Of a DNA stretch of 64,000 bases, positions 1-64,000 are shown one piece after another. Both the position numbers and the translations under genes were made by a program. The DNA lies in NCBI GenBank assembly GCA_031425495.1, contig JANPJL010000128.1, forward strand, positions 4,184 to 68,183. Reading direction: 5' to 3'. Source of the stretch: Acidobacteriota bacterium. GTDB taxonomy: Bacteria > Acidobacteriota > Blastocatellia > Pyrinomonadales > Pyrinomonadaceae. The notes under the pieces were generated by a model, which had not been told where the DNA came from, did not search any database, and saw only the letters and a program-made list of their open reading frames with translations. Numbering within the stretch: the first letter of the stretch is position 1; every line of letters begins with the position of its first letter.

Positions 1-766
1 TCGTTGCCCGGATGATGCGATGGTTGTGATGGCGATCACCTTCGAAGTAGAGGACAGTATCGACGATGTGCTCGAGCGTCTTCGGTCCGGCGATCGAACC
101 TTCCTTCGTCACATGCCCCGTGAGAAAAACCGGTGTGCCGGTCTGCTTTGCGAACATCATGAATTCCGAGGCGACCTCGCGAACCTGCGAAACGCTCCCC
201 GGAGCCGACTCGATCTTTGAGCTAAAGATCGTCTGGATCGAATCTACGATCACAAAATCGGGTCGCAGCTTTTCGGTTTCGGCGACAATGTTCTGCAGAT
301 TGGTCTCCGGCAGGATGAAAAGGTTATCGGCGGCAAGCCCGAGGCGTTCGCCGCGCATTTTTATCTGTCGTTCCGATTCTTCGCCGGAAACGTAGAGCAC
401 CTTGGCACCATTACGGCCGAGATGGTCGGCCATCTGAATTACGATCGTCGACTTTCCAATCCCTGGTGCACCCCCGATCAGAACGAGTGAGCCTGCGACT
501 ATACCGCCTCCGAGAACGCGGTCGAGTTCGTCGATTCCGGACGGAGATCGTGAATCATCCTGCGATTCGATCTCACTAAAGGCGACGGGCGATGTCTTAT
601 TGAACCGTGCGGCAAATCCGCCCGTGCCGCTGGCAGGCGCCGATGGACGAAAACGCTCTTCGACCATAGTGTTCCACTCGCTGCAATCAGGGCACTGGCC
701 GGCCCATTTGCGTGCCTGGCCTCCGCAGTTTTGACAGACAAAGACGGTAGTGGGTTGTTTTGCCAT
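1..766 (-). CDS. radA: DNA repair protein RadA/Sms, N-terminal ~255 aa (3' end runs off the window)
   Basis: Reverse translation from the ATG at 766 reads MAKQPTTVFVCQNCGGQARKWAGQCPDCSEWNTMVE (C4 zinc ribbon), then Walker A LIGGAPGIGKST and LTGHVTKEGSIAGPKTLEH. It is open at the window edge, so it is absent from the ORF track. Confidence 0.9.
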   Translation of the reverse strand, partial: MAKQPTTVFVCQNCGGQARKWAGQCPDCSEWNTMVEERFRPSAPASGTGGFAARFNKTSPVAFSEIESQDDSRSPSGIDELDRVLGGGIVAGSLVLIGGAPGIGKSTIVIQMADHLGRNGAKVLYVSGEESERQIKMRGERLGLAADNLFILPETNLQNIVAETEKLRPDFVIVDSIQTIFSSKIESAPGSVSQVREVASEFMMFAKQTGTPVFLTGHVTKEGSIAGPKTLEHIVDTVLYFEGDRHHNHRIIRAT

Positions 767-930
767 AATTGATGGAGCTGGATTCTAAGATAATACACGC
801 AGGAGTCAGCAAATCTATACAGGCGGCTTCGCATGCTTTTTTAATTGGATCAGGAACTGGGATCATTATTCGGCACGGTGATTGTAGCGAAGCTAGATTA
901 CACTCGATGTGTACGCATGGGAGACGAATA

Positions 931-1119
931 ATGCCAAATAACAAAGATAACCAGGACACCGGTGCAGAAAAGTCGGTGGTCGATGATCGAGATATCCCGG
1001 ATAAGGCAACGAAGGACGAACAAGACACGGCGGGTGGTCGGGAAGGCCAGTTCTCGGATAAGGATAGACGCAGCAAGGACGCGTGGAGTCCGGGCTCGAA
1101 CCAGCCACCGGAGCGATAG
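931..1119 (+). CDS. small hydrophilic protein (62 aa), function unknown
   Basis: ATG at 931 is preceded by GGGAGA. The product is MPNNKDNQDTGAEKSVVDDRDIPDKATKDEQD... A hairpin GCGGAAAA-N14-TTTTCCGC follows at 1148-1177. The longer 769 start in the ORF track looks non-coding. Confidence 0.3.
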   Translation: MPNNKDNQDTGAEKSVVDDRDIPDKATKDEQDTAGGREGQFSDKDRRSKDAWSPGSNQPPER

Positions 1120-1290
1120 ACTCTAGTAAAACTCTACTCAAGAAATCGCGGAAAACGGACTTTGCTCCCTTTTCCGCGTTTCTTGTTTGACCGCGGTAGA
1201 TGAGAAAACCTCGGACGGGCCGGCCGTTTCACTGGGATGAGGCTGGTTTTCGTTATTTGTTGTAAATAATTCGTGGTAAAATTCTGGTCG

Positions 1291-2433
1291 ATGAAGTGGG
1301 ACGTTTTAATTATTAGGATAGCTTTCGTGGCCATACTGGCGGCGGTCGGCTACCTGTTAAATCCTCTCGCGAACACCACGCACCTTGATCTCGCAGCCGC
1401 GTCGAAAGAGCGTCAGTTTATTTCGGCGATCCTGGGGGCTTTTGTGGCGCTGTTCATAATCATGTTCGAGATGCGGGCGAGAATGGCCAGTCTCCGGACC
1501 CTGATCGGTGCGGCGATCGGCTCGATCCTCGGAATTGTCGGTGCTTATCTGATCGGGATGCTGATCAGCGCTCAGGACATCAACACCGTTCCCGGTGAGA
1601 TGCGAACTTTCCTGACGATAGTCCTCGCGTGCTTTATGGGCTATGTGGGCCTGATGGTCGGTGCCGCGAAAGGCGAGTACCTCGACCTCTCAGCCCTTGG
1701 TGGGATCTTTAGCGATAAGAACGTAAAGCGGGATTACAAGATCCTCGATACGTCGGTGATCATCGACGGACGTATTGCGGATGTTGCCGAGACGGGATTC
1801 TTGGGCGGAACTTTGATCATCCCGAATTTCATCCTGAATGAACTGCAGCAGGTTGCCGACTCGGCAGACTCATCCAAGCGCCAGCGCGGCCGTCGCGGCC
1901 TCGACATGCTTCAGCGTCTGCGTAACAACAGCAAGCTCGATATTCAGATCGTGGAGACCGATTTTCCTGCAGTCAAAGAAGTTGATCTAAAACTTATCGA
2001 ACTCGGCAAGCAACTCGATGCGGTTATCGTCACGAACGACTTCAATCTGAACAAGGTCTCCCAGCTGCGCGGCGTTTCGGTCCTCAACATCAACGAGCTT
2101 GCGAATGCTCTGAAACCGGTCGTGCTTCCCGGCGAAGCGATGCGTGTTTTCGTTCTGAAGGAAGGTAAGGAATACAACCAGGGCGTTGCGTATCTGGATG
2201 ACGGCACGATGGTCGTTGTCGACAACGCAAGACGGTTGATCGGCAAGACCGCTGACATTGCCGTTACAAGTGTGCTTCAAACAACTGCGGGAAAGATGAT
2301 CTTCGGTCGGCTCTGGGAAGATAAGGACGAGCATCACGAAACTAATGTCGGGATACACGATTCGCGTTCGCTTGGATTTAAGAAAGCTACGCGCGAGCTC
2401 CGCCAGACAACGATCATCGAAGAGCTGAAATAG
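1291..2433 (+). CDS. PIN and TRAM domain membrane protein (YacL-like)
   Basis: Hydrophobic N-terminal segments, then a PIN-like core (ILDTSVIIDGRI...VIVTNDFNLNKV) and a TRAM-like C-terminus. The order radA / yacL-like / ispD / ispF is conserved. ATG at 1291 is preferred over GTG at 1273. Confidence 0.8.
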   Translation: MKWDVLIIRIAFVAILAAVGYLLNPLANTTHLDLAAASKERQFISAILGAFVALFIIMFEMRARMASLRTLIGAAIGSILGIVGAYLIGMLISAQDINTVPGEMRTFLTIVLACFMGYVGLMVGAAKGEYLDLSALGGIFSDKNVKRDYKILDTSVIIDGRIADVAETGFLGGTLIIPNFILNELQQVADSADSSKRQRGRRGLDMLQRLRNNSKLDIQIVETDFPAVKEVDLKLIELGKQLDAVIVTNDFNLNKVSQLRGVSVLNINELANALKPVVLPGEAMRVFVLKEGKEYNQGVAYLDDGTMVVVDNARRLIGKTADIAVTSVLQTTAGKMIFGRLWEDKDEHHETNVGIHDSRSLGFKKATRELRQTTIIEELK

Positions 2434-2436
2434 ACG

Positions 2437-3108
2437 GTGAAGACAACCGCGATAATCGTCGCTGCCGGCTCCGGCTCACGTCTCGACCCGGAAACCCCCA
2501 AACAATTTCTCATATTGGACGGCAAGCCTGTTCTAGCCCGTACGCTCGAACGGTTTCAATCTGCGCCGTCGATTGATGCGATCGTACTCGTCCTTGCCGC
2601 GAACCGCGTCGCGGATTTCGAACAGAAATTCGATAAGGTGATAAAGATCGTGGCCGGCGGACCCACACGAGCCGCCTCGGTCCTGAATGGTCTGAATGCC
2701 GTCGACAGCGAATCAGTTATCGTCGCCGTGCACGACGGAGCACGGCCATTCGTCTCGGTCGACGAGATAGAACGGACGGTTGCGAGTGCCAAGGTGACGG
2801 GGGCCGCGTGCCTCGTGGGATCGGTGACAGACACGATCAAAACAATTCGGGGCGATGAGGTATCCGGCACGCTCGATCGCGACAAGCTCCGCCGGGCTTT
2901 GACACCTCAGGCTTTTAGGCTCGAGCTCCTTCGCCGTGCATTCGAGCTCGGTGGGACCGGCGAAGCGGTGACCGACGAATGTTATCTCGTCGAAAAACTC
3001 GGCCACCCAATTGCATTTGTGGAGGGCAGTTCGCGGAACGTCAAGATCACGAATCCCGAGGACTTGGCGTTCGCACGGGCGATCGCGCGCGGAGAGGGGG
3101 AGAGATAG
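2437..3108 (+). CDS. ispD: 2-C-methyl-D-erythritol 4-phosphate cytidylyltransferase
   Basis: AIIVAAGSGSRL...PKQFL...VAVHDGARPFV motifs. The last codons (GEGER-stop) are already part of the downstream tandem array. Confidence 0.92.
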   Translation: MKTTAIIVAAGSGSRLDPETPKQFLILDGKPVLARTLERFQSAPSIDAIVLVLAANRVADFEQKFDKVIKIVAGGPTRAASVLNGLNAVDSESVIVAVHDGARPFVSVDEIERTVASAKVTGAACLVGSVTDTIKTIRGDEVSGTLDRDKLRRALTPQAFRLELLRRAFELGGTGEAVTDECYLVEKLGHPIAFVEGSSRNVKITNPEDLAFARAIARGEGER

Positions 3109-3232
3109 GGAGACGGGGAGACTAGGAGACTAGGAGACGGGGAGACGGGGAGACTAGGAGACGGGGAGACTAGGAGACGGGGAGACGGGGAGACTAGGAG
3201 ACGGGGAGATAAGAAGACGAGAGACGGAGATG
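3090..3232. repeat. 8-nt tandem array GGAGACGG / GGAGACTA (~17 units)
   Basis: Read directly. Units alternate between the GG and TA spacer. The array starts inside the ispD 3' end and degenerates at 3215-3232. Confidence 0.95.
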
Positions 3233-3253
3233 TGAAGTAAACATACTATTCAC

Positions 3254-3299
3254 TCACTTTTAACTTTTAGTTTTTAACTTTTAGTTTTTTAGTTTTTCA
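3254..3299. repeat. 7-nt tandem array CTTTTAA / CTTTTAG (~6 units)
   Basis: Read directly. It ends 2 nt before the ispF ATG. Confidence 0.9.
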
Positions 3300-3301
3300 C
3301 T

Positions 3302-3784
3302 ATGCAAAGAATTGGTTTCGGCACAGATATCCACAGACTAGTCAAAGGCCGACCGTTGATCCTCGGCGGCGTGGCAATCGAATCGGACCTCGGTGCCGAA
3401 GGGCATTCCGACGCCGATGCGTTGACTCATGCGATCACCGACGCGATCCTCGGTGCTTTGGCACTCGGCGATATCGGCTCGCATTTCCCAAACACGGACG
3501 AACGTTGGGCCAGCGCCGAGAGCTTTGTTTTTTTACGATTCGCTGTCGGGTTGATGAAACAGCACGGGTACCAGCTCGCCAACCTCGACTCGACCATCGA
3601 GCTCGAAAAACCTAAACTCCGTCCGTACATCGAGAAGATGGCCGAAGAATTATCCATCGTCCTGGAGATCGAACCGTCGCTTATCAGCATCAAAGCAAAA
3701 ACAGGCGAAGGAGTCGACGCCGTTGGAGAGAGCCGAGCAGTGCGTGCGAATGCTGTTGTCCTCTTGCATAAAGCGCAGAGATAA
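3302..3784 (+). CDS. ispF: 2-C-methyl-D-erythritol 2,4-cyclodiphosphate synthase
   Basis: RIGFGTDIHRL...GHSDADALTHAITDAILGA...GDIGSHFP motifs. Confidence 0.93.
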   Translation: MQRIGFGTDIHRLVKGRPLILGGVAIESDLGAEGHSDADALTHAITDAILGALALGDIGSHFPNTDERWASAESFVFLRFAVGLMKQHGYQLANLDSTIELEKPKLRPYIEKMAEELSIVLEIEPSLISIKAKTGEGVDAVGESRAVRANAVVLLHKAQR

Positions 3785-3788
3785 GATG

Positions 3789-4143
3789 CTAAACCGCTGA
3801 TCCTACGAAGATCAAAAGAACACCGCACGGATCCCATATGTGCATTATTGGAGTATCTCCGACCATCTCAGGTGCAGCGATCTTGGCATGGTCGAAGTTG
3901 CCATTTTCAACAATCGGCTTGGCGAAGTCATACCATTCCTTAACACTCGAAACGTCAAACTTCATCATGAAATTTTCAGCCCAGTCTTTGTTGTAGTAGT
4001 TCTGAAGCCGGAACTTAGCGCTTCCTAAAGAACAATCCGTAGAATCGCCCCATCCTTCGACCTGATCAAATCCTAAGGCCGCATAGAACCTTTTACAGTT
4101 TCATAGTTTTGAGAGGGAACGTAAGTTACCAGTTCATTGATGG
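3789..4143 (-). pseudogene. possible decayed small gene (glyoxalase/VOC-like C-terminus?) broken by stop and frameshift
   Basis: The minus strand reads ...INELVTYVPSQNYETVKGSMRP-stop. After a frame change it reads FDQVEGWGDSTDCSLGSAKFRLQNYYNKDWAENFMMKFDVSSVKEWYDFAKPIVENGNFDHAKIAAPEMVGDTPIMHIWDPCGVLLIF. The family assignment is weak. Confidence 0.25.
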
Positions 4144-4186
4144 TCAGCATGGAAGTATTATCGAGTAACTTCTGAATTTAAGATAA

Positions 4187-4295
4187 TTCTTGTTCGTGTT
4201 CTTTTTCGCGTGTTTCGTGCATTTCGTGGTTGGGTTTGAGAAAAGATAACCGCGAAATACACGAAAAAGACACGAAACAACAAACCTACCGCCAT
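4187..4295 (+). repeat. CACGAAA-type hairpin element (copy 1 of a dispersed family)
   Basis: The left arm has TTCGTG-type units, the loop is GGTTGGGTTTGAGAAAAGATAACC, and the right arm is CGCGAAATACACGAAAAAGACACGAAACAACAA. Confidence 0.8.
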
Positions 4296-4305
4296 TCAGT
4301 AGTGC

Positions 4306-4421
4306 TTCACTTTGAAAAACGGCTGATTCTTGTTCCGTCCTTTCCGTGCAATCGGTGGTTTCCGCCTGCAAGATGACCACAGAATACACGGAGCAACACG
4401 GAGAAAACACGGAATAAGAAA
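4306..4421 (-). repeat. CACGGAA-type hairpin element (copy 2, inverted relative to the copy at 51075)
   Basis: The reverse complement of the loop, GGTCATCTTGCAGGCGGAAACC, matches the loop at 51117-51138. The tail CACTTTGAAAAACGGCTGAT is the reverse complement of the ATCAGC..TTT..AAAG.TG tail of other copies. Confidence 0.8.
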
Positions 4422-4510
4422 GGTATTGCACTGCGTAGCCTATGCACTCCACGCGCGTGCATGGACTTTGAGTTTCGCCATGTGCGAAACTTTGGCCAGT
4501 CAGACACGAG

Positions 4511-5830
4511 ATGCGGCCACAAGAGATAATCGAAAAAAAACGAGACGGATCAGAGCTCTCCTCGGAGGAGATTGCGCTGTTTATTAACGGTGTATGCGAC
4601 GGCACATGGGCGGATTACCAGACATCGGCGCTGCTAATGGCGATGTTCATTCGCGGCCTGAGTGAAGCCGAGGGCGAGACGTTGACTCGCGAGATGCTTT
4701 ATTCGGGTGACGTCCTCGACTTCTCCGACATCGATATGCCAAAGGCCGACAAACATTCGACCGGAGGGGTAGGTGATAAGACGTCGCTGCTGATCGCTCC
4801 GATCGTAGCTGCATGCGGCGTCGCCGTTCCGATGGTCTCGGGGCGCGGCCTGGGTCATACGGGCGGGACCCTCGATAAACTCGAATCTATTCCGGGCTAC
4901 AATGTGAATCTTTCGACGGGCGAGTTTCGAAAGATCGTGAAGAGCTGCGGGTTCGCGATGTCAGGCCAGACCGATCAGATCGCACCCGCCGACCGGAAAC
5001 TCTACGCGCTACGAGACGCAACCGCGACCGTTCCATACATACCGTTGATCGTCGCTTCGATCATGTCGAAGAAGCTCGCCGAAGGTTTGGATGCACTGGT
5101 GCTTGACGTAAAGACTGGCTCGGGAGCATTCATGCAAAGTCTCGATGATTCGCGAACGCTGTCGAATGCTCTTGTTCGGACCGGTGATGGGTTCGGTCTA
5201 AAAGCGCAGGCGATCGTTTCGGACATGAACCAGCCACTTGGACAGTTTGTCGGTAACGCGCACGAAATCTACGAGTGCATCCAGATCTTGCGCGGCGAAG
5301 CCGGTGAAAATGCGAGAGGAACTTCCGAGTTATCTGTAGATCTGTCGGCACGAATGCTTTTGCTTTCGGGCATTGCCGATTCGATCGAATCCGCGCGGTC
5401 GCTGGTTGAATCTAAGATCTCGAGCGGCGAGGCGTTGGAAAGGCTGCGGGAAAATATCGAACGCCAAGGCGGTGACCCCGCCGTTTGTGACAGTCCCGCG
5501 ATGCTGATTGCCCCGGGCATTCACAAGGTTGAGCTGAAAGCCCCGCGGCCCGGTTATGTGTCTGCGATCGACACACTCTCGATCGGCAACACCCTGTCTG
5601 AGATCGGGGGCGGACGCGTTAAAGCCAGCGACGATATTGACCACGCGATCGGCTATGAGTGCGTCGCGCTGCTAGGCCACAAGGTCGCAGAAGGAGATAC
5701 GCTCGGTGTTTTGTTTACGCGTGACGGCCTCCGGTCCGGACTCGCAGTCTCTAAGATTACAGGTGCCTATCGGATCGACGACAATGCCGTGACCCCCCCG
5801 CCGCTTATTCATGATGTGATTTCTATTTGA
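4511..5830 (+). CDS. deoA: thymidine / pyrimidine-nucleoside phosphorylase
   Basis: KRDG..LS.EEI..FI; DKHSTGGVGDKTSL; SGRGLGHTGGTLDKLESIPG motifs. Confidence 0.9.
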   Translation: MRPQEIIEKKRDGSELSSEEIALFINGVCDGTWADYQTSALLMAMFIRGLSEAEGETLTREMLYSGDVLDFSDIDMPKADKHSTGGVGDKTSLLIAPIVAACGVAVPMVSGRGLGHTGGTLDKLESIPGYNVNLSTGEFRKIVKSCGFAMSGQTDQIAPADRKLYALRDATATVPYIPLIVASIMSKKLAEGLDALVLDVKTGSGAFMQSLDDSRTLSNALVRTGDGFGLKAQAIVSDMNQPLGQFVGNAHEIYECIQILRGEAGENARGTSELSVDLSARMLLLSGIADSIESARSLVESKISSGEALERLRENIERQGGDPAVCDSPAMLIAPGIHKVELKAPRPGYVSAIDTLSIGNTLSEIGGGRVKASDDIDHAIGYECVALLGHKVAEGDTLGVLFTRDGLRSGLAVSKITGAYRIDDNAVTPPPLIHDVISI

Positions 5831-5910
5831 ACTTTTTCTGCAAGAACAATTTCCTAGATGCGTTCGGTAGATACTAGCCAATCGGCAATCTACCAGTCAG
5901 GAGTTGTTGT

Positions 5911-7071
5911 ATGAAAAAGATCATCGGAAGTTTTCTCGCCCTCGCCGTAGTCATAACGGCAGTATCTCTCAGCTCAGTCGCACAAAAGCGGCTAATAAGA
6001 AATCAGCCCGTCAAGTCAAAGCCTGTTGTTGCCGATAAGCGCGACACGCTTGAGATGGTATTTGTTCTCGACACCACCGGTTCGATGGGAGGTTTGATCG
6101 ACGGAGCAAAGCAGCGTATTTGGGGGATCATCAACGAAGTAATGCAGAAGCCTTCGCAGCCTCGAGTTCGCGTAGGGCTTGTAGCGTACCGCGATAACGG
6201 CGACGAATATGTAACGCGGATCCTGCCGATCACCGAAGATCTCGATAAGACTTATACGACGCTTATGGACTACCAGGCGAGTGGTGGCGGGGACACACCC
6301 GAGAATGTTCGGAAGGCACTTGCCGACGGCGTCCGGAACGTCGGCTGGTCGAGCGCGAAACGAGGTCTTGCGCAGATAGTGTTCCTGGTCGGTGACGCAC
6401 CGCCGCAGAATTATCAGCAGGAACCCGACGTTCTGATAACGACGGCCGAGGCGGTTCGAAAGAATATGATCGTCAATACGATCCAATGCGGAAACATCGA
6501 CGGCACACGAGAGATCTGGGAGACGATCGCACTCCGGGGCGAGGGAAAATATTTCGCAATTGCGCAGGATGGTGGGGTTCAGGCGATCTCGACCCCGTAC
6601 GACATAAAGCTCGCTGATCTGGCAGCGAGGCTTGGTAAGACATATGTGACCTACGGCGACAAGAAACGGCGTGACGAAAACGTTTCGACTCAGTCTAAGG
6701 CCGAGTCCCGGATCGCGGCGGGTGCGCCAATGGCAGCGCAAGCCGAGCGAGCTCTGAACAAGGCTGTAAACACTTTTCAATATGACGGCGATCTGGTGCA
6801 AGCCGTCGAGAATGACTCGGTGAAAATTGAGGACGTTAAGAAGGACGATCTTCCGGAAGCGTTGCAGAAGATGTCGGTCGCGGAACGCAAGAAAGAGATC
6901 GACAAGAAGATCACGGAGCGAAAACTTATCCGTGCGGAGATATTGACGCTCTCGAAGCAACGCGACGAGTTCGTCGCCGCAGAACGGAAGAAGCAGGGCA
7001 AGGCAAACGGCTTTGACACGGCGGTCGCACAGGCTTTGCGCGAACAGTTGTTGAAGAAGGGAATTAGGTGA
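5911..7071 (+). CDS. secreted von Willebrand factor A domain protein with Lys/Glu-rich coiled-coil tail
   Basis: Signal peptide MKKIIGSFLALAVVITAVSLSSVA. MIDAS-like VFVLDTTGSMGG. The C-terminus is charged and helical. Confidence 0.8.
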   Translation: MKKIIGSFLALAVVITAVSLSSVAQKRLIRNQPVKSKPVVADKRDTLEMVFVLDTTGSMGGLIDGAKQRIWGIINEVMQKPSQPRVRVGLVAYRDNGDEYVTRILPITEDLDKTYTTLMDYQASGGGDTPENVRKALADGVRNVGWSSAKRGLAQIVFLVGDAPPQNYQQEPDVLITTAEAVRKNMIVNTIQCGNIDGTREIWETIALRGEGKYFAIAQDGGVQAISTPYDIKLADLAARLGKTYVTYGDKKRRDENVSTQSKAESRIAAGAPMAAQAERALNKAVNTFQYDGDLVQAVENDSVKIEDVKKDDLPEALQKMSVAERKKEIDKKITERKLIRAEILTLSKQRDEFVAAERKKQGKANGFDTAVAQALREQLLKKGIR

Positions 7072-7092
7072 CGCGCAGCGCTACTTCCGTTA

Positions 7093-7250
7093 GCCGCGTT
7101 AGCGGCAGCCCGAGTTTAGCCGTGGGCCACGCCCACGGATGGTTTTCAGTTTGATCCGCGTCGCGTCAGCGACCGCTCGAGTAATTTCGAGCGTCGCTGA
7201 CGCGACGCGGATTATTCGCCCTTTTCCGTGGGCTTTGCCCACGGCTAAAT
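7093..7250. repeat. nested palindromic element
   Basis: Central palindrome at 7154-7212 (perfect 20-bp outer arms ATCCGCGTCGCGTCAGCGAC plus an inner CGCTCG/CGAGCG pair) around a short loop. It is flanked by two small hairpins, CCGTGGGC-N3-GCCCACGG at 7120-7138 and 7226-7244, and by the outer inverted pair TTTAGCCGTGGG / CCCACGGCTAAA. Confidence 0.9.
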
Positions 7251-7337
7251 TCGTACGATCGCTACGCGACCCAAAGCGGCCGTATGATTCCGTTATTCCT
7301 TGCCCATCGCCCGTATTCCCTGTAATCTAGGACGAAA

Positions 7338-8387
7338 ATGAGAATCAAATACCTTCTGTTGTTTTGCTTGGTTTCTTCGCTACTTGCCGGCTGCGGAAAT
7401 CGCACGGAAGCTCGTCGGGAAGGTTGCCAGATCCGAGTCGGTATTGTTTTTGATATCGGTGGCAAGAACGATCGTTCGTTCAACGCCGCCGCCTGGGAAG
7501 GTGTGAAACGAGCCGAACAGGAGTTGCCGATCTGCCTCTACGATGTGGAGCCCGGCAATCCGACCTCGATCGAGCCTGCGATGCGTGCATACGCGGAGAA
7601 AGGTTTTGATCTGATCGTAGGCGTCGGCTTCGCACAGGGTCCGATCCTCAAACGCGTGGCGACTGACTACCCGAATATTAAGTTTGCGATCGTCGACGGC
7701 GTCATCTTCGAGGACGACGGTAAAACACCAAAACAGAACGTCGCGTCGCTTGTCTTTCGCGAGCATGAGGGGTCGTATCTCGTTGGAATGATAGCGGCAG
7801 AGAAATCGAAGACGGGTGTGATCGGATTCCTCGGCGGTATGGATATTCCGCTGATCCACAGATTTCAGAAAGGGTACGAAGAGGGTGCAAAGTCGGTGAA
7901 CCCGAACGTCGTACTTGTCTCCAACTACGTGGGCGTAACCGACCACGCGTGGAACAATCCAGGTAAAGGAAAGGAACTTGCACTTGCGCAGATCGAGCGG
8001 AAGGCGGACGTGATCTTCACCGCCGCAGGAAATTCCGGTCTCGGCGCTTTTGATGCGGTCGAGCAGTATGGCAAGAACGATCAAGGCGAAGCGAATAAAT
8101 TCGTGATCGGAGTCGACTCAAATCAGAATGGCGTGAAGCCAGGCTATGTCTTAACGTCTATGGTGAAGCGAGTAGACGTCGCGGTGTATGACGCCGTCAA
8201 AGAAGTTCTCGGCGGCAATTTCAAAGGCGGCTTCCATGTCTTCGGTCTCGACAAGGACGGCGTCGCATACTCCCTCGACGATAACAACAAACCGCTCATT
8301 TCAGCCGAAACTCTCCAACGCGTGGAAGCGGCGAAGGGGAAGATCGTCGGGGGAGAGATTAAAGTGACAGACGCGATGGCAAACTAG
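7338..8387 (+). CDS. BMP-family (PnrA/Med-like) ABC transporter substrate-binding lipoprotein
   Basis: Lipobox LLAGC. GIVFDIGGKNDRSFNAAAWEGVKRA is typical of basic membrane protein / nucleoside-binding lipoproteins. Confidence 0.85.
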   Translation: MRIKYLLLFCLVSSLLAGCGNRTEARREGCQIRVGIVFDIGGKNDRSFNAAAWEGVKRAEQELPICLYDVEPGNPTSIEPAMRAYAEKGFDLIVGVGFAQGPILKRVATDYPNIKFAIVDGVIFEDDGKTPKQNVASLVFREHEGSYLVGMIAAEKSKTGVIGFLGGMDIPLIHRFQKGYEEGAKSVNPNVVLVSNYVGVTDHAWNNPGKGKELALAQIERKADVIFTAAGNSGLGAFDAVEQYGKNDQGEANKFVIGVDSNQNGVKPGYVLTSMVKRVDVAVYDAVKEVLGGNFKGGFHVFGLDKDGVAYSLDDNNKPLISAETLQRVEAAKGKIVGGEIKVTDAMAN

Positions 8388-8390
8388 GTA

Positions 8391-8477
8391 AAAGTTGATA
8401 GTTGATGGTTGATAGTTGATAGTGAAAGAAGAAGCCCACTCAGACTATCAATTTTCAACTATCAATTATCAACTTTC
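8391..8477. repeat. hairpin made of 7-nt GTTGATA units
   Basis: The left arm (8391-8424, AAAGTTGATAGTTGATGGTTGATAGTTGATAGTG) is near-complementary to the right arm (8441-8477). The loop is AAAGAAGAAGCCCACT. The element starts 4 nt after the TAG of the BMP gene. Confidence 0.9.
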
Positions 8478-8484
8478 TTGTCTC

Positions 8485-9975
8485 ATGCTCGAACTCAAAA
8501 ACATCACAAAAACTTTCGGAACCGTCGTAGCGAACAACGACGTGTCGATCACCGTTCACGATGGGACGATCCACGCGATCGTCGGCGAGAACGGCGCCGG
8601 TAAGTCGACGGTCATGCGGATCGCGTATGGGTTTTACAATGCGGACAGTGGGGAGATATTCGTCGGTGGGCAGCGAGTTGATATCAGGAGCCCGCACGAT
8701 GCGATCGCGTTAGGTATCGGCATGGTGCATCAGCATTTCATGCTCGTCGATACGATGACCGTCGCCGAGAATATAGTCCTCGGAGCTGAGACGGGTAGTT
8801 CGACGAACCTCGATCTCGACGCGGCGAATAGAGAGATCAAAAGCTTGTCCGATGAATTGAAGCTAAACATAGATCCGGCAGCTTATATCGAAGATCTTTC
8901 CGTAGGCCAGCAGCAGAGGGTCGAGCTTTTAAAAGCTCTCTACCGGGACGCGAAACTTTTGATCCTCGATGAACCGACCGCAGTTCTAACACCGCAGGAG
9001 GTCGAAGAGTTCTTCGCGATCCTCCGCCGCATGAAGGAGCAAGGCAAGACCATTATCATCATCACGCACAAGCTCGAAGAGGTGCTCGCGATCTCTGATG
9101 AGGTGACGGTGATGCGCGACGGCAAATCGGTCGGCAACGTGAAGACGTCCGAGACGAGTGCGAAGGATCTGGCCAGGATGATCGTCGGTCGCGACGTTTT
9201 GCTTCGGGTTGAAAAAACTGATGCCTCGCCGAAGGACACCGTTCTTGAAGTTCGTAACTTGAAGATCGGCGGAAAGCACGGGGCCGCGCTCGACGATATT
9301 AGCTTCACCGTCAGGGGCGGTGAGATCGTAGGTATCGCGGGTATCGAAGGAAACGGCCAGACCGAATTGATCGAGGCGCTCGCGGGATTGTGCAAGGTTT
9401 CGTCAGGCACAGTAGAGTTTGAGGGCAAGGACGTCACCAACCTGAGTGCCAGGCGATTAAAAGAACTCGGCATCGCGCACATACCCGAAGACAGGCACAA
9501 ACGCGGTCTGCTTCTCAACTCCGATCTTGCCGAGAATGCAATCCTCGGTGTTCACTATCGCTCCCCCGTAGCGGCCAGTGGATTCATGAACAGCATCGCT
9601 ATCGATAAACGTGTTCGTGAGATCGTCGAGAATTTTGATGTCCGCCCGCCGATCCCCGAACTGTCCGCCAAGTCGCTCTCAGGCGGCAATCAACAAAAGC
9701 TGATAATCGGTCGCGAGTTTGAGCTCGATCCGAAACTTCTACTCGTATCGCAACCCACCCGCGGGGTCGACATCGGTGCGATCGAGTTTATTCACCGTAA
9801 GCTGATCGACCTGCGCGACGCCGGTCGCGCGGTCTTGCTCGTGTCCGCCGAACTAGAAGAAGTAACCGCTCTAGCCGATCGATTGATCGTCCTTCGGAAG
9901 GGAAAGATCGTCGGCGAAGTCGACCCGAAAACGACGTCGACCGAAGAGATAGGCCTACTCATGACAGGCGGGTGA
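8485..9975 (+). CDS. ABC transporter ATP-binding protein with duplicated ATPase domains (sugar/nucleoside type)
   Basis: Two Walker A / signature sets (GENGAGKST ... [10 protein letters not shown]; [10 protein letters not shown] ... LSGGNQQK). ATG at 8485 ([12 protein letters not shown]) is preferred because the track start at 8416 lies inside the hairpin repeat. Confidence 0.9.
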
Positions 9976-10104
9976 GGGGAAGTGACGAGTGACAAGTAGA
10001 GATGTTCTGTTACAGTGCTGGGATGAACATAACGGGAGGCTGTGTCGAGGAACTATTTTATTTATTCGGCTACAGCCTGGTGTCCACTAGGTAAATAAAG
10101 CGCT

Positions 10105-10306
10105 GTCAAAACTACGATTTCGGCGGCGAAGCCGTCTGAAGATTCTAGCCAGATGCGAAGCTTCTGGTACGGTGTTATACCGCGACCTCCCTGAAGGAGC
10201 GGAAAGAACACTCTCTGTCGCACCTCAGGTGCGAAAACCGTTTTTGTCCTGTCCCAGACGCTTCACGTCTTTAGGCGGCTTCGCCGCCGAGCATCCGACT
10301 TTTGAC
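10105..10306. repeat. ~200-bp element bounded by imperfect inverted repeats, with internal hairpins
   Basis: GTCAAAA..TTCGGCGGCGAAGCCG at 10105-10140 faces CGGCTTCGCCGCCGA..TTTTGAC at 10275-10306. Inner stems are CCAGA-N9-TCTGG and TCGCACC-TCA-GGTGCGA. Confidence 0.6.
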
Positions 10307-10332
10307 ACGGACCCTAAAGCTAGTCGCAATTT

Positions 10333-10367
10333 AAAAGAGGCCGCCTTTTTAGGCAGCCTCTTTTTTT
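10333..10367. terminator. intrinsic terminator hairpin between convergent genes
   Basis: GAGGCCGCC-TTTTTA-GGCAGCCTC is followed by a T7 run on the + strand and preceded by AAAA. It lies 19 nt from the stop of the 2099-aa gene. Confidence 0.7.
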
Positions 10368-10385
10368 GTTCAGAACCGCGCCGTT

Positions 10386-13300
10386 CTACGGCGTGAACGC
10401 CGAGGGTACAGGTTTATCAGTGGCGATACCCCATTGCGATCCGAGGGTCATGCACGGGCAGCTGCTGAATATCCACCAGCGACCATCGCTCGGACGGAAA
10501 ATGGATAGGTCGGCTTTTCCGTCGTTGTCGTAATCCGCGGGAGCTGGAACGTCACCGTTCACACCCCACCTGTCTTGCCGTACCTGACCGTTGCTGCTTT
10601 GTAGTATCCACCAAACTCCGGTTGAAGGCCTCCAGATCGCAATGTCATCCTTGCCGTCGCCGTCATAGTCAGCCGGCACGATCTTGTCACCCGCTACTCC
10701 AAAGACCTGCACAACGCTTCCGCCCGTGCTTCTCAGAATGTGGAATGACAAAGTCGACGGGCGATAAACGGCCAGATCGGTAAGGCCGTCACCATCGTAA
10801 TCTGCCGGGACCGGGAGATCGGTCGAGACTCCCCAGCTCCTGATCTCAGTGCCACCGGTGCTCCTCGCTATCCACCATCTACCGGTCGACGGACGGAACA
10901 CGGCGTGGTCGGCTCTGTTGTCGGCGTCGTAGCGTCCGGGAACCGGAATGTCGCCGCTTGCTCCCCACGAAAAGGCGTCATAGTTTGTTGCCGGGTTGAG
11001 ACTCGTATACCAGACACCCGTACTCGGACGATAGACCGCGAAGTTCGCTGTTCCATCACCGTTGTAGTCGGCCGTTACGATGCGGTCTTCGCCGACGCCA
11101 AACTGCGGCGTCTGTGCCGTCGAGTCGGAACTTCGGAGGACAAACCACGTACTCGGGTCGGACGGGGTTGCACCGGCACGGTAGACCGAGATGTCGGCCT
11201 TTCGGTCGCCATCGAAGTCAAAGTCAGCTACAGCAGTCGGTGCCGCCGTCACGGTTATCGTGAAGTTCTTTACCGACATGGCTCCGCAACTGTCTGTCGC
11301 GGTCACGGTTACGGTATGCGGCGAGCCTGCGATCGGGCCGGAGTTGGACGCCGTGATCACGCCTGACATCGGATCGACGGAAATCGTACCGGTAAACGTA
11401 GCCGATGTCGCCGTGACGTTTGCAAGCGGTTGGTTGTCGGCGGGCACTGCGTCCGGAGCGATCGTCAGTTTACAGCTTGTTACGATCGTCTGGTTTGCGT
11501 AGTTGCCGAGAGTGGGTGCGGGATTCGCCTGGACGTTGATCACGAGATTCGCATCCTGCGCAAGGCCCTTGGCATCAGTAGCCCGCAGCACGATCGTGTT
11601 GTTTCCGATCGTTGCGTTGCAGAGTGCTCGTACACTGGCCGCGATCGAACCGTTTGTGTTGACGATGCCAGTAACCTGCATTCCGGTCGGAACCGTTTGC
11701 GCGATCACGGTCACAGCACCCGGTGCCGATACGTCGTCGGACACGGTCGCGACAACGGAGTTGCTTGCCGGATTACCCTGAATGCGGGTCAAACCCGCCG
11801 TCGGGGTGATGATCGGCGGACCGGTTATCACCTGCGGATTCCCGGTCAGATTACCGGTCGATGTGTTGAAGTTCGTATCTCCACTATAGACCGCTGAGAT
11901 CGTATGACTGCCCGGTGTGAGAGCGTTCGTCATACACGCTGCGGCGTTAGCCGTGAGCGTCACCGCTGTGCAGCCCGTGATAGGCGTGACACCGTCGCGG
12001 AACTGGACGGTGCCGGACCGTGTTCCCGCACCCGGGGGCGTTACGCTGACCGCGGCAGTGAATGTAATTGTCGTGCCCTGCGGTGCAGGATTCTGCGACG
12101 ACGTTAGTGCTACGGTGGTGTTCGCTTTGTTCACCACCTGAGGGTTGCCGGTCATCGTGCCGATTGATGTGTTGAAGCTTGCATCACCGGAATACGTCGT
12201 CGTGATCGTGTGACTTCCGACGATAAGAGCACTCGTCTGACACGTCGCCTGGGCTGATGCCAATGCAACATTCTGACAGCCCACGATCCCCACTCCGCCA
12301 TCCAGGAAGTTGATCGTTCCGGTCGGCGAACCGGTTCCTGGTAGAACCGGAGCGACAGTTGCCGTGAACGTTACTTGCTGTCCGAAGACTGAAGGATTCT
12401 GAGACGAGGTAAGACCCGTCGTGGTGTTCGCCTTACCGACGACTTGTCCGCCGGCCAGGGTTCCGATGTTGGCGTTGTAGCCCGTCACTCCGCTTCCACC
12501 GCCGCTGTATTCAGCAGTGATAACCCGGGTACCGACAGCAAGCGTCGAGACGCTCACCTGTGCCGTGCTGACATTGTCACCCACGGTTCCAACAACAACT
12601 GCCACCGGAGAACCAATGTTTGTACCGTCCGCCTTGAACTGAACAGTTCCCGGCGGGTCGCTAGCTCGAGAAGGTACGCCTGTCATTGTCGCCGTGAAGG
12701 TGACACTCTGCCCGAAGGTGGTTGGGTTTAGGTTCGACACCACCGCGACGGTTGTGTGATCGATGTTCGTCACGGTCGGATTTGCCGAGCCCGCGACATC
12801 CGGATCGTCGGTCTGGACGGTCGGGAAATTACCCGAGACCGAGCCCTGATTCGAAACCGTTGTGAAGGCCGGCAATGTGTTGCCAATCACCGCGCGGAAT
12901 ATGATAGTCGTCGATTTCCCAGTCGGAATTACAAAGCCGGTCCCGCTGCCATTGACGGTGATCGTCTCACCGCTTTCCGGCTGCGCGTTTGTCTCGTCGG
13001 ACGTTGTCTCCTGAGAATGGGCTGTCGGCGAAATTGCCGAGCCGAGCTTGCTTACGAGTTCGGTGAGGAATGCCGTCACCGTAGAAGATTGCTCCGCAGT
13101 CGGAGAAGACTCTCTCGTTGCTTTTCCTTCGTAGGCCTTTGCATTAGCCACCTGCTTTTCCAAGACCGCCAGGTCAAAGCTTTCGAAGGCCGGCTGATAC
13201 GAAGCGTTTGCAAATACCAAGCTGTTTACAAACTGCACCGCCGCGGATATTTCGGCATTCGACGGCCTTTCGTCCCGAGTCGCAGGTGACTTGAGGAACG

Positions 13301-16300
13301 GTATATCGATCTCTTCATCGATCAACGGATTTGTGTTTATCTGTACGCCCGATGGTTCATTCTCCTGCGGGACGCTCTGGAAGAAATGGGAATTCAGATC
13401 GTCACCAACCTGCGGTCCGAATGGTGCGGAAGAGCAGTTGCTGTATCCGCTGGTTGCGGAGATCTGCAGAACGCCGTTCACGCTGCCGTCGCCTATGCCG
13501 TTTGCCGAACCGGGATTCAGACCCGCGCCGTTGCCAACGTATTGTTCGACGCCCGGGCTGCTAGTTGCCGCCATCCCTTCAATACCAAAATCGTTCGTGG
13601 TCGCGACGGTACCTTGCTTACGCAACCCGATACCGGCGGTGCTGCTGCTTCCGGACGTTGTGTTAGCTCGTAGGTCAAGACAAACGGCGTCGTCCGAGCC
13701 GGCCGCGGTATTCCCCGCATCTACCCGAATACCCGGGCGGAATCCTGACAAAGGTGCAGAGACCGAATTGTTTCGGATCCCAAGTTTCGCGATCGCACCC
13801 GTACCGTTTCCACGACCGACGAGGAGAATGCCGTTACCGTCTGTTTGGCTAATAGTGTTATTGGTGGCCGTGAGAGTTAGATCGGGAGTTTCGCAACGTC
13901 CCGCTGCGCATCCGATCACGACACCGTTTCCACCACCGATACCGTTTGCGGCGAGCCCCGCAACCTGATGATTGGCGACGATAGTATTGTTATCGACGAC
14001 CGCGGTCATATCCGAAAACCCGTTATTGCCGATACCGATGACCGTCCCGGTGAGATTTGTGAGCGGTCCGGATGCGAGGCAGCCTCCGCCGAATCTTCCG
14101 TTACAGGATATGTTCGCGTTTCCGCGAGAGCGCTGTCCGGAGTTACCGCCGCCGATCACAAAAAGGATGGCGCTCGTGTTCATTCGGTTTGCGGCACTCT
14201 GTCCCTGGATGGTGTTGCTGACGATGTTAATAATGTTGGTGGGATTACCGGGAGTTCCGGCTTCACCGCGTGGACCGGTCGAGTTTGTGTTGCCGTAATT
14301 AACCTGAATGCCGCCGCCGCCGGGAAAGTTCGTGATCGTGTTGTTGTTGATCGTCGCCTTCGTGAGGTTCGCTGCAGTGGTCGTATTGCCTATCCCGACT
14401 AATTTTATTCCGTCTCCGAGAGATGTCGCCGCCGATGTCGTGCTGGTGAAAGTGTTGCCGGTAATCACGGCGTCGCTGATCGTTCCGGCATCATTTTCAA
14501 GATAAATTCCACTATCACGAGCGTTCGTCAGCGTGCTTCCGGTTACCGTCAGCGTGCCGTTGATATTATTTCCTGACAGGCTACCAGTACCGTTGAACGC
14601 GATGTTGGATTCCGTAACGGCATCGCCCGAATTATTTATTGTTCCGTTTGTGAAGCTGAAGTTGTTGACGGATAGAACGCCATTGATACCGCTCCCGGCC
14701 GTGGTCTGAATATTCAGCTGGTCAAGGAATATATTCTGGACATTCGATAGCGAGATTCCGTCGCCGGTCGTGTTCTGTATCGTGCCGCCCGAGCTGTTAT
14801 TTGTACTCCCAGAATCGCCGACGATTCGGAATCCGCCCGGGCTCCCGGACGAAGTAGCGTTCGCTAATATGATCCCGCTCGCCGCACCTGTTGCCGACAC
14901 GCTGGTCCACTGCATATTCAGCGGAGTCATGACCACCGCACTTGTTCCAACGACCTGTACAGCGGTTGCAGTGCCGGTGCTGGGAATGGTCCCGCTTGTG
15001 GTCGTTATCGCACCGACGGACTGGTCCGTTGCGAAAAACGCTCGGATATTCGCATCGGGCGAGATGTCGAGATCAAGGAAGCTTACGGATCCGGTATTGT
15101 CGTCCAGAAAGACGCCGATCGCACCGCACTGCGTGGCGGTTACGTTTTGGAAGGTGACGGCTGTCGTCGAGTCCTGAATGTTTATGCAATTGACGGCTGG
15201 ATTGGTGAAGGTCGCGGTGCCGTTGACCGTTGTCAGACCGCCGCCCACAGCATGAACGAATCCAGTTCCGCTTCCGTTTGTAGTCGAGAGAGTTCCGAAC
15301 GATCGCGTTCCGGCAGAGTTGTTCTGCAGTGAAACGCCATCGGTACCGCCCGTGATCGCGGTGTTGCCAAAGCTTATGTTCCCGGTACTCGTGCCGACGA
15401 GGATGCCCTGGGTCGTCGCGCCGATCGTAGTCGAGGTTCCGAAGTTGGCAGCGACGGCTGAACTGGAGATAGAAATCCCCTGCGTGCCCGCACCCGAAAT
15501 CGACGTGGTGGTAGACACTGTCAGAGTGCCGCCGATTGTCGACAAGTTGATGCCGGGTCCGCCCGGAGCGCTTGTCGCCACTAGGCTGTCGAAGGTCGCG
15601 GTGATCGTGCCGCTTGCTAGGTCCAAGAGGCGACCCGTTCCCGAAAGATCCATCTCAGAGATCGCGAGCGTTCCGACGCTTGCGCCGGCGATGTCGATTC
15701 CGGTCGTGTTGCCGATATTAAATCCACGCAACGTATTTCCCGAGGCTGCGTTCACACCGTTCGTCGAAGCAGCGGTCGTTGTGATCGCTGGGCGTGAGCC
15801 GCCCGTAGCCGGTAGGGCATCGCTCCCCGTCGGGGGAGTTAAACCAGTGATCGTGGATAGCGATGCTGTCGCACCCTGCCCGATCAATCGCTGACCCGCG
15901 AGCAACGTAACGCCGCCGGTGTAGCTGCCACTAAATAGAAAAATATTATCGCTCGTTCCATCCGCCGCGACCGGATCAAAACAGCCGGCACCGACCAGAC
16001 AGTTGAAAGGCGAACTCAAGCGCCCGTCACCACCGCCAGCCGCGCTCGCGTTGACGAACCAGATCATCCCACTCACATTGAACGTAACGGTTCCGGTACC
16101 GGTGGCTCCACCTGTATCGGTTACCGTATATGTAAAGGTATCCGTACCCTCGAAACCCGGTGCCGGGTTATAGACAAAGCTGCCGTTGGCGCTCATCGTG
16201 ACGTTTCCGCCGTTGACGCTCGTCGCACCGGCACTTGCGGTCAGACCTGCGTTGGTCCCGGTGTTCGGATCGACGTCGTTCGCAAGCACGCCGCTTCCGA

Positions 16301-16685
16301 CTGGTATTGTGATCCGAACATTCCCGGTCGCCGTGTAAGAGTCGTTGGAAGCGATCGGAGAAGCGTTGACAGAGCCTGCAACCAGCGTCAGCGAGTTCGG
16401 TAATGTGTCCGTGAAGATCGTGTTCAAAGCCGGATCAGGGCCGGTGTTGTTGATCGTCACGGTGTACTGGAGAGTGTCACCCGGATCGGCCCGACCGTCG
16501 CCGTCGACATCCGTAAAAAGCGCATCGACCTTAGTCGCAGATATCGTTGGGACAATCCCTAGGGAATCATCATTCTCAAAGGCGCTCGATATAAAAGTCC
16601 CCCAAAGAACTCCGATCGAAACAGCTACGGAAATAGCGAGAGTTAACGCCAGGCGAATGGTCCTGCGGCTTAATGGGATCGACAT
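10386..16685 (-). CDS. giant (2099 aa) membrane-anchored/secreted surface protein: DUF11-like, cadherin/VCBS-like, long parallel beta-helix region, Ig-like repeats, C-terminal FG-GAP/VCBS propeller
   Basis: N-terminal anchor RLALTLAISVAVSIGVLWGTFI. DGDGRADPGDTLQYTVTINNTGPD. ANDVDPNTG...FTYTVTDTGG. About 900 aa of G/T/N/S-rich beta-helix-like repeats. Several Ig-like repeats (at least three share FGQSVTFTATM / FGQQVTFTATV / QGTTITFTAAV). Six blades of DYDGDG..D.A.YRPS.G.WW. Confidence 0.85.
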   Translation of the reverse strand: MSIPLSRRTIRLALTLAISVAVSIGVLWGTFISSAFENDDSLGIVPTISATKVDALFTDVDGDGRADPGDTLQYTVTINNTGPDPALNTIFTDTLPNSLTLVAGSVNASPIASNDSYTATGNVRITIPVGSGVLANDVDPNTGTNAGLTASAGATSVNGGNVTMSANGSFVYNPAPGFEGTDTFTYTVTDTGGATGTGTVTFNVSGMIWFVNASAAGGGDGRLSSPFNCLVGAGCFDPVAADGTSDNIFLFSGSYTGGVTLLAGQRLIGQGATASLSTITGLTPPTGSDALPATGGSRPAITTTAASTNGVNAASGNTLRGFNIGNTTGIDIAGASVGTLAISEMDLSGTGRLLDLASGTITATFDSLVATSAPGGPGINLSTIGGTLTVSTTTSISGAGTQGISISSSAVAANFGTSTTIGATTQGILVGTSTGNISFGNTAITGGTDGVSLQNNSAGTRSFGTLSTTNGSGTGFVHAVGGGLTTVNGTATFTNPAVNCINIQDSTTAVTFQNVTATQCGAIGVFLDDNTGSVSFLDLDISPDANIRAFFATDQSVGAITTTSGTIPSTGTATAVQVVGTSAVVMTPLNMQWTSVSATGAASGIILANATSSGSPGGFRIVGDSGSTNNSSGGTIQNTTGDGISLSNVQNIFLDQLNIQTTAGSGINGVLSVNNFSFTNGTINNSGDAVTESNIAFNGTGSLSGNNINGTLTVTGSTLTNARDSGIYLENDAGTISDAVITGNTFTSTTSAATSLGDGIKLVGIGNTTTAANLTKATINNNTITNFPGGGGIQVNYGNTNSTGPRGEAGTPGNPTNIINIVSNTIQGQSAANRMNTSAILFVIGGGNSGQRSRGNANISCNGRFGGGCLASGPLTNLTGTVIGIGNNGFSDMTAVVDNNTIVANHQVAGLAANGIGGGNGVVIGCAAGRCETPDLTLTATNNTISQTDGNGILLVGRGNGTGAIAKLGIRNNSVSAPLSGFRPGIRVDAGNTAAGSDDAVCLDLRANTTSGSSSTAGIGLRKQGTVATTNDFGIEGMAATSSPGVEQYVGNGAGLNPGSANGIGDGSVNGVLQISATSGYSNCSSAPFGPQVGDDLNSHFFQSVPQENEPSGVQINTNPLIDEEIDIPFLKSPATRDERPSNAEISAAVQFVNSLVFANASYQPAFESFDLAVLEKQVANAKAYEGKATRESSPTAEQSSTVTAFLTELVSKLGSAISPTAHSQETTSDETNAQPESGETITVNGSGTGFVIPTGKSTTIIFRAVIGNTLPAFTTVSNQGSVSGNFPTVQTDDPDVAGSANPTVTNIDHTTVAVVSNLNPTTFGQSVTFTATMTGVPSRASDPPGTVQFKADGTNIGSPVAVVVGTVGDNVSTAQVSVSTLAVGTRVITAEYSGGGSGVTGYNANIGTLAGGQVVGKANTTTGLTSSQNPSVFGQQVTFTATVAPVLPGTGSPTGTINFLDGGVGIVGCQNVALASAQATCQTSALIVGSHTITTTYSGDASFNTSIGTMTGNPQVVNKANTTVALTSSQNPAPQGTTITFTAAVSVTPPGAGTRSGTVQFRDGVTPITGCTAVTLTANAAACMTNALTPGSHTISAVYSGDTNFNTSTGNLTGNPQVITGPPIITPTAGLTRIQGNPASNSVVATVSDDVSAPGAVTVIAQTVPTGMQVTGIVNTNGSIAASVRALCNATIGNNTIVLRATDAKGLAQDANLVINVQANPAPTLGNYANQTIVTSCKLTIAPDAVPADNQPLANVTATSATFTGTISVDPMSGVITASNSGPIAGSPHTVTVTATDSCGAMSVKNFTITVTAAPTAVADFDFDGDRKADISVYRAGATPSDPSTWFVLRSSDSTAQTPQFGVGEDRIVTADYNGDGTANFAVYRPSTGVWYTSLNPATNYDAFSWGASGDIPVPGRYDADNRADHAVFRPSTGRWWIARSTGGTEIRSWGVSTDLPVPADYDGDGLTDLAVYRPSTLSFHILRSTGGSVVQVFGVAGDKIVPADYDGDGKDDIAIWRPSTGVWWILQSSNGQVRQDRWGVNGDVPAPADYDNDGKADLSIFRPSDGRWWIFSSCPCMTLGSQWGIATDKPVPSAFTP

Positions 16686-16775
16686 ATTTTTTTAACCTCG
16701 GTCTCGACGGGTCGGTGAACGAAATGCAATCTTGAATAATTCCACTTCTGCGTACAGAAAGTTGTGAGTTCGCAG

Positions 16776-17297
16776 CTAACTGCGGGGCGGAAAAACGCCC
16801 TGCAATGCGATACAAAAGTTTAGCGTCAGGTACGGCATCATGTTGTTATGCGGAAGACTGCCTCCCGCGGGAACTAAAGCGTTCGGGCTGAGTTGTGTCA
16901 GTGGTCCGCCGGCCGGGCCATACGCGCCAATGCCGACGCCCGTCGCCAGTCTTTCATTTACGGGACTTTGACTGATGCCGTCCGCGACCGAAGCGCTAAC
17001 GGCGTGCGAATGCGCGGGTATCTCGGACTGCAAAAGCGTTACGAAGTCCGAGCCACCGATTTCACCTAAGTCGTGCAATGACAGGCCGGGCCCTTGACCC
17101 CAAAACATCGGGACGCTTCCTTGCAAATTCGGAAGGGCAAAAGTCGACTGGCCGTTGCCGCCGTACGTCGTCCCTAGAAGCGAAAAGAGTGCGGTGTTCT
17201 GCGAAATCGGCAAGATCTGCCCGTCACACAGCGCCCATCCAGTGGGTGCAAAGTTGAAAGGAAAAATTCTTATCTCAGCTACAAATGGACTCGCCAT
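16776..17297 (-). CDS. phage tail collar domain protein (MdpB-like), paralog 3
   Basis: MASPFVAEIRIFPFNFAPTGWALCDGQILPISQNTALFSLLGTTYGGNGQSTFALPNL ... GGSLPHNNMMPYLTLNFCIALQGVFP. This is the Collar-domain signature. Confidence 0.85.
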   Translation of the reverse strand: MASPFVAEIRIFPFNFAPTGWALCDGQILPISQNTALFSLLGTTYGGNGQSTFALPNLQGSVPMFWGQGPGLSLHDLGEIGGSDFVTLLQSEIPAHSHAVSASVADGISQSPVNERLATGVGIGAYGPAGGPLTQLSPNALVPAGGSLPHNNMMPYLTLNFCIALQGVFPPRS

Positions 17298-17363
17298 AAA
17301 CTATCTCCTGAGGGGCCACCATAGGGTAAAAATTCGAACTGCTTCGACCGGGAGAGCGTCCCT

Positions 17364-17876
17364 CTAGTTCGGCGGTGGAAAGATCCCGAACAATGAAATG
17401 ATAAAACTAACGCACAGGTACGGTTGAAAATTGGTGTGTGGCTGACTGCCTCCGACCGGTGTGACCATAGTCGGACTCAACGTGGTGGAGGGATTGTCAC
17501 TTCCGTACGGCGTGATGGTCGCAAGGCTGGTTGTCGCCACCGTTGCTCCGCCGCTAGGCGCTGTTGATGAAGCAGGGTTTGTCGTCGCGAGCATCGGATG
17601 GCTGTGAGCCGGGATTTGGTTCACGGTCAGTGTGACCTGTTCGGCACCACCGGTTTCCGCAAGGATGAAGCCGTTGCCTTGATGGATCGGGACACGCCCG
17701 CGCAGATCGGGCAAGGCAAAGGTTGATTGACCATCTCCGCCATACGTCGTGCCTATCAGATTGAATAACGTCTCGTTCTCACTGATCGGCAAAAGCTGCC
17801 CCTGGCAGAACATCCATCCCGCCGGCGCAAAGTTCCCGCCGAATAGTCTGATCTCTCCTACAAACGGTTGTCCCAT
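17364..17876 (-). CDS. phage tail collar domain protein (MdpB-like), paralog 2
   Basis: MGQPFVGEIRLFGGNFAPAGWMFCQGQLLPISENETLFNLIGTTYGGDGQSTFALPDL ... GGSQPHTNFQPYLCVSFIISLFGIFP. Confidence 0.85.
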   Translation of the reverse strand: MGQPFVGEIRLFGGNFAPAGWMFCQGQLLPISENETLFNLIGTTYGGDGQSTFALPDLRGRVPIHQGNGFILAETGGAEQVTLTVNQIPAHSHPMLATTNPASSTAPSGGATVATTSLATITPYGSDNPSTTLSPTMVTPVGGSQPHTNFQPYLCVSFIISLFGIFPPPN

Positions 17877-17888
17877 TAGTTCAGCTCC

Positions 17889-18395
17889 TTAATTCCGGCT
17901 CGGGAAAATTCCCTGAAGCGCGATGCAAAAACTCAGTGCCAGAAACGGCTGCATGTTGAGATGGGCTTGGCTGCCCCCGACATTCCCGATGGCGCTGGGT
18001 GCCATCGGCTGCAGATTCGACGCGGCGGCATAAAGATTCGCTCCCGTCGATTGAGCTAGAAGCAGGCCGTTCCCCGGCGTATTTGTCGTCGCCGGAGCAG
18101 TCGTGGCGTTGGCGAGATGAACATGCGTTGGCATCTCGGACTGCGTGATAGTGTGTGCCTGCTCGCCGCCCAACTCTCCGAGAGTGTGACCGTTGCCGGT
18201 ATGTATCGGAGTTCGCGCCCGAAGGTCCGGCAACGCGAAATTGGTCTGCCCGTTGCCGCCGTAGGTTGTACCGAGGAGCGAAAAAAGCGCCTGGTTCTGA
18301 TTGATCGGCAGCAGCTGTCCGTTACAAAACGCCCAACCGCGCGGGGCATATCCGAAACTGAAAATTCTTATCTCGGACAAAAATGGTTCGGCCAT
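17889..18395 (-). CDS. phage tail collar domain protein (MdpB-like), paralog 1
   Basis: MAEPFLSEIRIFSFGYAPRGWAFCNGQLLPINQNQALFSLLGTTYGGNGQTNFALPDL ... GGSQAHLNMQPFLALSFCIALQGIFP. Confidence 0.85.
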   Translation of the reverse strand: MAEPFLSEIRIFSFGYAPRGWAFCNGQLLPINQNQALFSLLGTTYGGNGQTNFALPDLRARTPIHTGNGHTLGELGGEQAHTITQSEMPTHVHLANATTAPATTNTPGNGLLLAQSTGANLYAAASNLQPMAPSAIGNVGGSQAHLNMQPFLALSFCIALQGIFPSRN

Positions 18396-18653
18396 GAGAG
18401 GTCCTCCGATTTCTCGATCGATTTATGAAACCTGCTTGTATATAAGAAGTGCGGGGTGAATTAAGAAAGGCGGCAAACCGAAAAATAAGGAAGCATTCCG
18501 CCTTCGACAACATTTCGTCGTCTTTGATAACGTGCGATTCTAAGCTTTTGGGCGCCTGCCGTCAAGGGATTACGGCTTCGGAGCGTGATACTGCGATCGG
18601 GCGGTGAGCGCAGGATTCATCATCTGTCGTAGGTGGCAGAGATTGGCGGTCGT

Positions 18654-18956
18654 CTAATTTTGCTCGACGAAACGATTAAATACCGCCTCGTAGTACATGG
18701 ATCCGGCGTCCTTTCTTACGGGTACGAGAAAGATCAGGACGTCTCCGAGCTTTTCATGCTTCATCTCGTAGGTCATTTGCTGAAGGGATGGTTGTAGTGG
18801 TCCGCGGAACAGAATCGAGAACTGCTCTTGTTTTGGTGTCGATCCGAGGTCGTTGCATTCGATCAATTCCAGCTCAACAGTCTCGGCATCGCTTACGCTC
18901 ACGAGGAAATGGGTGTTTAGGTTTTCGCGTAAAAGACTTTCCGAGATCTCGTGCAT
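18654..18956 (-). CDS. small cytoplasmic protein (100 aa), paralog of the 19564 gene product
   Basis: Start at MHEISESLL avoids overlap with the GNAT gene. The C-terminus ...LIFLVPVRKDAGSMYYEAVFNRFVEQN matches ...VLMAPVRESRKSSQLCYEAVINRMI of the neighbour. Confidence 0.6.
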   Translation of the reverse strand: MHEISESLLRENLNTHFLVSVSDAETVELELIECNDLGSTPKQEQFSILFRGPLQPSLQQMTYEMKHEKLGDVLIFLVPVRKDAGSMYYEAVFNRFVEQN

Positions 18957-18993
18957 ATCTGGATCTAATCTTAGCCTCACCCGCCGAACCGGT

Positions 18994-19461
18994 CTAGCGA
19001 GCGTCGCACTCCAGCAGAAAATATCCGCCGTGTTCTTCAATTGTGGTGAAGCCGAGACGCGAGTAAAGCTCCTTGGCAGGATTAAGGGTAGCGACATGCA
19101 AGCGAACGGGTTTGCCTGCTTGGCTCGCCGATTCGAGCAACTGTCGGATCACGATTGTTCCGATTCCTTTTCCTTGAGATACCGGCATGATCGCGATATC
19201 GATAAGGCGAAACTCTTCCGCTAATTCTGCGACAAGCAACCTGCCGATCACCTCGTCATCAAGCAAAATGACCGAATCTCGAGCTGCTGGAAACTGTGCT
19301 TTGTAACTCTGCTGCCTCGCGTTGTACTGCATTCGAAGAAACGCGTCTACCTGCTCTGCGCTCCAACCCCAACCCGCCATCTCGTCCCTTCGCGTCTCGC
19401 GATAGAGCTCGAACAAAAAGTCGGTATCGGATCCAGCCAAATCATGCAGAACGACATTCAT
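18994..19461 (-). CDS. GNAT family N-acetyltransferase
   Basis: LIDIAIMPVSQGKGIGTIVIRQLL...ELYSRLGF is an acetyl-CoA binding motif. The start at MNVVLHDL (19461) is preferred over the 19560 extension. Confidence 0.75.
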   Translation of the reverse strand: MNVVLHDLAGSDTDFLFELYRETRRDEMAGWGWSAEQVDAFLRMQYNARQQSYKAQFPAARDSVILLDDEVIGRLLVAELAEEFRLIDIAIMPVSQGKGIGTIVIRQLLESASQAGKPVRLHVATLNPAKELYSRLGFTTIEEHGGYFLLECDAR

Positions 19462-19563
19462 AACAAGAAAATGTTGCAACCATCGGGAATCAAAGCTAAA
19501 CTTACGACGACTTTTCGGTTCGCCTGTCAAAATCATTGTAACGACAATCGAGGTACTCAAAAA

Positions 19564-20013
19564 ATGAAGATCACAAGACGGAAGTTCTTGAAATCCGGCT
19601 CGTCTGCCGCCGCCCTTGGCACCGGTGCCATTCTTTTCCCACAGATCGCTTCAGGACAGCTTGCCGTAAAAGGCTCTCGCAGTCTCGGTTGGGATTCTTT
19701 CAATGCAATCTCTAGTTTTAGCAAAGCCGATTTCGAGGCTCAGGTCGGTACCGAGTTCAATCTGCTATCGCCGGCACACGGCAATCGCGCCGTTACACTG
19801 GTCGGTGTTGCCGGATCTTCGGCAGGAAAAGAAGAAGTCACCGAGAGCTACTCGCTGGTGTTTAAAGGAACTGAATGGCAGGACGTGAATCAGGACCTTT
19901 ACCTTGTCACTCATCCGACTCTCGGCGATTTCAATGTACTAATGGCTCCAGTCCGCGAAAGCAGGAAAAGCTCTCAGTTATGCTATGAAGCGGTCATCAA
20001 CCGCATGATCTGA
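19564..20013 (+). CDS. Tat-signal small secreted protein, paralog of the 18654 gene product
   Basis: MKITRRKFLKSGSSAAALGTGAIL is a twin-arginine signal. The mature part aligns with the 100-aa neighbour (F.L....VEL.L......F.L.F.G....Y....LG.F.....PV......YEAV.NR). Confidence 0.65.
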   Translation: MKITRRKFLKSGSSAAALGTGAILFPQIASGQLAVKGSRSLGWDSFNAISSFSKADFEAQVGTEFNLLSPAHGNRAVTLVGVAGSSAGKEEVTESYSLVFKGTEWQDVNQDLYLVTHPTLGDFNVLMAPVRESRKSSQLCYEAVINRMI

Positions 20014-20128
20014 GTTTTCACTCCGCGCAAGAAACACTTACCTTTCCAATAACATCGCTTGTTTCTCGTTTTCGTCTTGGTTAAAATGCAGGCTATAGAC
20101 TGAGTTACGGACGGGGAACGAGATCATA

Positions 20129-21265
20129 ATGAGTACAGCAACAGAAAGTACGGCGGCAGCGGGACTTCGCGGGGTCGTTGCGGCACAGAGCGCGATCGGC
20201 GACGTTAACGGCGAAGAAGGGAAGTTAATTTACCAGGGTTACGATATTCACGATCTGGCGGAAAACTCGACCTTTGAAGAGGTCGTTTTTTTGCTTTGGA
20301 ACGGCCGTCTGCCTAATAAGGAGGAGCTCGATGAGCTGACCTCGCAGATTCGTGCGAACTACAAAGTGCCGGCCGAGATCATCGCCGGAATGAAGTATAT
20401 GCCGAAGGACGCCGATCCCATGGATGTCCTCCGCACTTGTGTTTCCGCTCTGGATTTCTACGACAAGGACGGGCACGGCACCGATCCCGAGAATGCGAAG
20501 AACTCGGCGATCAAGATCACCGGTCAGATCGGCACTATCGCGGCTGCGTGGGACAGAATTCGTAATGGCAAGGACCCGGTCACACCCGATGCTAACCTGT
20601 GCATCGCAGAAAATTTCCTCTACATGCTTCGCGGCGAGAAAGCGGATTCAGACGAGGCCCGGATGTTCGATATCGCGCTTATCCTTCACGCCGATCACGA
20701 ACTAAATGCATCGACGTTCACCACGCGTGTTGTCGCCGGAACGCTAGCTGACATGTATGGCGCGGTCACCGCCGGGATTGCCGCACTGGCAGGTCCGCTT
20801 CACGGCGGAGCAAACACCGCGGTGATGAAGATGTTGATCGAGATCGACGATCCGGCGAAGATCGACGCGTGGGTAGACGATGCACTCGCGAGCAAGAAAA
20901 AGATCATGGGTATCGGGCACGCGGTCTACAAGACGGAAGACCCACGGGCGACCTGGCTCAGGAAATTCTCGAAGCAGATGGCCGACAAGAAGGGCGAGGC
21001 GAAATGGTTCGACATGTCGCAGCGTATCGAGAAACTTATGCTCGAGAAGAAGGGAATGTTTCCGAACGTCGACTTCTATTCCGCGTCGACGTATTACCTG
21101 ATGGGAATCCCGCTGGACCTATACACCCCGATTTTCGCCGTGAGCCGCATTTCAGGCTGGACGGGTCACATTCTCGAACAGTACGCGAACAACAAGCTGA
21201 TTCGGCCGCGAGCCGAATACATCGGCGAGCGCGATCAGAAGTATGTCGCGATAGGCGAACGGTAA
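20129..21265 (+). CDS. gltA: citrate synthase (short, ~378 aa type)
   Basis: GLRGVVAAQSAIG...GKLIYQGYDIHDL; LILHADHELNASTF; GPLHGGAN; GIGHAVYKTEDPR. Confidence 0.9.
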   Translation: MSTATESTAAAGLRGVVAAQSAIGDVNGEEGKLIYQGYDIHDLAENSTFEEVVFLLWNGRLPNKEELDELTSQIRANYKVPAEIIAGMKYMPKDADPMDVLRTCVSALDFYDKDGHGTDPENAKNSAIKITGQIGTIAAAWDRIRNGKDPVTPDANLCIAENFLYMLRGEKADSDEARMFDIALILHADHELNASTFTTRVVAGTLADMYGAVTAGIAALAGPLHGGANTAVMKMLIEIDDPAKIDAWVDDALASKKKIMGIGHAVYKTEDPRATWLRKFSKQMADKKGEAKWFDMSQRIEKLMLEKKGMFPNVDFYSASTYYLMGIPLDLYTPIFAVSRISGWTGHILEQYANNKLIRPRAEYIGERDQKYVAIGER

Positions 21266-21313
21266 GTGGTAAGTGGTAAGCGGTAAGTGGTAAGTGGTGA
21301 GTGGTAAGTGTAA
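21261..21313. repeat. 7-nt tandem array GGTAAGT (~7 units)
   Basis: Read directly. The gltA TAA stop (21263-21265) is inside the first unit. Confidence 0.9.
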
Positions 21314-21314
21314 G

Positions 21315-21343
21315 AAGGCTTCGGGTGACCGAGGCCTTTTTCC
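21315..21343 (+). terminator. intrinsic terminator of gltA
   Basis: AAGGCTTCGG-GTGA-CCGAGGCCTT followed by TTTTT. Confidence 0.75.
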
Positions 21344-21480
21344 GTTTCCGACCCGTTATCCTTGTTTCGGGCACACAGCAACTATTACGTGGCTCGGCTA
21401 TTGCTTGATAACAGACGTAACTTCAGCGCGCCAATTTCGTACGGAATTCGGGCACTGTATCACGACAGGGGACAAATATC

Positions 21481-22614
21481 ATGAGAATTTTCAAATTATC
21501 GACGGCGATCTTTTTAATCAGCCTATTTTTAATGGCATGTAATTCGGATGAGCAGCGTGGTGAGATTACGACGGCCGACCCTTACCCGAGAGAACCGGCG
21601 TTAGTCGAGCAGCAGCCGATAGATGACTATTGGGCGAAAGACAATCTTGATCTTGAGCGCGTAGGCAACTTACTTGAACGATCCGAGGATCCTGAAGAAT
21701 TCGAGAGATATCTAAACGACGACGACGGCATCAACAACCTCGACCTTAACGGCGACGGTTATGGCGACTATATCAGCGTGGAGGAATTTGGGGACAACGA
21801 TTCCAACTCGCGCGGGCTTTCGCTATTCTCGCGTTTTGGTCCGAATCTTATTCAGCAGATCGCGACTATTCTTTTACATCGGGATAGTCCGAATTATCCG
21901 GGTGCGCGTTTTCTGATCAACGGAAACGAGCAGCTTTACGGCGATAACAATTACTACGAGACGAACTGGCTAGACCGCAGCATTCCCCTCGTTTCAACGT
22001 TGTTCGGTAATCACACCCGATACAGCTCGCCCTACTACTACGACAATTATCCGAACGGCTACAATTCCTATCAGGTGGTTGATACGCCGGTCTATCGCAC
22101 GCGAATTGAGCAGCTCTATCCGCAGCCAGTATTCGTCTACACGACGAACCCGACATTTATCGACAAGGTAAAGATCAAGTCGCCGCACGAGGGCAAATGG
22201 ATAAATAACGTTTACGCTAAGCTCGCGAAACCGACGAAAGAGCAAGCTGAATTCCTGAAGAGCAATCCAGGACGCAAAAATCTTGCTATCGGCGACAAAC
22301 CGGGCCGCGTCGATCCGCCGCGGAGTGATCGAGGCGACGAGCGCGGTAATCCTGCGAGAGATGAACGTGGAGCGCAGCGCGGCAATCCGGATAAGCCTGT
22401 CGGCAATCCAAAAGACAATGGTCCCGGCGGAAAGCCGGAGAAGTTCGACAACCCGAACAAAGGCGGTGGCAATCCGAACAAAGGCGGTGATAAGCCGAAG
22501 ATGAGTGGCGGTAACCCTAACAAGGGCGGTGGCAATCCGAACTCGATGGGTGGTGGGAATCCGAACAAGGGCGGTGGTAACCCGAACAAGGGCGGTGGTA
22601 AAGGCAAACCCTAA
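21481..22614 (+). CDS. lipoprotein with acidic Ca-binding-like loop and basic GGNPNKGG-repeat tail
   Basis: Lipobox FLMAC. DDDDGINNLDLNGDGYGDYISVEEF is EF-hand/dockerin-like. The C-terminal ~100 aa are repeats of GGNPNKGG / GNP.K. Confidence 0.65.
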   Translation: MRIFKLSTAIFLISLFLMACNSDEQRGEITTADPYPREPALVEQQPIDDYWAKDNLDLERVGNLLERSEDPEEFERYLNDDDGINNLDLNGDGYGDYISVEEFGDNDSNSRGLSLFSRFGPNLIQQIATILLHRDSPNYPGARFLINGNEQLYGDNNYYETNWLDRSIPLVSTLFGNHTRYSSPYYYDNYPNGYNSYQVVDTPVYRTRIEQLYPQPVFVYTTNPTFIDKVKIKSPHEGKWINNVYAKLAKPTKEQAEFLKSNPGRKNLAIGDKPGRVDPPRSDRGDERGNPARDERGAQRGNPDKPVGNPKDNGPGGKPEKFDNPNKGGGNPNKGGDKPKMSGGNPNKGGGNPNSMGGGNPNKGGGNPNKGGGKGKP

Positions 22615-22699
22615 CTGACGATACTTTAGAAAACAAAGTACCCCGCTAGCTCAGGCTGGCGGGGTGCATTTCTTGACACAGAACTTTGACCATCACAAA

Positions 22700-23032
22700 A
22701 TGACGAGCGATACCGACGTAGTAAATCTTTCGACGGTGCTGGAATACCAGGAGCGATCCGTCGTGAGTCGGGTTCTGCTGAAAAATAGCGGTGGCGGCAT
22801 CACGCTCTTCGCTTTTGATAAAGGCGAAAGTCTAAGCGAACACAAAACTGCGTTCGATGCATTCGTCACCGTCATCGAAGGCACGACCTTAATTGGCATC
22901 GACGGCCGGGAACACACTCTTAGCGAGGGTGATTCAATCGTGCTTCCTGCAAACATCCCGCACGCGGTCGACGCCGTGACAAAGTTCAAGATGCTTCTCG
23001 TCATGCTGAAAGCCCCAAACGCGGTGGGCTGA
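22700..23032 (+). CDS. cupin domain protein
   Basis: ...FDKGESLSEHKTAFDAFVTVIEGT...GDSIVLPANIPHAV is a two-motif cupin pattern. The start at MTSDTD is assumed. Confidence 0.7.
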   Translation: MTSDTDVVNLSTVLEYQERSVVSRVLLKNSGGGITLFAFDKGESLSEHKTAFDAFVTVIEGTTLIGIDGREHTLSEGDSIVLPANIPHAVDAVTKFKMLLVMLKAPNAVG

Positions 23033-23155
23033 TTCTTGACCTAGCGGTACAATCGTCCCATCTAAACCCTCATACCAACCGGTCGGCCAGCGAAGGGCCG
23101 AGCGAACTGCAACATTGAAGCTGAGTGAAGCGTATCCCACTGACGATAGGATCAT

Positions 23156-23668
23156 ATGTTTTGTCCAAAATGCGGATCGCAGAATTCGGATGATACGAAA
23201 TATTGCCGCGGGTGTGGCTCAGACTTGAGTAACGTGCTGTCGGTCGTCGAGCAGTCGTCCAACTCGGGAGCGCTCGGCGAAAAGCACCTGGAGCATGTTA
23301 GTTTGAGCGTTCGAGCTCTGACGCTCGCTCTCGGGTTGTTTATCGTCGCGGTCGTTGCGTATGCTCTTTCGCCAAAGCTCGCTGTGCTCGTGGTCTTTGC
23401 TCTTGCTTTCTCTTTCGTTTTTCTAGCCGTAGGAATTTCGCGTATTGTGCAAGCCAGCGGGATGAAACGTATTCGAGATATGAAGGCCGCTGAGCCGGCC
23501 AAGGTGCTTTCACCCGGGCAGGCCGATTACATCAAGCCTCCGCGTTCGATCTATCAAACTGACGATCTCACCACCACGCACCGGGCAAGCGTTACCGAGC
23601 ATACGACGAAGCACCTTGAGATCGAGGATAAGACCGGGGACTTCGGTCATATAAGAGGTGAGGAGTAG
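23156..23668 (+). CDS. zinc-ribbon membrane protein (paralog A)
   Basis: MFCPKCGSQNSDDTKYCRGCGSDL, two predicted TM helices, and the C-terminal motif SVTEHTTKHLE. Confidence 0.7.
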   Translation: MFCPKCGSQNSDDTKYCRGCGSDLSNVLSVVEQSSNSGALGEKHLEHVSLSVRALTLALGLFIVAVVAYALSPKLAVLVVFALAFSFVFLAVGISRIVQASGMKRIRDMKAAEPAKVLSPGQADYIKPPRSIYQTDDLTTTHRASVTEHTTKHLEIEDKTGDFGHIRGEE

Positions 23669-23677
23669 AATCGCTGT

Positions 23678-23857
23678 ATGGATGATAAGTACAATGTAAG
23701 CAAGAGCCGAAAGCCGAAGACGCGACAGGAAGAGATCCAGTTTGAGATCGAGGAACTGGTAAAGCGTCGAGACAGCATCACCAATCTCGCCGAAAAAAAG
23801 ACGATCAACGCCGAGATCACAAAGCTGTTCGCGCAATACGAGAGACTTAAGATCTGA
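23678..23857 (+). CDS. possible 59-aa charged coiled-coil protein
   Basis: MDDKYNVSKSRKPKTRQEEIQFEIEELVKRRDSITNLAEKKTINAEITKLFAQYERLKI. It lies 10 nt after the preceding stop and has no homology that I can recognise. Confidence 0.35.
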   Translation: MDDKYNVSKSRKPKTRQEEIQFEIEELVKRRDSITNLAEKKTINAEITKLFAQYERLKI

Positions 23858-23859
23858 AG

Positions 23860-24050
23860 CAGTTGTCAGTGGTCGGTTGTCAGTTGTCAGTAAAGCGGAA
23901 TCGGGAAGCAGAAGGCGGAGGCGGAAGGCAGAAGGCAGAAGGCGGAAGGCGGAAGGCGGAAGGCGGAAGGCGGAAGGCAGAAGGCGGAAGGCGGAAGGCG
24001 GAAGGATGAAAGCCGACAACTGACAACTGACGACTGACAACCGACAACTA
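23860..24050. repeat. composite repeat: inverted GTTGTCA-unit arms enclosing a GGCGGAA 7-nt array (~15 units)
   Basis: The left arm at 23860-23890 (CAGTTGTCAGTGGTCGGTTGTCAGTTGTCAG) is near-complementary to 24012-24050. Between them lies GGCGGAA/GGCAGAA x ~15. Confidence 0.9.
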
Positions 24051-24055
24051 ACATT

Positions 24056-24583
24056 ATGTTTTGTCCTCATTGCGGTCAGGAACGAATTTCCGAGGCGACG
24101 AGCTTTTGCTCGCGGTGCGGTTACTTATTGACGGGAACTGCGGCATTGCTTCGGACCGGCGGGGTGCCTCCGCAAACGCCGACCGGCGGACCGCGTTCGC
24201 CACGTTCGCGGGGAGTGCGGATGGGAACATTCATGTTCCTACTGATGTTTGTCCTCGCGCCCATCGTGGGTTTGATCTCCGTATTTGGATTGCGTATCGA
24301 ACCGTGGCCGGTCGGTCTGGTTATAGCACTTTGCGGGTTTGGCGGATTGCTCCGAATAATCTACGCCCTGATGTTCGAATCGAAAATTTCGATAGCCGGG
24401 CCAAGCTCTGCTCGCGAAATCGATCCGGCGCTGGCCGGTTTTACTACTTCGGCGCTACCTCCGCAGCGAGAGATCCCTGCCCCCGAATACGTCTCCCCTC
24501 GTCCCGGCACATGGCGCGAGCCCGAAGTCCGCACACCCGCCACCGTTACCGACCACACAACGAAACTTCTCGATAAAGAATAA
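24056..24583 (+). CDS. zinc-ribbon membrane protein (paralog B)
   Basis: MFCPHCGQERISEATSFCSRCGYLL, two TM helices, and the C-terminal motif TVTDHTTKLLDKE. Confidence 0.7.
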   Translation: MFCPHCGQERISEATSFCSRCGYLLTGTAALLRTGGVPPQTPTGGPRSPRSRGVRMGTFMFLLMFVLAPIVGLISVFGLRIEPWPVGLVIALCGFGGLLRIIYALMFESKISIAGPSSAREIDPALAGFTTSALPPQREIPAPEYVSPRPGTWREPEVRTPATVTDHTTKLLDKE

Positions 24584-24654
24584 TCCCGAACCAGCGAGTG
24601 AATAGGATGTTCTTGGCATTCCCACCTGCGGCAGTGGGTGGCGACGACCTTGTC

Positions 24655-24790
24655 GGGTGGCGTGTGCCGTTTCTTGTTTCGTGTGTTTGGTGTTTCGTGG
24701 TTAGGTTTAGAAGCTTTGGCCACTGAGCAGACGATATAACAAACGAAAAAAATCCAACCGCGAAACACACTAGGCACACGAACAGACTTT
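24655..24790 (+). repeat. CACGAAA-type hairpin element (copy 3, with an insertion in the loop)
   Basis: The arm GTTTCGTGTGTTTGGTGTTTCGTGGTTAGGTTTAGAAG ... AACCGCGAAACACACTAGGCACACGAAC matches the arms and loop ends of copy 1. Confidence 0.75.
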
Positions 24791-24887
24791 GTAGATTTAC
24801 GGTCTTATAGCAAGCCACTTCGCGGCTTCCCGCAAAGTCGCTAAGTCGCGAAGAAGAAAACGCAAAGTCGTAGAAGGCCCAACGATT

Positions 24888-26261
24888 TCACTGACCGGCC
24901 GGGCGGGCGGCGGGTGGGGTCCAGCCAGGTTTTGCGAGCGTTTTGGTCCATCGGGTCCAATCGGCGGCCAGCTCTTTTAGTTTCTTTGGATTTGTCGATG
25001 CGAGATTTTTTGTTTCGCTGATGTCGTCTTTTAAATTGTATAGCTCGAGCTGTGTGTGATCGGTGATTACGAACGGCGGTTCGCGAAAGGCTTCGTCGGA
25101 CATTCTCAAGAGTTTCCAGTCGCCGTTGCGGATGCCCATGATGCCGCCGGTTCGCCAGTACAATGAGTCGTGTGGTCGACCTGAGCGTTTGCGGTTCAGA
25201 AATGGAAGAAGATCGACACCGTCGAAAGTCTTCGCATTGAATTTGATCCCGGCCGCGGCGAGAGCGGTCGGGAGAACATCGAGCTGGATGACCGGGTGTG
25301 TGTATGTCGTTGCCGGCCGTAGACGACCTTTCCATTTGACGATAAACGGAACACGCACTCCGCCTTCCCACGACGTTCGCTTCGAGCCGCGAAGCGGCGC
25401 ATTGTTTGATCCGTTTGTGCCGCCCGCGAACGTAGGCCCTCCGTTGTCGCTGAAGAAAAATACGATCGTGTTATCGTCGAGCGCGTCGAGCGTCCTGCCG
25501 ATCCCGTCGTCCATGGCCGACAGCATCGCCGCGTATGTCCGTCGCGTTTCGTCGCGGATATGCGCGAACCGCTTGAGATACTTGTCGGTCGCCTCCAACG
25601 GAGTGTGAACGGCGTTAAATGCGAGGTAAAGAAAGAACGGCTGCGTGCGTTTACGCTTCACGTATTCGACAGCACGATCTGCGAGAACGTCCGTCAGATA
25701 TGCGGGTTCGGCGACGGGTTTTCTGCCTTCGTACAGAGGGTTGCGATCGGTTATTTTCGGACTCATGTACGAGTGAGCTCCGTCGGTGAACCCGAAGAAT
25801 TCCTCGAAGCCACGCGACATCGGGTGAAAACGCGGGGCTGTTCCGAGATGCCATTTACCAAACACAGCCGTCGAGTAACCGGCCGCCTTGAGACGATCGG
25901 CGATCGTCGATTCCGTGAGCGGCAGCCCAACCTCGGAGTGAGCGTCGGCGACCGAACGCGGCAGGATGTTGTACTCATGACCAAAACGCTGCGGGTACTT
26001 TCCAGTCAACAAGCCGGCACGCGTTGGGCTGCAATACGGCCCACTGACATACGCATCGGTGAACCGAATGCCGTCCCGCGCAAACTTGTCGAGGTTTGGC
26101 GTCGGAATATCGGTGCTGCCGTACGGCCCGATGTCCGCGTAGCCAAGGTCGTCGGCGACGATGACGACAATGTTCGGCCGACCCGACTGAGCCCGGCAGT
26201 CGCCCGGTGAAATGCAGAATGCGAATACCGCGATCGCGGAGAGAAGTGCCAGGTAGTTCAT
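24888..26261 (-). CDS. secreted arylsulfatase-family sulfatase (formylglycine-dependent)
   Basis: Signal peptide. NIVVIVADDLGYADIG. The CSPTR formylglycine motif occurs in YCSPTRAGLLTGKYP. GKWHLG. Confidence 0.9.
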   Translation of the reverse strand: MNYLALLSAIAVFAFCISPGDCRAQSGRPNIVVIVADDLGYADIGPYGSTDIPTPNLDKFARDGIRFTDAYVSGPYCSPTRAGLLTGKYPQRFGHEYNILPRSVADAHSEVGLPLTESTIADRLKAAGYSTAVFGKWHLGTAPRFHPMSRGFEEFFGFTDGAHSYMSPKITDRNPLYEGRKPVAEPAYLTDVLADRAVEYVKRKRTQPFFLYLAFNAVHTPLEATDKYLKRFAHIRDETRRTYAAMLSAMDDGIGRTLDALDDNTIVFFFSDNGGPTFAGGTNGSNNAPLRGSKRTSWEGGVRVPFIVKWKGRLRPATTYTHPVIQLDVLPTALAAAGIKFNAKTFDGVDLLPFLNRKRSGRPHDSLYWRTGGIMGIRNGDWKLLRMSDEAFREPPFVITDHTQLELYNLKDDISETKNLASTNPKKLKELAADWTRWTKTLAKPGWTPPAARPAGQ

Positions 26262-26320
26262 GGATTATCCTCAATGTCGGAACGGGTCCACTATACACCA
26301 TTGGGGAAGGCTGGATGCGG

Positions 26321-26436
26321 ATGGCGGGAGGCGGAAGGCGGAAGGTGGAAGGCGGAAGGCGGAAGGCGGAAGGCGGAAGGCGGAAGGCGGAAGGTGGAAG
26401 GCGGAAGGCGGAAGGGGAAGTTGGGAGGCGGAAGGC
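26321..26436. repeat. 7-nt tandem array GGCGGAA (~16 units)
   Basis: Read directly. It uses the same unit and strand as the array at 23896-24006. It lies between the sulfatase start and the upstream gene's terminator. Confidence 0.95.
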
Positions 26437-26550
26437 AGGAGCCCGCGATCCAAACTATAAAATCTAAAACAAACTCTCTGGCGAGCAAGTGAAAGTAACG
26501 CGCGTTTTTCCCTGAATTGTGAACTCTGACTTCCGACTATTCTAATTGAC

Positions 26551-26583
26551 AAAAAAGGATCGAAGGCCAAGCCTCCGATCCTT
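26551..26583 (-). terminator. intrinsic terminator of the 640-aa gene
   Basis: The minus strand reads AGGATCGGAGGCTTGGCCTTCGATCCT followed by TTTTTT. Confidence 0.75.
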
Positions 26584-26607
26584 TAGATTCTCGACGGTCG
26601 ACTAAGT

Positions 26608-28530
26608 CTATCTAGGAGATACGGCCACAACGCCGGTAGCCAGGGCTGTGATCATAACCTGCGAACCCGACCCGATCTCGATGCCGTCTCGATTCTGCGA
26701 GAGAATCGCACCGGCAGTCGTTGCCGAATTAGCACCTGCATCAACCGGCACTCCCGAAATTGCACCGATCAACGCTCCGAGGATACCGCCGGTTCCGCGG
26801 ACTGGCTGGGCAGCACTCCGGGCAACTTGGTTCGTCACAGTAACGATGTCACCGTTGACGGCCGTCAAAGCGTTAACCGTTCCCGCGAAGCGATAAGTTT
26901 GACCACCTGATAGACGAATTGTATCGAATATCAGTAACACTCTTGAGCGACCGGCCACACGGCCTGCTGGGTCTTCAGAGACAACCCGACCGCTTATCAC
27001 GGCACCCCGATACTGACCCGGAGCCGTTACGTCCATCGTGAACCGATCACTGATCTCAGAACTCGTAATATTGCTTCGGAGTTCGGCACTCATACGCGTT
27101 CCCGTCGGTACGACGAAGGTATCGTTTACCGTACCGGTCGAACCACCGGTGTCGGTGTTCGTGTTTACGGCATTCCATCGAGCCACGTTGTCGATCTTGT
27201 CATAGACGCTCGAAACCGTGATGCTGTTGCTGCTGCCGTTATCAAGGAAGATCCGTCTCGTTACCTTGAGCCGGCGATCCGGCATCGGCAGGAACGTAAG
27301 ATAAAAATCGCTCGCACGCTCGCCCTGATAATTGATTATCAATCCATCCTGATCAGCTGTAGCCGTCGTCGTCGTAGTTCGACCACGGGGGTTTGTTTCC
27401 GAACGTGCGACACCGTCGGCCTGAAATGTAACCTGCGGCAGAATGCTCGAAGCCATACTGACCGTCGCATTACTCTTTTCGATCACAATGATCTCCGGCG
27501 AACTGAGTCGCTGTTCGAGTCTGCGTCTAAAGCCTTCACGCTCGACCGCCGAAGTTGTACTCAACGCCTGATCGATAGCCGCCGTGGTGTTCTCGCTCAA
27601 GCTGTTGTTGAGCCGATACGTACCGGTCAGTCGTGCGTCAAAGTTTCGCAGACCTCCACTGTCACCGGTCGTGTCGGTATCCGTCGGCATCTGCTGATTC
27701 CAGTTCCAACTTACGTTGTAATAGGTTGCTAGCGTGTTGAGATCCGCTTTCAGATTTCGCCACTGGGCCTGCGTCTGCGGATTTAGGCGATTGCGATTCA
27801 TGAACTGATCGATGTAGATCGCCCGAGTCAACACTTCTGTTGCATCCAGACTCGACGACTGTCGGGTTGCGAAACGCTGCTTGAGGCGAAGTTCCGCCGC
27901 TTCGAGTGCCTCGATATAATCGCCGATCTCGTCGTCCGAACGATCTGCGGCTATGTCACTTCGGAGTGCGAGATCCATCTGACGCTTGTAATTAGTCGTC
28001 TTCAATTCGATGCGTGATAGCAGAGTCTGGACCTGACGATCCGGTACTGTGTATGAGGTACCGGTTGGGGAAGGAATAACGACCGGCGTGACGGGCTGAT
28101 TCCAGTTCCAACTTACGCGATTAGATGTTGCTAATGTCGTGAAATCTGTTTTGATCCTGCGCCACTGCGTCTGAGCCGAAGGCGTGACGCGGTTGATCGT
28201 GAGGTATCGGTCGACCAGGGTCGCACTCGTGAGAGCGTCCCTTAGATCACGGGTGATAGGGTCGCCGTTATCGACTGTCTCACGAAGTCGGGTTAGACTC
28301 TGTTCGAGCCCAGTAAGATATTCTACAAATTGATCCGGCGTGCCGGTATTTGTGTTCCTGTCTGCGAAACGCTGTGCTTCGTCTTTCAGGACATCGATCC
28401 TCGTCTCGATCCTGATCAAACGTGTTTCGTTCTGCCTAGCAGTTGCTAATACTTGGGCCGAGGCCGCTGGTGCGGTCAGACCTACTGCCGTCAGACTCAA
28501 AGCTATTATAAAAAATAATCTTGTTTTCAT
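26608..28530 (-). CDS. secreted 640-aa protein of unknown function with duplicated helical module and C-terminal glycine-zipper
   Basis: Signal peptide ending ASAQV. Two ~130-aa repeats each end in TLA(T/S)..(R/N)VSWNWNQ. The C-terminus has GGILGALIGAISG. Confidence 0.6.
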   Translation of the reverse strand: MKTRLFFIIALSLTAVGLTAPAASAQVLATARQNETRLIRIETRIDVLKDEAQRFADRNTNTGTPDQFVEYLTGLEQSLTRLRETVDNGDPITRDLRDALTSATLVDRYLTINRVTPSAQTQWRRIKTDFTTLATSNRVSWNWNQPVTPVVIPSPTGTSYTVPDRQVQTLLSRIELKTTNYKRQMDLALRSDIAADRSDDEIGDYIEALEAAELRLKQRFATRQSSSLDATEVLTRAIYIDQFMNRNRLNPQTQAQWRNLKADLNTLATYYNVSWNWNQQMPTDTDTTGDSGGLRNFDARLTGTYRLNNSLSENTTAAIDQALSTTSAVEREGFRRRLEQRLSSPEIIVIEKSNATVSMASSILPQVTFQADGVARSETNPRGRTTTTTATADQDGLIINYQGERASDFYLTFLPMPDRRLKVTRRIFLDNGSSNSITVSSVYDKIDNVARWNAVNTNTDTGGSTGTVNDTFVVPTGTRMSAELRSNITSSEISDRFTMDVTAPGQYRGAVISGRVVSEDPAGRVAGRSRVLLIFDTIRLSGGQTYRFAGTVNALTAVNGDIVTVTNQVARSAAQPVRGTGGILGALIGAISGVPVDAGANSATTAGAILSQNRDGIEIGSGSQVMITALATGVVAVSPR

Positions 28531-28632
28531 ATTCCTCCTTGATGTGAAGAGCCCTCGTAGAGAGTCAGCTCAGATACTAATTACGGTTTTGCAATATGCA
28601 TGCCACGTGCGTAAGTAACTGTGTAATTAAAT

Positions 28633-28664
28633 AAAAAAGGCACCCAATATAAATCGGGTGCCTC
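28633..28664 (-). terminator. intrinsic terminator of the G/Y/N/Q-rich protein gene
   Basis: The minus strand reads GGCACCCGATTTATATTGGGTGCC followed by TTTTTT. Confidence 0.8.
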
Positions 28665-28687
28665 GTTACGGGTGTGAGTGTCTGAGA

Positions 28688-29299
28688 TTATCGGCCACTT
28701 AGGATGCGACCTAAAATACTCGTAATAATACTGGTCGAAATTCCCGAACGCTGCGAACCATAACGGGAGGATCGGTTGTAACCGTCCTGATAACCACGCT
28801 GGTATCCCTGCTGGTAATACTGATCGTACTGTCCACCGCCGTAGTTCTGGTTATAGCCCTGGTTGCCATATCCACTTCGGTTGCCGTACTGGCGAGCCTG
28901 CTGGCCTTCGCGATATCCCTGCTGATAACCCTGACGAATAGCCTGTCGCGCCATTTCGACATTGCGGCTGTCATTCCCGTAATAACCGCCATTGTTGTAG
29001 CCGTCGTTGTTATAGCCACCATTGTTGTAGCTGCCATCATTGTTATAGCCGCCACCGTAGCCGTTATCGCGGCGATACTGCTGACGCTGTCTAGCTATTT
29101 GCTGCTGGCGCTTAAGAGCACGCTTTCGCGCCTTCTCGTAGCGCTTCTGAGCATGCTTATCCTGGTTGTAGTAACGATCGTCCTGATCGTAGTCGTAATA
29201 ACCACCCTGAGCGTTTGCCGTGAAACCGCCTGCCAAAACGACAGCAGCTCCAATAAATCCGATTCCCAAAACTTTCTTTACTGCGTTAATCATTTTCAC
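28688..29299 (-). CDS. secreted low-complexity G/Y/N/Q-rich protein
   Basis: Signal peptide ...GGFTANAQ, a basic KRYEKARKRALKRQQQIARQRQQYRR block, then GGYNNDGYNNGGYYGND and QGYQ.GY repeats. Confidence 0.6.
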   Translation of the reverse strand: MKMINAVKKVLGIGFIGAAVVLAGGFTANAQGGYYDYDQDDRYYNQDKHAQKRYEKARKRALKRQQQIARQRQQYRRDNGYGGGYNNDGSYNNGGYNNDGYNNGGYYGNDSRNVEMARQAIRQGYQQGYREGQQARQYGNRSGYGNQGYNQNYGGGQYDQYYQQGYQRGYQDGYNRSSRYGSQRSGISTSIITSILGRILSGR

Positions 29300-29633
29300 T
29301 ATCCTCCCGAATTGCCTCGTTTAATTACAAATGACCAGATATACGTTTCAGTAATCGAAGTTGTCTGGCCTCGTCTACCCATCTATGGCAATCATTGTGC
29401 CGTGCCAATATGTGCAGAAATACTAGACAAAATCGCGAACGAGTGTAAAATTCGGGGACGTAAATCGTATGTAAAGCACACGATTCGGGAACGCAACTGG
29501 GGGGTGTGGAAGGTATTAAACAGTAAGTAATCGAAAATCGGTATGCGATAGCAGTAAGTAGACCCTTACATTACCGACCTCTGAATTCCGTGTAACAGTT
29601 CAGTTGATTTCGCGCGGGTGGACGTATCGCGGC

Positions 29634-29762
29634 ATTCTCCTTTCTTTACGCCGTGTCTCCTCCGCGTATTCCGTCACTATCTGAATTCAGGAAGATAACC
29701 ACGGAATACACGGAGAAGACACGGAATAAAGCGGAACAATAATCAGCCTTTGAAAGGTGACA
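29634..29762 (+). repeat. CACGGAA-type hairpin element (copy 4)
   Basis: Left arm ...CGCCGTGTCTCCTCCGCGTATTCCGTC, loop ..AGGAAGATAACC, right arm ACGGAATACACGGAGAAGACACGGAATAAA, tail AATCAGCCTTTGAAAGGTG. Confidence 0.8.
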
Positions 29763-29772
29763 ACCACCGAAT

Positions 29773-29818
29773 TCTGACCTCTGACCTCTGACTTCTGACT
29801 TCTGACTTCTGACTTCTG
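29773..29818. repeat. 7-nt tandem array CTGACCT/CTGACTT (~6.5 units)
   Basis: Read directly. Confidence 0.9.
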
Positions 29819-29841
29819 TATTTCACCCTGCCCGCCGACTA

Positions 29842-30909
29842 TTACTTGGTCAGATAGTTTCGATGAAGCCACTCGCCGCGTTCCGAATCGCGGCTTTCGA
29901 TCAATACGACCTCATCAGACTCGCGAGTGACCATGCGAATACGGTTTGTGACTCGACGTTCCGAAGGGATCTCAGCGGTATTTGCATCCAGCAAGAACTC
30001 GCTGATCCGCTGTAAGGATACCATCTCCTCCGACCGTCTTCCCTCGTATGATTCGGACACGGACTCGATCGCGGCCGCTTTTAGGAGTCGCGGCCAGAGC
30101 TTTACGAACAGGTCGTGCGATCCGTATGTGTCGCCACTATTGATCTCGCCGTTGATCGCGAAAACGAATCCGATGACGTCGGACTTGCCCTTAACTATCG
30201 TGCGGAGTGCGTCGATGTAATCATTCGTGTTGGCACGCACAGCGTCATTCTCGAGCGAAAGCTGCAGGCTGGAGCGTGACACGTTCGAAGCGACGTTCGT
30301 GTTAGATGCCGCGCTTAGTTTGCCCTGGGCCTCTTCAACCTTTTCCCAGACCCCTGCCTGCGAGCCCGTATGTTTTGCAGCTAGTTTGAGTTCCTTCGAA
30401 GGCAGTCCTTCGCTCGACGCTGAGAACGCTTCGGGTGATTCCGATGCCCGAGCCTGCCAGCGCCCATGCTCGACACAGAACGAGCTGATCGGCATTCGGC
30501 CGGAACGCACGGGCACGATCAGATCGACAGTGAGTACTCGGTCCTGCTTTCCTCCCTTTACGATATCGCCGGCCTGGACGTAGACCTCATCGGTCGATGA
30601 GATATTCTCGATCTCCAGTTCGTTTACATCGCTGGTCTCGTGTACTTTTACGAGCTTTCGGTCCATTGCCTCTTCAAGCGTCAGCGGCGTTTTGCCGGTG
30701 AGTGTGTCACGCCCGTGAACCAGATAGATCGTTAGATTATTGTGGGTATACGGCCCGGAAAGATCCTGTGTCCGTGTCTTCGGCTCCACGTCGTCCTGCC
30801 GAATAGTAACTGGGATCCCGGCACCGAGTCCCAGCAGCCGTACAGCAAGAATACCGAGAGCGAGGGAAGCTGCTCCTACACCAAACGCGAGAAGATATCG
30901 TCTGTCCAT
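29842..30909 (-). CDS. membrane-anchored protein of unknown function (resembles the DUF6569-type family; assignment from memory)
   Basis: N-terminal TM. NLTIYLVHG...VHETSDVNELEIENISSTDEVYVQAGDIVKGGKQDRVL...PISSFCVEHGRW. This is the conserved-core pattern I associate with that family. Confidence 0.55.
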   Translation of the reverse strand: MDRRYLLAFGVGAASLALGILAVRLLGLGAGIPVTIRQDDVEPKTRTQDLSGPYTHNNLTIYLVHGRDTLTGKTPLTLEEAMDRKLVKVHETSDVNELEIENISSTDEVYVQAGDIVKGGKQDRVLTVDLIVPVRSGRMPISSFCVEHGRWQARASESPEAFSASSEGLPSKELKLAAKHTGSQAGVWEKVEEAQGKLSAASNTNVASNVSRSSLQLSLENDAVRANTNDYIDALRTIVKGKSDVIGFVFAINGEINSGDTYGSHDLFVKLWPRLLKAAAIESVSESYEGRRSEEMVSLQRISEFLLDANTAEIPSERRVTNRIRMVTRESDEVVLIESRDSERGEWLHRNYLTK

Positions 30910-31002
30910 TGCCTTTCTCCTTCGAATTCAAAAATATCTCAGTCGAAGAACGCGGGTGCCATTGCTACTTGCAATAATTCTTAGACACCGGCGGAGCTCT
31001 TA

Positions 31003-31287
31003 GAGTTCCGGCGTTGCAGAGTTTGGGGAAGTTTCCAGAGTTGCAGAGTTGCAGAGTTTCCAGGGTTTCCAGAGTTTGGAACTGGTTCCAGTGTTGAAGG
31101 TTCTCCGCAGTTAGAAAGTTCTAGGCCGGGGGAATGGTTGTGAGCTCCGACTCTGGAAACTCTGCAACTCTGGAAACTCTGCAACTCTGGAAACTCTGCA
31201 ACTCTCCAACTCTGGAAACTCTGCAACTCTGGAAACTCTGCAACTCTGGAAACTCTGGAAACTTCTCCCAACTCTGGAAACTCTGCC
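31003..31287. repeat. 285-bp inverted array of 8/9-nt units (17-nt super-unit CTCTGGAAACTCTGCAA)
   Basis: The left arm (31003-31095, TTTCCAGAGTTGCAGAG units) is the reverse complement of the longer right arm (31150-31287). A ~55-nt unique spacer separates them. Confidence 0.9.
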
Positions 31288-31414
31288 ACTGTCTTGACAC
31301 GGCGTCATGGGTTTCGTAGCATTGCAATTCGCTTCTTTTCGCCTGAGAGGCGTTGTTTTTTTGATAATTCGTGTGGGTGCGGCGTGGTGCGGCGAGGTAG
31401 GATAAAAAAGTTTA

Positions 31415-31490
31415 GGGCACGTACGTCAATTGGTAGACAGCCTCCCTTACAAGGAGGAAGTTAGGGGTTCGAGTCCCTTCGTGCCCACCA
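31415..31490 (+). tRNA. tRNA-Val (anticodon UAC)
   Basis: Cloverleaf drawn by hand. Acceptor GGGCACG/CGTGCCC. Anticodon arm CCTCC-CTTACAA-GGAGG. T loop TTCGAGT. Encoded CCA. Confidence 0.9.
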
Positions 31491-31496
31491 TTCCTA

Positions 31497-31583
31497 TTTT
31501 GGATTTTGGATTTTGGATTTTGGATTCAAGCTGGTTGAACGGCCTGTTTTCAATCCAAAATCCAAAATCTAAAATCCAAAATG
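31497..31583. repeat. hairpin of 7-nt TTTTGGA units between two tRNA genes
   Basis: TTTTGGA x4 (31497-31527), a unique loop, then TCCAAAA x4 (31551-31583) ending 6 nt before tRNA-Asp. Confidence 0.9.
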
Positions 31584-31589
31584 CATTGC

Positions 31590-31666
31590 GGGGTCGTAGT
31601 TCAGTTGGTTAGAACGCCAGCCTGTCACGTTGGAGGTCGCGGGTTCGAGTCCCGTCGGCCCCGCCA
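31590..31666 (+). tRNA. tRNA-Asp (anticodon GUC)
   Basis: Acceptor GGGGTCG/CGGCCCC. Anticodon arm CCAGC-CTGTCAC-GTTGG. GCGGGTTCGAGTCCCGT T arm. Encoded CCA. The backbone is close to the E. coli tRNA-Asp pattern. Confidence 0.92.
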
Positions 31667-31676
31667 CTTTTAAGAA

Positions 31677-31715
31677 CAAAAAAACCGTCACTCATTATGA
31701 GTGACGGTTTTTTTT
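31677..31715. terminator. bidirectional intrinsic terminator
   Basis: A8-CCGTCACTCA-TTA-TGAGTGACGG-T8, a perfect 10-bp stem. Confidence 0.85.
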
Positions 31716-31719
31716 GAAC

Positions 31720-31812
<93 letters not shown>

Positions 31813-32397
31813 CTAACTCTTCCGTAACTCGGTCAATACTTGTTTCGCGACCGCCTTCAACGTGTCGAAAACGCCAGTACCATCCATCGCAACGGCTTCG
31901 AAAACTGGCTCGCCTTTTCGTTGCAGCTCACCGACAAGTTCCTCCATGGGCGTAACATTCGGAAGGTCACGTTTGTTAAGCTGGAGCACGTAAGGAAGGT
32001 CCATCAGGTTGTAACCTTGGGTCTGCAGATTTTCTTCGAGGTTGTAGAGCGATTCGATGTTCGCGTCCATACGTTCTTCCTGGCTGTCCGCAACGAAGAC
32101 CACGCCGTCGACACCCTTCAGTATCAGCTTTCGCGAGGCATCGTAATAGACCTGGCCGGGTACCGTGTATAAGTGAAAACGCGTTTTGAAACCGCGAACC
32201 GTTCCCAGTTCGAGCGGCATAAAGTCGAAGAACAAGGTACGATCGGTCTCGGTCGCCAGACTGATAAGCTTACCCTTTGCCTGCGGCGCAGTTGAATCGT
32301 AAATGTGCTGCAGGTTGGTGGTCTTACCGCACAAACCGGGACCGTAATATACGATCTTGCAATTGATCTCGCGGGAAGCGTAATTGATAAAGGTCAT
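31813..32397 (-). CDS. mglA: Ras-like GTPase MglA (polarity/gliding motility regulator)
   Basis: [30 protein letters not shown]...[10 protein letters not shown]...[30 protein letters not shown]...NKRD. By eye it is highly similar to Myxococcus MglA as I recall it. Confidence 0.92.
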
Positions 32398-32398
32398 A

Positions 32399-32494
32399 TC
32401 GATTTTGGATTTCGGATCTTGGATTCTGGATTAGATCGGATCATCGCCACGTTAGGTTTCGGTCGATCAATGTCCAACATCTAAAATCTAAAAA
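32399..32494. repeat. degenerate TTTTGGA-type units in the mglB-mglA spacer
   Basis: GATTTTGGATTTCGGATCTTGGATTCTGGATTAGAT lies at 32401-32436 and ATCTAAAATCTAAAAAT at 32478-32494. They are partly complementary. Confidence 0.6.
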
Positions 32495-32971
32495 TTAACT
32501 AAACAGGCTGTCAATGTCCTCGTCCGTTATCTCGGAAAAGGTCGAGTTGCTCATTGTGTAAGCGGACTCGCGAACAGCTTCGTCGAGGATCGAAGCAACT
32601 TCATAGCTCGCCCTTTTCGCGCGTATCTTGACAAGGCCTACGGTCGAGCGCCCGTCAAAGATGACTACCAGAAGGCTTCGTCCGATCACGCTGATGAAAA
32701 TACTTTCACGCTCGCCTTCGTGAACCACTGCCGGGAAGGCGTCTTCGCCGATCAGGTTGGCCATGCTGCTTGTGGCAGCAACGTTTCCTGCCGCAAGCGA
32801 CGAGAAACTTGTCGTGTCCATGTCGCCGATCTCGCCATGAAAAGCGATCGTCTGGCCGTCGCGATCAACGAGAAAGACCACGCGGGCCGCACACTCGACG
32901 CAGAGTCGAGCCAGCACGATTTTCAAACGCTGAAATTGCTGTTCTTGAATGATGAAAGGCGATTGTGCCAT
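32495..32971 (-). CDS. mglB: Roadblock/LC7 domain protein MglB (MglA GAP)
   Basis: Size, position directly upstream of mglA, and an LC7-like core (VVFLVDRDGQTIAFHGEIGDMD...SLAAGNVAATSSMA). Confidence 0.8.
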   Translation of the reverse strand: MAQSPFIIQEQQFQRLKIVLARLCVECAARVVFLVDRDGQTIAFHGEIGDMDTTSFSSLAAGNVAATSSMANLIGEDAFPAVVHEGERESIFISVIGRSLLVVIFDGRSTVGLVKIRAKRASYEVASILDEAVRESAYTMSNSTFSEITDEDIDSLFS

Positions 32972-33191
32972 TTTGATGATTCTCGCAGCCTAGATAAAGA
33001 GATGAACTAAGTGTGGTGTATCGACGATTTTGTTTTGGAAACTGGTAAGGCAGGGAAATGCGACAAACCGCACCATTCAATTTAGCACACGCCGTTGACG
33101 GCCTTCAAGCTTTTTTTAATCCAGCGGATCATATACCTACGAGCGGGAAGAAGTTGCGCACCCGATCGAATTTGGCTATCGTGCGAAAGTA

Positions 33192-34214
33192 ATGCTACCA
33201 AACAAATCAAACCGTCAGGCCGCATCCGTCGATCTGGTAGCGATCGGAGGCGGCACGGGATTATCGACCCTACTCTCCGGACTCAAACGCTATGTTGGTT
33301 CGCGCGAGCCCGAGACGCCTTCCATCGGTAGCCTCTCGGCCATCGTTGCGGTTTCCGACGACGGTGGAAGCTCAGGGCGTTTACGCGACGAACTTCAGAT
33401 GCCTCCACCCGGGGACATCCGTAACTGCATGGTGGCGCTATCAGAGGATTCTCATCTTCTTGCCAAGCTCTTCCAACATCGATTCTCGGGCGCTGGCGAT
33501 CTGTCGGGCCATAGTTTTGGGAACCTGTTCCTCGCCGCCCTTTCCGAAGTCACCGGAGATTTTGCCGAAGCGGTTCGGCTTTCGTCGGAAATACTTGCGA
33601 GCAAGGGCCACCTCTATCCGGCGACAGTTTCGGACGTCCGTATAGCGGCACGGCTTGCCGACGGCTCGATAGTGCGGGGCGAAACGAATATCTCGCAAAC
33701 CGGTGGCTCCATAGAACTGCTATATCTCGAGCCCGAGGACTGCGAGCCTCATGCGGATGCCATCGCAGCGATCAAGCAGGCGAATGTCATTACGGTCGGG
33801 CCGGGATCTTTGTACACGAGTATTCTTCCGCCGTTGCTCGTCAGGGGTGTCGCCGATGCGATCCAATCGTCTCCAGCGCTAAAAGTATTTGTCTGCAATT
33901 TGATGACGCAGCCCGGTGAGACCAATGGGCTGACCGCTCGCAGACACATGGAGATCGTCCGCGAATACGCAACGACTCTCGACTTTGACTACCTTCTCGT
34001 GAATGACCGTCCGATAACCGCTCGCCAAGCCGAACTCTATACACGGGACGGCGCAGAGCAGATCGGGGTTCACGGGTCGATCGATGCGCTAGAGATCGAA
34101 GGCGCGAAGGTCGTCTACGCTAACCTGCTCGACGACGGCGAGCTGGTTCGCCACCATCCCGCCAGACTTGCGCGGGCCGTATTGGACAGGTCGGACGAGT
34201 TTGCCCGTCGATAG
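33192..34214 (+). CDS. yvcK: YvcK/CofD-family gluconeogenesis factor
   Basis: LVAIGGGTGLSTLLSGLK...VAVSDDGGSSGRLR...PPGDIRNC...GPGSLYTSILP. Confidence 0.88.
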   Translation: MLPNKSNRQAASVDLVAIGGGTGLSTLLSGLKRYVGSREPETPSIGSLSAIVAVSDDGGSSGRLRDELQMPPPGDIRNCMVALSEDSHLLAKLFQHRFSGAGDLSGHSFGNLFLAALSEVTGDFAEAVRLSSEILASKGHLYPATVSDVRIAARLADGSIVRGETNISQTGGSIELLYLEPEDCEPHADAIAAIKQANVITVGPGSLYTSILPPLLVRGVADAIQSSPALKVFVCNLMTQPGETNGLTARRHMEIVREYATTLDFDYLLVNDRPITARQAELYTRDGAEQIGVHGSIDALEIEGAKVVYANLLDDGELVRHHPARLARAVLDRSDEFARR

Positions 34215-34257
34215 AAAAAGCTTACTATTGCCATTGGCAATCGTTGTCGACTTGTCT

Positions 34258-35673
34258 ATGGAAGTGGTTCAGGATGAATATAAGCCGCTGGATGTTTTGA
34301 TTCTCGCTGCCGGTCTCGGCACGCGGATGCGTTCCGATATCGCAAAGGTTCTGCATCGCCTCGACGGACGTCCGCTAATTAACCACGTCTCCAGAACCGC
34401 GGCGGCTCTCGCACCGGACAAAATTTATATTGTTATCGGCCACCAGGGGGACGAAGTGCGATCCGTCGTTCTCGAGGACCTTGACGCCGACCAGGCGGTC
34501 TTCGTTGAGCAGAAAGAACAGCTCGGGACCGGTGACGCTGTGAACGCCGCACGCGAATATCTGGCGGACCGACCCTCGACCCTGCTAGTGCTTTCCGGCG
34601 ATGTTCCAATGATCCGTCCGGAAACTCTCGCCGGCGTCGTTCAGCATCACTATCGCCACCGCGGCCGAGGCGCCGCATGCACCATCCTTACAGTAAAGCT
34701 TAAGGACCCCGCCGGCTACGGCCGTATAATCCGCGATCGCGAAGGCCTATTCGTAAGGATAGTCGAGCAGAAGGACGCGAGCGACGAGGAGAGCCAGGTA
34801 AACGAGATCAATGCGGGAATCTATTGTTTTAATACAAAGATGCTTTTTGCCGCGCTCGAGAAAGTGCGCAACGACAATGCACAAGGGGAATATTACCTTA
34901 CCGATGTTCCCGCACTGCTTCGCGAAGCGGGCGAGGACGTCGCAATATTCCAGCACAAGGATGCGTACGAGATCGAAGGAGTAAATAATCGCGTCCAGCT
35001 CGCGGACCTTGAGAGAGTATTGAACCGGCGGACGATCTCGCGACTGATGATGGATTACGGTGTGACATTCATCGATCCGAAAAATGTTTACGTTAGCGAA
35101 CGCGCACGAATCGGCCGCGACACCGTGATTTATCCAAACGTAACGATCGAGGGCGAAACGGAGATCGGCGACGGGTGCACCATCCGTTCGGGTGTTCGGA
35201 TCACGGACTCGCGAATCGGACATGGCGTCAAGATCCGCGATAACTGCCTGATCCAGGATTCGGAAGTTGGAAACAATTGCACGGTTGGCCCGATGGCGCA
35301 CCTTCGGGGTAATGCCAATATGCGGCCTGAGTCGAAGGTCGGAAACTTTGTCGAGCTCAAGAAGACGACACTCGGGTCCGGCTCGAAGGCGAGCCACTTG
35401 ACGTATCTCGGCGACGCTACGATCGGGGAGAACACGAATATTGGGGCCGGGACGGTCACCTGTAATTACGACGGTAAAAACAAACACGAGACCCGGATCG
35501 GCGACAACGTCCGCATCGGTTCCGATACGATGCTCGTTGCACCAGTCGAAGTTGGTGATGGTGCGGTGACAGGAGCGGGAAGCGTCGTTACGAAGGATGT
35601 CGAGGCGGACACGCTCGTGGCAGGCGTGCCGGCAAAAGTCAAAAAGAAGCTCGGAGAAACAAAGACGGCGTGA
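34258..35673 (+). CDS. glmU: bifunctional UDP-N-acetylglucosamine diphosphorylase / glucosamine-1-phosphate N-acetyltransferase
   Basis: ILAAGLGTRMRS..KVLH, followed by C-terminal left-handed beta-helix hexapeptide repeats. The start at MEVVQDEY (34258) removes the overlap with yvcK. Confidence 0.9.
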   Translation: MEVVQDEYKPLDVLILAAGLGTRMRSDIAKVLHRLDGRPLINHVSRTAAALAPDKIYIVIGHQGDEVRSVVLEDLDADQAVFVEQKEQLGTGDAVNAAREYLADRPSTLLVLSGDVPMIRPETLAGVVQHHYRHRGRGAACTILTVKLKDPAGYGRIIRDREGLFVRIVEQKDASDEESQVNEINAGIYCFNTKMLFAALEKVRNDNAQGEYYLTDVPALLREAGEDVAIFQHKDAYEIEGVNNRVQLADLERVLNRRTISRLMMDYGVTFIDPKNVYVSERARIGRDTVIYPNVTIEGETEIGDGCTIRSGVRITDSRIGHGVKIRDNCLIQDSEVGNNCTVGPMAHLRGNANMRPESKVGNFVELKKTTLGSGSKASHLTYLGDATIGENTNIGAGTVTCNYDGKNKHETRIGDNVRIGSDTMLVAPVEVGDGAVTGAGSVVTKDVEADTLVAGVPAKVKKKLGETKTA

Positions 35674-35781
35674 AGAAAAGATCCGGACCAAAACAGAAAA
35701 CAAAAGGCTCACCGGAACAGGTGTCCGCAACTGACGCGCTAAAGCGAATGAAAGCGTTTGGCGAGCGAAAGGAGAGCATCA

Positions 35782-36114
35782 TTGCCGCTGTTAAAAAGAG
35801 CAAGGATTGAGGTCTATCTCCCTGAACGGCGAAAGGCAAACTATCGAAGACTTCAGCGAGCTGTTGAGCAGGAGTTCCTGATGACGTTCGGCGGTTGCAC
35901 GGTGATAAAGGACATCAAAGGTCTCTACCTGGATTCGAGCGGCAAGCCGGACTTCGACAGAATGAACCTGGTGTATGCGGATACGCCGTTCGACTTTGAT
36001 AAAAACTTTAATGCGATCTCGAAGTACTGTGATGACCTGCGAGACGTAGCACGGGAGGCGACGGAGGAAGAATCCATTCTTGTCGTTGTTCATGGAGTTT
36101 ATCGTTCGGTTTAA
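35782..36114 (+). CDS. hypothetical protein (~110 aa)
   Basis: TTG at 35782 lies 6 nt after AAAGGAGA. (M)PLLKRARIEVYLPERRKANYRRLQRAVEQEFLMTFGGCTV... The start is uncertain (the track gives 35758). Confidence 0.45.
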   Translation: MPLLKRARIEVYLPERRKANYRRLQRAVEQEFLMTFGGCTVIKDIKGLYLDSSGKPDFDRMNLVYADTPFDFDKNFNAISKYCDDLRDVAREATEEESILVVVHGVYRSV

Positions 36115-36126
36115 ATCTTGGCGAAG

Positions 36127-36465
36127 ATGAAATATCTCGTCATCGGATTGTCGTTATTAAACGGCCTGTGGATGCTGATCGACGGCATCTACGTTATCTC
36201 AAACGGCAAGTACATCGGGCCAGAAAAGCCTGGGCCGTGGGCATCGCTCATATCGCTGACCGGAGTTGATGTTTTCAAGCTGGGGCCGTTATTCGTTTTG
36301 TTCGGCGTTGCCTGGCTCACTCTTGTGGGGACTCTGTTCGCTGACGTAAGTTGGGCGAAAGGGTTTGGATTGGTGTTATCTGTATTGACACTCTGGTATT
36401 TGCCATTCGGAACTCTCATTTCGATCGTTGTATTTTTCGCTCTTATTTTGTTTATCAAGAACTAG
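36127..36465 (+). CDS. small integral membrane protein
   Basis: Four hydrophobic segments. The start could be ATG at 36127 or TTG at 36118. Confidence 0.5.
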   Translation: MKYLVIGLSLLNGLWMLIDGIYVISNGKYIGPEKPGPWASLISLTGVDVFKLGPLFVLFGVAWLTLVGTLFADVSWAKGFGLVLSVLTLWYLPFGTLISIVVFFALILFIKN

Positions 36466-36471
36466 ATTTTT

Positions 36472-38334
36472 ATGTGTGGAATAGTTGGATACGTTGGAAA
36501 TAAACAGGTCGTCCCGTTGATCATCGACGGACTAAGAAAGCTCGAATATCGCGGGTATGATTCGGCGGGCATCGCGGTCGTCGATGGAGAACAGCATCTC
36601 GAGTTGCGACGCGCGGAAGGGAAGCTTCGCAATCTTGAAGAATGCATTCGTCTCAATCCGCTCGACGGAAACTACGGGATCGGTCACACGCGTTGGGCAA
36701 CGCACGGGCGGCCGACGGAGGAGAACGCACACCCGCACCGAGACCAATCGGGTAAGGTGGTCGTCGTTCATAACGGTATCATCGAAAATTACCTGACTTT
36801 GAAAGAAAGGCTCGCGGCGGATGGCAGTACCTTCAAGACCGAGACGGACACCGAGGTCGTCGCGCACCTGATCGGGCATTACAAGGACATAGAAAATCTG
36901 CCGCTTGAAGAGGCCGTTCGAAAAGCTGTTAAAGAGCTGCGTGGAATTTTCGCTTTGGCGATCATCTCCGTCGACGAACCCGACACGGTCATCGCGGTTC
37001 GCGAAGGACCGCCTGTAGTTATCGGTCTTGGCGACGGCGAATTTTTCGTTGCCTCGGACATTCCGCCAATCCTTCAGCACACGCGAGACGTTTTCTTTCT
37101 CGGTGATCGCGAGATCGCAGTGCTGACCCGCGACTCGGTCCGAGTCACCGATTTCGACGGGAACGTCATCGAACCGAAACAGCAGCGCATAACCTGGGAT
37201 CCGATCATGGCGGAGAAGGGCGGTTTCAAGCACTTCATGCTCAAAGAGATCTATGAGCAGCCACGGGCCGTGCGCGATACGGTCCAGGGACGTGTCTCGC
37301 TCGACACCGGTCGGGTCTATCTCGATGAGATGGATATTTCCGAGGAAGATTTCAGCTCGCTTACTTCGATCAAGATCGCGGCGTGCGGGACGAGCTGGCA
37401 TGCTGCCCTGGCGGGAAAGTACATGCTTGAGAAGCTTACGAGAGTCCCGGTCGATGTCGACTACGCCTCCGAGTTTCGTTATCGCGATCCGGTGCTGACT
37501 GAGAACGACCTCCTCATTGTCATCTCGCAGTCGGGTGAGACAGCCGACACGATCGCCGCGATGCGCGAAGCAAAACTACACGGCTGTAAAGTCCTGGCTG
37601 TCTGCAACGTCCAGGGCTCGATGATCCATCGAGAGGCCGACGGTACGATCCTGACGCACGCGGGGCCCGAGATCGGTGTCGCATCGACGAAAGCGTTCAC
37701 GGCGCAGATGGTCGCTCTCTACTTGTTCGCGCTTTACCTCGGCGAACTTCGCGGGACGATCTCGGCCGACGAAGGTAAAAAACTTGCTCAGGATCTGGCG
37801 GAGCTGCCGCTGAAGATCGAGCAGCTCCTGAACGACGCCGACTCCATCGAGGAGCTGTCGAAAGAGTTTTTCCGCGTGCAGGACTTTCTGTACCTTGGTC
37901 GAGGAATAAATTTCACGGTGGCGCTCGAGGGTGCTTTGAAGCTGAAGGAGATCAGCTATATCCACGCCGAGGGTTATCCGGCCGGAGAGATGAAGCATGG
38001 TCCGAATGCGCTCATCGATGAAAAGCTCCCAGTCGTTGTCGTCAACACGCGTGAACTCGGGAACGCGGCGAGCGAGTTGCGGTATGAAAAGACGCATTCG
38101 AACATCGTCGAAGTAAAGTCGCGCGACGGAATCGTGATCAGCGTCCTGACGGAAGGCGACTCGATGAGCTCGAAGGTGTCGGATCACGTGATCGAGGTTC
38201 CCGAAACTTCCGATCTGCTCGGCCCGATCCTGTCGGTCGTTCCGTTGCAGCTTCTGTCGTACCACATCGCGGTCCGCCGGGGTTGCGATGTCGATCAGCC
38301 TAGGAATCTCGCTAAGTCAGTGACTGTGGAATGA
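36472..38334 (+). CDS. glmS: glutamine--fructose-6-phosphate aminotransferase
   Basis: MCGIVGYVG Ntn start, two SIS domains, C-terminal ...LAKSVTVE. Confidence 0.95.
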
Positions 38335-38343
38335 TTTCCAGTT

Positions 38344-39306
38344 ATGAAGGCAATTCGTGTGCGTGAGTATGGCGAGCCCGAAGTGATGAAGCTCGAAGAT
38401 CTGGCGATGCCGGAGCCGGGCGAAGGGCAAGTGCTCGTCAAGATGAAGGCGGCGGGCGTTAATCCGGTCGACACCTATCTGCGCAGCGGTATCCACGCTC
38501 ACGCGCCGAACCTGCCGTACACTCCGGGCAAGGACGGCGCCGGTGTCGTCGAGAAGATCGGAGAAGGCGTGACGGAGTTCAAGCCCGGCGACTGCGTCTA
38601 CACTGCGGGTTCGATCTCGGGAACCTACGCCGAATATTCGGTCTGCTCCGAAAAACATCTCGGCACTCTGCCGGGTAATATCGATTTCGAACAGGGAGCC
38701 GGCATTTGGACACCTTATGCTACGGCCTACCGCTCGCTATTTCAGAAGGCGGGAGCGACCTCCGGCGAGACCGTGTTGATCCACGGTGCGTCGGGCGGTG
38801 TCGGCATCGCCGCTGTTCAGTGGGCGAAGAATGCGGAGTTGACCGTGATTGGCACCACGAGTTCCGATGAAGGAAAACGGCTCGTCAAGCAACATGGAGC
38901 CGTTGCCGTATTCGATCACACCGACGATGATCATCTCGGCGAGATTCGTGAGTTCACGGGCGGCAAAGGCGTGGACATCATCATCGAAATGCTCGCGAAC
39001 GTAAACCTTGAACGTGATTTCGAAGCGCTCGCGATGTTCGGACGTATCGTTGTCGTGGGGAGTCGCGCGAGTTTGCAGTTTACCCCGCGTCTGGCAATGA
39101 CGAAGGACGCGACGATCCACGGAATGTCGTTGTTCAACGCGCCGCCGCAAAAACTCGTTGAGATTCAGGCGGCCATCCGTGACGGCCTGGCCCAGGGCGC
39201 ACTCAACCCAACGGTCTCAAGACGATTTTCGCTTGGCCAAGCTCCCGCCGCCCACCACGAGATAATAAACAGTAAGGCGGCAGGAAAGATCGTTCTCGTC
39301 CCATAA
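38344..39306 (+). CDS. qor: NADPH:quinone oxidoreductase (zeta-crystallin/MDR family)
   Basis: MKAIRV.EYG.PEVMKLED...GVNPVDTY.R.G...LIHGASGGVG. Confidence 0.85.
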   Translation: MKAIRVREYGEPEVMKLEDLAMPEPGEGQVLVKMKAAGVNPVDTYLRSGIHAHAPNLPYTPGKDGAGVVEKIGEGVTEFKPGDCVYTAGSISGTYAEYSVCSEKHLGTLPGNIDFEQGAGIWTPYATAYRSLFQKAGATSGETVLIHGASGGVGIAAVQWAKNAELTVIGTTSSDEGKRLVKQHGAVAVFDHTDDDHLGEIREFTGGKGVDIIIEMLANVNLERDFEALAMFGRIVVVGSRASLQFTPRLAMTKDATIHGMSLFNAPPQKLVEIQAAIRDGLAQGALNPTVSRRFSLGQAPAAHHEIINSKAAGKIVLVP

Positions 39307-39457
39307 ATTAGGCGTTCGTCGGAATCAATGGCTCAGGGTGAGCACCTTGAGCGGTTTTCGTTTGCGCCCGGTCAAGAAAACCTCAACCGCTTACAAGCAT
39401 ACTCCTCGGCATAGACTGGACATTCCGCCCTCGATGCTGGTCAAAGGAGGAAACGCG

Positions 39458-41293
39458 ATGAAAAAGTTCTTGATCTTTTTGTTGACGGTTGCGGTGATCG
39501 CTGGATCTCAGATGCCTGGCACTATCGAGGCCGGCAGTGCGAATGCCAGCCCGGCAATGCGGAACTATGTTCCGAATGAGCTATTGGTGAAATTCAGAGA
39601 AGGTGGAAAGCCGGCCGTCAATTCGCTGACGAGCCAACTCGGCGGAACGGTCGAAACGGAGTTTATCGAACTTCGATGGGCGTACGTGAAGCTGCCCGAA
39701 GGCTTCGCGGTCAGCGACGCGATCGAGATCTACCGGCAGGATCCGAGCATCGAGATCGTCCAACCCAATTTCTTCTATAACATCAACGCAACGCCGAACG
39801 ACCCGCGATATAGCCAGCTCTACGGGATGATCAAGATCGCTGCTCCCGAGGCGTGGGACACTACGACGGGCGATCCGTCAGTCGTGGTCGCCGTGGTCGA
39901 CACCGGCATCGATCGGACCCATCCCGATCTTGCCGCGAACGTCTATCAGAATCCCGGCGAGATCGCAGGCAACGGAGTCGATGACGATTTGAACGGATTC
40001 GTCGACGACTTCAGCGGCTGGGATTTTCTGAACGGCGATAACGATCCGGCCGACGGTCATAGTCACGGCACACATTGCTCGGGAACGATCGGCGGCGTGG
40101 GCAATAACGGCATCGGCGTCGCGGGCGTCAACTGGAACGTCAAGATCATGCCGCTGAAGACGCACGACGACGTGGTCGGCGGTTCGACATCCGTCACCGT
40201 CATCAGCACTTTTCAGTACGTCACGATGATGAAGAACCGCGGCGTGAACATTCGTGCGACGAGCAACAGTTATGGCGGCCCGCCCGAAGCCGGAACTTAC
40301 GATCAAGCGGTGAAGGATGCGATCGATGCGAGCGGCCGTTCGGGAGTGCTGAACGTATTTGCCGCCGGAAACCAATTGACCGTCGACCAGGAGGAGAACA
40401 ACGACGTGCTGCCGACCTATCCGGGCAGCTACAACAGTCCGAGCATCCTCGCGGTCGCTGCCAGCGATCAGAATGACAACAGGGCTTCCTTCTCGCATTA
40501 CGGTCTCACGACGGTCGACGTCGCGGCACCGGGGGTCGCGATAATGAGTACGGTCCTCAACGGCGGTTACGGAAGCAAGAGCGGAACGTCGATGTCGACA
40601 CCACACACCGCGGGCGCGGCAGCATTGCTCGCTGCTGCGCATCCACAGCTTTCAGCCGCGTCGATCAAGGCGACGCTCATGAACAGCGTGGACATACTGC
40701 CGCAGTGGGCCGGACTGACGATGACGGGTGGCCGGATCAATGTTGCTCGCGCGATCGCGACTCCGACCATTTGCAGTTATTCGCTGTCGAACACCTCGAT
40801 GAGCTTTCCGGTTCAGGGCGGGAGCGGATCATTCGACGTCGGGTCAGCAACGAACTGTGGCTTCGACGCATTCTCGGACCAGCCGTGGGTAGCGGTTACA
40901 TCCGATCCTGGGGCTGGAAACGGCAGCGTGGCTTACACCATTCTCCCGAACTACAGCCTTGATCCGCGAACGGCGACGCTGGTTGTCGCAGGCCGTCTCT
41001 ATACGATCACTCAGTACGGCAGCGGCCCGGTGCTTCCGGTGGCGAGCGTCTCCGGCCGAGTGATGACGCCGGATGGAAAGGGTATTAACAAAGCCGCCGT
41101 GACGATCAGCGATTCGTTCGGCACGTCGCGGCAGGTGTTCACCGATCCGGCGGGCAACTATCGATTCGACAATCTTGCGACGGGAAGGACCTACACGATC
41201 ACCGCTGAGCATAAGCGATACGAGTTTGAGCAGCGAAGTATGGTTGTGATAGGCAGCTCCAGTGGTGTCGATTTCTACGGCCAGCGGCGCTGA
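39458..41293 (+). CDS. secreted S8 (subtilisin-family) serine peptidase with C-terminal beta-sandwich domains
   Basis: AAGGAGG RBS and signal peptide MKKFLIFLLTVAVIAG. Catalytic VAVVDTGID, HGTHCSGTIG and GTSMSTPHTAGAAALL. The C-terminus is carboxypeptidase-regulatory-like (VSGRVMTPDGKGINKAAVTI). Confidence 0.88.
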   Translation: MKKFLIFLLTVAVIAGSQMPGTIEAGSANASPAMRNYVPNELLVKFREGGKPAVNSLTSQLGGTVETEFIELRWAYVKLPEGFAVSDAIEIYRQDPSIEIVQPNFFYNINATPNDPRYSQLYGMIKIAAPEAWDTTTGDPSVVVAVVDTGIDRTHPDLAANVYQNPGEIAGNGVDDDLNGFVDDFSGWDFLNGDNDPADGHSHGTHCSGTIGGVGNNGIGVAGVNWNVKIMPLKTHDDVVGGSTSVTVISTFQYVTMMKNRGVNIRATSNSYGGPPEAGTYDQAVKDAIDASGRSGVLNVFAAGNQLTVDQEENNDVLPTYPGSYNSPSILAVAASDQNDNRASFSHYGLTTVDVAAPGVAIMSTVLNGGYGSKSGTSMSTPHTAGAAALLAAAHPQLSAASIKATLMNSVDILPQWAGLTMTGGRINVARAIATPTICSYSLSNTSMSFPVQGGSGSFDVGSATNCGFDAFSDQPWVAVTSDPGAGNGSVAYTILPNYSLDPRTATLVVAGRLYTITQYGSGPVLPVASVSGRVMTPDGKGINKAAVTISDSFGTSRQVFTDPAGNYRFDNLATGRTYTITAEHKRYEFEQRSMVVIGSSSGVDFYGQRR

Positions 41294-41481
41294 GATCGAG
41301 CAAGCTTCTCGAATCTGAAAGCGGGCCGGTCGGCAGATCGGCCCTTTTCTTTGTGAATCGCGCTCTGAAACGGTACAGCGCGATCTAATAATCCAAGCAG
41401 TTCCACTTGGCACGTTCATTGCTTATGTCATCAGCATGGATGCGATATCCGAATAAGCAAACAGGGGGCACGTAAGTAAGT

Positions 41482-41943
41482 ATGAACGCGATCGAATTAT
41501 TAAAAGAGGACCACGACAAAGTCGACAAGCTGTTTCAAAAGGTAAAGGCGAACGAAGATGCCGACCACAAGGACACATTTGAGCAGATAAAGGCTGAACT
41601 GGATGTTCACGCGCACATCGAAGAGGTGATCTTCTACCCGAAGCTCGTGGCGGAGGGCAATGACGAGTTAAAAGATATCGTTCTTGAAGGGATAGAAGAG
41701 CACCGGCAAGCTAAGATGTTTCTACGTGAACTGGCTGCATTGTCCGACGATAGCGAAAAGTTTAAGCCGAAGCTGAAGGTGTTGATGGAAGATATCGAAC
41801 ACCACGTGATGGAAGAGGAAGGACAGATGTTTCCGATGGTTGAGGAGCAATTTGATGAAGCGACGCTCCGATCGCTTGGCGAAGAGATGGAGAAAGAAAA
41901 GAAGAACTTCGGAAAATCGAATAAGGCTGCTAGCGGGAGCTAG
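41482..41943 (+). CDS. hemerythrin (HHE cation-binding) domain protein
   Basis: LLKEDHDKVDKLF...HAHIEEVIFYP...EEHRQAK...IEHHVMEEE. Confidence 0.85.
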   Translation: MNAIELLKEDHDKVDKLFQKVKANEDADHKDTFEQIKAELDVHAHIEEVIFYPKLVAEGNDELKDIVLEGIEEHRQAKMFLRELAALSDDSEKFKPKLKVLMEDIEHHVMEEEGQMFPMVEEQFDEATLRSLGEEMEKEKKNFGKSNKAASGS

Positions 41944-41970
41944 AAGTTAGTTTACTCATTAGGTATCACC

Positions 41971-42008
41971 AGCGGACGCCGGATTATCCGGGCAGTCCGC
42001 TTTTTTTT
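41971..42008 (+). terminator. intrinsic terminator
   Basis: AGCGGAC-GCCGGATTATCCGGGCA-GTCCGCT followed by T8. Confidence 0.8.
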
Positions 42009-42156
42009 CAGGCGGTAAGCAAAATTTAGGAACGTTTCCCGCAATTTTCTGTTATATTTGACCAACCAAGAAACTGTCTAGAGAGGACACGGTGGCGCTC
42101 CCCGTACCAAGCCGGTCATCCATTTGTCATAAATAACTGAAGATCCTGGAGGGAAG

Positions 42157-43533
42157 ATGAGATTGAAATTACTGTGTCTATTGTTAGCTGTCGGGTTTAT
42201 GGGCGTTTTCGCGTCGCCTGCTCGTGCGGAAATGTTTACTGCAAATTTAACCGGAGCCCAAGAGGTTCCGCCTGCTGCCACGAGCGCAACGGGTTATGCG
42301 CGGATTTTGCTCAATGAATCCGCAGGGACGATCACCTTTACGGTCGTCTTCAACGGCCTTTCTAGTGCCCAGACTAATTCACATATCCATACGGGTGCGC
42401 GCGGCGTGTCTGGGCCCGTCACTATTGGTCTCGGAGTCGTCGGTGGAACCTCCGGTACGATCACGGGATCTGCTCCAATAACTGCCCCCCAAATCGTTGC
42501 GCTCCGAGCGCACGGGATGTACGTAAACGTGCACTCGACAAATTTCCCCGGCGGCGAGCTTCGTGGACAGCTCGGTATCACGCGGGTTGTGGACTTCGAC
42601 GGAGACGGCCGAACGGATTATAGCGTTCTCCGCTTTCCGAATATCGCGCCTCCAGGCGTCTCGACCATCGATTGGTGGAACTTAAACAGCACCACCGGTC
42701 CTCAGGTACGTAATAACTGGGGAAATGCGAATACAGATTTTCCGGCTCCGGGCGATTACGACGGTGACGGCATAACTGACATCGCTATCTATCGTGAAGG
42801 AGCGACTGCCGGTGCACAGAGCTCCTATTGGATAGTACTGAGCTCTAATAACGTCGTCCAATATTTTGCGTGGGGACTCGCTGGAGACCAGACGATCCAG
42901 CGTGACTACGACGGCGACGGCAAGACAGATGTCGCGGTCTTTCGCCCTGGTGCATCAGCTGCCGCACAAACTACTTGGTACATTCGAAATAGCGCGACCA
43001 ACACTGCCCGTGTCGAAGCTTTCGGAATATCCGGTGACGGAACCAATAACTTCGATACACCGGTACCCGGAGACTATGACGGTGACGGCAAGTTCGATAT
43101 AGCGGTATATCGTTTCGCCTTGTCGCCGGCGAACAACTATATCGTCAAGCGAAGCTCGGACGGAGTGATTACCTTCGCGCAGTTCGGTAATTTCACTACC
43201 GACTATATCTTGCCGGGCGATTACGATGGTGACGGCAAGTACGATTACGCTGTTGCACGGACTGGAGCTACCGCGACTTCGCCGCTGGTTTGGTGGATAT
43301 TGCAGAGTTCTACCGGTACGACCCGGACGCAGACCTGGGGCCGAACTTCCGACTCACCCGCACAAGGTGATTATGACGGAGATGCTAGAACTGACCTCGC
43401 GATCTATCGTCCTGGAGCAACCGCATCAACGAACAGTAATTACTGGGTATTGCGCAGTTTTGACAATACGGCCCAAATTACGCAGTGGGGCATCGGACAA
43501 GACTTCTCGGTCAATACGTATGACAGCCGATAA
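42157..43533 (+). CDS. secreted CHRD domain protein fused to an FG-GAP/VCBS repeat propeller
   Basis: Signal peptide. The CHRD pattern is FTANLTGAQEVPP...SHIHTGARGVSGPV...MYVNVHSTNFPGGELRGQL. Then come six to seven DYDGDG.TD.A.(Y/F)R.G blades. Confidence 0.8.
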   Translation: MRLKLLCLLLAVGFMGVFASPARAEMFTANLTGAQEVPPAATSATGYARILLNESAGTITFTVVFNGLSSAQTNSHIHTGARGVSGPVTIGLGVVGGTSGTITGSAPITAPQIVALRAHGMYVNVHSTNFPGGELRGQLGITRVVDFDGDGRTDYSVLRFPNIAPPGVSTIDWWNLNSTTGPQVRNNWGNANTDFPAPGDYDGDGITDIAIYREGATAGAQSSYWIVLSSNNVVQYFAWGLAGDQTIQRDYDGDGKTDVAVFRPGASAAAQTTWYIRNSATNTARVEAFGISGDGTNNFDTPVPGDYDGDGKFDIAVYRFALSPANNYIVKRSSDGVITFAQFGNFTTDYILPGDYDGDGKYDYAVARTGATATSPLVWWILQSSTGTTRTQTWGRTSDSPAQGDYDGDARTDLAIYRPGATASTNSNYWVLRSFDNTAQITQWGIGQDFSVNTYDSR

Positions 43534-43551
43534 CGAATTACTGAGAACTTA

Positions 43552-43586
43552 AAATAAAATGCGGGAGCCACTGGCTCCCGCTTTTT
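43552..43586. terminator. bidirectional intrinsic terminator between convergent genes
   Basis: AAAATAAAAT-GCGGGAGCC-ACT-GGCTCCCGC-TTTTT. Confidence 0.8.
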
Positions 43587-43609
43587 GCGCATCATTTCAA
43601 TCTATGCGA

Positions 43610-45490
43610 TTAGACCGATATCGGTAACCGACCAAACTGGTCCAACGCTTCAAAAACCTGCAACGCATATTTCACATTTCCAAACGGGGCCGATACCTGC
43701 ACACCGGCGATAATGTCGCGAACGTCGAGCAGCGATTCGCGGGCGATCGCAATACCTGCCTCCCGAGCTTCTTCCTTTCCTTTGTCCGACGCAATTCGCA
43801 TCCGATCGAGAATATCCGCCGTAACATTTACGCCGGGCACTTCGTTGTGGAGGAACTCCGCATTTCGAAAACTTACCAGCGGCCAGATACCGGCCACGAT
43901 CGGGATCTTCACATGCTCGATCTTATGGAGAAACGACCGAAGCTGCTCGGTATCGAATACCGGCTGCGTGATCGCATACTCGGCTCCGGCTTCTACCTTC
44001 CACTCAAACCGCCGGATTTCTTCTTCCAGATTTACCGCCCCGGGGTTCACTCCGACGCCGATCGAAAAAGCCGTTGGCTTGCCGATCGGATTGTTGCCGA
44101 TATCCAGCCCGTGATTGAGCTTGTTGACCATGTTGGTCAGACCGATCGCATCGATATCGAATACCGCGGTAGCATCCGGATACGGTCCCATCTTTGGCGG
44201 GTCGCCGGTAATTATCAGGAGGTTGTGCAGCCCGAGCGCCGCGGCACCGAGTAGGTCCGACATCATGCCGAGAAGATTACGATCGCGGCAGCAGTAGTGG
44301 AGTACCGCCTCGATACCGATCTCTCGTTCGACCAAAACGGCTGTCGCCTGGGCGGACATTCGGGTCTGTGCACGCGGACCGTCGGGAATATTTACACCAT
44401 CGACACCTGCGTCCTTCAGCAGGCGGATGGAATCAAGGGTCTTGTCAGCGTCACAGCCTTTCGGCGGCAATACCTCCACTGACGTCACGAATTCGCCCCT
44501 GGCAATTTTCCTTCCCCAATTTGACCTCTCCTCGGCGGGTACGACCTGGACATCGATCGGTGTCAACTCGACGACTTGGGCGCTCTGCTTTCTGGCTTCG
44601 CTGATCGCTTGCCGCGGACTAACAGATCGGATCGCCTCGGAAATGAGCTTTATGTGCGTCGGGGTCGTGCCGCAACATCCGCCCACGAACTTCGCTCCCG
44701 ATTGTACAAAGCGGCGAGAGAACTCCGCCATATATTCCGGGGAGCCCATGTAAAACTGCCGTCCCTGAACATCACGCGGAAGGCCGGCATTAGGCTGGGC
44801 CGACATCTTCTTTGCAGTCAGCGGCCGCATTTTGTCGAGAGCGGTGAGCACGTGGTTCGGTCCCATTCCGCAATTGAGACCGATGACGTCGACGTCCAAC
44901 TTGTCCAGGCTTACAGTGAATGCCTCCGGCGTCGTGCCGAACGTGGTCTTGCCGTCCATTTGGATCGCCATCTGCGCAATGATCGGTAAATCGGATAGCT
45001 CTCTGACGGCGCGGATCGCTTGCTCGATCACCGGTATTTCGGAGAAGGTTTCCAGTATAAATAGGTCGACGCCTCCTTCGAGCAATGCCTCGACCTGCTC
45101 CTTGAACAGATCTTTGGCTTCATCGAATGACGTCGGTCCGAAAGGCTCGATCCTCAATCCAAGAGGCCCGATAGCGCCGGCGACAAAAACTTTGTCGCCG
45201 GCAGCCTCGCGCGCAATGCGTGCTGCGGCAATGTTGATCTCCCGGAGTTTGTTCTCCAGACCGTACGGCTGCAGTTTGTGTCGCGTCGCACCGAACGAGT
45301 TGGTCTCGATGATGTCGGCTCCGGCCTTTATGTACTCTCCGTGGACCTCGCGTACCAGGTCCGGTGCTACGAGGTTTAGCTCGTCGTAGCTTCGGTTTAT
45401 GAATATGCCCTTATCGTAAAGCCGTGTCCCGACCGCTCCGTCGAAAACATACACACGGTCGTTGTCTATAATCTCTCGAAAGTTTTTCAT
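43610..45490 (-). CDS. bifunctional homocysteine S-methyltransferase / 5,10-methylenetetrahydrofolate reductase (YitJ-like)
   Basis: The N-terminal Hcy-binding domain has VFDGAVGT.L...ETNSFGA...GGCCGTTP. The C-terminal half is MTHFR-like (EV.PPKG......NIPDGPRA). Confidence 0.85.
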   Translation of the reverse strand: MKNFREIIDNDRVYVFDGAVGTRLYDKGIFINRSYDELNLVAPDLVREVHGEYIKAGADIIETNSFGATRHKLQPYGLENKLREINIAAARIAREAAGDKVFVAGAIGPLGLRIEPFGPTSFDEAKDLFKEQVEALLEGGVDLFILETFSEIPVIEQAIRAVRELSDLPIIAQMAIQMDGKTTFGTTPEAFTVSLDKLDVDVIGLNCGMGPNHVLTALDKMRPLTAKKMSAQPNAGLPRDVQGRQFYMGSPEYMAEFSRRFVQSGAKFVGGCCGTTPTHIKLISEAIRSVSPRQAISEARKQSAQVVELTPIDVQVVPAEERSNWGRKIARGEFVTSVEVLPPKGCDADKTLDSIRLLKDAGVDGVNIPDGPRAQTRMSAQATAVLVEREIGIEAVLHYCCRDRNLLGMMSDLLGAAALGLHNLLIITGDPPKMGPYPDATAVFDIDAIGLTNMVNKLNHGLDIGNNPIGKPTAFSIGVGVNPGAVNLEEEIRRFEWKVEAGAEYAITQPVFDTEQLRSFLHKIEHVKIPIVAGIWPLVSFRNAEFLHNEVPGVNVTADILDRMRIASDKGKEEAREAGIAIARESLLDVRDIIAGVQVSAPFGNVKYALQVFEALDQFGRLPISV

Positions 45491-45700
45491 GACATTTTCG
45501 GTCGGAGTTTCGATCGCAAACTTTGCTATGGGGCTCCGATCACAACTTGAAGGTCGCGAATCGAAATCAAAAAAGTCTCGCTAAACAGCGAGACTCCTAA
45601 AAAGACGAATTCGTTTGAGCTGTTTAGCAGATTATTTAACGTGGTCGCAAGTCGCATTAACTCACCACAAATTATTAACCGCAATCATGCGTTGTTCTCG
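45491..45700 (-). promoter_or_regulatory. structured 5' leader with terminator/antiterminator alternative (riboswitch or attenuator candidate)
   Basis: The minus-strand RNA has GUCUCGCU-GUUU-AGCGAGAC followed by U6 (45569-45594) about 78 nt before the ATG. The upstream segment GCUAAACAGC (45619-45628) is perfectly complementary to GCUGUUUAGC at the top of that hairpin. Further upstream is GUGGU...ACCAC. Confidence 0.55.
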
Positions 45701-45770
45701 GAATAGAGTCAAGCGAGACAAACTGTCACCGCCTCCGCTCCGTTCAGAGAGTTGAAAACTCCATCGGGCT

Positions 45771-46601
45771 TCACCGCTGGCACTTACGGCAGAAAAAGGT
45801 CGAACGACCTCCTTGTACTATCCGGACGATCGGATGGCGGCACTCGACGCACGGTTCATTTTCCCGGCCATACACGCGCCATTCCCATTCGCTGTCGTTG
45901 CCGTAGATGCTGCCGCCGATATTTTCCGGGACGATCGGCATCGACGATCCTAACTCCACTGCCTCCGAAAGTACGAGCCTGATGTTATCGAATAACGACG
46001 ACGTTTTCGCCCGTGAAAGCCTGAACGCACGTGTTCGCGGATTTGCACGCGAAAGGAACATCGCTTCGGAAGCGTAGATATTCCCGAGACCGCACACTTT
46101 GGTCTGATCGAGCAGGACCTCCTTCAAAGTCCTTTTCGATCCTCGAAGTGTCAGCTGGAGGTACTCTACCGTGAAGGCATCGGTAAGCGGTTCGGGTGCG
46201 AGCTTTTTTAGCTCCCGGGCTTCGTTCAGTTCTGCGGTCTCGACGATCTTCATCAACCCAAAATGACGCTGATCCTGAAACACAAGCCTGGTGCCGTCGA
46301 GAAATCGAAAAGCTGCGTGAGTGAATTTCGGATCAGGATCTTCGTCGGCAAGTAGAAGAAATTTCCCGCTCATCCGCAGGTGGGTTATGAGCGTCCGTCC
46401 GTTATCGAGATCAAACAGAACATGCTTACCACGCCGATGCACAAAATTGATCGACGCTCCGCTCAGAAGTTTTCTGAAACGATCCGGGAGGGTGTCGGGA
46501 GACAGGCGCTGTCGAAGCAGTTCAGCATCCGCGATCTTACGTTTTCGGACGATGGAGTCGAGCGATCTGACGACGATCTCAACTTCAGGAAGTTCCGGCA
46601 T
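45771..46601 (-). CDS. mutM: formamidopyrimidine-DNA glycosylase
   Basis: MPELPEVE N-terminus at 46601 and a C-terminal zinc finger CVECRHPIVRIVQGGRSTFFCRKCQ. The 46817 start in the track is an upstream extension. Confidence 0.92.
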   Translation of the reverse strand: MPELPEVEIVVRSLDSIVRKRKIADAELLRQRLSPDTLPDRFRKLLSGASINFVHRRGKHVLFDLDNGRTLITHLRMSGKFLLLADEDPDPKFTHAAFRFLDGTRLVFQDQRHFGLMKIVETAELNEARELKKLAPEPLTDAFTVEYLQLTLRGSKRTLKEVLLDQTKVCGLGNIYASEAMFLSRANPRTRAFRLSRAKTSSLFDNIRLVLSEAVELGSSMPIVPENIGGSIYGNDSEWEWRVYGRENEPCVECRHPIVRIVQGGRSTFFCRKCQR

Positions 46602-46635
46602 ATTGAGTCGAGGCGATCGAACGCCAAACACTAGA

Positions 46636-47679
46636 TCAAGTTTTTGAGTAATCCGGCAGCGATGTCTTATCGCCCAAGACCGCTCCGGGCCGAACGCTGA
46701 CATTCCTTCCCAGATAACAACTGCGCCCAACGATCGCACCGTCGATCTCAGCTCCAGTGGAAATGCGTGTGTGCCCCCACACCACCGAATTTCTGACGAT
46801 CGCTTTTTCGTCCACATGAACGCCTGGACCCAATACCGATCCCGATATCTGCGCGCCAGGTTTTATGACACAGCCCTCGCCGATGATCGACGCTTTATCG
46901 ATATGTGCAGCGGTCGCAACGTCGCTGGAGTTGTTTCTTTCGCTGTCGACCGGGAGATCGATCTTACCATCGAGAAAGTCGTGATGAGCCGCGAGATAAC
47001 TCGCGGGAGTTCCCAAATCGCGCCAGTATTCGTCTTTCAGAACATGACTGAAGAACTGAAGCTTCTGTTTGATCATCAGCGGAAACACATCGTACTCGAA
47101 TGAGGTGTTCTCGCCAGCCGGAATGAGATCGAGGATACTAGGCTCCAGTACGTATACGCCGGCATTGATAGTATTGGCATTCTTTTCAGCGAGGATCTCC
47201 GGCGACGGCTTCTCAATAAAACCTAAAATTTCACCGGCCGAACCGCATTCCACTAGTCCGAATTTAGAAGGGTCCTCTACCGGCACAAGAACTATTGTCG
47301 CCTCGGCCTGTTTTGACCGATGACTCGCGATAACGTCCTCGATCTTTAGATCGGTCAGAATGTCGCCGTTGAAGACGACGGTCGTTTCTCGAATCGCACC
47401 TGCCGCGAATTTATACGCACCGGCCGTTCCCATCGGGCTTGGCTCGGTCAGAAACCGAAGCGTGATTCCCAGTTCCGAACCGTCTCCAAGCACGTCCTCG
47501 ATCTTGTCGGGCTGATAGCTCAGCGACAGCGTTATATCCGTGATCCCAGCGTTTGCGAGCGTCTCGAGCTGATAAATCAACAGCGGACGGTTCACGACAG
47601 GGACGATCGGCTTGGGCGTATATACGGTGAGCGGGCGGAGCCGGGTGCCTTTTCCACCGGCAAGAATTAGTGCTTGCAT
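46636..47679 (-). CDS. NDP-sugar pyrophosphorylase (mannose-1-phosphate guanylyltransferase-like) with C-terminal hexapeptide beta-helix
   Basis: MQALILAGGKGTRLRPLT...PKP.VP plus C-terminal LbH repeats. The start at 47679 is assumed. Confidence 0.85.
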   Translation of the reverse strand: MQALILAGGKGTRLRPLTVYTPKPIVPVVNRPLLIYQLETLANAGITDITLSLSYQPDKIEDVLGDGSELGITLRFLTEPSPMGTAGAYKFAAGAIRETTVVFNGDILTDLKIEDVIASHRSKQAEATIVLVPVEDPSKFGLVECGSAGEILGFIEKPSPEILAEKNANTINAGVYVLEPSILDLIPAGENTSFEYDVFPLMIKQKLQFFSHVLKDEYWRDLGTPASYLAAHHDFLDGKIDLPVDSERNNSSDVATAAHIDKASIIGEGCVIKPGAQISGSVLGPGVHVDEKAIVRNSVVWGHTRISTGAEIDGAIVGRSCYLGRNVSVRPGAVLGDKTSLPDYSKT

Positions 47680-47907
47680 AACGGACTTGCGAATTCCAAG
47701 CCTAGGAAAATACCGACCAAAAATCAACGAGAACCTGTAAAAACTGACTGTTAAACATTTTAAGTCATTGTTGACACTTTTTCGGTCACTGTGCTACTTT
47801 ATTTTTGCAGGTAAGTACATTTACACCGCCTGTGATGCTGCGATAAATCGACCGGAGCCGAGTTCGATCCTCCTCTAAACAAACCTCATACGTCAGTTAG
47901 TCAAAAA

Positions 47908-50034
47908 ATGGTTTTCGACAAGACAAAGGCAATGCGAAGCGCCGAGCAGTTCCTGGCTCAGGGTAAGATTCAGTCGGCCATTGGCGAATACAAGCGGGTG
48001 ATAGCACACGACTCGAAAGATTTCGGGACGCTAAACGCGCTCGGTGATCTCTATACGAAGAGTCTCGACAAGAAACACGCCATCGAGTGTTATACGTCCG
48101 TCGCGGAACATTACAGCAAGCAAGGCTTCGCGCAAAAAGCGATCGCGATCTATAACAAGATCTGCCGGATCCAGCCCGATTCGATCGATATCTCGGCGAA
48201 GCTTGCCGACCTTTATAAATTCAAAGGAGCCGTCAACGAGGCCCGCACACACTACAACATTGTTATCGAGCATTACGAGAGCGAGGGACGAAAGCTCGAG
48301 GCTCTCGAAATTCGTCGACAGATGGCGTCGCTCGATCCGTCCGATACCTCGGTTTACATTGCGCTCGCCAACGCATACCTCGACGAAGATCAAAGTGACG
48401 ACGCTGCCGATGCATTTGCAGAGGCGGCACAGCGCTTCGCTAAAAAGTCGCAGCATTCCGATGCTCTCGAGGCTCTTGAAAAGGCACTGGAACTAAAGCC
48501 GACCGATCCGGCGATACTCGCCGCGTTTGTACAGGCGCAATTTGCTAACGGTACACCCGCCGCCGCGGCCGTGAGGTTGGCTGAGATCCAAATCGCCGAA
48601 CCTCATAATCAGGACGTACTGGGTCTGCTTGTCGATTGTTTTATCGAAGCGGGCGATGGGGCCGAGGCGGAAAAAAACGTCATCAGCCTCGTCGAAAAAG
48701 AACCCACACTTCATCCGAAGTTTCTCGATCTCGCTCGCGTCTACCTTAATGCGGGTGACGCAAGTTCGGCAGCTCGGGTAACGGCGATGGCGTCTGAACA
48801 CCTTCTGCTCGCCGGTCAACCCGAGGTGTTGGACGGACTGTTGGCTGAGATCCTGAGTCTTGATGCCGAACAGCTCGAGGGTGTTCGTCTACGGGCACGC
48901 CTCGCGGCGTGGCAGCGCGACGAAGCGGGCATGTTCGATTCACTCGTGCTACTGGCGCGGATCGCGAAGGATCGCGATTCCGTCGATGACGAGCGCTTCG
49001 CGCTTTCACAGCTGGTGATGGTCGCACCGCTTGAGGTCGGCTTTGCGGAACGGCTCCGTGAGCTCAACCAGCTTCACGGTTTTGACGACGCAGAATCAAA
49101 TGACAATCTCTTCGACAAGTTTCTGAAGCCTGGGAAGGACGATCCCGAACCGGAGCTCGAAACCTTCGCTGTCGTAACGTCAGAAGCCGGCACCGATGGT
49201 GCGGAAATTACTGGCGAAGCCGACGCGGTTTTCGGCTTCGAGATCGTCGACGAGTTCGCTTCGATCGACAACGCGATCGATCATGCGATCGATCATGCGA
49301 TCGAACGGAACGCTGCTGCTGGAGCCGATCTTGAACGTCTACTACGGGAGATCGACAGCATTCGCTTTTACGTCGATAGCGACTATTTCGAGCTTGCGGC
49401 AAAAGCGATCGCCGATCTTCGGAGCGAGTTCGGCGAACATCCCGAGATTGATGCGTTGGCTGCTTATATGGCGAGCCGGCAAGGGTTCGATTCGGTAGAG
49501 GTTAAGGTCGCAGCCGAGGTCGAGGTCCACGAAATCATTGTACCGGCCGTACCTCCGTCGAATGGGAACGGCAAGGCACCACCCAGCTATGCGTTCCAGG
49601 ATCTGCGAAGCGAACTAGGTATGGACGAGGCGGAAGCGGCTGACGATTCGGACTACGAAACGCATTATCACACGGCGATCGCTTATCAGGAGATGGGAAT
49701 GCTGGACGAAGCGATAAAAGAATATCAGGAGGCCATCGGACTGGTCCGACCTAACGACCCGACGAGACGGTTCTTCCAATGTGCCAACTTACTTGGCCAC
49801 TGCTTCATGCAAAAGGCGATGGCCAATCTCGCGTTGACATGGTATCAGCGTGCGCTAGAGACGCCGGGTCTTAGCGACGAAGAGAAGCAGGGCATCTGGT
49901 ATGAACTCGCCTCGGCGTACGAGGCCGAGGGCGATCACGAAAACGCGGGCCGGTATTTTGAGCAGGTTTACGCCGAGAACATCGATTTCCGTGATGTCAG
50001 CGAACGGGTCAAGAACATGACCGTTTCGCGGTAA
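47908..50034 (+). CDS. tetratricopeptide repeat protein (708 aa)
   Basis: TPR-like A..Y......G....A...Y periodicity at both ends, with an acidic central region. Confidence 0.7.
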   Translation: MVFDKTKAMRSAEQFLAQGKIQSAIGEYKRVIAHDSKDFGTLNALGDLYTKSLDKKHAIECYTSVAEHYSKQGFAQKAIAIYNKICRIQPDSIDISAKLADLYKFKGAVNEARTHYNIVIEHYESEGRKLEALEIRRQMASLDPSDTSVYIALANAYLDEDQSDDAADAFAEAAQRFAKKSQHSDALEALEKALELKPTDPAILAAFVQAQFANGTPAAAAVRLAEIQIAEPHNQDVLGLLVDCFIEAGDGAEAEKNVISLVEKEPTLHPKFLDLARVYLNAGDASSAARVTAMASEHLLLAGQPEVLDGLLAEILSLDAEQLEGVRLRARLAAWQRDEAGMFDSLVLLARIAKDRDSVDDERFALSQLVMVAPLEVGFAERLRELNQLHGFDDAESNDNLFDKFLKPGKDDPEPELETFAVVTSEAGTDGAEITGEADAVFGFEIVDEFASIDNAIDHAIDHAIERNAAAGADLERLLREIDSIRFYVDSDYFELAAKAIADLRSEFGEHPEIDALAAYMASRQGFDSVEVKVAAEVEVHEIIVPAVPPSNGNGKAPPSYAFQDLRSELGMDEAEAADDSDYETHYHTAIAYQEMGMLDEAIKEYQEAIGLVRPNDPTRRFFQCANLLGHCFMQKAMANLALTWYQRALETPGLSDEEKQGIWYELASAYEAEGDHENAGRYFEQVYAENIDFRDVSERVKNMTVSR

Positions 50035-50075
50035 GTTGGTTGTTTATCAAAATCGAATGACGGTATAATCGGCCT

Positions 50076-50369
50076 ATGGTCGAGAAACTGACCGTCATTT
50101 TTTTTATTATTCTCTGCGTCTTGCTTGGGTTTTATTTGATCCTTGCACCGTGGGACACACTTTTCGGAAACTGGGGCGAGAACTATTTGCTCGTGTTCGT
50201 ATCCGACCGCGCCGGGTTTCCTATTCTTCAGCGAACTGTGTCATCCAACTGGTTTCGCGGAGCAGTCACCGGACTCGGCGTTCTTAATATTATTATCGCC
50301 TTTTGGGAAGCCGCACACTTCAACCAGAGTGTCGCGATGCTCGGCGGTGACAAATCCGAGCGAAAGTGA
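50076..50369 (+). CDS. small membrane protein
   Basis: Two to three hydrophobic helices. A 4-nt overlap links it to the thiE start. Confidence 0.5.
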   Translation: MVEKLTVIFFIILCVLLGFYLILAPWDTLFGNWGENYLLVFVSDRAGFPILQRTVSSNWFRGAVTGLGVLNIIIAFWEAAHFNQSVAMLGGDKSERK

Positions 50370-51007
50370 AGCGTCTTGGCCGTCCGCCTTATTCCTGCCT
50401 TATCACCGAAGGGGAAGCTCACCCCGGCAATTTCCAAACAGAAAGACCTCGAATTCTCGAGACGATAAGTGAGGCCGTGCGTGACGGCGTTACGGTGATA
50501 CAGATTCGCGAGAAGCGGCTACCGGGCGGGCTTCTATTCGCCCTCTTGTGCGAGGCGGTCGCGATCGCTGAACATAGCCCGGCCCTGATTCTCGTCAATG
50601 AGCGAGCCGATATAGCGATCAGCGCCGGTGGGGACGGGGTTCACCTTCCAAGCGATTCGATTCCGCCCGGAGTGGTCCGTCGCATTTTTGCGGATCGACT
50701 TATCGTCGGCGTTTCGACGCACTCCGTGGAAGACGCGCTCCGGGCCGAGCGCGAAGGGGCTGATTACGTTCTTTTCGGTCCGGTATTTGCGAGCCCGGGA
50801 AAGCCAGCACCCGTTGGCATCGTCGCACTTCAGCAAGTCTGCGAAGAATTAGAGATTCCCGTCGTCGCTCTTGGTGGAATCGACGACACAAATTTCAGAC
50901 AGGTTCTTGAATCAGGAGCGGGCGGGTTGGCGGCGATCCGGTCGCTGAACAATCCTGACGCCCGACGAAAGATCGTGAGCGGGATGAACCAGCCGTCAAC
51001 AAGATAA
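50366..51007 (+). CDS. thiE: thiamine-phosphate synthase (ThiE/TenI family)
   Basis: VIQIREK.L......L......LILVNERADIA....DGVHL......VGVSTHS..........GADYVLFGPVF....K......ALGGI. Confidence 0.8.
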   Translation: MKRLGRPPYSCLITEGEAHPGNFQTERPRILETISEAVRDGVTVIQIREKRLPGGLLFALLCEAVAIAEHSPALILVNERADIAISAGGDGVHLPSDSIPPGVVRRIFADRLIVGVSTHSVEDALRAEREGADYVLFGPVFASPGKPAPVGIVALQQVCEELEIPVVALGGIDDTNFRQVLESGAGGLAAIRSLNNPDARRKIVSGMNQPSTR

Positions 51008-51074
51008 AATCTGAGGAACAGTCCACTTAAAATTTAACGTGCGTGCGGCGCTTATGCTACTAAGTGCAAGATCC

Positions 51075-51200
51075 TTCTTATTCCTTATCTTCTCCGTGTT
51101 GTTCGGTGTATTCTGTGGTCATCTTACAGGGCGGGTACCACGGAATACACGGAACAACACGGAGAAGACACGGAATAAGAAATCAGCGCTTTTCCAGATG
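51075..51200 (+). repeat. CACGGAA-type hairpin element (copy 5)
   Basis: TTCTTATTCCTTATCTTCTCCGTGTTGTTCGGTGTATTCTGTGG, loop TCATCTTACAGGGCGGGTA, then CCACGGAATACACGGAACAACACGGAGAAGACACGGAATAAGAA and the tail ATCAGCGCTTTTCCAGATG. Confidence 0.85.
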
Positions 51201-51218
51201 AATCCCTAAGTCTTAACT

Positions 51219-52016
51219 ATGAGCAAACCTCCTGTTTGTTTGACGATTGCGGGCCTGGATCCGTCGGGCGGAGCCGGGATAATCGCGGATATAAAAACGT
51301 TCTCGGCATTCGGCTGCTTTGCAGCGGCGGCGGTCGCTTCGATCACTTTTCAAAACACGGTCGGGGTATTCGGTGCCGAACACCAGAGTGCCGATTCAGT
51401 GCGTCAGCAGGTTGACCCGATAATCGAAGATTACGAAATAGCCGCGCTAAAAACGGGAATGCTGCCGACTCGCGAAGTGATCGAGGAAGTCGCGCGACTT
51501 GTCCAGCGAATGAACGGATCGCGATTCGTCGTCGATCCGGTGGTGCGATCGACATCGGGTTTCGATCTTATTGACGGCGCCGCGCTCCGATCGTTGATCG
51601 ATGTGCTTTTCCCGTTATCCGATCTCGTCACGCCTAATAAACCGGAAGCAGAACGTATCAGCGGCATCGCGATCGAATCGATCGATGACGTCAAAGCCGC
51701 AGCTGCCCAAATGCAGTCGATGGGTGCTAAGAATGTTCTGATCAAGGGCGGCCACTTTGAATCCGACGCGGCTGGCGAGCGTAAGGCGAGCGACTATCTA
51801 TTTCTTGGAGATGATATGCATGTGCTTGATGCCGCGTACATCGAGACGACCGCTACGCACGGGACCGGCTGCGTGTTGGCAGCGGCCATCACTGCAAATC
51901 TCGCGTTGGGTTCCGACTTGCTTAGATCGGTGACTGCGGCAAAGGATTTCGTAACGAATGCCATCAAGACCGCACCCATGATTGGTCGCGGAAATTCACC
52001 GATCAACCTGCTTTGA
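51219..52016 (+). CDS. thiD: hydroxymethylpyrimidine / phosphomethylpyrimidine kinase
   Basis: LTIAGLDPSGGAGI.ADIKTF......VT.QN...V......K.GML......VVDPV......TPN..E......KGGH......HGTGC. Confidence 0.9.
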   Translation: MSKPPVCLTIAGLDPSGGAGIIADIKTFSAFGCFAAAAVASITFQNTVGVFGAEHQSADSVRQQVDPIIEDYEIAALKTGMLPTREVIEEVARLVQRMNGSRFVVDPVVRSTSGFDLIDGAALRSLIDVLFPLSDLVTPNKPEAERISGIAIESIDDVKAAAAQMQSMGAKNVLIKGGHFESDAAGERKASDYLFLGDDMHVLDAAYIETTATHGTGCVLAAAITANLALGSDLLRSVTAAKDFVTNAIKTAPMIGRGNSPINLL

Positions 52017-52883
52017 TTATTTTGCTATCGGGATGAAGACCGGCGAAAGATATGTGACGCCGAACGTGATGCCGCTGCGCGGACTGTACTTGGTGAGACC
52101 GAATATCGCGGCGGTGTCGAACCGGAGACCGGATGCTTTGATCTGCGTTCCGATTCGAAATTGACCGACGCTTTCGGTGCCAAGCGGAGCGGCTCCGGAT
52201 CGCGAACTGTGTCGACCATTCACTTCGCTCACAACATTGATGCGATCGTTCACGCCGAAGATCCCCGCGAGCCCGTAGAGGATCACGTCGTTCTGCGAGA
52301 AACTGGCGAGCGGGGAGTTCATGATCCCGAGTCCGATGTTGCCGTAGATATTAGCAAGTGGAGCCCGGCCGGCCCGTTTGCCGAACTTTTTCTGAACGAT
52401 CACCTTGCTAAAGACATTTATTTGATTCGTGCCGATGCCGCGAGCCTGATCGGAGTTCGGCATCTGAAACCCGAACTTGAAACCGAGAGCCGGGAGATTT
52501 GCTGTCTCCCGATGCAGCAGTACCTTTGCCGAAACCGTGATGTCGTCGAAATCGTTTGACGAATTGCCTAAGACGTTCAGCGGTATCGGACTTGGAAGAG
52601 TTTGAGAATTGATCGCGAGGTAATTTTGGACGACGCCTTCGATCTGCAGCTCGACGTTCGACGCAAAGCCATTTCGCAGCCGTATATCACCGACCCGCGT
52701 CAGATCACCCTTTAAGCCTGAAAGCGGAAACTTCGCGTTTTGCAGGAAATCGACACCCGCCGAGATCTCGATCGCACCGGCCGGCGTGATATCGATATCG
52801 TCGGTGATAAGCGGACGCTGTTGTCCCGATCCGGGAGTGGTCGCCAGACCGACGAGGAAAATAATGAAAAGTGAACGCAGCAT
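52017..52883 (-). CDS. outer-membrane beta-barrel protein (transporter-like), function unknown
   Basis: Signal peptide MLRSLFIIFLVGLATTPGSG, alternating beta-strand pattern, and a C-terminal aromatic-rich end. Confidence 0.55.
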   Translation of the reverse strand: MLRSLFIIFLVGLATTPGSGQQRPLITDDIDITPAGAIEISAGVDFLQNAKFPLSGLKGDLTRVGDIRLRNGFASNVELQIEGVVQNYLAINSQTLPSPIPLNVLGNSSNDFDDITVSAKVLLHRETANLPALGFKFGFQMPNSDQARGIGTNQINVFSKVIVQKKFGKRAGRAPLANIYGNIGLGIMNSPLASFSQNDVILYGLAGIFGVNDRINVVSEVNGRHSSRSGAAPLGTESVGQFRIGTQIKASGLRFDTAAIFGLTKYSPRSGITFGVTYLSPVFIPIAK

Positions 52884-53122
52884 TGCTTTGAAAAATTAGG
52901 CCAAGGGAATGTTAGCAGAACCGGCCGTCGATTCCGAGCATAAAAACGGACGAGCCACCGGGAGGAGCACTTGGGTCCGTACCTCGAATCTGGCAGAATA
53001 TCGCTATCGCATTTTTACTGTCAGATCTTCTTTTACGGCTTGATGGGACCGCAAGATCTTCAAAAGGGAACGTGGGGGCTTGTTGGGCTGGAACGCCTGA
53101 ACGCTCTCGGGTAGTAAAAGAA

Positions 53123-53398
53123 ATGGTTGTTGCCCGAAAGCTCCTCATACGCGGCCTTGTGCAAGGCGTCGGCTACCGTTACTTCGCTCAGCGTGCGGCT
53201 GCCCGACATCAGGTGCACGGGTACGTGAAGAATCTCGACGACGGCCGGGTCGAAGCGTTCGTACAGGGCGATGAGGGCCAGGTCGAAGCCTTCAAACACG
53301 ATTTGACGGCAGGCCCAACATATTCGAATGTAGAAGATGTGGAAGAGATCGTGCTCGACCCGAGCCGTAGGTTCTCGACGTTCCGTATTGAGCGTTGA
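53123..53398 (+). CDS. acyP: acylphosphatase
   Basis: RGLVQGVGYRYF......GYVKNL.DGRVE...QG. Confidence 0.85.
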   Translation: MVVARKLLIRGLVQGVGYRYFAQRAAARHQVHGYVKNLDDGRVEAFVQGDEGQVEAFKHDLTAGPTYSNVEDVEEIVLDPSRRFSTFRIER

Positions 53399-53427
53399 TC
53401 TCGACCGACATATCGACAAGCTAATAG

Positions 53428-53949
53428 ATGGAAAACTTAAGAAAACTTATTCGCGAAGTGCCCGATTTTCCGAAGCCGGGCATTAACTTTTACGACATAA
53501 CGACGCTCCTCAAGGACCCGACGGGTCTCGAAGAAACGGTGGATGCTTTGACTGAGCAGTGTCGAGGCATGGATATCGATACCGTAATCGGCGTCGAATC
53601 ACGCGGCTTTATTTTTGCGACGCCGCTCGCGTATCAACTGGGCGCCGGGTTTGTTCCCGTGCGTAAACCGAAAAAGCTGCCGGCAGAAAAAGTATCGGTT
53701 TCGTATGATCTCGAATACGGACAGGACACTCTCGAAATGCACAAGGACGCCATCGGCGAAGGCCAGCGCGTTCTGATCGTGGACGATCTGCTCGCAACCG
53801 GCGGCACGGCTAAAGCGGTCGTCGATCTCGTCGAAGGTCTCGGCGGAAAGGTCGAGGGTCTGCTGTTCGTCGTTGAGTTGAACTTTCTCAACGGCCGGCA
53901 GAAGTTCGACGGTTACAATCTTAAATCGTTAATGAGATACGACTCTTGA
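53428..53949 (+). CDS. apt: adenine phosphoribosyltransferase
   Basis: DFPKPGI.F.DIT.LL.....ESRGF.F......RK..KLP......[14 protein letters not shown]. Confidence 0.93.
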
Positions 53950-53951
53950 AT

Positions 53952-54050
53952 GGTTGATCGTGGATCGTTGTTCGTTGCTCGCGTGGATGAGTACGTAGAT
54001 TCGGGAAGGAACGACGACGATCAACGAACCACGATCAACGATCAACGAAT
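53952..54050. repeat. hairpin of 7-nt GTTGATC units
   Basis: The left arm GGTTGATCGTGGATCGTTGTTCGTTG starts 2 nt after the apt stop. The right arm is CGACGATCAACGAACCACGATCAACGATCAACGAA. Confidence 0.85.
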
Positions 54051-54053
54051 TGA

Positions 54054-54086
54054 CAATCCAAAATCCAAAATCCAAAATCCAAAATG
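54054..54086. repeat. 7-nt array CAAAATC x4.5 immediately upstream of tRNA-Arg
   Basis: CAATCCAAAATCCAAAATCCAAAATCCAAAATG is almost the same string as the one preceding tRNA-Asp at 31551-31583. Confidence 0.9.
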
Positions 54087-54093
54087 CCCTCCC

Positions 54094-54170
54094 GCTCCCG
54101 TAGCTCAGCTGGATAGAGCGTCCGCCTCCTAAGTGGAAGGTCGCGTGTTCGAATCACGCCGGGAGCACCA
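54094..54170 (+). tRNA. tRNA-Arg (anticodon CCU)
   Basis: Acceptor GCTCCCG/CGGGAGC. D arm GCTCAGCTGGATAGAGC. Anticodon arm TCCGC-CTCCTAA-GTGGA. T arm GCGTG-TTCGAAT-CACGC. Encoded CCA. Confidence 0.92.
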
Positions 54171-54234
54171 TTTAAATCAACAAGTTACAGGTCATCTTGA
54201 ACTCATGAATTTTGAATCCCACCCGGATTCCCAC

Positions 54235-54342
54235 CTACGACGGGCCCTTAAGCGAAATTCGAAAAGAGATCTCGAGGTGGAAGTCCTCGGTCGGTGCCTT
54301 GCCGGAATAGACGTTTTCCCAATGCGTTTTGCTGGCTATCAT
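54235..54342 (-). pseudogene. 5' fragment of a SAM-dependent methyltransferase gene (truncated)
   Basis: MIASKTHWENVYSGKAPTE matches the common HWE.VY..K N-terminus of class I methyltransferases. The reading frame then diverges and stops after 35 codons, next to the tRNA. Confidence 0.45.
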
Positions 54343-54491
54343 TTCGCTTTTCCGTCCTCTTCGTCACTGCGTCGAGACTCGACGTCACAGGCACCGCGCA
54401 GTCACGTGGGCACCCCGAGCTTCGGCAAAATTACCAGCTGCAACAGCAGCCAGACGACAATGATTCCTCCGATCCAGAGTAATTGTTCCAC
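54339..54491 (-). other. 50-codon small membrane ORF interrupted by one in-frame TGA (selenoprotein candidate or pseudogene)
   Basis: GTG lies 1 nt after the rhodanese stop. The ORF reads VEQLLWIGGIIVVWLLLQLVILPKLGVPT-TGA-LRGACDVESRRSDEEDGKAK. Its final TGA overlaps the next ATG (ATGA). A hairpin CGTCGA-GTC-TCGACG lies 17-31 nt after the internal TGA. Confidence 0.35.
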
Positions 54492-54492
54492 G

Positions 54493-54915
54493 CTATTTCT
54501 CCATCGGAAAACCGGCGCCTTCCCACGCTGACGTTCCGCCGCTGATATTGTAAATTTTCTCGAAACCGGCTTTCTGGAGAATTTCCGAACCTTTTTGCGA
54601 ACGCCTTCCCGTTTGGCAGATCACATAGACTGGTTTGCCTTTATCCAGTTTTACCAGTTCCTGTTGAAGGAGGTCGAGAGGGAAGTTTGCTGCATTCACG
54701 GCGTGTCCGCCCGCATATTCGCCGATTGTGCGAACGTCAATAAACTGAACGTCGTTTGCCTCAACGGCCGGTCTCGCTTCGGCAACATTTATTTGTTCTA
54801 TTCCGGCCGGCGTACCACTTTGCAACGAATCCGCCGCGTTCTGCGTTGACGTCGCCTGACAAGCCGAAAACCAAAAAACTGAAAGTATCGATATAAAAAA
54901 TATTGTCATTTTCAT
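54493..54915 (-). CDS. rhodanese-domain lipoprotein (sulfurtransferase)
   Basis: Lipobox FSAC. FIDVRT..EY..GH...A.N... and the active-site loop VICQTGRRS. Confidence 0.85.
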   Translation of the reverse strand: MKMTIFFISILSVFWFSACQATSTQNAADSLQSGTPAGIEQINVAEARPAVEANDVQFIDVRTIGEYAGGHAVNAANFPLDLLQQELVKLDKGKPVYVICQTGRRSQKGSEILQKAGFEKIYNISGGTSAWEGAGFPMEK

Positions 54916-54938
54916 ATAACTCTAACTGCGTATCGGAT

Positions 54939-56354
54939 CTAATTATTTTGATCAGCGGTACATTCCGATTTCGTTAACTCCGAATTGGAGCAAGTCGCAC
55001 CGGATGCTTCCGTTTCCAAACCCGCGTCCATCCACGCTTCGGTACCGCCGGTTACGTTATAGATTTCACGGAAACCGGCATTCTCGAGAATGCTGGTTGC
55101 GAGGCTAGAGCGATAACCGCTCTGACAAAGAACGTAAGTGGGCTTTTCGGGAGCAAGCTTTCCGACCTCTTTTGCCAAAATATGGAGCGGTAGATTCATC
55201 GCATTTCTGGCATGTCCGGACGCATGTTCGGCGGGCCGACGCACATCGACGAACTGCACATCTCCATCCTTAGTAGCATCATTCGCCTGATCAACCGGGA
55301 CCTGGTGGACCTTCTTCGTTTCGCCCCTATAATCATCGATCAAAATATATCCCTTGACGGTTTCGATACCGACGCGGGCAAGACGCATAAAGGCCTCGTC
55401 CACTTTTTCCTGATCTTCGGCGATAATTGCGACCGGTGTTCCAATTGCAATCAACGTTCCGGCCCACGGGGCAAACTGTCCCTGAAGGCCGATGTTGATT
55501 GAGTTTGGGATGTGACCTGCTCCGAATTCCGGACCTGAACGTGTGTCGAGCACAACGCCATTAAAATTTCCAATTTCCTCCGATGTCATTGCCACTGGTC
55601 TCGGCAGATCTTCGAGGGGGGCGGCCCCTCGCATATTCTCAGCTGAGCTTTCCTCAAAATATGCCGGAACTTCGAGTTGATCCTCCGCAACGATCTTTAT
55701 AAAGTCTTCTTTCGACATTGGCTGTAAAGCGTAATTGGTCTGACGCTGCTCTCCGAGAGTTGACCATGTTTCCTTTGACAGCGATTTTCCACAAAGTGAT
55801 CCCGCGCCGTGAGCCGGATAGACCTCCGTGTCATCGGGAAGAGGCAAGATCTTTTTGCGAAGCGAGTCATAAAGCATCCCTCCCATTTCTTCGGCCGTAA
55901 AACCTTTCGAGCCGATAAGGTCAGGTCTGCCTACATCCCCGATAAAAAGCGCGTCGCCGGTAAACATTTTTACAGGTGCGGCGTCTTCTGTATTCTCGGC
56001 GAGGACGGTAATTCCTTCCGGCGTGTGTCCCGGCGTTTCCATGAATTTGAGATTGATCTTGCCGACAGCAAATTCATCGCCATCTCTGACTTGGTGCGTC
56101 GGAAACTGGGTATCCGCTTTGTGACCATAAACGATTTCTGCACCGGTTTTCTTGGCAAGCTCAATGTGCCCGCTGACAAAGTCTGCGTGGGAGTGGGTCT
56201 CGATAATGTATTTTATTTTCTGGTTGTTCCCTGCCGCTTCGTCCAGGTACTGCTGAATATCGCGCTGCGGATCGATAACGGCCGCTTCCCCTTCTGAGCC
56301 AATGTAATACGACGCATGTGAAAGACAGCCTAAATAAAATTGCTTGAATTGCAT
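54939..56354 (-). CDS. MBL-fold persulfide dioxygenase fused to two rhodanese domains (Blh/CstB-like)
   Basis: The ATG at 56354 gives MQFKQFYLGCLSHASYYIGS...ETHSHADFVSGH. There are two rhodanese modules, the second with the active-site loop VLCQSGYRS. Confidence 0.85.
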   Translation of the reverse strand: MQFKQFYLGCLSHASYYIGSEGEAAVIDPQRDIQQYLDEAAGNNQKIKYIIETHSHADFVSGHIELAKKTGAEIVYGHKADTQFPTHQVRDGDEFAVGKINLKFMETPGHTPEGITVLAENTEDAAPVKMFTGDALFIGDVGRPDLIGSKGFTAEEMGGMLYDSLRKKILPLPDDTEVYPAHGAGSLCGKSLSKETWSTLGEQRQTNYALQPMSKEDFIKIVAEDQLEVPAYFEESSAENMRGAAPLEDLPRPVAMTSEEIGNFNGVVLDTRSGPEFGAGHIPNSINIGLQGQFAPWAGTLIAIGTPVAIIAEDQEKVDEAFMRLARVGIETVKGYILIDDYRGETKKVHQVPVDQANDATKDGDVQFVDVRRPAEHASGHARNAMNLPLHILAKEVGKLAPEKPTYVLCQSGYRSSLATSILENAGFREIYNVTGGTEAWMDAGLETEASGATCSNSELTKSECTADQNN

Positions 56355-56358
56355 AAAT

Positions 56359-57132
56359 TTATCCTCCAAATAAGACCGAATAATTCTTCGCAAAGAGAAA
56401 GACAGCGACTCCTAAAACGAACACGGCAAAACCTGTTTGAAGTTTTTCGGGAGCTACACGGTGTGAAATAAGTGTCCCGAAGATCGTTCCCGTTACCGCC
56501 AAAACTGTCACCAGCGCCGTTAGATTCCAGTCAAAATGGTTTTGGCTGGCGTGTCCGACGATACCGGCGACGCAGTTTACAAAGATCACAAAGAGCGATG
56601 TGCCGATTGCATCTTTCATCCCTGACCCGCCAAACATCACAAGCGCGGGCACTATCAAGAAACCGCCGCCAACGCCTAAAAATCCGGTCAGAATACCGAT
56701 TCCCAATCCTGCCATCAGTGCTTTCCAGACGATTAGTGCCTTTGTGTCTGTTTGGTCTCTTTCGTCGCTTGCCTTGGTGCGAAGCATCAAAGATCCAACC
56801 GTTAACATGAGCACTGCAAACGCCATCATCAACGCGGCCGGAGATAAAAGAAGAGTCAAGGGTGAGCCTAGCAGCGCTCCAATGATGCCCGCTACCCCAA
56901 ATATCAAACCCGTTCTCAACTGCACGGCCCCGCGTCGGTAATGCAAAAAGGACCCGACCAGACTGGTCGCCCCAACAACGGCCAGTGACATGCCGACCGC
57001 CTCGTGAGCTTCGACGCCGAGTACGTATACCAAGACGGGAACCGTAATGATCGAGCCGCCGCCGCCGATCAGCCCCAGCGAGAGACCGATCAGCGCGCTC
57101 AATACCAAACCCAAAATCAAAAAGATATTCAC
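56359..57132 (-). CDS. TauE/SafE family sulfite/anion exporter
   Basis: Seven to eight TM helices and duplicated GIGGG / GVGGGF motifs. Confidence 0.85.
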   Translation of the reverse strand: MNIFLILGLVLSALIGLSLGLIGGGGSIITVPVLVYVLGVEAHEAVGMSLAVVGATSLVGSFLHYRRGAVQLRTGLIFGVAGIIGALLGSPLTLLLSPAALMMAFAVLMLTVGSLMLRTKASDERDQTDTKALIVWKALMAGLGIGILTGFLGVGGGFLIVPALVMFGGSGMKDAIGTSLFVIFVNCVAGIVGHASQNHFDWNLTALVTVLAVTGTIFGTLISHRVAPEKLQTGFAVFVLGVAVFLFAKNYSVLFGG

Positions 57133-57139
57133 GATGAGG

Positions 57140-57706
57140 TTAGGTTATTTGCGTGGCGGTTCCGCATACCGCGCCGTTATTCCTGTTCCACGGCATTTTC
57201 GCCAATAGCATAGCCATAGTGCAGGTATCGGTCGCGGCCGCAAATACCAAACCTGCGCCGACAAACGTCGACAGTGCCACAAAATACGGATGGATCAGCC
57301 ACGATAAACCCACGCCGAGAACCACAAGCGAACCCGCCGCAAATCGCACTTGTCTCTCTAAAGACCAAACAGCTTTAGCGTCTATTTCAAATTCGAATCC
57401 GGCAGCTTTCCACGCCTCAAAACCGCCCCTCACGTTCCGCACATCCGAAAACCCAATCGAAAGCAATTTCCTCTGAGCATCCGAACCACGTTTCCCGCTG
57501 CGGCAGATCAAATACGTCGTCTTATCGCGATCAATTTCCGTATAACGCTTGTCTATGTCGCCGAGCGGAATAAGTCTTGCCCCATTTACACGTCCACCCG
57601 CAAACTCCGGGTACTCTCGGACGTCGATTAGGTTTACTGCCCCGGTCTCCACATGATGTTTCAGTTCGATGACGTCGCATTCATGCATCTTCAATTTTTC
57701 AGCCAT
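57140..57706 (-). CDS. rhodanese domain fused to a two-TM YgaP/DUF2892-like membrane module
   Basis: AGGAG RBS before the ATG at 57706. LIDVREYPEFAGG...YLICRSGKRG, then two hydrophobic helices. Confidence 0.8.
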   Translation of the reverse strand: MAEKLKMHECDVIELKHHVETGAVNLIDVREYPEFAGGRVNGARLIPLGDIDKRYTEIDRDKTTYLICRSGKRGSDAQRKLLSIGFSDVRNVRGGFEAWKAAGFEFEIDAKAVWSLERQVRFAAGSLVVLGVGLSWLIHPYFVALSTFVGAGLVFAAATDTCTMAMLLAKMPWNRNNGAVCGTATQIT

Positions 57707-57760
57707 AAGTTTCTCCTGTATTGAGTGTTGCGCTAGAATCAAACACTACCGTAACGTAAA

Positions 57761-57786
57761 TATCACTATACAGTAATATAGTGATA
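57761..57786. promoter_or_regulatory. candidate operator of the ArsR/BigR-like repressor
   Basis: Perfect 10-bp inverted repeat TATCACTATA-N6-TATAGTGATA in the 102-bp divergent spacer between the rhodanese operon and the regulator gene. Confidence 0.6.
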
Positions 57787-57808
57787 GAGCAATGCCGAAA
57801 AGTAAAAG

Positions 57809-58144
57809 ATGAAAGAGAAAGTAGAATTAAGTGACGAGGCGTTAGAAATGATTGCCGGCAGATTTCGACAGATGGCCGATCCGGTGCGGCTGAAAATTCT
57901 CTACACGCTCGGCGATGGTGAAATGAATGTAACCGACCTGGTTAAGGCAACCGGTGCCGGACAAGCCAATGTCTCCAAACATCTTGGGACCTTGCTCAAC
58001 GCAGAAATTGTTGCGCGCCGAAAAGATGGCCTGAACGCAATTTATCGCGTTTCGGACGAAACGATTTTTAAATTATGCGAAGTCGTTTGCTCTAGTCTCA
58101 AAACTCAACTCAAGACTCGCCACGACGTATTACTCGGACTCTAA
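57809..58144 (+). CDS. ArsR/SmtB-family transcriptional regulator (BigR-like)
   Basis: F..MADP.RLKILY.L..GE..V.DL......Q.NVSKHL..L....IV.RRK.G....Y winged-helix signature. C-terminal LCEVVCS cysteines. Confidence 0.85.
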   Translation: MKEKVELSDEALEMIAGRFRQMADPVRLKILYTLGDGEMNVTDLVKATGAGQANVSKHLGTLLNAEIVARRKDGLNAIYRVSDETIFKLCEVVCSSLKTQLKTRHDVLLGL

Positions 58145-58217
58145 AGGATCCTAATACCAAACATTGGCGGGAAAGTGCGCTGAACTCGAACGGGTGAAAT
58201 GCGGTTTGACGAGAGGC

Positions 58218-58266
58218 CGTCCGCGTTCTTAGTGGAAGGTCGCGTGTTCAAGTCACCCCGGGAGCT
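58218..58266 (+). pseudogene. partial copy of the tRNA-Arg 3' half (anticodon arm to acceptor end)
   Basis: 43 of 49 positions are identical to 54118-54166 by hand alignment, including GTGGAAGGTCGCGTGTTC and CCGGGAGC. Same strand as the intact tRNA. Confidence 0.75.
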
Positions 58267-58458
58267 AAATCTTAAATTCACGACACATCGGAGCGGTGAC
58301 TTTTCTGCAAGAACGATCCAGGGATGCTTACGTGGGGCCGTATCGGAATTGGGTGGCTATGAGCCGATCTTGGTCTCTACGGTGCTATCATAATATTACT
58401 ACGTGCCGACATGGCTTTGGCTACGGAATGCCTCAACGACCGGGCAAGAATACTGGAT

Positions 58459-59520
58459 ATGCTGATATCAACTGAACCAATCGGAAGTATTCCGCGACCG
58501 CTTGCATTGATCGACGCAGTAGCGGAGCATGCCGGCGATGACGCGGTGTTGGAACCGCTCTATGACGAGGCGATACGCGACACGATCGAGCGGTTCGAGG
58601 CGACTGGCTCGCCGGTGGTTACGGACGGCGAACAGCGCAAATATCATAACTTTTGGACCTATAGTGTTCATGGTTTGCCGAACACCGCACCGGATGGCTT
58701 CAAGATACCGTTCGAGGCGGGCCATACGCGACGCATGCTAAGGCTTACCGGCGGCCCTTTCCGGTATCAACGTCGAGCGGACATCTATCTCGATAAAGCG
58801 TTGCGTTACGCCAAGGTGCCGGTTAAGCAAGCGATCATTTCACCCTCGGCACTTAGCTTGATGTACCCTCTGGACGAAATTCCAGGATACTCGCGAGAGG
58901 AGTTCATCCACGATCTGCTGAATGAACACGAGACCGAGATCCGAAACTGCCTGCAAAAAGGAGCGTTCAAGGTTCAGGTCGACTTCACTGAAGGGCGGCT
59001 CGCCGTCAAGCTTGACCCGAGCGGTGAACTGCTCCGCCGGTTCATTGAAATGAATAATATGGCGCTGTCCCGCTTCTCGGCCGAAGATCGACAGCGGATC
59101 GGAGTGCATACTTGTCCCGGTGGTGACCGTGATTCGACTCACAGTGCCGATGTGGATTATGCCGAGCTGCTGCCCAGCCTTTTCGAGTTGAAGGCCGGTA
59201 ATTTTTACGTTGCCCTCGCAGGCGAATCGGATCGGGTCCGCGTACTGAAGATCATCCGCGAACATATGAAGCCGGATCAGCGCATTTTCGTCGGCGTTGT
59301 CGCTCCGATCGATCCGCGGATCGAGACGCCCGAGGAAGTCAGGGACCGCACGCTTGAAGCGGCGGAGCATATCCCGATCGAACAACTCGGCACGACGGAC
59401 GATTGCGGATTTGCACCTTTCTGCGACGATACCTCCACCAGTCGTGATACGGCCTTTGCAAAGATCCAGGCCCGCGTTGAAGGTACCGCACTCGCTTCCA
59501 AAATTCTGGGAGGTCAATGA
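58459..59520 (+). CDS. cobalamin-independent methionine synthase (MetE C-terminal domain-like) family protein
   Basis: EPIGSIPRP....., GVHTCPGGD, ..TDDCGF motifs resemble the Zn/homocysteine site. The start may be 58411 or 58459. Confidence 0.65.
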   Translation: MLISTEPIGSIPRPLALIDAVAEHAGDDAVLEPLYDEAIRDTIERFEATGSPVVTDGEQRKYHNFWTYSVHGLPNTAPDGFKIPFEAGHTRRMLRLTGGPFRYQRRADIYLDKALRYAKVPVKQAIISPSALSLMYPLDEIPGYSREEFIHDLLNEHETEIRNCLQKGAFKVQVDFTEGRLAVKLDPSGELLRRFIEMNNMALSRFSAEDRQRIGVHTCPGGDRDSTHSADVDYAELLPSLFELKAGNFYVALAGESDRVRVLKIIREHMKPDQRIFVGVVAPIDPRIETPEEVRDRTLEAAEHIPIEQLGTTDDCGFAPFCDDTSTSRDTAFAKIQARVEGTALASKILGGQ

Positions 59521-61550
59521 TGTCGCCCGACGACGAAGAAAAACTTTTGAGATCGGTCGCCATGCAGAACGCCAAGAGCATTCTCCTGGCGCGGCAGCGT
59601 GCTGAAGAAGAGCTGGTCGGTGCGAAAGAAGCCCTAGAGCTGAAAACGCAGCAGCTCGCTCACTCGCTTGCGATGATGCGTGCGACGCTTGAATCCACCA
59701 CCGACGGAATTCTGGTTACCGACAGGGCCGGCAACGTTACCGGCTTCAACGAAAAATTTGTACAGATGTGGGGCGTGTCCCTCGATCGAGAGGACCTCAA
59801 GCAGCACCGGCTCATCTTAAATGAGACCGGCCAGTATTTCGATGAGCCAAGTTACTTCCTTGAGCGGATCCAGTCTATTTATGACACGTCTCCGCCGGAG
59901 AGTTACGACCTGTTGGAGCTCTCCGATGGAAGGGTGATCGAACGATTCTCGAAGATCCAGTTCGTCGACGGACAAAACGCGGGCCGAGTCTGGAGTTTCC
60001 AGGACATAACCCAGCGGCGACAGGCCGAGCGACAACTACAGGAAAGCGAGAAGGAATTCCGTCAGTTGGCCGACGCGATGCCGCAGATCGTGTGGACGGC
60101 CAAACCCGACGGTACGGTCGATTATTACAACCACCGTTGGTTTGAGTATGTTCGCCCCGACAATCAACCCGCTGAGGACGGCGATTGGGATCGATTCGTT
60201 CACGCCGATGACCGGGCCCCGGTCCAACGGCGATGGGCCGACGCGCTTGATTCAGGGGAGCCTTATAAAGTTGAATGCCGGATCGTCGGGGCGGATGGAA
60301 CTTATCGCTGGTTTCTGGGACGGGCGTTGCCGGTGGCGGATGACCGGGGAAATATCGTCAGATGGTTCGGCACCTGGACGGATATTCACGAAGAGAAAGA
60401 AACGGCGGACGAACTGCGTGACGTAGCGGCCAGACTATCCGAGGCCGACCGCCGGAAGGATGAGTTTATTGCGATGCTGGCCCACGAGCTTCGAAATCCT
60501 CTCGCGCCGATCCGGAACGCGCTCGAGATAATGCGCGCAACCGATGACATGGGAACCGGTCTCCGTTCGGCGTCCGAAATGATGGAACGTCAGGTACGGC
60601 AATTAGTACGCTTGGTCGACGACCTGCTCGATGTCAGTCGAATCAGTCGAGGAAAGATCAATTTGCGCCGAGATGTGATCGAACTGGGTTCGGTCATATC
60701 GGACGCTACCGATGCCGCGCGGGAATCGTGCGAAAGCGGCGGCGTTGAATTGTCGGTGAAGCCCGCGGCTATACCGATCTTATTGAATGGTGACGCGGCA
60801 CGGCTCACTCAGGCGATCGGAAATTTGCTTAACAATAGCTGCAAATTCACCGACAAAGGTGGACGCATTGAGCTGAGCGTCGAGCGCGAGAGTGACGCGG
60901 CAGTGATCCGCGTTCGCGACACCGGTATCGGCATGTCGCCTGATCAGATACCCTATATTTTCGACATGTTCGTCCAGGCGGACACATCGCTCGAGCGCAC
61001 CGGGAGCGGGTTAGGGATCGGACTAAAACTCGTCAAGAACCTTGTGGAAATGCATGGGGGGATAGTCGAGGCCTCGAGTGCCGGGCTTGGTAAGGGAAGT
61101 GAGTTCGTAGTCCGCTTACCGGCGATAAATGACTTCGAGGAATTGCCCCGTTCGGCAGAGGGGATCCCGGCATCGAAGGCTTCGGTCCTCGGCCGACGAA
61201 TTCTGGTGGTTGACGATAATCTTGATTCTGCAGAGTCTATGTCGTTACTGCTTGCAATATCCGGTCACGACGTACGGACCGTTCATGACGGGCTCGCGGC
61301 GGTCGAGACTGCCGCGTCCTTTCGTCCGGAGATCGTATTGCTCGATATCGGCTTACCGAAATTGAACGGCTACGAAGCGGCTAGAAGAATCAGGAGCGAG
61401 CATTGGGGCAAGAGGATGTATCTAATGGCCCTTACCGGTTGGGGTCAGGACAAGGACCGAGAGCGGTCCAAAGAGGCGGGGTTCGATTGCCATCTGGTAA
61501 AACCGATCGATCCGGTCGAGCTGATGAAGCGATTGGCGGACGTAGAATAG
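59517..61550 (+). CDS. hybrid sensor histidine kinase / response regulator with two PAS domains
   Basis: PAS (TTDGILVTD; ...QIVWTAKPDGTVDYYN.RW), HisKA (FIAMLAHELRNPL), HATPase (DTGIGM...GSGLGIGL), and receiver (ILVVDDN...LDIGLP..NG). The ATGA overlap links it to the preceding gene. Confidence 0.88.
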   Translation: MMSPDDEEKLLRSVAMQNAKSILLARQRAEEELVGAKEALELKTQQLAHSLAMMRATLESTTDGILVTDRAGNVTGFNEKFVQMWGVSLDREDLKQHRLILNETGQYFDEPSYFLERIQSIYDTSPPESYDLLELSDGRVIERFSKIQFVDGQNAGRVWSFQDITQRRQAERQLQESEKEFRQLADAMPQIVWTAKPDGTVDYYNHRWFEYVRPDNQPAEDGDWDRFVHADDRAPVQRRWADALDSGEPYKVECRIVGADGTYRWFLGRALPVADDRGNIVRWFGTWTDIHEEKETADELRDVAARLSEADRRKDEFIAMLAHELRNPLAPIRNALEIMRATDDMGTGLRSASEMMERQVRQLVRLVDDLLDVSRISRGKINLRRDVIELGSVISDATDAARESCESGGVELSVKPAAIPILLNGDAARLTQAIGNLLNNSCKFTDKGGRIELSVERESDAAVIRVRDTGIGMSPDQIPYIFDMFVQADTSLERTGSGLGIGLKLVKNLVEMHGGIVEASSAGLGKGSEFVVRLPAINDFEELPRSAEGIPASKASVLGRRILVVDDNLDSAESMSLLLAISGHDVRTVHDGLAAVETAASFRPEIVLLDIGLPKLNGYEAARRIRSEHWGKRMYLMALTGWGQDKDRERSKEAGFDCHLVKPIDPVELMKRLADVE

Positions 61551-61737
61551 AGCAGTCGTGGCATTAGAACCGCGGCTGAGTTGTCGCACCTGTAAAAAAT
61601 TGCTGATTCTTTGGAATCACGCGCCGAATGAACCTTTCTATTAAGTGAACGGAAAACAACGGTGATCAGCACAGTGGCAGACATTTTCATATGTCTTGAT
61701 AGCCGGCGAACTCTATTCACAATCTCTTATACTCGCG

Positions 61738-61769
61738 AAAAACCGCATTTCAACTGAATGCGGTTTTTC
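61738..61769 (+). terminator. intrinsic terminator hairpin
   Basis: AAAAA-CCGCATT-TCAACTG-AATGCGG-TTTTT. Confidence 0.6.
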
Positions 61770-61845
61770 TATTTTCCGGGTGCCCGCACTTTCCCATCCT
61801 CAAACCGGTCTTCAAATTTCCCGGCGAATGTGGCAAGTTAAAACC

Positions 61846-63477
61846 ATGCGAAAGATCATAACCGCGGAAGAAATGCGCGAGATCGATCGGCTCACGAGTG
61901 AGCGTTACGGAATTCCTCCACTGTTGTTGATGGAGAACGCCTCGCATGCCGCAAGCCGGGCGATCGCTGAAAAGCTCGGAGGGTCGGTCGAAGGGAAGTC
62001 GGTGTTGATCCTTTGCGGCAAAGGCAACAACGGCGGCGACGGTGCTGCGTTGGGCCGGATACTGTGGCTGCAGGGGGCGGATGTCGAGGTTTGCTTGTTC
62101 GGTTTGGCGGACGACACAAAAGACGAAGCTCGCGCAAATTTCGAGATCCTGAAGAAAATTTCGGACGATGAAGGGTTCGAGTTGACGCAGTCTGATCTGG
62201 CGTTCGAGGAGATCACGAGCCTCGAGGAATGGCTCGATTATGACAGCGTCAATTTCCACTGTGACGACCCCGACGTGATCGTTGACGCCCTTGTCGGGAC
62301 CGGACTGACCAGGCCGCTCGATGGCGTCTTCGAACAAGTCGCGGCATTCATCGATGCATTCTGCGACGAGGGTTGCGGGTCCGATACGATTGTAGTGTCG
62401 CTCGATGTTCCGTCCGGTTTAAATGCGGACTCGGCGGAACGATTGGGTGCAAACGCACGAGCCCATCTGACCGTAACTTTCACTGCACCAAAACTTGCTA
62501 ACGTAATGCCGCCGGCCTCGAATTATGGCGGCGATCTGGTCGTAGCGAACATTGGTTCACCCTGTAATCTCGTAAGCGATGCAGTGTCGAAAACATTCGT
62601 CGCCGAAAGGGAAGACGCGGCCCGCTGGTTAGCTCAGACCGAGTTTTCAAACGATTCCTACAAGAGCAAGCGTGGGCATGCGTTGCTGATCGCCGGGTCG
62701 GCGGACTATAGCGGTGCCGCCGTCTTATGCGGCAACGCGGCGATCCGGTCCGGTGCCGGACTTGTGACCATAGCTACGTCTCGCTCGTCACGCGATTCGA
62801 TCGCTGTACGCGTATCACCCGAGGTGATCGTCCGTGGCATTGCCGAGACGGAGGCGGGAGCTATATCGGAGAAGGCATTCGAGGAGATCCGAGAATTGTC
62901 GGCGAACGTCGATGTCATCGCCATCGGGAGTGGCCTCAGCTCGAATGATGCACCCACTCGATCGCTCGTCCGCCGCGTCATCGAAGAGCGAACAACTCCG
63001 ATCATCATCGACGCAGACGGCCTTAACTCGCTCGCACCATTCGACCTCTCAGGCTCGGTCGAACTTCCCTTGATCTTAACTCCGCACGAGGGTGAATTTA
63101 AGAAGCTGTCGGCAAAAACTGAATTGACCGATCGTATCGCCGCCGCCCGCGCCTTTGCCGAAACGCATTCGGTGGTCCTCGTGCTAAAAGGTGAGCGGGT
63201 CGTGATCGCAGAACCCGGTGGCCGCGTCGTGATCAACCCGACCGGAAATTCGGGACTAGGAAAAGCCGGAAACGGGGATACGCTGACCGGAATTCTCGCC
63301 GGCTTTGTCGCCCAGGCGGCGCTCATGGGTATAGATATTTTCGACACGGTCGTCGCCGGCGTCTATATCGCGGGACTCGCCGGCGATATCGCATCGGACC
63401 GATTTGGAAAGAGAGTTATGACGGCGTCGGATACCGCCGAGGCGCTGGCCGAATGTTTTCGCGGGTTTGATGGATAG
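61846..63477 (+). CDS. nnr: bifunctional NAD(P)H-hydrate epimerase / ADP-dependent dehydratase
   Basis: The ATG at 61846 gives MRKIITAEEMREIDR...CGKGNNGGDG (YjeF_N). The C-terminal carbohydrate-kinase part has KGERVVIA...GNSGLGKAGNGDTLTG. Confidence 0.9.
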   Translation: MRKIITAEEMREIDRLTSERYGIPPLLLMENASHAASRAIAEKLGGSVEGKSVLILCGKGNNGGDGAALGRILWLQGADVEVCLFGLADDTKDEARANFEILKKISDDEGFELTQSDLAFEEITSLEEWLDYDSVNFHCDDPDVIVDALVGTGLTRPLDGVFEQVAAFIDAFCDEGCGSDTIVVSLDVPSGLNADSAERLGANARAHLTVTFTAPKLANVMPPASNYGGDLVVANIGSPCNLVSDAVSKTFVAEREDAARWLAQTEFSNDSYKSKRGHALLIAGSADYSGAAVLCGNAAIRSGAGLVTIATSRSSRDSIAVRVSPEVIVRGIAETEAGAISEKAFEEIRELSANVDVIAIGSGLSSNDAPTRSLVRRVIEERTTPIIIDADGLNSLAPFDLSGSVELPLILTPHEGEFKKLSAKTELTDRIAAARAFAETHSVVLVLKGERVVIAEPGGRVVINPTGNSGLGKAGNGDTLTGILAGFVAQAALMGIDIFDTVVAGVYIAGLAGDIASDRFGKRVMTASDTAEALAECFRGFDG

Positions 63478-63934
63478 ATCGAAAACAGTCGTTTCAGTGT
63501 CGGCCGATAATACGTTTGAACTCGGCGAGGAGCTCGGTGCGCAATTAAAAGGCGGCGACGTGATCCTGCTCACCGGCGGTCTCGGTGCGGGCAAGACGCT
63601 TTTAACGAAGGGAATTCTAAATGCGCTCTCATACGATATCGACGAGGTTACCAGTCCGAGTTTCACTCTCGTGAATCTGTACAAGGCCGAGGCGTTCGAT
63701 GTTTACCATATCGATCTTTGGCGGACGCAACCCGGCGAAGACGCGGCGTTCGCGATCGGACTGGACGAGATTCTGGAAGAAGCATCGGCCGTCAAGATAA
63801 TCGAGTGGGCCGAGCGGCTTGGACAGTTTCAGTTTGAATCGCCTGTCTATTCGATAGATATCACCGGCGACGGCGACGAGCCCCGCATGATCAAGATCGA
63901 AGTTCCGGAACGATCCGCTGCGAACAACGTCTAA
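63470..63934 (+). CDS. tsaE: tRNA threonylcarbamoyladenosine biosynthesis ATPase TsaE
   Basis: L.GGDVILLTGGLGAGKTLLTKGI...V.SPSFTLVN.Y......HIDLWR. It overlaps the nnr stop. Confidence 0.88.
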   Translation: MDRSKTVVSVSADNTFELGEELGAQLKGGDVILLTGGLGAGKTLLTKGILNALSYDIDEVTSPSFTLVNLYKAEAFDVYHIDLWRTQPGEDAAFAIGLDEILEEASAVKIIEWAERLGQFQFESPVYSIDITGDGDEPRMIKIEVPERSAANNV

Positions 63935-63943
63935 CCTGTTGTA

Positions 63944-64000
63944 ATGAAGATCACCCTTCTCTTGCTGCTGTGTCTGCTCTTCGCCGGGTGTGGAGCGTCG
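63944..64000 (+). CDS. start of a lipoprotein gene (partial, runs off the window)
   Basis: MKITLLLLLCLLFAGCGAS is a lipobox signal peptide. Confidence 0.45.
   Translation, partial: MKITLLLLLCLLFAGCGAS

Follow-up and report, generated by a model that had tools for sequence, protein, structure and literature searches.

Introduction

Intergenic heptanucleotide repeats were reportedly described in cyanobacteria by Mazel et al. in 1990, under the name STRR. Heptamer repeats between genes have been published for Xanthomonas and Nostoc (GGGAATC/GGGGAYT; PMC4692102) and for the Beggiatoaceae (TAACTGA; PMC4679880), and both papers quote Mrazek et al. (2007) on heptamer long SSRs. The intervening sequence (IVS) of the 23S rRNA is a further related system. 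In Coxiella, the IVS contains an S23p ORF and has a 28-bp terminal stem that is cut by RNase III, and the number of its tandem heptamers varies among strains (PMC4990558). The IVS is considered a selfish element that can be tolerated owing to its removal by RNase III (PMC4990558).

In this work, we analysed the 3.67 Mb metagenome-assembled genome (MAG) of a soil/sediment acidobacterium (Acidobacteriota, Pyrinomonadaceae), which harbours hundreds of short 7-base repeats between its genes. These share with the published heptamer repeats the tandem 7-nt intergenic units, the strong genome-wide excess, the existence of some inverted pairs and a length and sequence that vary between close relatives. 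Unlike them, they occur in another phylum, consist of other units and form dozens of families instead of one to three. The first-pass annotation of the window (the whole stretch of DNA analysed, 64,000 nucleotides) knew of no description of this organisation, which was too strong, since both heptamer excess and inverted pairs are known from cyanobacteria, Xanthomonas and other groups (PMC4692102, PMC4679880). By contrast, neither of those two papers mentions a stereotyped 31-nt arm, a strict polarity or an association with PF05635 cassettes.

As in the 23S rRNA IVS of Coxiella burnetii and Leptospira (PMC4990558), a small four-helix-bundle gene lies within terminal inverted repeats with a stem of approximately 28-31 bp, the arm contains tandem heptamers in strain-variable number, and the distribution is sporadic and horizontally patchy. 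However, none of the 16 cassettes of our genome is located in rRNA (the sites lie between protein-coding or tRNA genes), most of the copies (around 140) are gene-less, and processing by RNase III is putative here. The searchable literature on the 23S rRNA IVS describes neither arms made wholly of about 4.4 heptamers nor gene-less derivatives.

Results

TRF and direct reading of the sequence located in the window all the arrays listed in the first-pass annotation (Table 1). The six stop-codon anchors that it proposed (ispD, BMP, gltA, the 59-aa ORF, mglA and apt) hold when distances to stops are taken from the ORF coordinates. It had also named an assembly artefact as a possible source of the arrays. 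Many MAG contigs do end in arrays (C104 and C295, for instance) and unitigs break inside arms, as an artefact of short-read metagenomic assembly or binning might have it. However, two of the arrays are crossed, with zero differences, by contigs of two samples: one contig of run X1 reads through the gltA array and one of run X2, the second sample, through the 8391-8477 hairpin (0 differences). Moreover, more than 100 loci show the same architecture; they come from viral contigs and from dozens of independent MAGs, multi-megabase contigs among them. The arrays thus hold up, and we consider an artefact extremely improbable.

Table 1. Heptamer arrays (rarely 8- or 9-nt units) and hairpins in the window
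Positions (arms)	Feature	Genomic context	Basis
3091-3209	8-nt array GGAGACGG/GGAGACTA, ~13.5 copies; 24-nt super-unit x4.2	Covers last codons and stop of ispD (ORF 2437-3108; Pfam IspD)	TRF, sequence
3256-3297	CTTTTAA/TTTTAGT array, AAAAACT family, ~6 copies	Ends 4 nt before ATG at 3302	
8393-8474 (8393-8423 / 8444-8474)	Hairpin (GTTGATA)x4.4, 20-nt loop, (TATCAAC)x4.4	Occupies junction past BMP/PnrA-like lipoprotein gene (stop at 8387)	TRF, sequence
21261-21314	GGTAAGT x7.9 array	gltA TAA (21263-21265) in first unit; between stop codon and conserved intrinsic terminator (~21315-21342)	
23860-24053 (23860-23891 / 24015-24053)	Composite: outer arms (GTTGTCA)x4.6 and (TGACAAC)x5.6; (GGCGGAA)x13.7 array nested between them (23911-24005)	Occupies gap from 59-aa ORF (stop at 23857) to ATG at 24056	
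26305-26436	Long unpaired array, GGAAGGC x19	Between two minus-strand genes; 172 nt past upstream stop (26608), 44 nt before sulfatase start (26261)	
29772-29818	TTCTGAC x6.7 array, CTGACTT/GAAGTCA family	24 nt downstream of minus-strand ARPP-1 gene stop (29842)	TRF
31030-31290 (31030-31077 / 31145-31290)	Hairpin, arms of alternating 9-/8-nt units, ~67-nt loop; left arm CAGAGTTTC/CAGAGTTG, right arm CTCTGGAAA/CTCTGCAA		TRF, sequence
31496-31582 (31496-31526 / 31552-31582)	Hairpin A(TTTTGGA)x4 TT, 25-nt loop, inverse arm	Fills tRNA-Val/tRNA-Asp spacer	
31720-31814 (31720-31752 / 31758-31814)	Hairpin (GAGACAG)x4.7 and (TCTTGTC)x8.1, very short loop	Between tRNA-Asp and mglA stop (31813); abuts the stop	TRF, sequence
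32401-32493	Degenerate TTTTGGA-family hairpin (TRF array 32401-32432)	mglB-mglA junction; mglA start at 32397, mglB stop at 32495	
53953-54085 (53953-53981 / 54017-54049)	Hairpin (GTTGATC)x4.1 / (GATCAAC)x4.7, then solo arm (AATCCAA)x4.4 (54055-54085)	Together occupy apt stop (53949) to tRNA-Arg (54094)	TRF, sequence

A census of the genome (94.6% complete; array score ≥40) detected 558 period-7, 63 period-8 and 166 period-9 arrays, vs. 0, 0 and 1 respectively in a third-order Markov shuffle; the whole genome holds approximately 560-760 arrays and 140-170 hairpins. Inverted pairing predominates (138 inverted vs. 3 direct pairs), and the 138 hairpins account for 276 arrays. The typical module consists of two inverted arms of about 31 nt, made of a 7-nt (rarely 8- or 9-nt) unit, around an unrelated loop of 10-60 nt; loops have a median of 25 nt and their sequences are mutually unrelated. 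Around 330 arrays are unpaired, some of them very long (up to 39 copies). Arrays can also be nested in loops, as in the composite element of the window and likewise on contigs C65 and C233.

The arrays are mostly located inside operons or at 3' junctions and extend from directly behind the stop codon to just short of the next ribosome-binding site. In the 181 array-bearing co-directional gaps, 54% of the arrays begin within 5 nt of a stop or overlap it, compared to 22% under random placement. Array density per kb falls from 1.29 in convergent to about 1.0 in tandem and 0.37 in divergent gaps. The common architecture and the enrichment at gene 3' ends, both proposed from the window, were therefore borne out genome-wide.

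This placement (after stops and in convergent gaps, depleted in divergent gaps) and the high predicted stability of the hairpins (median approximately -45 kcal/mol) would suit selected cis-regulatory RNA or DNA structures that terminate transcription, protect the upstream mRNA from 3' exonucleases or insulate adjacent genes, like the enterobacterial REP/BIME, and the fixed polarity (U-rich arm first, C-rich last) could serve to avoid Rho loading or terminator-like U-tracts. However, the ribosomal-protein operon has around 11 hairpins between its cistrons, which excludes an efficient terminator activity for them; the gaps concerned include those between essential ribosomal-protein genes. In 57 of 78 co-directional hairpin junctions, at most 40 nt of spacer remain. 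No U-tract was seen after the stems, stem mismatches showed no preference for G-U over A-C on the sense strand (59:47), and unpaired arrays showed no orientation bias relative to transcription (83:67). At gltA, a separate, conserved intrinsic terminator lies downstream of the array and also occurs in relatives that lack the array, and sister-species junctions are often empty or carry other units. Selection for a terminator, stabiliser or insulator, as the first-pass annotation had offered, is thus unsupported, and we regard a cis-regulatory function as unlikely.

The units belong to a limited set of families, each present at many loci and each with a fixed phase, length and polarity. Only 106 of the 1170 possible unit classes are used by the 558 period-7 arrays, and the TTTTGGA unit is present at some 63-66 loci; "mostly different units" is consequently an accurate description of the window and not of the genome. 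The arm-length distribution has its maximum at 31-32 nt (4.4 units), both here and in relatives. All TTTTGGA arms read A(TTTTGGA)4TT and have in common a variant, TTTTAGA, concentrated in unit 2. The 5' arm contains more G than C in 119 hairpins vs. 15; polarity is strict within single families (19:0, 10:0, 7:0 etc.) and matches in the hairpins of relatives (22:7). The units are therefore not unrelated and locus-specific, as they appeared in the window: dispersed families, stereotyped 31-nt arms and shared positional variants point to the copying of defined modules, and not only to local slippage.

Comparison of orthologous junctions revealed turnover. The tRNA-Val/tRNA-Asp spacer is empty (3-8 nt) in five sister genomes, while in five others it holds hairpins of other units, belonging to four different families. 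At the lspA-lgt junction, a cassette is present in six genomes, with AGAAGCC arms in some and AGAAGTC arms in others; in the rest, the junction contains different arrays or no array at all. In this retained cassette the unit has changed in concert in both arms. Sister-species junctions can thus be empty, filled by other unit families or cassette-bearing. Presence/absence and shared variants suggest mobility; neither a target-site duplication nor a conserved internal sequence emerged.

The gltA site is different. In at least six relatives its unit nearly reproduces the final codon together with the local stop (TAA or TGA), and the number of copies varies from 2 to 9. Related units form arrays at the orthologous site of more than 10 relatives, and only about three degenerate copies are present in the closest one. 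In-situ seeding at a 3' end, as the first-pass annotation proposed, does occur to judge from this site; elsewhere, stereotyped arms and families point to module copying too. Taken further, a lineage-specific replication/repair bias might duplicate any local 7-mer independently at each locus, with inverted pairs produced by template switching and with no element or protein partner. The gltA unit and its variable copy number, the roughly 330 unpaired arrays reaching 39 copies and the excess of single-substitution links between unit families (468 observed vs. about 300 expected) would agree with such pure slippage, as would the literature, in which polymerase slippage is blamed for heptamer excess (Mrazek et al. 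2007, as quoted in PMC4679880 and PMC4692102). Against it stand the sharp arm-length peak instead of a decaying distribution, the recurrence of one unit, identical in phase and ends and with common position-specific variants, at up to 66 loci, the restricted use of possible units, the strict within-family polarity, the filling of one orthologous site by different families and the strong cross-phylum association with a single gene family, PF05635. Slippage as the only cause is, in our opinion, improbable.

Next to this, we analysed the PF05635 genes, whose product is annotated as "23S rRNA intervening-sequence protein" (TIGR02436), a little-understood Avd-like four-helix bundle. Inverted arrays of the same unit flank both sides of 11 of the 16 PF05635 genes in the genome, compared to 2 of about 950 other small genes. 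Such arms were also found on 18 of 31 PF05635 genes in relatives across the class and on 26 of 39 in viral contigs. Loop sizes are bimodal (10-60 nt and approximately 360-430 nt), and the PF05635 genes are found in the loops of the larger class. Among arrays not flanking a PF05635 gene, 31% have an exact unit in common with a cassette arm (1.9% of unit classes by chance).

Several arrays of the window have such counterparts. AAAAACT-family arms (about 22 arrays genome-wide) occur on two PF05635 cassettes, a PF05635 cassette on contig C12 and the 8393-8474 hairpin share an arm family, TTCTGAC is the arm unit of the lspA-lgt cassette on contig C266, and a PF05635 gene on contig C236 is flanked by a 9-mer array, AGAGTTTCC. 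In the case of TTTTGGA, the most abundant family, no cassette with exactly those arms was found in the 94.6%-complete genome, the nearest having TTTGGGA arms. The number of PF05635 genes correlated weakly with sampled array density in 20 genomes (rho 0.42, p 0.066). Since the same arms bracket PF05635 genes, the gene-less hairpins have the architecture of cassette termini; the first-pass annotation consequently went too far in rejecting "spread of one mobile element", and its overall interpretation is only partly supported.

Discussion

The explanation that we favour, and consider probable, is a genome-wide population of IVS-like foldback elements on which slippage and concerted evolution also act. 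The fixed-arm hairpins resemble the ends of PF05635 cassettes, and so seem to be passenger elements, and not signals that control specific genes. Selfish or near-neutral passengers would insert, or be copied, into the least constrained DNA; as this lies directly after stops and away from promoters, it would give the observed stop anchoring. Alternatively, the 3'-end bias could come from a weak benefit, for instance protection against 3' exonucleases. As the agent dispersing the modules, the one candidate with a consistent link is the PF05635 protein.

The elements would be co-transcribed with their neighbours, forming near-perfect double-stranded RNA stems of about 30 bp. By analogy with the 28-bp stems of the 23S rRNA IVS, these are probably cut by RNase III, whose gene is present in the genome, or simply tolerated, and they probably have no terminator role. 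Replication slippage would expand and contract the arrays and may start new ones out of a heptamer already in place, as at the stop of gltA, while conversion would keep units and arms homogeneous. A pure element model is incomplete, because around 330 arrays are unpaired, some are very long and at least one (gltA) was apparently seeded locally.

The population resembles proteobacterial REP/BIME and REPIN in its hairpin-forming inverted doublets with variable spacers, in its hundreds of copies and in its occurrence after stops and in operons, being rare between divergent genes. REPINs are inverted doublets with variable spacers, and the genome has 12 matches to PF01797, so that movement by Y1 (RAYT/IS200-like) transposases was considered. 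However, the arms are not short GC-rich palindromes, and heptamer arrays flank none of the 12 Y1 genes. Two of these (C132, C185) are flanked by their own GC-rich REP-type arrays with a 25-49-nt period, and more than 20 unit families would require many cognate RAYTs. REPIN-like elements are therefore a very unlikely explanation.

The PF05635 proteins here also match, weakly, the model of the DGR accessory protein Avd, at 28 bits, below its 80-bit cut-off. DGR identity was rejected for these genes: no reverse transcriptase (PF00078) was found in the genome, and template/variable repeat context was absent. The PF05635 proteins of this genome match the pentameric four-helix-bundle structures 2GSC and 2RLD.

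Abundance and placement of the arrays

Every array listed in the first-pass annotation was reported by Tandem Repeats Finder (TRF) at the coordinates given there and is visible in the raw sequence. The genome (3.67 Mb, 316 contigs, 53.8% G+C) has its citrate synthase relatives in the Pyrinomonadaceae (Blastocatellia, Acidobacteriota; best match 89% amino-acid identity). It contains 558 period-7 arrays (TRF, score >=40), compared to none in a third-order Markov shuffle, at a density of approximately 15 per 100 kb. Genome-wide, TRF also reported 63 period-8 arrays (0 in the shuffle) and 166 period-9 arrays (1 in the shuffle); the period-9 total pools coding repeats, a CACGGAATA-type element and 9-mer hairpin arms. 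Genes were called with a rough codon-bias caller made for this analysis (3051 genes, 86.6% coding). The arrays are predominantly intergenic and occupy many loci, 375 of the 558 overlapping called genes by less than 10%; many of those counted as 'genic' fall in 5' ends that gene calling had extended too far. With this excess of tandem 7-nt units and their intergenic, dispersed distribution, the arrays belong to the heptanucleotide long simple-sequence repeats of the STRR-like type. The record of excess intergenic heptamer repeats goes back to 1990 (STRR) and, for genome surveys, to 2007. Strictly defined, STRR have the unit sequences STRR1-3 and are a feature of heterocystous cyanobacteria. This initial guess was discarded, as the gltA relatives place the host among the Pyrinomonadaceae and the units differ. 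An origin of the arrays in faulty assembly was also rejected: contigs from two samples cross two arrays with zero differences. No population variants of the arrays were seen in the assembler contigs from the samples.

Array density was highest in convergent gaps (1.29 arrays per kb of intergenic DNA), intermediate in co-directional gaps (approximately 1.0) and lowest in divergent gaps (0.37). In the 181 co-directional gaps containing arrays, the first array edge overlapped the upstream stop or lay within 5 nt of it in 54% of cases, compared to 22% under random placement in the same gap. The median distance was 4 nt to the stop and 16 nt to the next start, and the array was nearer the stop than the start in 113 cases vs. 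65. The anchoring at stop codons proposed from the window is therefore real, and the genome-wide census shows the enrichment at gene 3' ends. The six stop-codon contacts recognised in the window were confirmed by flanking ORFs and Pfam matches (see table).

Features and their locations (C numbers are contigs of this genome)
Feature	Location	Observation	Basis
ispD	window 3091-3108	array overlaps stop; C-terminal codons and stop within array, resembling lspA	ORF and Pfam
BMP/PnrA-like lipoprotein gene	window	array 5 nt from stop	ORF and Pfam
gltA	window	TAA inside a unit	ORF and Pfam
59-aa ORF	window	array 2 nt from stop	ORF coordinates
mglA	window	array adjoins stop	ORF and Pfam
apt	window	array 3 nt from stop	ORF and Pfam
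9-mer hairpin arms	window 31030-31077; C236:2973-3004	examples	
Operon-internal hairpins	C119, 18.6 kb, outside window	examples: rpsQ-rplN, rplN-rplX, rplE-rpsN, rpsN-rpsH, rplF-rplR, secY-adk, rpsK-rpsD	
lspA 3' end	C266:12656-12711	last ~17 codons (...SQNSEIGSQKSEPEVTS, then stop) encoded by GAAGTCA arm of PF05635 cassette	
CACGGAA/CACGAAA repeat	window 4255-4413, 29700-29728, 51139-51177		
CACGGAA/CACGAAA repeat	C94:10727-11141; C170:8832-9187; C274:21922-22185; C211:10669-10905	in loops of heptamer hairpins	
Y1 genes	C132:24540-25548; C185:7775-8647	bracketed by own tandem REP-type arrays	
SAM_alpha riboswitch match	window 45603-45678 (-)	40.1 bits, gathering score 36	Rfam
626-aa ORF	window 43610-45490 (-)	downstream of SAM_alpha match	
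21-nt coding repeat	window 22450-22601	in frame, inside ORF 21481-22614	

Units and hairpin architecture

The units had been described as mostly locus-specific. This does not hold genome-wide: the 558 arrays use only 106 of the 1170 possible unit classes (rotations and both strands merged), and TTTTGGA alone accounts for approximately 63-66 arrays, followed by GTCAGTT (32-35), TTTGGGA (28-30) and GGTAAGT (23-26). Unit families are joined by 468 single-substitution links, compared to approximately 300 for random unit sets.

Adjacent arrays of the same unit are almost always inverted (138 pairs vs. 3 direct, among 761 arrays of score >=30). The resulting hairpins have a median loop of 25 nt, a median predicted folding energy of approximately -45 kcal/mol and best ungapped stems with a median of 29 bp. 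Array length does not follow a decaying distribution; it peaks sharply at 31-33 nt (approximately 4.4-4.7 units; 183 arrays). Some families show it most strongly; in TTTTGGA, for example, 71% of arrays measure 30-34 nt. Every arm of this family reads A(TTTTGGA)4TT, a shared variant, TTTTAGA, is concentrated in the second unit, and the loops are unrelated to each other. Such constant ends and a position-specific variant around unrelated loops argue for the copying of a defined module of approximately 31 nt rather than for independent slippage.

Polarity is strict, with one arrangement per family (19:0, 10:0, 7:0 and so on), and, pooled over families, the 5' arm is the one with G instead of C in 119 cases vs. 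15. An equal length peak and matching polarity (22:7) were found in 1.56 Mb of DNA from relatives. We can only speculate that a leading G/U-rich arm and a trailing C/A-rich arm may avoid a C-rich Rho-loading tract or terminator-like U-tracts. The TTTTGGA hairpin family has 36 and 18 matches in two genomes from other families of the class (G037 and G034, respectively) and is absent from several genomes of the same genus; such patchiness points to horizontal spread or to repeated losses.

Association with PF05635 genes

Proteins of the PF05635 family ('23S rRNA IVS proteins') are common and their structures have been solved; to our knowledge, they have no known function. The genome encodes 16, all outside the window. 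Inverted arrays of one unit lie on both sides (within 250 nt) of 11 of the 16 genes, and the other five have at least one flanking array; among approximately 950 other genes of 80-220 aa, only 2 are flanked in this manner. PF05635 genes are likewise accompanied by inverted heptamer arms in relatives from across the class (18 of 31) and on IMG/VR viral contigs of unrelated origin (26 of 39), where the arms have approximately 4.3-4.9 units (4.1-9.7 units in the cassettes of this genome). Loop sizes in the genome are bimodal (10-60 nt in 128 of 172, and approximately 360-430 nt), and the PF05635 genes sit in the larger class. The proteins match TIGR02436 ('four helix bundle protein') and the PDB structures 2GSC and 2RLD, and weakly the Avd model of diversity-generating retroelements (DGR); the paralogues share a median of 32% identity over 30 compared genes, of which 14 come from this genome and 16 from relatives.

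Arrays located away from PF05635 genes often use cassette units. Among 734 such arrays, 31% share the exact unit of a cassette arm (1.9% by chance) and 73% are within one substitution of one (30% by chance). Protein divergence was weakly correlated with arm-unit distance (Mantel r 0.21, p 0.0008), as is also expected from co-inheritance, since gene and arms share ancestry. Across 20 genomes, the correlation between PF05635 count and array density was suggestive only (rho 0.42, p 0.066; samples of 28-60 kb per genome in most, and 8 and 20 kb in two). No PF05635 remnants were found in loops of intermediate size, several of which contained another dispersed CACGAA-type repeat or were false pairs spanning a gene. 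Contig C128, which carries the window at positions 4184-68183, had no PF05635 match, and no window array encloses such a gene, so the window copies are gene-less.

The published Coxiella intervening sequence (IVS) has an S23p ORF, a terminal stem of 28 bp that RNase III cuts, and tandem heptamers whose number differs among strains (PMC4990558). The elements described here resemble it in their terminal inverted repeats, in a stem of at least approximately 28 bp (arm length peaking at 31-32 nt, median stem 29 bp) and, at the 16 loci, in the PF05635 ORF. Unlike the known IVS, which occupy a 23S rRNA helix, none of the 16 cassettes is inserted in 23S rRNA; all are flanked by protein-coding genes (lspA-lgt, purA-glgA, der-tgt and others). 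The window copies differ further in being gene-less. At one lspA gene, the C-terminal codons are encoded by a cassette arm (see table), indicating that arrays can supply C-terminal tails and stop codons.

Orthologous junctions

Between the gltA stop and a conserved intrinsic terminator, more than 10 relatives carry arrays of different but related units: GGTAAGT in this genome, and GCGGTAA/GCAGTAA, GGTGAAT, AGTGACA, GGCAAAA or GTAATTA elsewhere. The unit of several relatives nearly duplicates the final codon together with the stop at that site (TAA or TGA), and there are 8 copies here vs. approximately 3 degenerate ones in the closest relative. Both observations support seeding in situ and slippage at this site. 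The interpretation given in the first-pass annotation is partly borne out: generation in situ finds support at gltA, and the TTTTGGA arms point to a copied module. As the conserved terminator is separate and lies beyond the array, the gltA array is not itself the terminator.

The spacer between tRNA-Val and tRNA-Asp measures 3-8 nt in five sister genomes; five others, and the genome studied here, have 75-99-nt hairpins of four unit families in it (TTTTGGA, AATTGAG/AATGGAC, AATTACG and AATGCAG). Comparison of filled and empty spacers, whose sequences are highly diverged, gave a hint of a duplicated spacer of approximately 5-7 nt. A MITE has terminal inverted repeats, a target-site duplication and conserved internal sequence; the hairpins have terminal inverted repeats and unrelated loops.

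At lspA-lgt, six genomes of the genus harbour an orthologous PF05635 cassette. Four of them have arms built of AGAAGCC and the other two arms of AGAAGTC, the opposite arm being changed to match, which indicates concerted evolution of all units in both arms. In the remaining genomes the junction is short and either contains a solo arm from a different family or is empty.

Hairpins and transcription

The first-pass annotation had offered a terminator as one possible role. In an intrinsic terminator, a GC-rich stem with a U-tract behind it closes the transcription unit. No U-tract (T-run) was found after the arms, and approximately eleven hairpins, of at least six unit families, lie between cistrons of the spc/alpha ribosomal-protein operon on contig C119. 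Once the hairpin is removed, the spacer is 40 nt or less at 57 of 78 co-directional hairpin junctions. Unpaired arrays showed no significant orientation relative to transcription (83:67), and stem mismatches on the sense strand no significant bias between G-U and A-C (59:47). The operon-internal sites, short residual spacers, missing U-tract and null biases argue against terminators and against selection for RNA pairing, in agreement with the separate terminator at gltA. By analogy with the Coxiella IVS, and with an RNase III gene present in the genome, the hairpins are probably co-transcribed passengers that would be cut or tolerated. They may accumulate directly downstream of stops and ahead of ribosome-binding sites, since DNA is least constrained there. 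On C119, the predicted N-termini of rplX, rpsC and rpsM were artificially extended through arrays.

Origin of the arrays

We consider it reasonably probable that the window arrays are IVS-like heptamer foldback elements and gene-less derivatives of them, overlaid by slippage and concerted evolution. A bolder proposal, which we regard as unlikely at present, is that heptamer-armed foldbacks and PF05635 proteins form one unrecognised genetic element that crosses phyla. In such an element, a pentameric ring of four-helix bundles would bind the arm with approximately one 7-nt unit per protomer; 5 x 7 nt gives 35 nt, near the 31-33 nt at which arm length is fixed. Each of the 16 paralogues would recognise its own unit, and the gene-less hairpins would be non-autonomous copies kept or propagated in trans. 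Were this proposal correct, it would also account for the heptamer repeats known for decades from cyanobacteria and Xanthomonas, and for how protein-coding rRNA intervening sequences arose.

We know of no accepted origin or function of intergenic heptamer repeats. Their puzzle and that of PF05635 are tied together by common arms, the 4.4-unit arm length, polarity and recurrence in relatives and viral contigs, which makes PF05635 a concrete, testable candidate partner and offers a simple account of the pile-up at stop codons and inside operons. With its array density and 16 cassettes, this genome is an unusually rich case. In practice, the elements break up short-read assemblies, give rise to false ORFs and C-terminal tails, that of lspA among them, and can mislead terminator and operon prediction in Acidobacteriota. 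The organisation had been considered undescribed, which is correct in part. Heptamer excess including inverted pairs has been published for intergenic DNA of cyanobacteria, Xanthomonas, Beggiatoaceae and other bacteria (PMC4692102, PMC4679880), as have IVS elements carrying S23p (PMC4990558). In the literature searched, we found no description of heptamer arrays in Acidobacteriota, of the fixed arm of approximately 4.4 units and its strict polarity, or of heptamer-armed PF05635 cassettes outside rRNA and their gene-less derivatives.

Two other systems were considered and rejected. In a REPIN/RAYT system, the repeats flank the gene of the Y1 transposase that mobilises them; none of the 12 Y1_Tnp genes of the genome (PF01797, RAYT/IS200-like) is flanked by heptamer arrays. 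'Writing' of the repeats by a reverse transcriptase with an Avd-like partner, in a telomerase-like reiteration, was discarded since the genome has no PF00078 gene.

Other repeats and features

The REP-type arrays around two Y1 genes have periods of 49 and 25-31 nt and GC-rich palindromes, and form a separate REP/RAYT population. A second dispersed repeat, of degenerate CACGGAA/CACGAAA units at 9-11-nt spacing, occurs genome-wide, and similar sequence lies 3' of gltA in two relatives (sequences L045 and L047). The SAM_alpha match, just above its threshold, is to a SAM-II-type, 'alpha-proteobacterial' riboswitch and occurs here in an acidobacterium. The 21-nt coding repeat (AACCCGAACAAGGGCGGTGGT, approximately 7 copies) is Asn-, Pro-, Lys- and Gly-rich and unrelated to the heptamer arrays.

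Follow-up and report, generated by a model that had tools for sequence, protein, structure and literature searches.

Gene organisation of the locus

The window (the whole stretch of DNA that was analysed, 64,000 nucleotides) carries on its minus strand three tandem genes for Collar-type proteins of about 170 amino acids, designated here A, B and C, which are followed on the same strand by the gene of a giant protein. The three ORFs (168, 170 and 173 aa) and the 2099-aa ORF beginning 90 bp past them were located where a preliminary description of this DNA had placed them. The features of the locus are as follows.

10386..16685, minus strand: giant protein, predicted to be exported; 2099 aa ORF with Pfam and NCBIfam matches
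16776..17297, minus strand: putative Collar-tip subunit C; 173 aa ORF, Pfam Collar E = 3.1e-28
17364..17876, minus strand: putative Collar-tip subunit B; 170 aa ORF, Pfam Collar E = 3.6e-29
17889..18395, minus strand: putative Collar-tip subunit A; 168 aa ORF, Pfam Collar at residues 8-63, E = 2.7e-28
18537..18565, minus strand: sigma-70-like promoter match TTGACG-17-TAGAAT, ~140 bp upstream of A; weak, and such matches in the region are not more numerous than in shuffled sequence
18654..18959, minus strand: short DUF6916 protein; 101 aa, without signal peptide, Pfam DUF6916 E = 9e-25
18994..19560, minus strand: GNAT-family acetyltransferase; 188 aa ORF, Pfam Acetyltransf_1/7/10
19567..20013, plus strand: Tat-signal DUF6916 protein, MKITRRKFLKSGSSAAALGTGAILF; 148 aa, Pfam DUF6916 E = 7e-16 and a weak TAT_signal match

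The genes of A, B and C lie in one common reading frame, with intergenic gaps of 12 bp (A-B), 66 bp (B-C) and 90 bp (C-giant). Each gene of the A-B-C-giant set is preceded by a GGAGG-like ribosome-binding site, and the C-giant interval has no terminator-like site on the minus strand. The actual start of the GNAT may lie downstream of its ORF start; the short DUF6916 protein was listed as ORF 18654-19097, its probable start being the ATG at 18959. The gene at 19567-20013 is divergent from the operon, and its product begins MKITRRKFLKSG, a twin-arginine Tat signal. Triplet and giant, which had been put forward as the whole module, are thus both present, but the GNAT, DUF6916 and the protein with a Tat signal that often accompanies them had been overlooked.

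Collar domain proteins A, B and C

The Pfam Collar model (PF07484) matched residues 7/8-63 of all three proteins at E ~1e-28 (3e-28 to 4e-29), with scores of 97.9-100.9 bits against a curated gathering cutoff of 24, and the domain assignment made earlier from motifs is borne out in each case. Pairwise identity among A, B and C is 50-54%, and the N- and C-terminal motifs quoted for them are common to the three; in A the C-terminal strand motif reads GGSQAHLNMQPFL. The central region had been regarded as fully diverged, but it keeps a P-x-H-x-H motif and a few more invariant positions. The histidines of this motif are H91/H93 in A and B and H96/H98 in C, the HxH codons being found at nt 18117-18125 (A), 17598-17606 (B) and 17004-17012 (C). 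The central loops are variable, C has a specific insertion (GQGPGLS), and a signal peptide is absent from A, B and C.

At the level of sequence, A, B and C are clearly homologous to phage fibre tips. Through its HxH, B could be aligned to two phage fibres, 8kec and 9qgo. The GGSQxHxNxQP(Y/F)L motif at the C-terminal end of the window proteins has its counterpart in the C-terminus of 8kec, and PHROG families of tail(-fibre) proteins were matched by the trio, including A. Since there is no fibre shaft and the Collar domain begins at residue 7-8 of each protein, the trio would form a knob and not a fibre, as it had been labelled. The B monomer cannot be modelled alone with AF2 (pLDDT 45.8, pTM 0.22). 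More than 8000 homologs of B were retrieved, of which the best 120 listed are 76-89% identical to it; in public sources they are named 'microcystin-dependent protein' or 'tail fiber protein'.

A fixed trio and its neighbourhood across bacteria

In all 73 complete loci, distributed over seven phyla, each position of the triplet is orthologous to the same position of the window trio, with identities of 68-71% to the same position vs 47-52% to the other positions. In 73/73 loci the first triplet gene has window A as its best match, and the position-3 orthology of C is likewise seen in 73/73. Collar copies number 3, 6 or 9 in every locus uncut by a contig end, and 26 columns of the alignment distinguish A, B and C from one another, each type being conserved at them. 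By these comparisons, A, B and C form a fixed set of ancient origin; the conservation of the module and the existence of fused forms are documented below. The module also occurs on megaplasmids of cultured bacteria, with no virus genes there, and we found no published description of it in the literature. It is an uncharacterised, non-viral gene set present in at least eight bacterial phyla, and roughly 600 or more genomes have the trio.

A same-strand giant ORF adjoins the triplet in 52 of the 58 well-flanked loci, across phyla, and an adjoining giant is absent in six (6/58); in some genomes the giant gene is on the opposite strand. The neighbourhood is therefore conserved, and the triplets do not simply lie next to unrelated genes, which the preliminary description had named as the outcome that would count against the association. 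The window giant shows the order signal peptide or anchor, DUF11, a Big_9/Cadherin-like region, a conserved Gly/Thr/Asn-rich region of ~900 aa, three Big_3_5 domains and FG-GAP repeats, the domains being Pfam and NCBIfam matches. The label 'beta-helix' given to it is unverified, because no beta-helix family was matched at E <= 0.01 in either collection. Its N-terminus, formerly read as an anchor, has the appearance of a Sec signal peptide, and Sec-type signals are carried by most of the homologous giants; a cleaved signal peptide is accordingly the more likely prediction. The N-terminal ~1100 aa are common to giants beside triplets elsewhere, and the C-terminal ~1000 aa are variable.

All-against-all clustering of the ORFs from 84 loci revealed only the Collar, GNAT, DUF6916 and giant families as recurrent. 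In 55/58 loci a GNAT homolog is encoded no more than 5 kb from the triplet, and the GNAT also occurs in Aminobacter, Deinococcus, Ruegeria and Comamonas; DUF6916 is present in 52/58. Both genes are often convergent with the operon, and the GNAT and the short DUF6916 protein, devoid of signals, look cytoplasmic. The AF2 model of the latter (pLDDT 91.5) has one helix and six strands. Foldseek found nothing significant for this fold in the PDB (best Psb28, E = 0.06, TM ~0.4) or in the viral structure library, so the idea of DUF6916 as a fibre-assembly chaperone is unsupported.

Tat-type copies of DUF6916 were detected in 29 of the 73 loci having this domain. More generally, ORFs with a Tat signal are enriched near triplets (48/1314 within 3 kb vs 18/1680 beyond 4 kb) and occur in at least 33 of the 58 well-flanked loci (~57%, a lower bound, as a crude motif was used). 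With hhalign, DUF6916 showed no relation to the Tat-signal proteins whose genes come directly after C, and no DUF6916-Collar fusion is present among 150 cluster representatives. The gene pattern of Tat hitchhiking, i.e. a partner with a Tat signal co-encoded with the signal-less A, B and C, is present. That the trio travels in this way is speculative, as are roles of GNAT and DUF6916 as assembly or modification factors.

Single-chain relatives with multiple Collar modules

The top 150 cluster representatives contain 2 (59 chains), 3 (85), 6 (4), 9 (1) or 11 (1) Collar modules per chain, and none has 4, 5, 7 or 8; the counts of 3, 6 and 9 point indirectly to a threefold unit. Two-module fusions with Gly/Ser linkers have B followed by A or an A/C-like module (P0001, P0242, P0337) or, in P0347, A followed by B; P0325 is an example with three modules. 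Circularly permuted single-chain Collar proteins also exist. When BLAST was used to assign the modules of distant single chains to A, B or C, the orders came out mixed, and this assignment was rejected as unreliable.

Many three-module chains have Sec signals (e.g., P0321, P0324), and Tat signals were seen on some two- and three-module chains (P0382, P0395, P0447). P0379, P0350 and P0377 join three Collar modules to arrays of Big_9, Cadherin, FG-GAP or Ig-like domains. The large Collar-fused proteins had no phmmer match to the window giant at E <= 1e-5, and resemble it in domain types only.

Proposed function of the module and alternatives

The reading we lean to, with moderate confidence, is that A, B and C together form a heterotrimeric recognition knob belonging to a non-viral surface module with the giant. 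They would be three different subunits of one knob of ~55 kDa, resembling in construction the receptor-binding tips of phage fibres of the T4 type but without the shaft. The Collar domains would make its base, the HxH pair of each chain may contribute to a putative six-histidine axial metal site, the variable loops would be distal, and the conserved C-terminal strand would run back to the base. The module comprises the giant, predicted to be Sec-exported, A-B-C, the GNAT, the small beta-rich DUF6916 protein and often a protein with a Tat signal. Most likely, the knob is folded in the cytoplasm and then exported, possibly by riding on the Tat-signal partner, and at the cell surface knob and giant would most likely act together as a device for ligand recognition or adhesion. 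Export of the knob, its partnership with the giant and its binding of a ligand are what we infer from the gene content and the relatives described above, as are the export route, the nature of the ligand and the biological role. A more elaborate version is conceivable but doubtful: a surface apparatus derived from a phage receptor-binding protein, in which a metal-centred, lectin-like knob is carried by Tat on a DUF6916-type or other Tat partner and docked on the N-terminal half of the giant, with the GNAT and the short DUF6916 protein assisting.

Another possible explanation is that the knob stays in the cytoplasm with the GNAT and the short DUF6916 protein, e.g., in a complex with a metal-binding, modifying or chaperone function by which the giant would be made ready for export. 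The lack of signal peptides in A, B and C would agree with this, as would the fact that the most constant partners (GNAT, 55/58; short DUF6916, 52/58) are themselves signal-less and that ~40% of loci have no detected Tat-signal partner. However, the single-chain relatives often possess Sec or Tat signal peptides, fusions of relatives with extracellular arrays of Ig-like or cadherin type exist, the characterised homologs are all extracellular receptor binders, and a Collar-domain protein is included in the exoproteome of Ruegeria pomeroyi (PMC4949626). We therefore consider a purely cytoplasmic knob unlikely.

Alternatively, the three genes could be no more than co-expressed paralogs, with A, B and C each assembling into a homotrimeric knob of individual specificity. 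Phage Collar-tip proteins such as T4 gp12 and gp37 are homotrimers, and since the full set of scaffold motifs and the HxH is kept in every paralog, each could in principle trimerise alone. Against this stand the three genes in fixed order in 73/73 loci, with 3, 6 or 9 copies and never 1, 2 or 4, and the positions conserved per subunit type that differ between types. The single chains with 3, 6 or 9 different modules and the two-module fusions in both orders, B-A and A-B, likewise speak against it. A heterotrimer now has a precedent: in the virophage DSLV2 three consecutive PF07484 proteins co-purify as a 1:1:1 heterotrimer of ~55 kDa that binds LPS (PMC12724248). Because of the fixed A-B-C orthology, the natural two- and three-module fusions and this published precedent, a 1:1:1 A-B-C heterotrimer is strongly favoured as the predicted assembly, the case for which combines comparative evidence with a distant viral parallel. 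The stoichiometry suggested earlier is thus supported but the proposed fibre is not, and independent homotrimers appear quite unlikely.

An antagonistic or defence role, for instance as a bacteriocin resembling lectins or as a weapon that depends on contact, GNAT or DUF6916 then serving for immunity or modification, would be in line with the variable C-terminal halves of the giants, reminiscent of polymorphic toxins, with the variable central loops of A, B and C, and with the positive selection reported for Collar paralogs of Solibacter (PMC3174227). On the other hand, no toxin domain was found in the giant with Pfam and NCBIfam, the variable parts of giants are Ig-like, FG-GAP or PD40 domains of the binding type, and the frequent convergent orientation of GNAT and DUF6916 relative to the operon is unlike that of toxin-immunity pairs. 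None of the seven proteins matched a PADLOC defence model, and a known defence system was rejected on this ground. We find a weapon highly unlikely.

The absence of phage genes near the trio, noted before from the sequence, was upheld on a broader basis. Neither phage structural nor integrase genes were detected with Pfam in the scanned ORFs, which cover ~1.3 to 34 kb. The window flanks carry housekeeping genes (e.g., citrate synthase, ABC transporter, thymidine phosphorylase, IspD/IspF), and no gene for a sheath, tube, baseplate, capsid, terminase or integrase was found there. Across the 84 loci, conserved phage-tail genes are absent from the 10 kb around the trio. These observations support that the trio is not phage-borne, and a prophage reading was rejected on account of them. 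Phage homologs share no more than 40% identity with the trio and are present in one or two copies per genome, not as this trio; distant triplets on viral contigs (L091-L093) fail to map onto A, B and C.

In Acaryochloris, AM1_3684, AM1_3686 and AM1_3687-3690, annotated as a conserved hypothetical, an acetyltransferase, a hypothetical and three 'phage tail collar' genes, were induced together, and along with them tail sheath and baseplate genes (PMC11633204). The joint induction of the cluster speaks for the proposed module. Its induction along with tail genes, and the PHROG and PDB matches, all to tail fibres, would fit a fibre tip of a tailocin, contractile injection system or prophage encoded elsewhere, the adjacency of the giant being incidental; given the lack of phage-tail genes among the scanned window ORFs and of conserved ones within 10 kb across the 84 loci, the remoteness of the phage homologs and their low number per genome, the proteins without shaft or attachment region, and the specific, conserved partners, this is the least probable of the readings and very hard to sustain.

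Significance

Collar-only proteins annotated as 'tail fiber' or 'microcystin-dependent' abound in the genomes of bacteria and in metagenomes from soil; 59,404 clusters at 50% identity were obtained with a profile search. They also appear in soil metaproteomes. Such proteins are routinely annotated as phage genes, and we would caution that Collar genes of this kind are poor markers of prophages. Three findings provide a first testable framework for this large family: one major Collar branch would constitute a fixed three-subunit knob; in at least eight phyla, the knob is tied to DUF6916, a GNAT and a giant predicted to be exported; and the three modules have repeatedly been fused in nature, giving rise to single chains predicted to be secreted and to adhesin-like proteins. 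DUF6916 gains a genomic context. Tractable carriers include Ruegeria sp. TM1040, Aminobacter, Mesorhizobium, Deinococcus ficus and Acaryochloris marina. In Ruegeria sp. TM1040 the locus corresponds to TM1040_RS01845-RS01875. If true, a Tat-carried knob on a giant protein would amount to a class of surface organelle that has not been described before and that soil bacteria have in abundance.

Comparison with known systems

The nearest counterpart is the trio of virophage DSLV2, which, like that of the window, consists of three Collar genes in a row on one strand, similar in size and with a position-specific phylogeny, and whose 1:1:1 complex of ~55 kDa has a Collar base and a variable head (J Virol 2025, PMC12724248). 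The likeness is drawn from the published description, and the DSLV2 trio adjoins capsid genes and is part of the virion. In contrast, the window trio is chromosomal and located among housekeeping genes, together with a giant, a GNAT and DUF6916.

The tips of T4 gp12/gp37 type (PDB 1ocy, 5iv5, 8kec, 9qgo) have the Collar domain in common with A, B and C; in sequence alignments the HxH of 8kec and 9qgo coincides with that of the window proteins, and the C-terminal QP(Y/F)L strand motif is shared. Phage fibre tips are homotrimers on long shafts attached to the baseplate, whereas the window encodes three different short chains without a shaft or virion genes.

COG4675 'microcystin-dependent protein' and RhiB resemble the window proteins in being small and Collar-only, without a signal peptide or a prophage context. 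RhiB of the Rhizobium rhiABC genes carries a Collar domain, and in rhiABCD, which is controlled by quorum sensing, a single Collar gene accompanies RhiA and RhiC (PMC13133039). The window module differs from rhiABCD in its fixed A-B-C trio and the accompanying GNAT, DUF6916 and giant.

Finally, the triple-Collar single chains (P0321, P0325, P0379 and others) use the same module in threes, and have signal peptides and Big_9, Cadherin or FG-GAP arrays resembling those of the window giant. These fusions place on one polypeptide what the window distributes over four genes.

The triplet, the giant ORF and their surroundings

The preliminary description had placed three tandem Collar genes (A, B and C, in transcription order) and a giant ORF 3' of them on the minus strand of the window. 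All four ORFs were recovered in exact agreement with it, and this observation is confirmed; three neighbouring genes had been overlooked, two of them directly upstream of the trio:

19567-20013, divergent from the operon: second DUF6916 protein, with a canonical twin-arginine signal (MKITRRKFLKSG)
18994-19560, minus strand: GNAT acetyltransferase, directly upstream of the trio
18654-18959, minus strand: DUF6916 protein, 101 aa, directly upstream of the trio
17889-18395, minus strand: A, 168 aa
17364-17876, minus strand: B, 170 aa
16776-17297, minus strand: C, 173 aa
10386-16685, minus strand: giant, 2099 aa

The A/B, B/C and C/giant gaps measure 12, 66 and 90 bp, each of the four genes is preceded by a Shine-Dalgarno-like site, and A, B and C have one reading frame in common. 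Each of the three matches Pfam Collar (PF07484, E = 3e-28 to 4e-29), with pairwise identities of 50–54%. Their centre, described earlier as fully diverged, is indeed the most divergent part, but a P-x-H-x-H motif (HxH, a putative metal site) and several further positions are invariant in all three. The giant matches DUF11, Big_9/Cadherin-like, three Big_3_5 and FG-GAP domains; its earlier designation as a beta-helix protein was not borne out, as no beta-helix family was detected. The non-phage setting held, with no phage gene among the ORFs scanned (approximately 1.3 to 34 kb of the window), and the flanking genes are housekeeping ones (thymidine phosphorylase, a VWA protein, a Bmp-type ABC transporter, citrate synthase, a sulfatase, IspD/IspF and CofD).

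Tandem 7-bp repeats (GGTAAGT, 7.9 copies) lie at 21261-21314, just past the citrate synthase gene. A 377-aa protein (21481-22614, plus strand) without any Pfam match has an N-terminus resembling that of lipoproteins (…FLMAC), and its C-terminal tail consists of GGNPNKGG repeats, encoded by a 21-nt DNA repeat (22450-22601). Two neighbouring paralogs (23156-23668 and 24056-24583, plus strand) combine an N-terminal zinc ribbon with membrane segments and share a C-terminal V(T/S)(E/D)HTTK(H/L)L motif; between their genes, at 23860-24053, are 7-bp arrays of CAGTTGT (4.6 copies), GAAGGCG (13.7) and GACAACT (5.6).

Orthology and distribution of the trio

Homologues of B number more than 8000 in a saturated search, the best 120 listed being 76–89% identical and named 'microcystin-dependent protein' or 'tail fiber protein'. 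Scanning one genome per species gave at least 589 relatives, and the best 80 loci among them (60–77% identity) span Acidobacteriota, Chloroflexota, Pseudomonadota, Verrucomicrobiota, Bacteroidota, Actinomycetota and Gemmatimonadota. All loci not cut by a contig end possess 3, 6 or 9 Collar genes. For all 73 clean triplets, the closest window paralogs at positions one, two and three were A, B and C, respectively, with mean identities of 68–71% for the same position versus 47–52% for other positions. The A-B-C order is kept on Aminobacter and Deinococcus megaplasmids. One contig labelled viral (IMG/VR; L090, 5693-8909) carries two tandem triplets, with best matches to the window paralogs, in the order B-A-C, which matches the module order in natural B-A fusions. 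Judged from these comparisons, the three genes form a fixed set of ancient origin.

Orthologs of a given subunit are strongly conserved over their first ~95 residues (Collar and HxH) and their last ~35, and the ~55 central residues vary even among such orthologs; 26 columns are conserved inside each of A, B and C, yet differ between them. Such a pattern would be expected if three specialised subunits had a common scaffold and presented variable loops.

A metagenome-assembled genome (MAG; L063) contains two complete A-B-C triplets (3404-4970 and 10805-12371), 100% identical over 1567 nt, with different flanks and adjoining giants only 48% identical; gene conversion is a possible cause, as is an assembly artefact. 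The same pattern occurs at a second locus (L019), with 14 differences in 1548 nt.

A conserved module around the trio

Partners were counted at 58 loci flanked by 3 kb or more in each direction. At 52 of them, a large ORF (1000 aa or longer) on the same strand lies within 1.5 kb of the trio (31 upstream of A, 23 downstream of C, 2 both), so that the neighbourhood of triplet and giant, checked across phyla, proved to be conserved. GNAT and DUF6916 homologues occur within 5 kb at 55/58 and 52/58 loci, and giant, GNAT and DUF6916 together at 46/58. The same partners surrounded the trio in three context look-ups, and clustering all ORFs of 84 loci against one another revealed no other recurrent families or phage genes. 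The AF2 model of DUF6916 (pLDDT 91.5; one helix and six strands) had no significant structural match in the PDB or the viral library, the GNAT gave generic family matches only, and no module component matched known defence systems.

The module is also found in cultured bacteria, namely Aminobacter sp. SR38 (pSR1), Deinococcus ficus (pDFI2), Ruegeria sp. TM1040 (megaplasmid) and Comamonas antarctica (plasmid), where the PGAP annotation of the trio reads 'tail fiber protein' in each of the four records. On pDFI2 (L088, 9894-18480) it adjoins a polysaccharide gene cluster encoding an acyltransferase, a beta-helix protein, GT2 and GT4 glycosyltransferases, an O-antigen ligase and a flippase. In Acaryochloris marina, AM1_3684 (conserved hypothetical), AM1_3686 (acetyltransferase), AM1_3687 (hypothetical) and AM1_3688-3690 (three 'phage tail collar' genes) are among the genes most strongly co-induced in low far-red light (PMC11633204); we equate this cluster with the module from annotation only. 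Phage-tail sheath and baseplate genes (AM1_0267-0278, AM1_6403-6406) are induced in the same light (PMC11633204), a possible sign of a connection with contractile injection systems.

Three modules as a probable single unit

Among 1.84 billion cluster representatives, a profile search gave 59,404 relatives, the top 150 being mostly single chains with several modules: two in 59, three in 85, six in 4, and nine and eleven in one each; none of these 150 has 4, 5, 7 or 8. Chains of 507–511 aa such as P0325, P0326, P0330 and P0335 consist of three tip modules with very short linkers and HxH in each. Gly/Ser-linked two-module fusions occur in both orders, with a B-type module followed by an A-type or A/C-like one (P0001, P0242, P0337) or with the A module first (P0347). 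Circular permutation was seen in many single chains, with the C-terminal GGxQPHxNxQPSL strand placed before the first module, which fits a closed three-part ring. Secreted triple-Collar chains of this kind (P0344, P0346, P0356, P0357 and others) run from signal peptide through a GGxQPHxNxQPSLxLNYII strand, normally the end of a module, to the first Collar domain.

The monomer model of B was poor (pLDDT 45.8) despite a 62-sequence alignment, as would be expected for an obligately intertwined oligomer, although this is not proof. The 1:1:1 heterotrimer of A, B and C proposed earlier is well supported by comparative evidence, namely the fixed orthology, the multi-module chains and the precedent of virophage DSLV2, in which three consecutive PF07484 proteins co-purify as a ~55 kDa heterotrimer (2025, PMC12724248). 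The latter appears as short fibres by EM and binds Synechococcus cells (ELISA) and their LPS, and the phylogeny of its three proteins is position-specific (PMC12724248).

Giant proteins, location and possible role

The giants share their N-terminal ~1100 residues, with a conservation peak at 100–350, and differ in their C-terminal halves; almost every one has a Sec-type signal peptide at its start. Certain other proteins combine three Collar modules with arrays of Big_9, Cadherin, He_PIG, Calx-beta, Ig-like and FG-GAP domains in a single chain (P0379, P0350, P0377, P0358, P0343). These are the domain types of the window giant, and phmmer found no match between it and the fused proteins. Such fusions argue that knob (the proposed trimeric receptor-binding end) and stalk act together, and the link between trio and giant is well supported by the comparative evidence.

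No signal peptide was found in A, B or C. Many single-chain three-module relatives have Sec signals, some two- and three-module chains have Tat signals (P0382, P0395, P0447), and the Ruegeria pomeroyi exoproteome includes a Collar-domain protein (PMC4949626). Among 73 loci having DUF6916, the short signal-less form occurs in 72 and the Tat-signal form in 29. In loci with the giant on the upstream side of the trio, C is often followed immediately by a gene for an unrelated Tat-signal protein of 200–285 aa; in Deinococcus this position is taken by a periplasmic-binding-protein homologue. Tat-like ORFs are approximately three times as common within 3 kb of a triplet as at distances above 4 kb, with one near the triplet at no fewer than 33 of 58 well-flanked loci. 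Speculatively, a folded, metal-bound knob might be exported by riding on a Tat-signal partner, and such hitchhiking would explain these partners near a signal-less trio. We infer a biological role in surface recognition or adhesion; what is said here of the knob's ligand, metal and export route is likewise inferential.

Comparison with phage fibres

PDB sequence matches of the trio proteins were phage tail fibres without exception; alignments with 8kec and 9qgo pass through HxH, and that with 8kec extends to the C-terminal strand. A, B and C also match PHROG tail families, phage homologues being at most 40% identical and present in one or two copies per phage genome. Large IMG/VR viral contigs (L095-L100, L102, L103) encode 'mini-Collar' proteins of 77–81 aa (e.g. 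L095, 8004-8237), most of which join the N-terminal ~59 Collar residues directly to the C-terminal ~13-residue strand, without HxH or variable head.

We found no paper describing the bacterial module in the literature searched; its genomic setting is conserved and uncharacterised. Whereas phage fibres comprise a tip and a shaft, only 6–7 residues precede the Collar domain in A, B and C, which are thus shaftless tips. The trio is most aptly classified as a new bacterial version of the Collar-type receptor-binding tip, the heterotrimeric form of which was recently shown in virophages.

Follow-up and report, generated by a model that had tools for sequence, protein, structure and literature searches.

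Tyrosine-integrase islands, of the P4 type or the pathogenicity-island type, insert in the 3′ ends of tRNA genes (reviewed, e.g., in PMC7545054). In Staphylococcus aureus, the cst operon comprises CstR, TauE, CstA, CstB, and SQR, with CstB combining a persulfide dioxygenase and rhodanese modules (PMC12934615). The BigR operon of Xylella and Agrobacterium contains the BigR repressor, the Blh sulfurtransferase/dioxygenase, and a permease (PMC5823870).

In the analyzed window, the whole 64,000-nucleotide stretch of DNA, one locus shares with tRNA islands an intact tRNA gene at one end, a direct repeat of the tRNA 3′ segment, absence from the same site in relatives, atypical composition, and recurrent use of the same tRNA. 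Unlike typical tRNA islands, it has a decayed repeat (43 of 49 nucleotides identical) lying inside a larger variable region and no mobility gene, and it carries part of a chromosomal operon conserved in the lineage rather than the usual accessory genes. Additionally, the integrase in intact relatives is found at the distal, repeat end and not beside the tRNA.

The genome belongs to Acidobacteriota subdivision 4, a lineage known here only from MAGs. The integration target, an intact tRNA-Arg(CCU) gene found by ARAGORN and Rfam, occupies positions 54094–54170 of the forward strand and represents the attL side. An attR-type scar, a degenerate direct repeat of the anticodon arm to the acceptor (tRNA positions ~22/26–73), is located on the same strand at 58218–58266. 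Both elements of the original prediction, the intact tRNA-Arg and its 49-nt same-strand copy, were confirmed by ARAGORN, Rfam, and a genome search, and the repeat was not scored as a tRNA by Rfam. The exact core shared by the two is 19 nt long and occurs twice in the window, versus 0 occurrences expected from 100 shuffles. A dispersed tRNA-like repeat, the competing explanation raised with the prediction, was also considered: the fragment is single in the 3.67-Mb genome, and all remaining matches are other tRNAs. With six mismatches now gathered in the repeat, the island is probably immobile.

The comparison set included 190 genomes of the same genus. The backbone thiE-thiD-OMP-acyP-apt-tRNA-Arg-[variable]-nnr was found in 17 relatives. 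The distance from the tRNA (or apt) to nnr is only 100–430 bp in G005, G002, L181, G151, and G091, and the gap at the empty sites is 101 bp in G005, 135 bp in G002, and 150 bp in L181. The last of these is a close relative, with 92% identity in apt, 73% in nnr, and an identical tRNA core. Of the 170 genus genomes that gave a match, at least 13 have a second CCU-type 3′ half, and two of these, G067 and G078, keep a tyrosine integrase beside the repeat. A perfect 45-nt repeat lies 4 kb downstream of the tRNA in G013, and a repeat with 30 of 32 identical positions was found in G021. Perfect repeats in G013, G067, G078, G109, and G112 have the same extent as the repeat studied here; in the integrase- or repeat-bearing relatives, the repeats run from tRNA positions 26–33 to 75–81. 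Intact elements occupy this site in two relatives: in G067, the tRNA is followed by an 11.5-kb phage-like element, an integrase, the repeat, and nnr, and in G078 by three ORFs, an integrase, and the repeat. Both integrases match PF00589 and a SAM-like domain.

Thus, the tRNA-Arg(CCU)–nnr interval is a recurrent tyrosine-integrase integration site in this Pyrinomonadaceae genus, and the island is an ordinary degraded tRNA island of a known kind. The empty sites and the elements at the same tRNA back the initial view of the locus as a scar of site-specific integration at a tRNA 3′ end. The predicted lack of an integrase was upheld as well, since tblastn of positions 53900–61800 with three genus integrases detected no remnant. 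Related islands with a tyrosine integrase, which the prediction had suggested looking for, do exist, but in G067 and G078 the enzyme is encoded at the repeat end and not next to the tRNA. Its loss from the present island therefore probably took place at the ArsR/repeat end, so that the proposal of an old island with a deleted left end stands for the age and the lost integrase and probably not for the side of the loss.

The tRNA gene itself carries a trace of integration. This genome encodes the CCA, whereas L181, a relative with an empty site, does not: the gene ends in GGGAGCACCA here, versus GGGAGCAC followed by GTTT in L181 and in the displaced repeat of G109 (i.e., ...GCACCA versus ...GCAC and GTTT). 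Such a difference is consistent with an element having brought in the 3′ end.

The DNA between the tRNA and the repeat, herein referred to as segment A, begins with a 64-nt spacer (54171–54234) without homology to the methyltransferase F11 or to the ancestral flank. All following genes except the last are on the reverse strand. A 35-codon stub of the SAM-methyltransferase F11 (54235–54342) precedes a 50-codon membrane mini-ORF (54339–54491) with an in-frame TGA at codon 30, which is a candidate selenoprotein gene. Next are a rhodanese lipoprotein (54493–54915) whose N-terminus is signal/lipobox-like and whose active-site loop reads CQTGRRS, and a CstB-like persulfide dioxygenase of the MBL fold with two rhodanese domains (54939–56393). 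The latter has one Lactamase_B and two Rhodanese domains in Pfam, full-length matches to 3R2U, the solved structure of CstB (E 6e-65), and to 3TP9 (E 5e-75), the motif THSHADF, and the C-terminal active-site loop CQSGYRS. By its domain make-up, this central enzyme is a CstB-type persulfide dioxygenase–rhodanese fusion, with the activity predicted. A predicted TauE/SafE-family anion exporter (56359–57132) matches PF01925 with 175.7 bits (cut-off 32.6) over residues 10–245 of 257. A rhodanese fused to a YgaP-like transmembrane domain (57140–57742) and, divergently transcribed on the forward strand, an ArsR/SmtB-family regulator with the α5 motif LCEVVC (57809–58144) complete the set. Pfam bore out the predicted genes: the two-rhodanese MBL protein, TauE, rhodanese-YgaP, the rhodanese lipoprotein, and ArsR.

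Like the cst operon, this cluster combines a CstB-like enzyme, TauE, stand-alone sulfurtransferases, and a divergent, predicted thiol-sensing repressor. Unlike it, the cluster has an ArsR/SmtB-family regulator instead of the CsoR-family CstR, contains neither SQR nor a TusA/CstA-type multidomain sulfurtransferase, and includes the membrane-anchored rhodanese-YgaP, the lipoprotein rhodanese, and the small UGA-containing membrane ORF. With the BigR operon it shares an ArsR-family winged-helix repressor divergent from a dioxygenase/sulfurtransferase and a TauE-like exporter, together with the sulfide-detoxification logic, but its dioxygenase is of the CstB type (MBL-Rhd-Rhd) and differs from Blh (DUF442-MBL), reaching a score of 63 with the bifunc_ST_SDO model versus a cut-off of 625. 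The regulator had been described as BigR-like. Its assignment to the ArsR/SmtB family was retained, whereas membership in BigR/SqrR was rejected: in the alignment to BigR (3PQJ), Tyr occupies the position of the α2 Cys, and the NCBIfam BigR model NF040642 gives 44.5 bits, far under the cut-off of 155. The α5 motif LC(D/E)xVC was found in this regulator and in all 19 intact genus copies aligned.

Rather than a foreign-looking gene set, the cargo proved to be a fragment of a chromosomal cluster conserved in the genus, F6-F1-F7-ArsR...rhodanese lipoprotein-small ORF-F11-F10-F5-F9. In G011, G014, and G022, the full-length F11 (206 amino acids) comes after the operon. The predicted truncation after 35 codons is real by translation and by the match to the F11 N-terminus; the 85% DNA identity to G011 stops at about position 54287, within the stub, and no F11 remainder was found anywhere in the genome. 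The stub is thus the breakpoint of a captured chromosomal fragment, separate from the loss of the integrase. On contig C115 of the same genome, where the cluster would normally lie, F1-F7 and F5-F9 are 15 kb apart, with other genes between them and the operon absent. TauE, ArsR, and rhodanese-YgaP are single-copy, and, with the C115 copy gone, the island holds the only complete copy of the operon. Two copies of the dioxygenase gene, on the island and on contig C178, belong to different clades of the gene tree. The one on C178 clusters with G006 and G023 (support 100/99), and resolution is poor near the island copy.

The AT-richness noticed by eye holds for segment A: its GC content is 50.2%, versus 53.8 ± 1.6% for the genome (2.5th percentile of 4-kb windows), and GC3 is 0.49–0.58 versus 0.60–0.65 in the flanks. 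The same genes in relatives have GC at or above the local level, and the C178 dioxygenase is host-like (GC3 0.635). The closest operon copies (dioxygenase 74–76%, TauE 75–81%) are found in genomes with 46–49% GC. The low GC suggests a congener of lower GC as the source of the cargo. The genomes that hold these closest copies are also nearer at nnr (55–65% versus 49–54% for most), so that transfer and vertical descent followed by relocation cannot be told apart by gene similarity alone. As no mobility gene is left, the cargo and the repeat are linked by position only.

An internal relocation, in which the genome's own operon was moved, or copied with later loss of the source, from the F7–F5 locus into the scar that an unrelated and wholly deleted element had left next to tRNA-Arg, with no transfer between species, would account for the operon missing at C115, for the relative closeness of the best-matching genomes at both nnr and apt, and for the fact that neither the 190 genus genomes nor the metagenome collection yielded a donor-like copy of more than 78% identity. 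We consider it unlikely because GC and GC3 of segment A are clearly under those of the genome, whereas the relatives' genes are at or above background and the other dioxygenase copy is host-like. Moreover, neither the other half of F11 nor a reciprocal junction was found at C115 or elsewhere, and in G007 an integrase fragment directly follows a second, extra operon copy. The account preferred here is that of an element which integrated at tRNA-Arg, decayed, and left a 4-kb operon fragment from a congener, and we regard it as probable.

The inserted DNA is larger than the operon. The island had been estimated at ~4 kb; the tRNA and the repeat do bracket the operon, but the insertion does not end at the repeat, and comparison with the empty sites gives 7.4 kb, from 54171 to about 61580–61603. 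Segment B (58267–61580, forward strand), which consists of a metE-like gene (58411–59520) and a PAS hybrid histidine kinase gene (59517–61550), is also missing from the empty sites, which places the 49-nt repeat inside the variable region. Segment B is followed on the forward strand by the ancestral tRNA-downstream/nnr-upstream flank (61581–61695), aligned with the empty sites of G002, G005, and L181 and with the attR of G109; a conserved block within it runs from about 61604 to 61695. An empty site with tRNA-Arg joined to the metE-like gene had been expected; the empty sites instead join the tRNA to the upstream region of nnr. The internal repeat fits a tandem or two-step array.

A single composite event, with segments A and B arriving together or segment B entering later at the junction of repeat and flank, would dispense with a two-element tandem array. 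In its favour, no repeat was found at the outer edge of segment B, and the metE-like gene is patchy: it was found in 4 of 24 genomes of the genus and is most similar (66%) to a sequence from another family. It is nevertheless improbable, given that the ancestral flank directly follows the repeat in G067, G109, and G112, so that by attR logic segment B was in place before the element of segment A. The two segments also differ in GC, 50.2% in A versus a host-like 55.6% in B (90th percentile), and weak similarity of the two tRNA copies runs on for ~12 nt beyond the tRNA end, as expected if arms of related elements follow both. An assembly artefact joining segment A of a co-occurring lower-GC congener at conserved tRNA sequence is very improbable. 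It would suit a MAG in 316 contigs, the off-host GC of segment A with its likeness to low-GC congeners, and a tRNA 5′ half that hardly varies within the genus, but two crossovers would be needed, the second in the 49-nt repeat, whose 19-nt exact core is too short for usual k-mers, the other operon genes occur nowhere else in the bin (contamination 0.35%), and none of the 190 possible source genomes has the tRNA-stub-operon-repeat layout.

For the preferred account of an integrated and decayed element, the following history is proposed. Recombination would have taken place between the element and the 3′ portion of the tRNA gene, from the anticodon arm to the acceptor end; the element's own copy would have rebuilt a functional tRNA, and the older copy would have been pushed ~4 kb downstream. 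The surviving cargo would be the 4-kb piece from ArsR through the first 35 codons of the methyltransferase, probably of chromosomal origin in a congener with lower GC. Later deletions would have removed the other mobile parts and the integrase, whose expected place, judging by G067 and G078, is beside the repeat. The metE-like and kinase genes would represent a separate, probably older insertion, possibly what is left of a previous element of a tandem array. For the operon, we infer that the ArsR-type repressor may sense sulfane sulfur via its conserved CxxxC and derepress the genes. The rhodaneses would then pass persulfide sulfur to the CstB-like enzyme, which would oxidise it to sulfite or thiosulfate, and TauE would export the product.

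The mini-ORF belongs to the conserved operon in relatives, and neither Pfam nor NCBIfam has a model for its family. TGA at codon 30, followed by a conserved (M/L)RG(A/S)C, was found in all 14 copies examined (the present one and 13 from 12 relatives). About 20 nt past the UGA begins a possible SECIS-like element, a 7-bp hairpin whose loop is G(G)UC. In total, 75.8% of the hairpin cells are paired, versus 20–55% when the pairing is slid, and three pairs change on both sides; shuffles equal the observed value in 13–115 of 500 trials, depending on the measure used. Selenocysteine machinery was found in the genome: tRNA-Sec by ARAGORN, and SelB and SelA, both over the cut-off.

A wider reading, held tentatively, joins the two subjects: an element-borne transplant of a lineage-core operon between congeners, and an undescribed family of membrane selenoproteins within the transplanted module. 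The fragment, cut within the methyltransferase gene, would have reached the tRNA-Arg of a genome that has lost its native copy, and candidate selenoproteins of 40–60 amino acids with the motif T-U-x-R-G-x-C would be a fixed partner of CstB-type detoxification in Pyrinomonadaceae.

The understanding of tRNA-targeted islands is unchanged by this locus, and its sulfide-detoxification operon is of a known type. It is a clean comparative example in which one tRNA gene is a recurrent landing pad across a genus of an uncultured soil lineage, and the same site displays all stages of decay: intact elements that keep an integrase, perfect repeats that lack one, a worn repeat whose cargo is domesticated, and empty sites. 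Island cargo can come from the conserved chromosome of the lineage itself, which bears on the output of island prediction and on "core" versus "accessory" calls for pangenomes of MAGs. The unusual accessory parts, the ArsR regulator with CxxxC and the candidate mini-selenoprotein, are worth a study of their own, and the mini-gene with its conserved UGA is a more novel item than the island itself. If the transplant reading is true, a core function would now be kept up from an island.

The DNA inserted between tRNA-Arg(CCU) and nnr is a real yet ordinary degraded tRNA-targeted island. The original prediction, a ~4-kb sulfide/persulfide-detox island running from the tRNA to a partial copy of it, needs three corrections, namely the true boundaries, the side of integrase loss, and the nature of the cargo.

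The tRNA-Arg(CCU) gene is located at 54094-54170 (+), as called by both ARAGORN and Rfam. A copy of tRNA positions ~22/26-73 was found on the same strand at 58218-58266 and is identical at 43 of 49 positions, so that the predicted pair of intact tRNA and 49-nt copy stands. The 19-nt exact core common to both occurs twice in the window vs. 0 expected (100 shuffles), and the 49-nt fragment has a single occurrence in the source genome G000 (3.67 Mb, 316 contigs). Rfam did not call this fragment a tRNA, and at a permissive threshold it reported nothing besides tRNA-Arg in 53000-62500. A dispersed tRNA-like repeat was rejected, since the fragment has no other copy in the genome and no tRNA-like fragment was found beside the cargo operon in any other genome. 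The G000 tRNA ends in GCACCA; GCAC followed directly by GTTT is found in the empty-site relative L181 and in the displaced repeat of genome G109. This fits a tRNA 3' end that would have been rebuilt from the element's own copy. Immediately 5' of tRNA-Arg, at 54054-54086 (+), lies a heptamer run (AATCCAA AATCCAA ...); a similar run 5' of the G109 tRNA (L153 ~15485-15600) is suggested only by the repetitive IPNPxSQ reading of an overlapping ORF.

G000 is a Pyrinomonadaceae MAG (Acidobacteriota, Blastocatellia), and in total, 190 species genomes of its genus were compared. The backbone thiE-thiD-OMP-acyP-apt-tRNA-Arg(CCU)-(variable)-nnr was found in 17 relatives, with a variable gap as short as 101 bp (G005) and 135 bp (G002) and as long as several kb. 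At the empty sites the tRNA is not joined to the metE-like gene, as had been expected, but is directly followed by a conserved block upstream of nnr. The locus L181, from a close relative of G000 (apt 92%, OMP 83%, and nnr 73%), has exactly the same tRNA core, with GCGTG as its unusual T-stem, and only 150 nt from tRNA to nnr. In G000 the ancestral flank restarts only at ~61581; therefore, the inserted DNA extends from 54171 to ~61580, roughly 7.4 kb and not ~4 kb. It consists of segment A (54171-58217), which carries the operon, the 49-nt repeat, and segment B (58267-~61580), which carries the metE-like gene and a PAS hybrid histidine kinase. The ~90-nt nnr-upstream block itself (61604-61695 (+); TTTGGAAT..CGAATGAAC.TTTCTATTA..TGAACGGAA..CAGCACAGTGGCA.ACATTT) is kept across the genus, also at loci L073, L074, L078, and L181, despite ~50% protein divergence of nnr. 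It has no Rfam match; possible roles are those of promoter, leader, and small RNA.

The same tRNA site is used repeatedly in the genus. In a genus-wide pattern scan, at least 13 genomes (G013, G067, G077, G078, G080, G091, G109, G110, G112, G116, G125, G143, and G151) proved to carry an additional CCU-type 3' half, with strain mixture possible where both copies sit on different contigs. A 30/32 repeat of the tRNA segment was found in G021. In G013 (L069), a perfect 45-nt repeat of tRNA positions 33-77 is located 4.0 kb downstream of tRNA-Arg, and the cargo is mobile-element-like. This 4-kb insert lacks an integrase and encodes a 361-aa protein and an 812-aa ORF that, by eye, looks like a truncated ParB/N6-methylase-like protein; it represents a remnant of very recent age or, alternatively, an element mobilised in trans. 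Complete elements were found in two genomes. In G067, the order is apt, tRNA, an 11.5-kb phage-like element with a MuF-like protein, a 381-aa tyrosine integrase, the repeat, and nnr. In G078, the tRNA is followed by three ORFs, a 417-aa integrase, and the repeat, 4.6 kb in total. Both integrases match PF00589 and a SAM-like domain. G109 is closely related to G000 (apt 93%, nnr 73%, identical tRNA core), and a 50-kb island separates its tRNA from the repeat and nnr. The repeats in such genomes cover tRNA positions 26-33 to 75-81, which is the extent seen in G000, and in G067, G109, and G112 the ancestral flank lies directly 3' of the repeat, as attR should be.

No integrase was found among the matches listed for the apt/tRNA contigs of the first 40 relatives, and the integrase-bearing cases came to light only via the genus-wide pattern scan. 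No integrase-like sequence is present in 53900-61800 of the window either, as had been noted. The suggestion that related islands might retain an integrase was borne out by G067 and G078, although beside the repeat and not beside the tRNA. Thus, the integrase position in this genus is the distal, repeat-proximal end, and in G000 the integrase was probably lost from there and not from the tRNA-side (left) end, as originally proposed. Together with the empty sites, the recurrent repeats and the integrase-bearing elements at the same tRNA support the predicted integration into the tRNA 3' end.

Following attR logic, the element of segment A probably integrated at a tRNA that segment B already adjoined, and segment B may be a remnant of an earlier element. 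This order fits the host-like GC of segment B and the ~12 nt of weak similarity that run on beyond the tRNA end in both copies. Alternatively, segment B could have been inserted later, at the junction of repeat and flank. No second repeat was found at the distal end of segment B: MAFFT placed 61555-61580 on the tRNA T-arm, but its local-alignment score of 6 was equalled or exceeded in 4537 of 5000 shuffles and is attributable to chance, whereas the true repeat scores 37. An assembly chimera across the insert junctions is unlikely, as it needs two crossovers, the second within a 49-nt repeat that has only the 19-nt exact core in common with the tRNA.

The detox gene set predicted between the repeats was confirmed by Pfam: a rhodanese lipoprotein, an MBL-fold protein with two rhodanese domains (the dioxygenase), TauE, rhodanese-YgaP, and a divergent ArsR-family regulator. 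The gene adjoining the tRNA is, as reported, a SAM-methyltransferase truncated after 35 codons (54235-54342), and it matches the N-terminus of family F11. The five genes, a small ORF, and the methyltransferase are part of a cluster conserved in the genus, F6-F1-F7-ArsR / rhodanese-YgaP-TauE-dioxygenase-rhodanese lipoprotein-small ORF-F11 methyltransferase-F10-F5-F9, where F-numbers are flanking gene families. The dioxygenase gene was present in all 24 genus genomes first sampled, and the operon occurs in several different genomic contexts. From the small ORF into the beginning of F11, DNA identity to G011 is 85% and stops at ~54287; the remainder of F11 was not found anywhere in the G000 genome. 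On G000 contig C115 the operon is absent, and 15 kb of unrelated genes lie between F1-F7 and F5-F9. This stretch is a second replacement event in G000; a reciprocal junction at the ancestral F7-F5 locus was looked for and not found. Large secreted proteins and a 1199-aa winged-helix regulator are encoded at this usual operon site (C115:3400-18400, outside the window). A second G000 dioxygenase gene, on contig C178, lies in a thioredoxin/OsmC context common to G001, G002, and G006 and lacks the partner genes; therefore, the island holds the only complete operon of G000. Two operon copies were found in G007. The extra one (L090 7300-12050) adjoins multicopper-oxidase, DUF302, and P-type-ATPase genes and ends with ArsR directly beside a 155-aa C-terminal fragment of a tyrosine integrase, so mobilisation of the module is not unique to G000.

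The two G000 dioxygenase copies are not recent duplicates, being 66-67% identical and falling into separate clades. The C178 copy clusters with G006 and G023 (support 100/99), and the island copy has a weak affinity to G003 (93/87), near G011 and G020. The closest copies genus-wide (G112, G088, G091, G092, and G149) are 74-76% identical for the dioxygenase and 75-81% for TauE; all have the same gene order, an intact F11, and 46-49% GC contexts. Segment A has 50.2% GC vs. 53.8 +/- 1.6% in the 4-kb windows of the genome (2.5th percentile), and GC3 is 0.49-0.58 in its genes vs. 0.60-0.65 in flanking genes. The DNA past the repeat (58267-61695) is host-like at 55.6%, so the AT-richness ascribed to the island is confirmed for segment A. 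A tree comparison could not prove horizontal transfer, because the available marker genes give a deep, star-like genus and the placement of the island copy in the gene tree is weakly supported; composition was used in its place. Since the dioxygenase gene of relatives has GC at or above the local level, and GC3 in G000 is host-like for the C178 copy (0.635) but not for the island copy (0.515), composition favours acquisition of the operon from a lower-GC congener. This is not proof, because the genomes with the closest copies are also nearer to G000 at nnr (55-65% vs. 49-54% for most). No near-identical donor was found in the genus scan (at most 76%) or over long matches in a metagenome scan (at most 75-78%), and an exact-protein look-up gave no match.

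The dioxygenase-rhodanese protein has full-length matches to 3TP9 and 3R2U, the latter being S. aureus CstB. The active-site Cys loop, read from the sequence, is kept in all three rhodanese domains. The biology of CstB is described in PMC12934615. The regulator (57809-58144 (+)), which had been called BigR-like, belongs to the ArsR/SmtB family but not to BigR/SqrR (for BigR, see PMC5823870), with Tyr in place of the alpha-2 Cys and 44.5 bits vs. a cut-off of 155. It is unusually diverged (39-48% identity to others), and the operon ArsR homologues all lack the BigR/SqrR alpha-2 Cys. In helix alpha-5, an alignment of G000 with 19 intact copies from the genus shows LC(D/E)xVC throughout. Sulfane sulfur could plausibly be sensed by this motif, and these regulators may represent a different thiol-sensing arrangement.

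The small ORF, at 54339-54491 (-), is a 50-codon membrane mini-ORF with TGA at codon 30 in 14/14 copies (G000 and 13 from 12 relatives). The TGA is followed by a conserved (M/L)RG(A/S)C and then by a putative hairpin whose loop reads G(G)UC and whose stem shows some compensatory changes. G000 encodes tRNA-Sec, SelA, and SelB. The mini-ORF, which has no match among Pfam and NCBIfam models, is a candidate for a new family of small selenoproteins tied to the CstB-like operon. In the likely circuit of this operon, thiol sensing would relieve repression, the rhodaneses would shuttle persulfide, the CstB-like enzyme would oxidize it, and TauE would mediate export.
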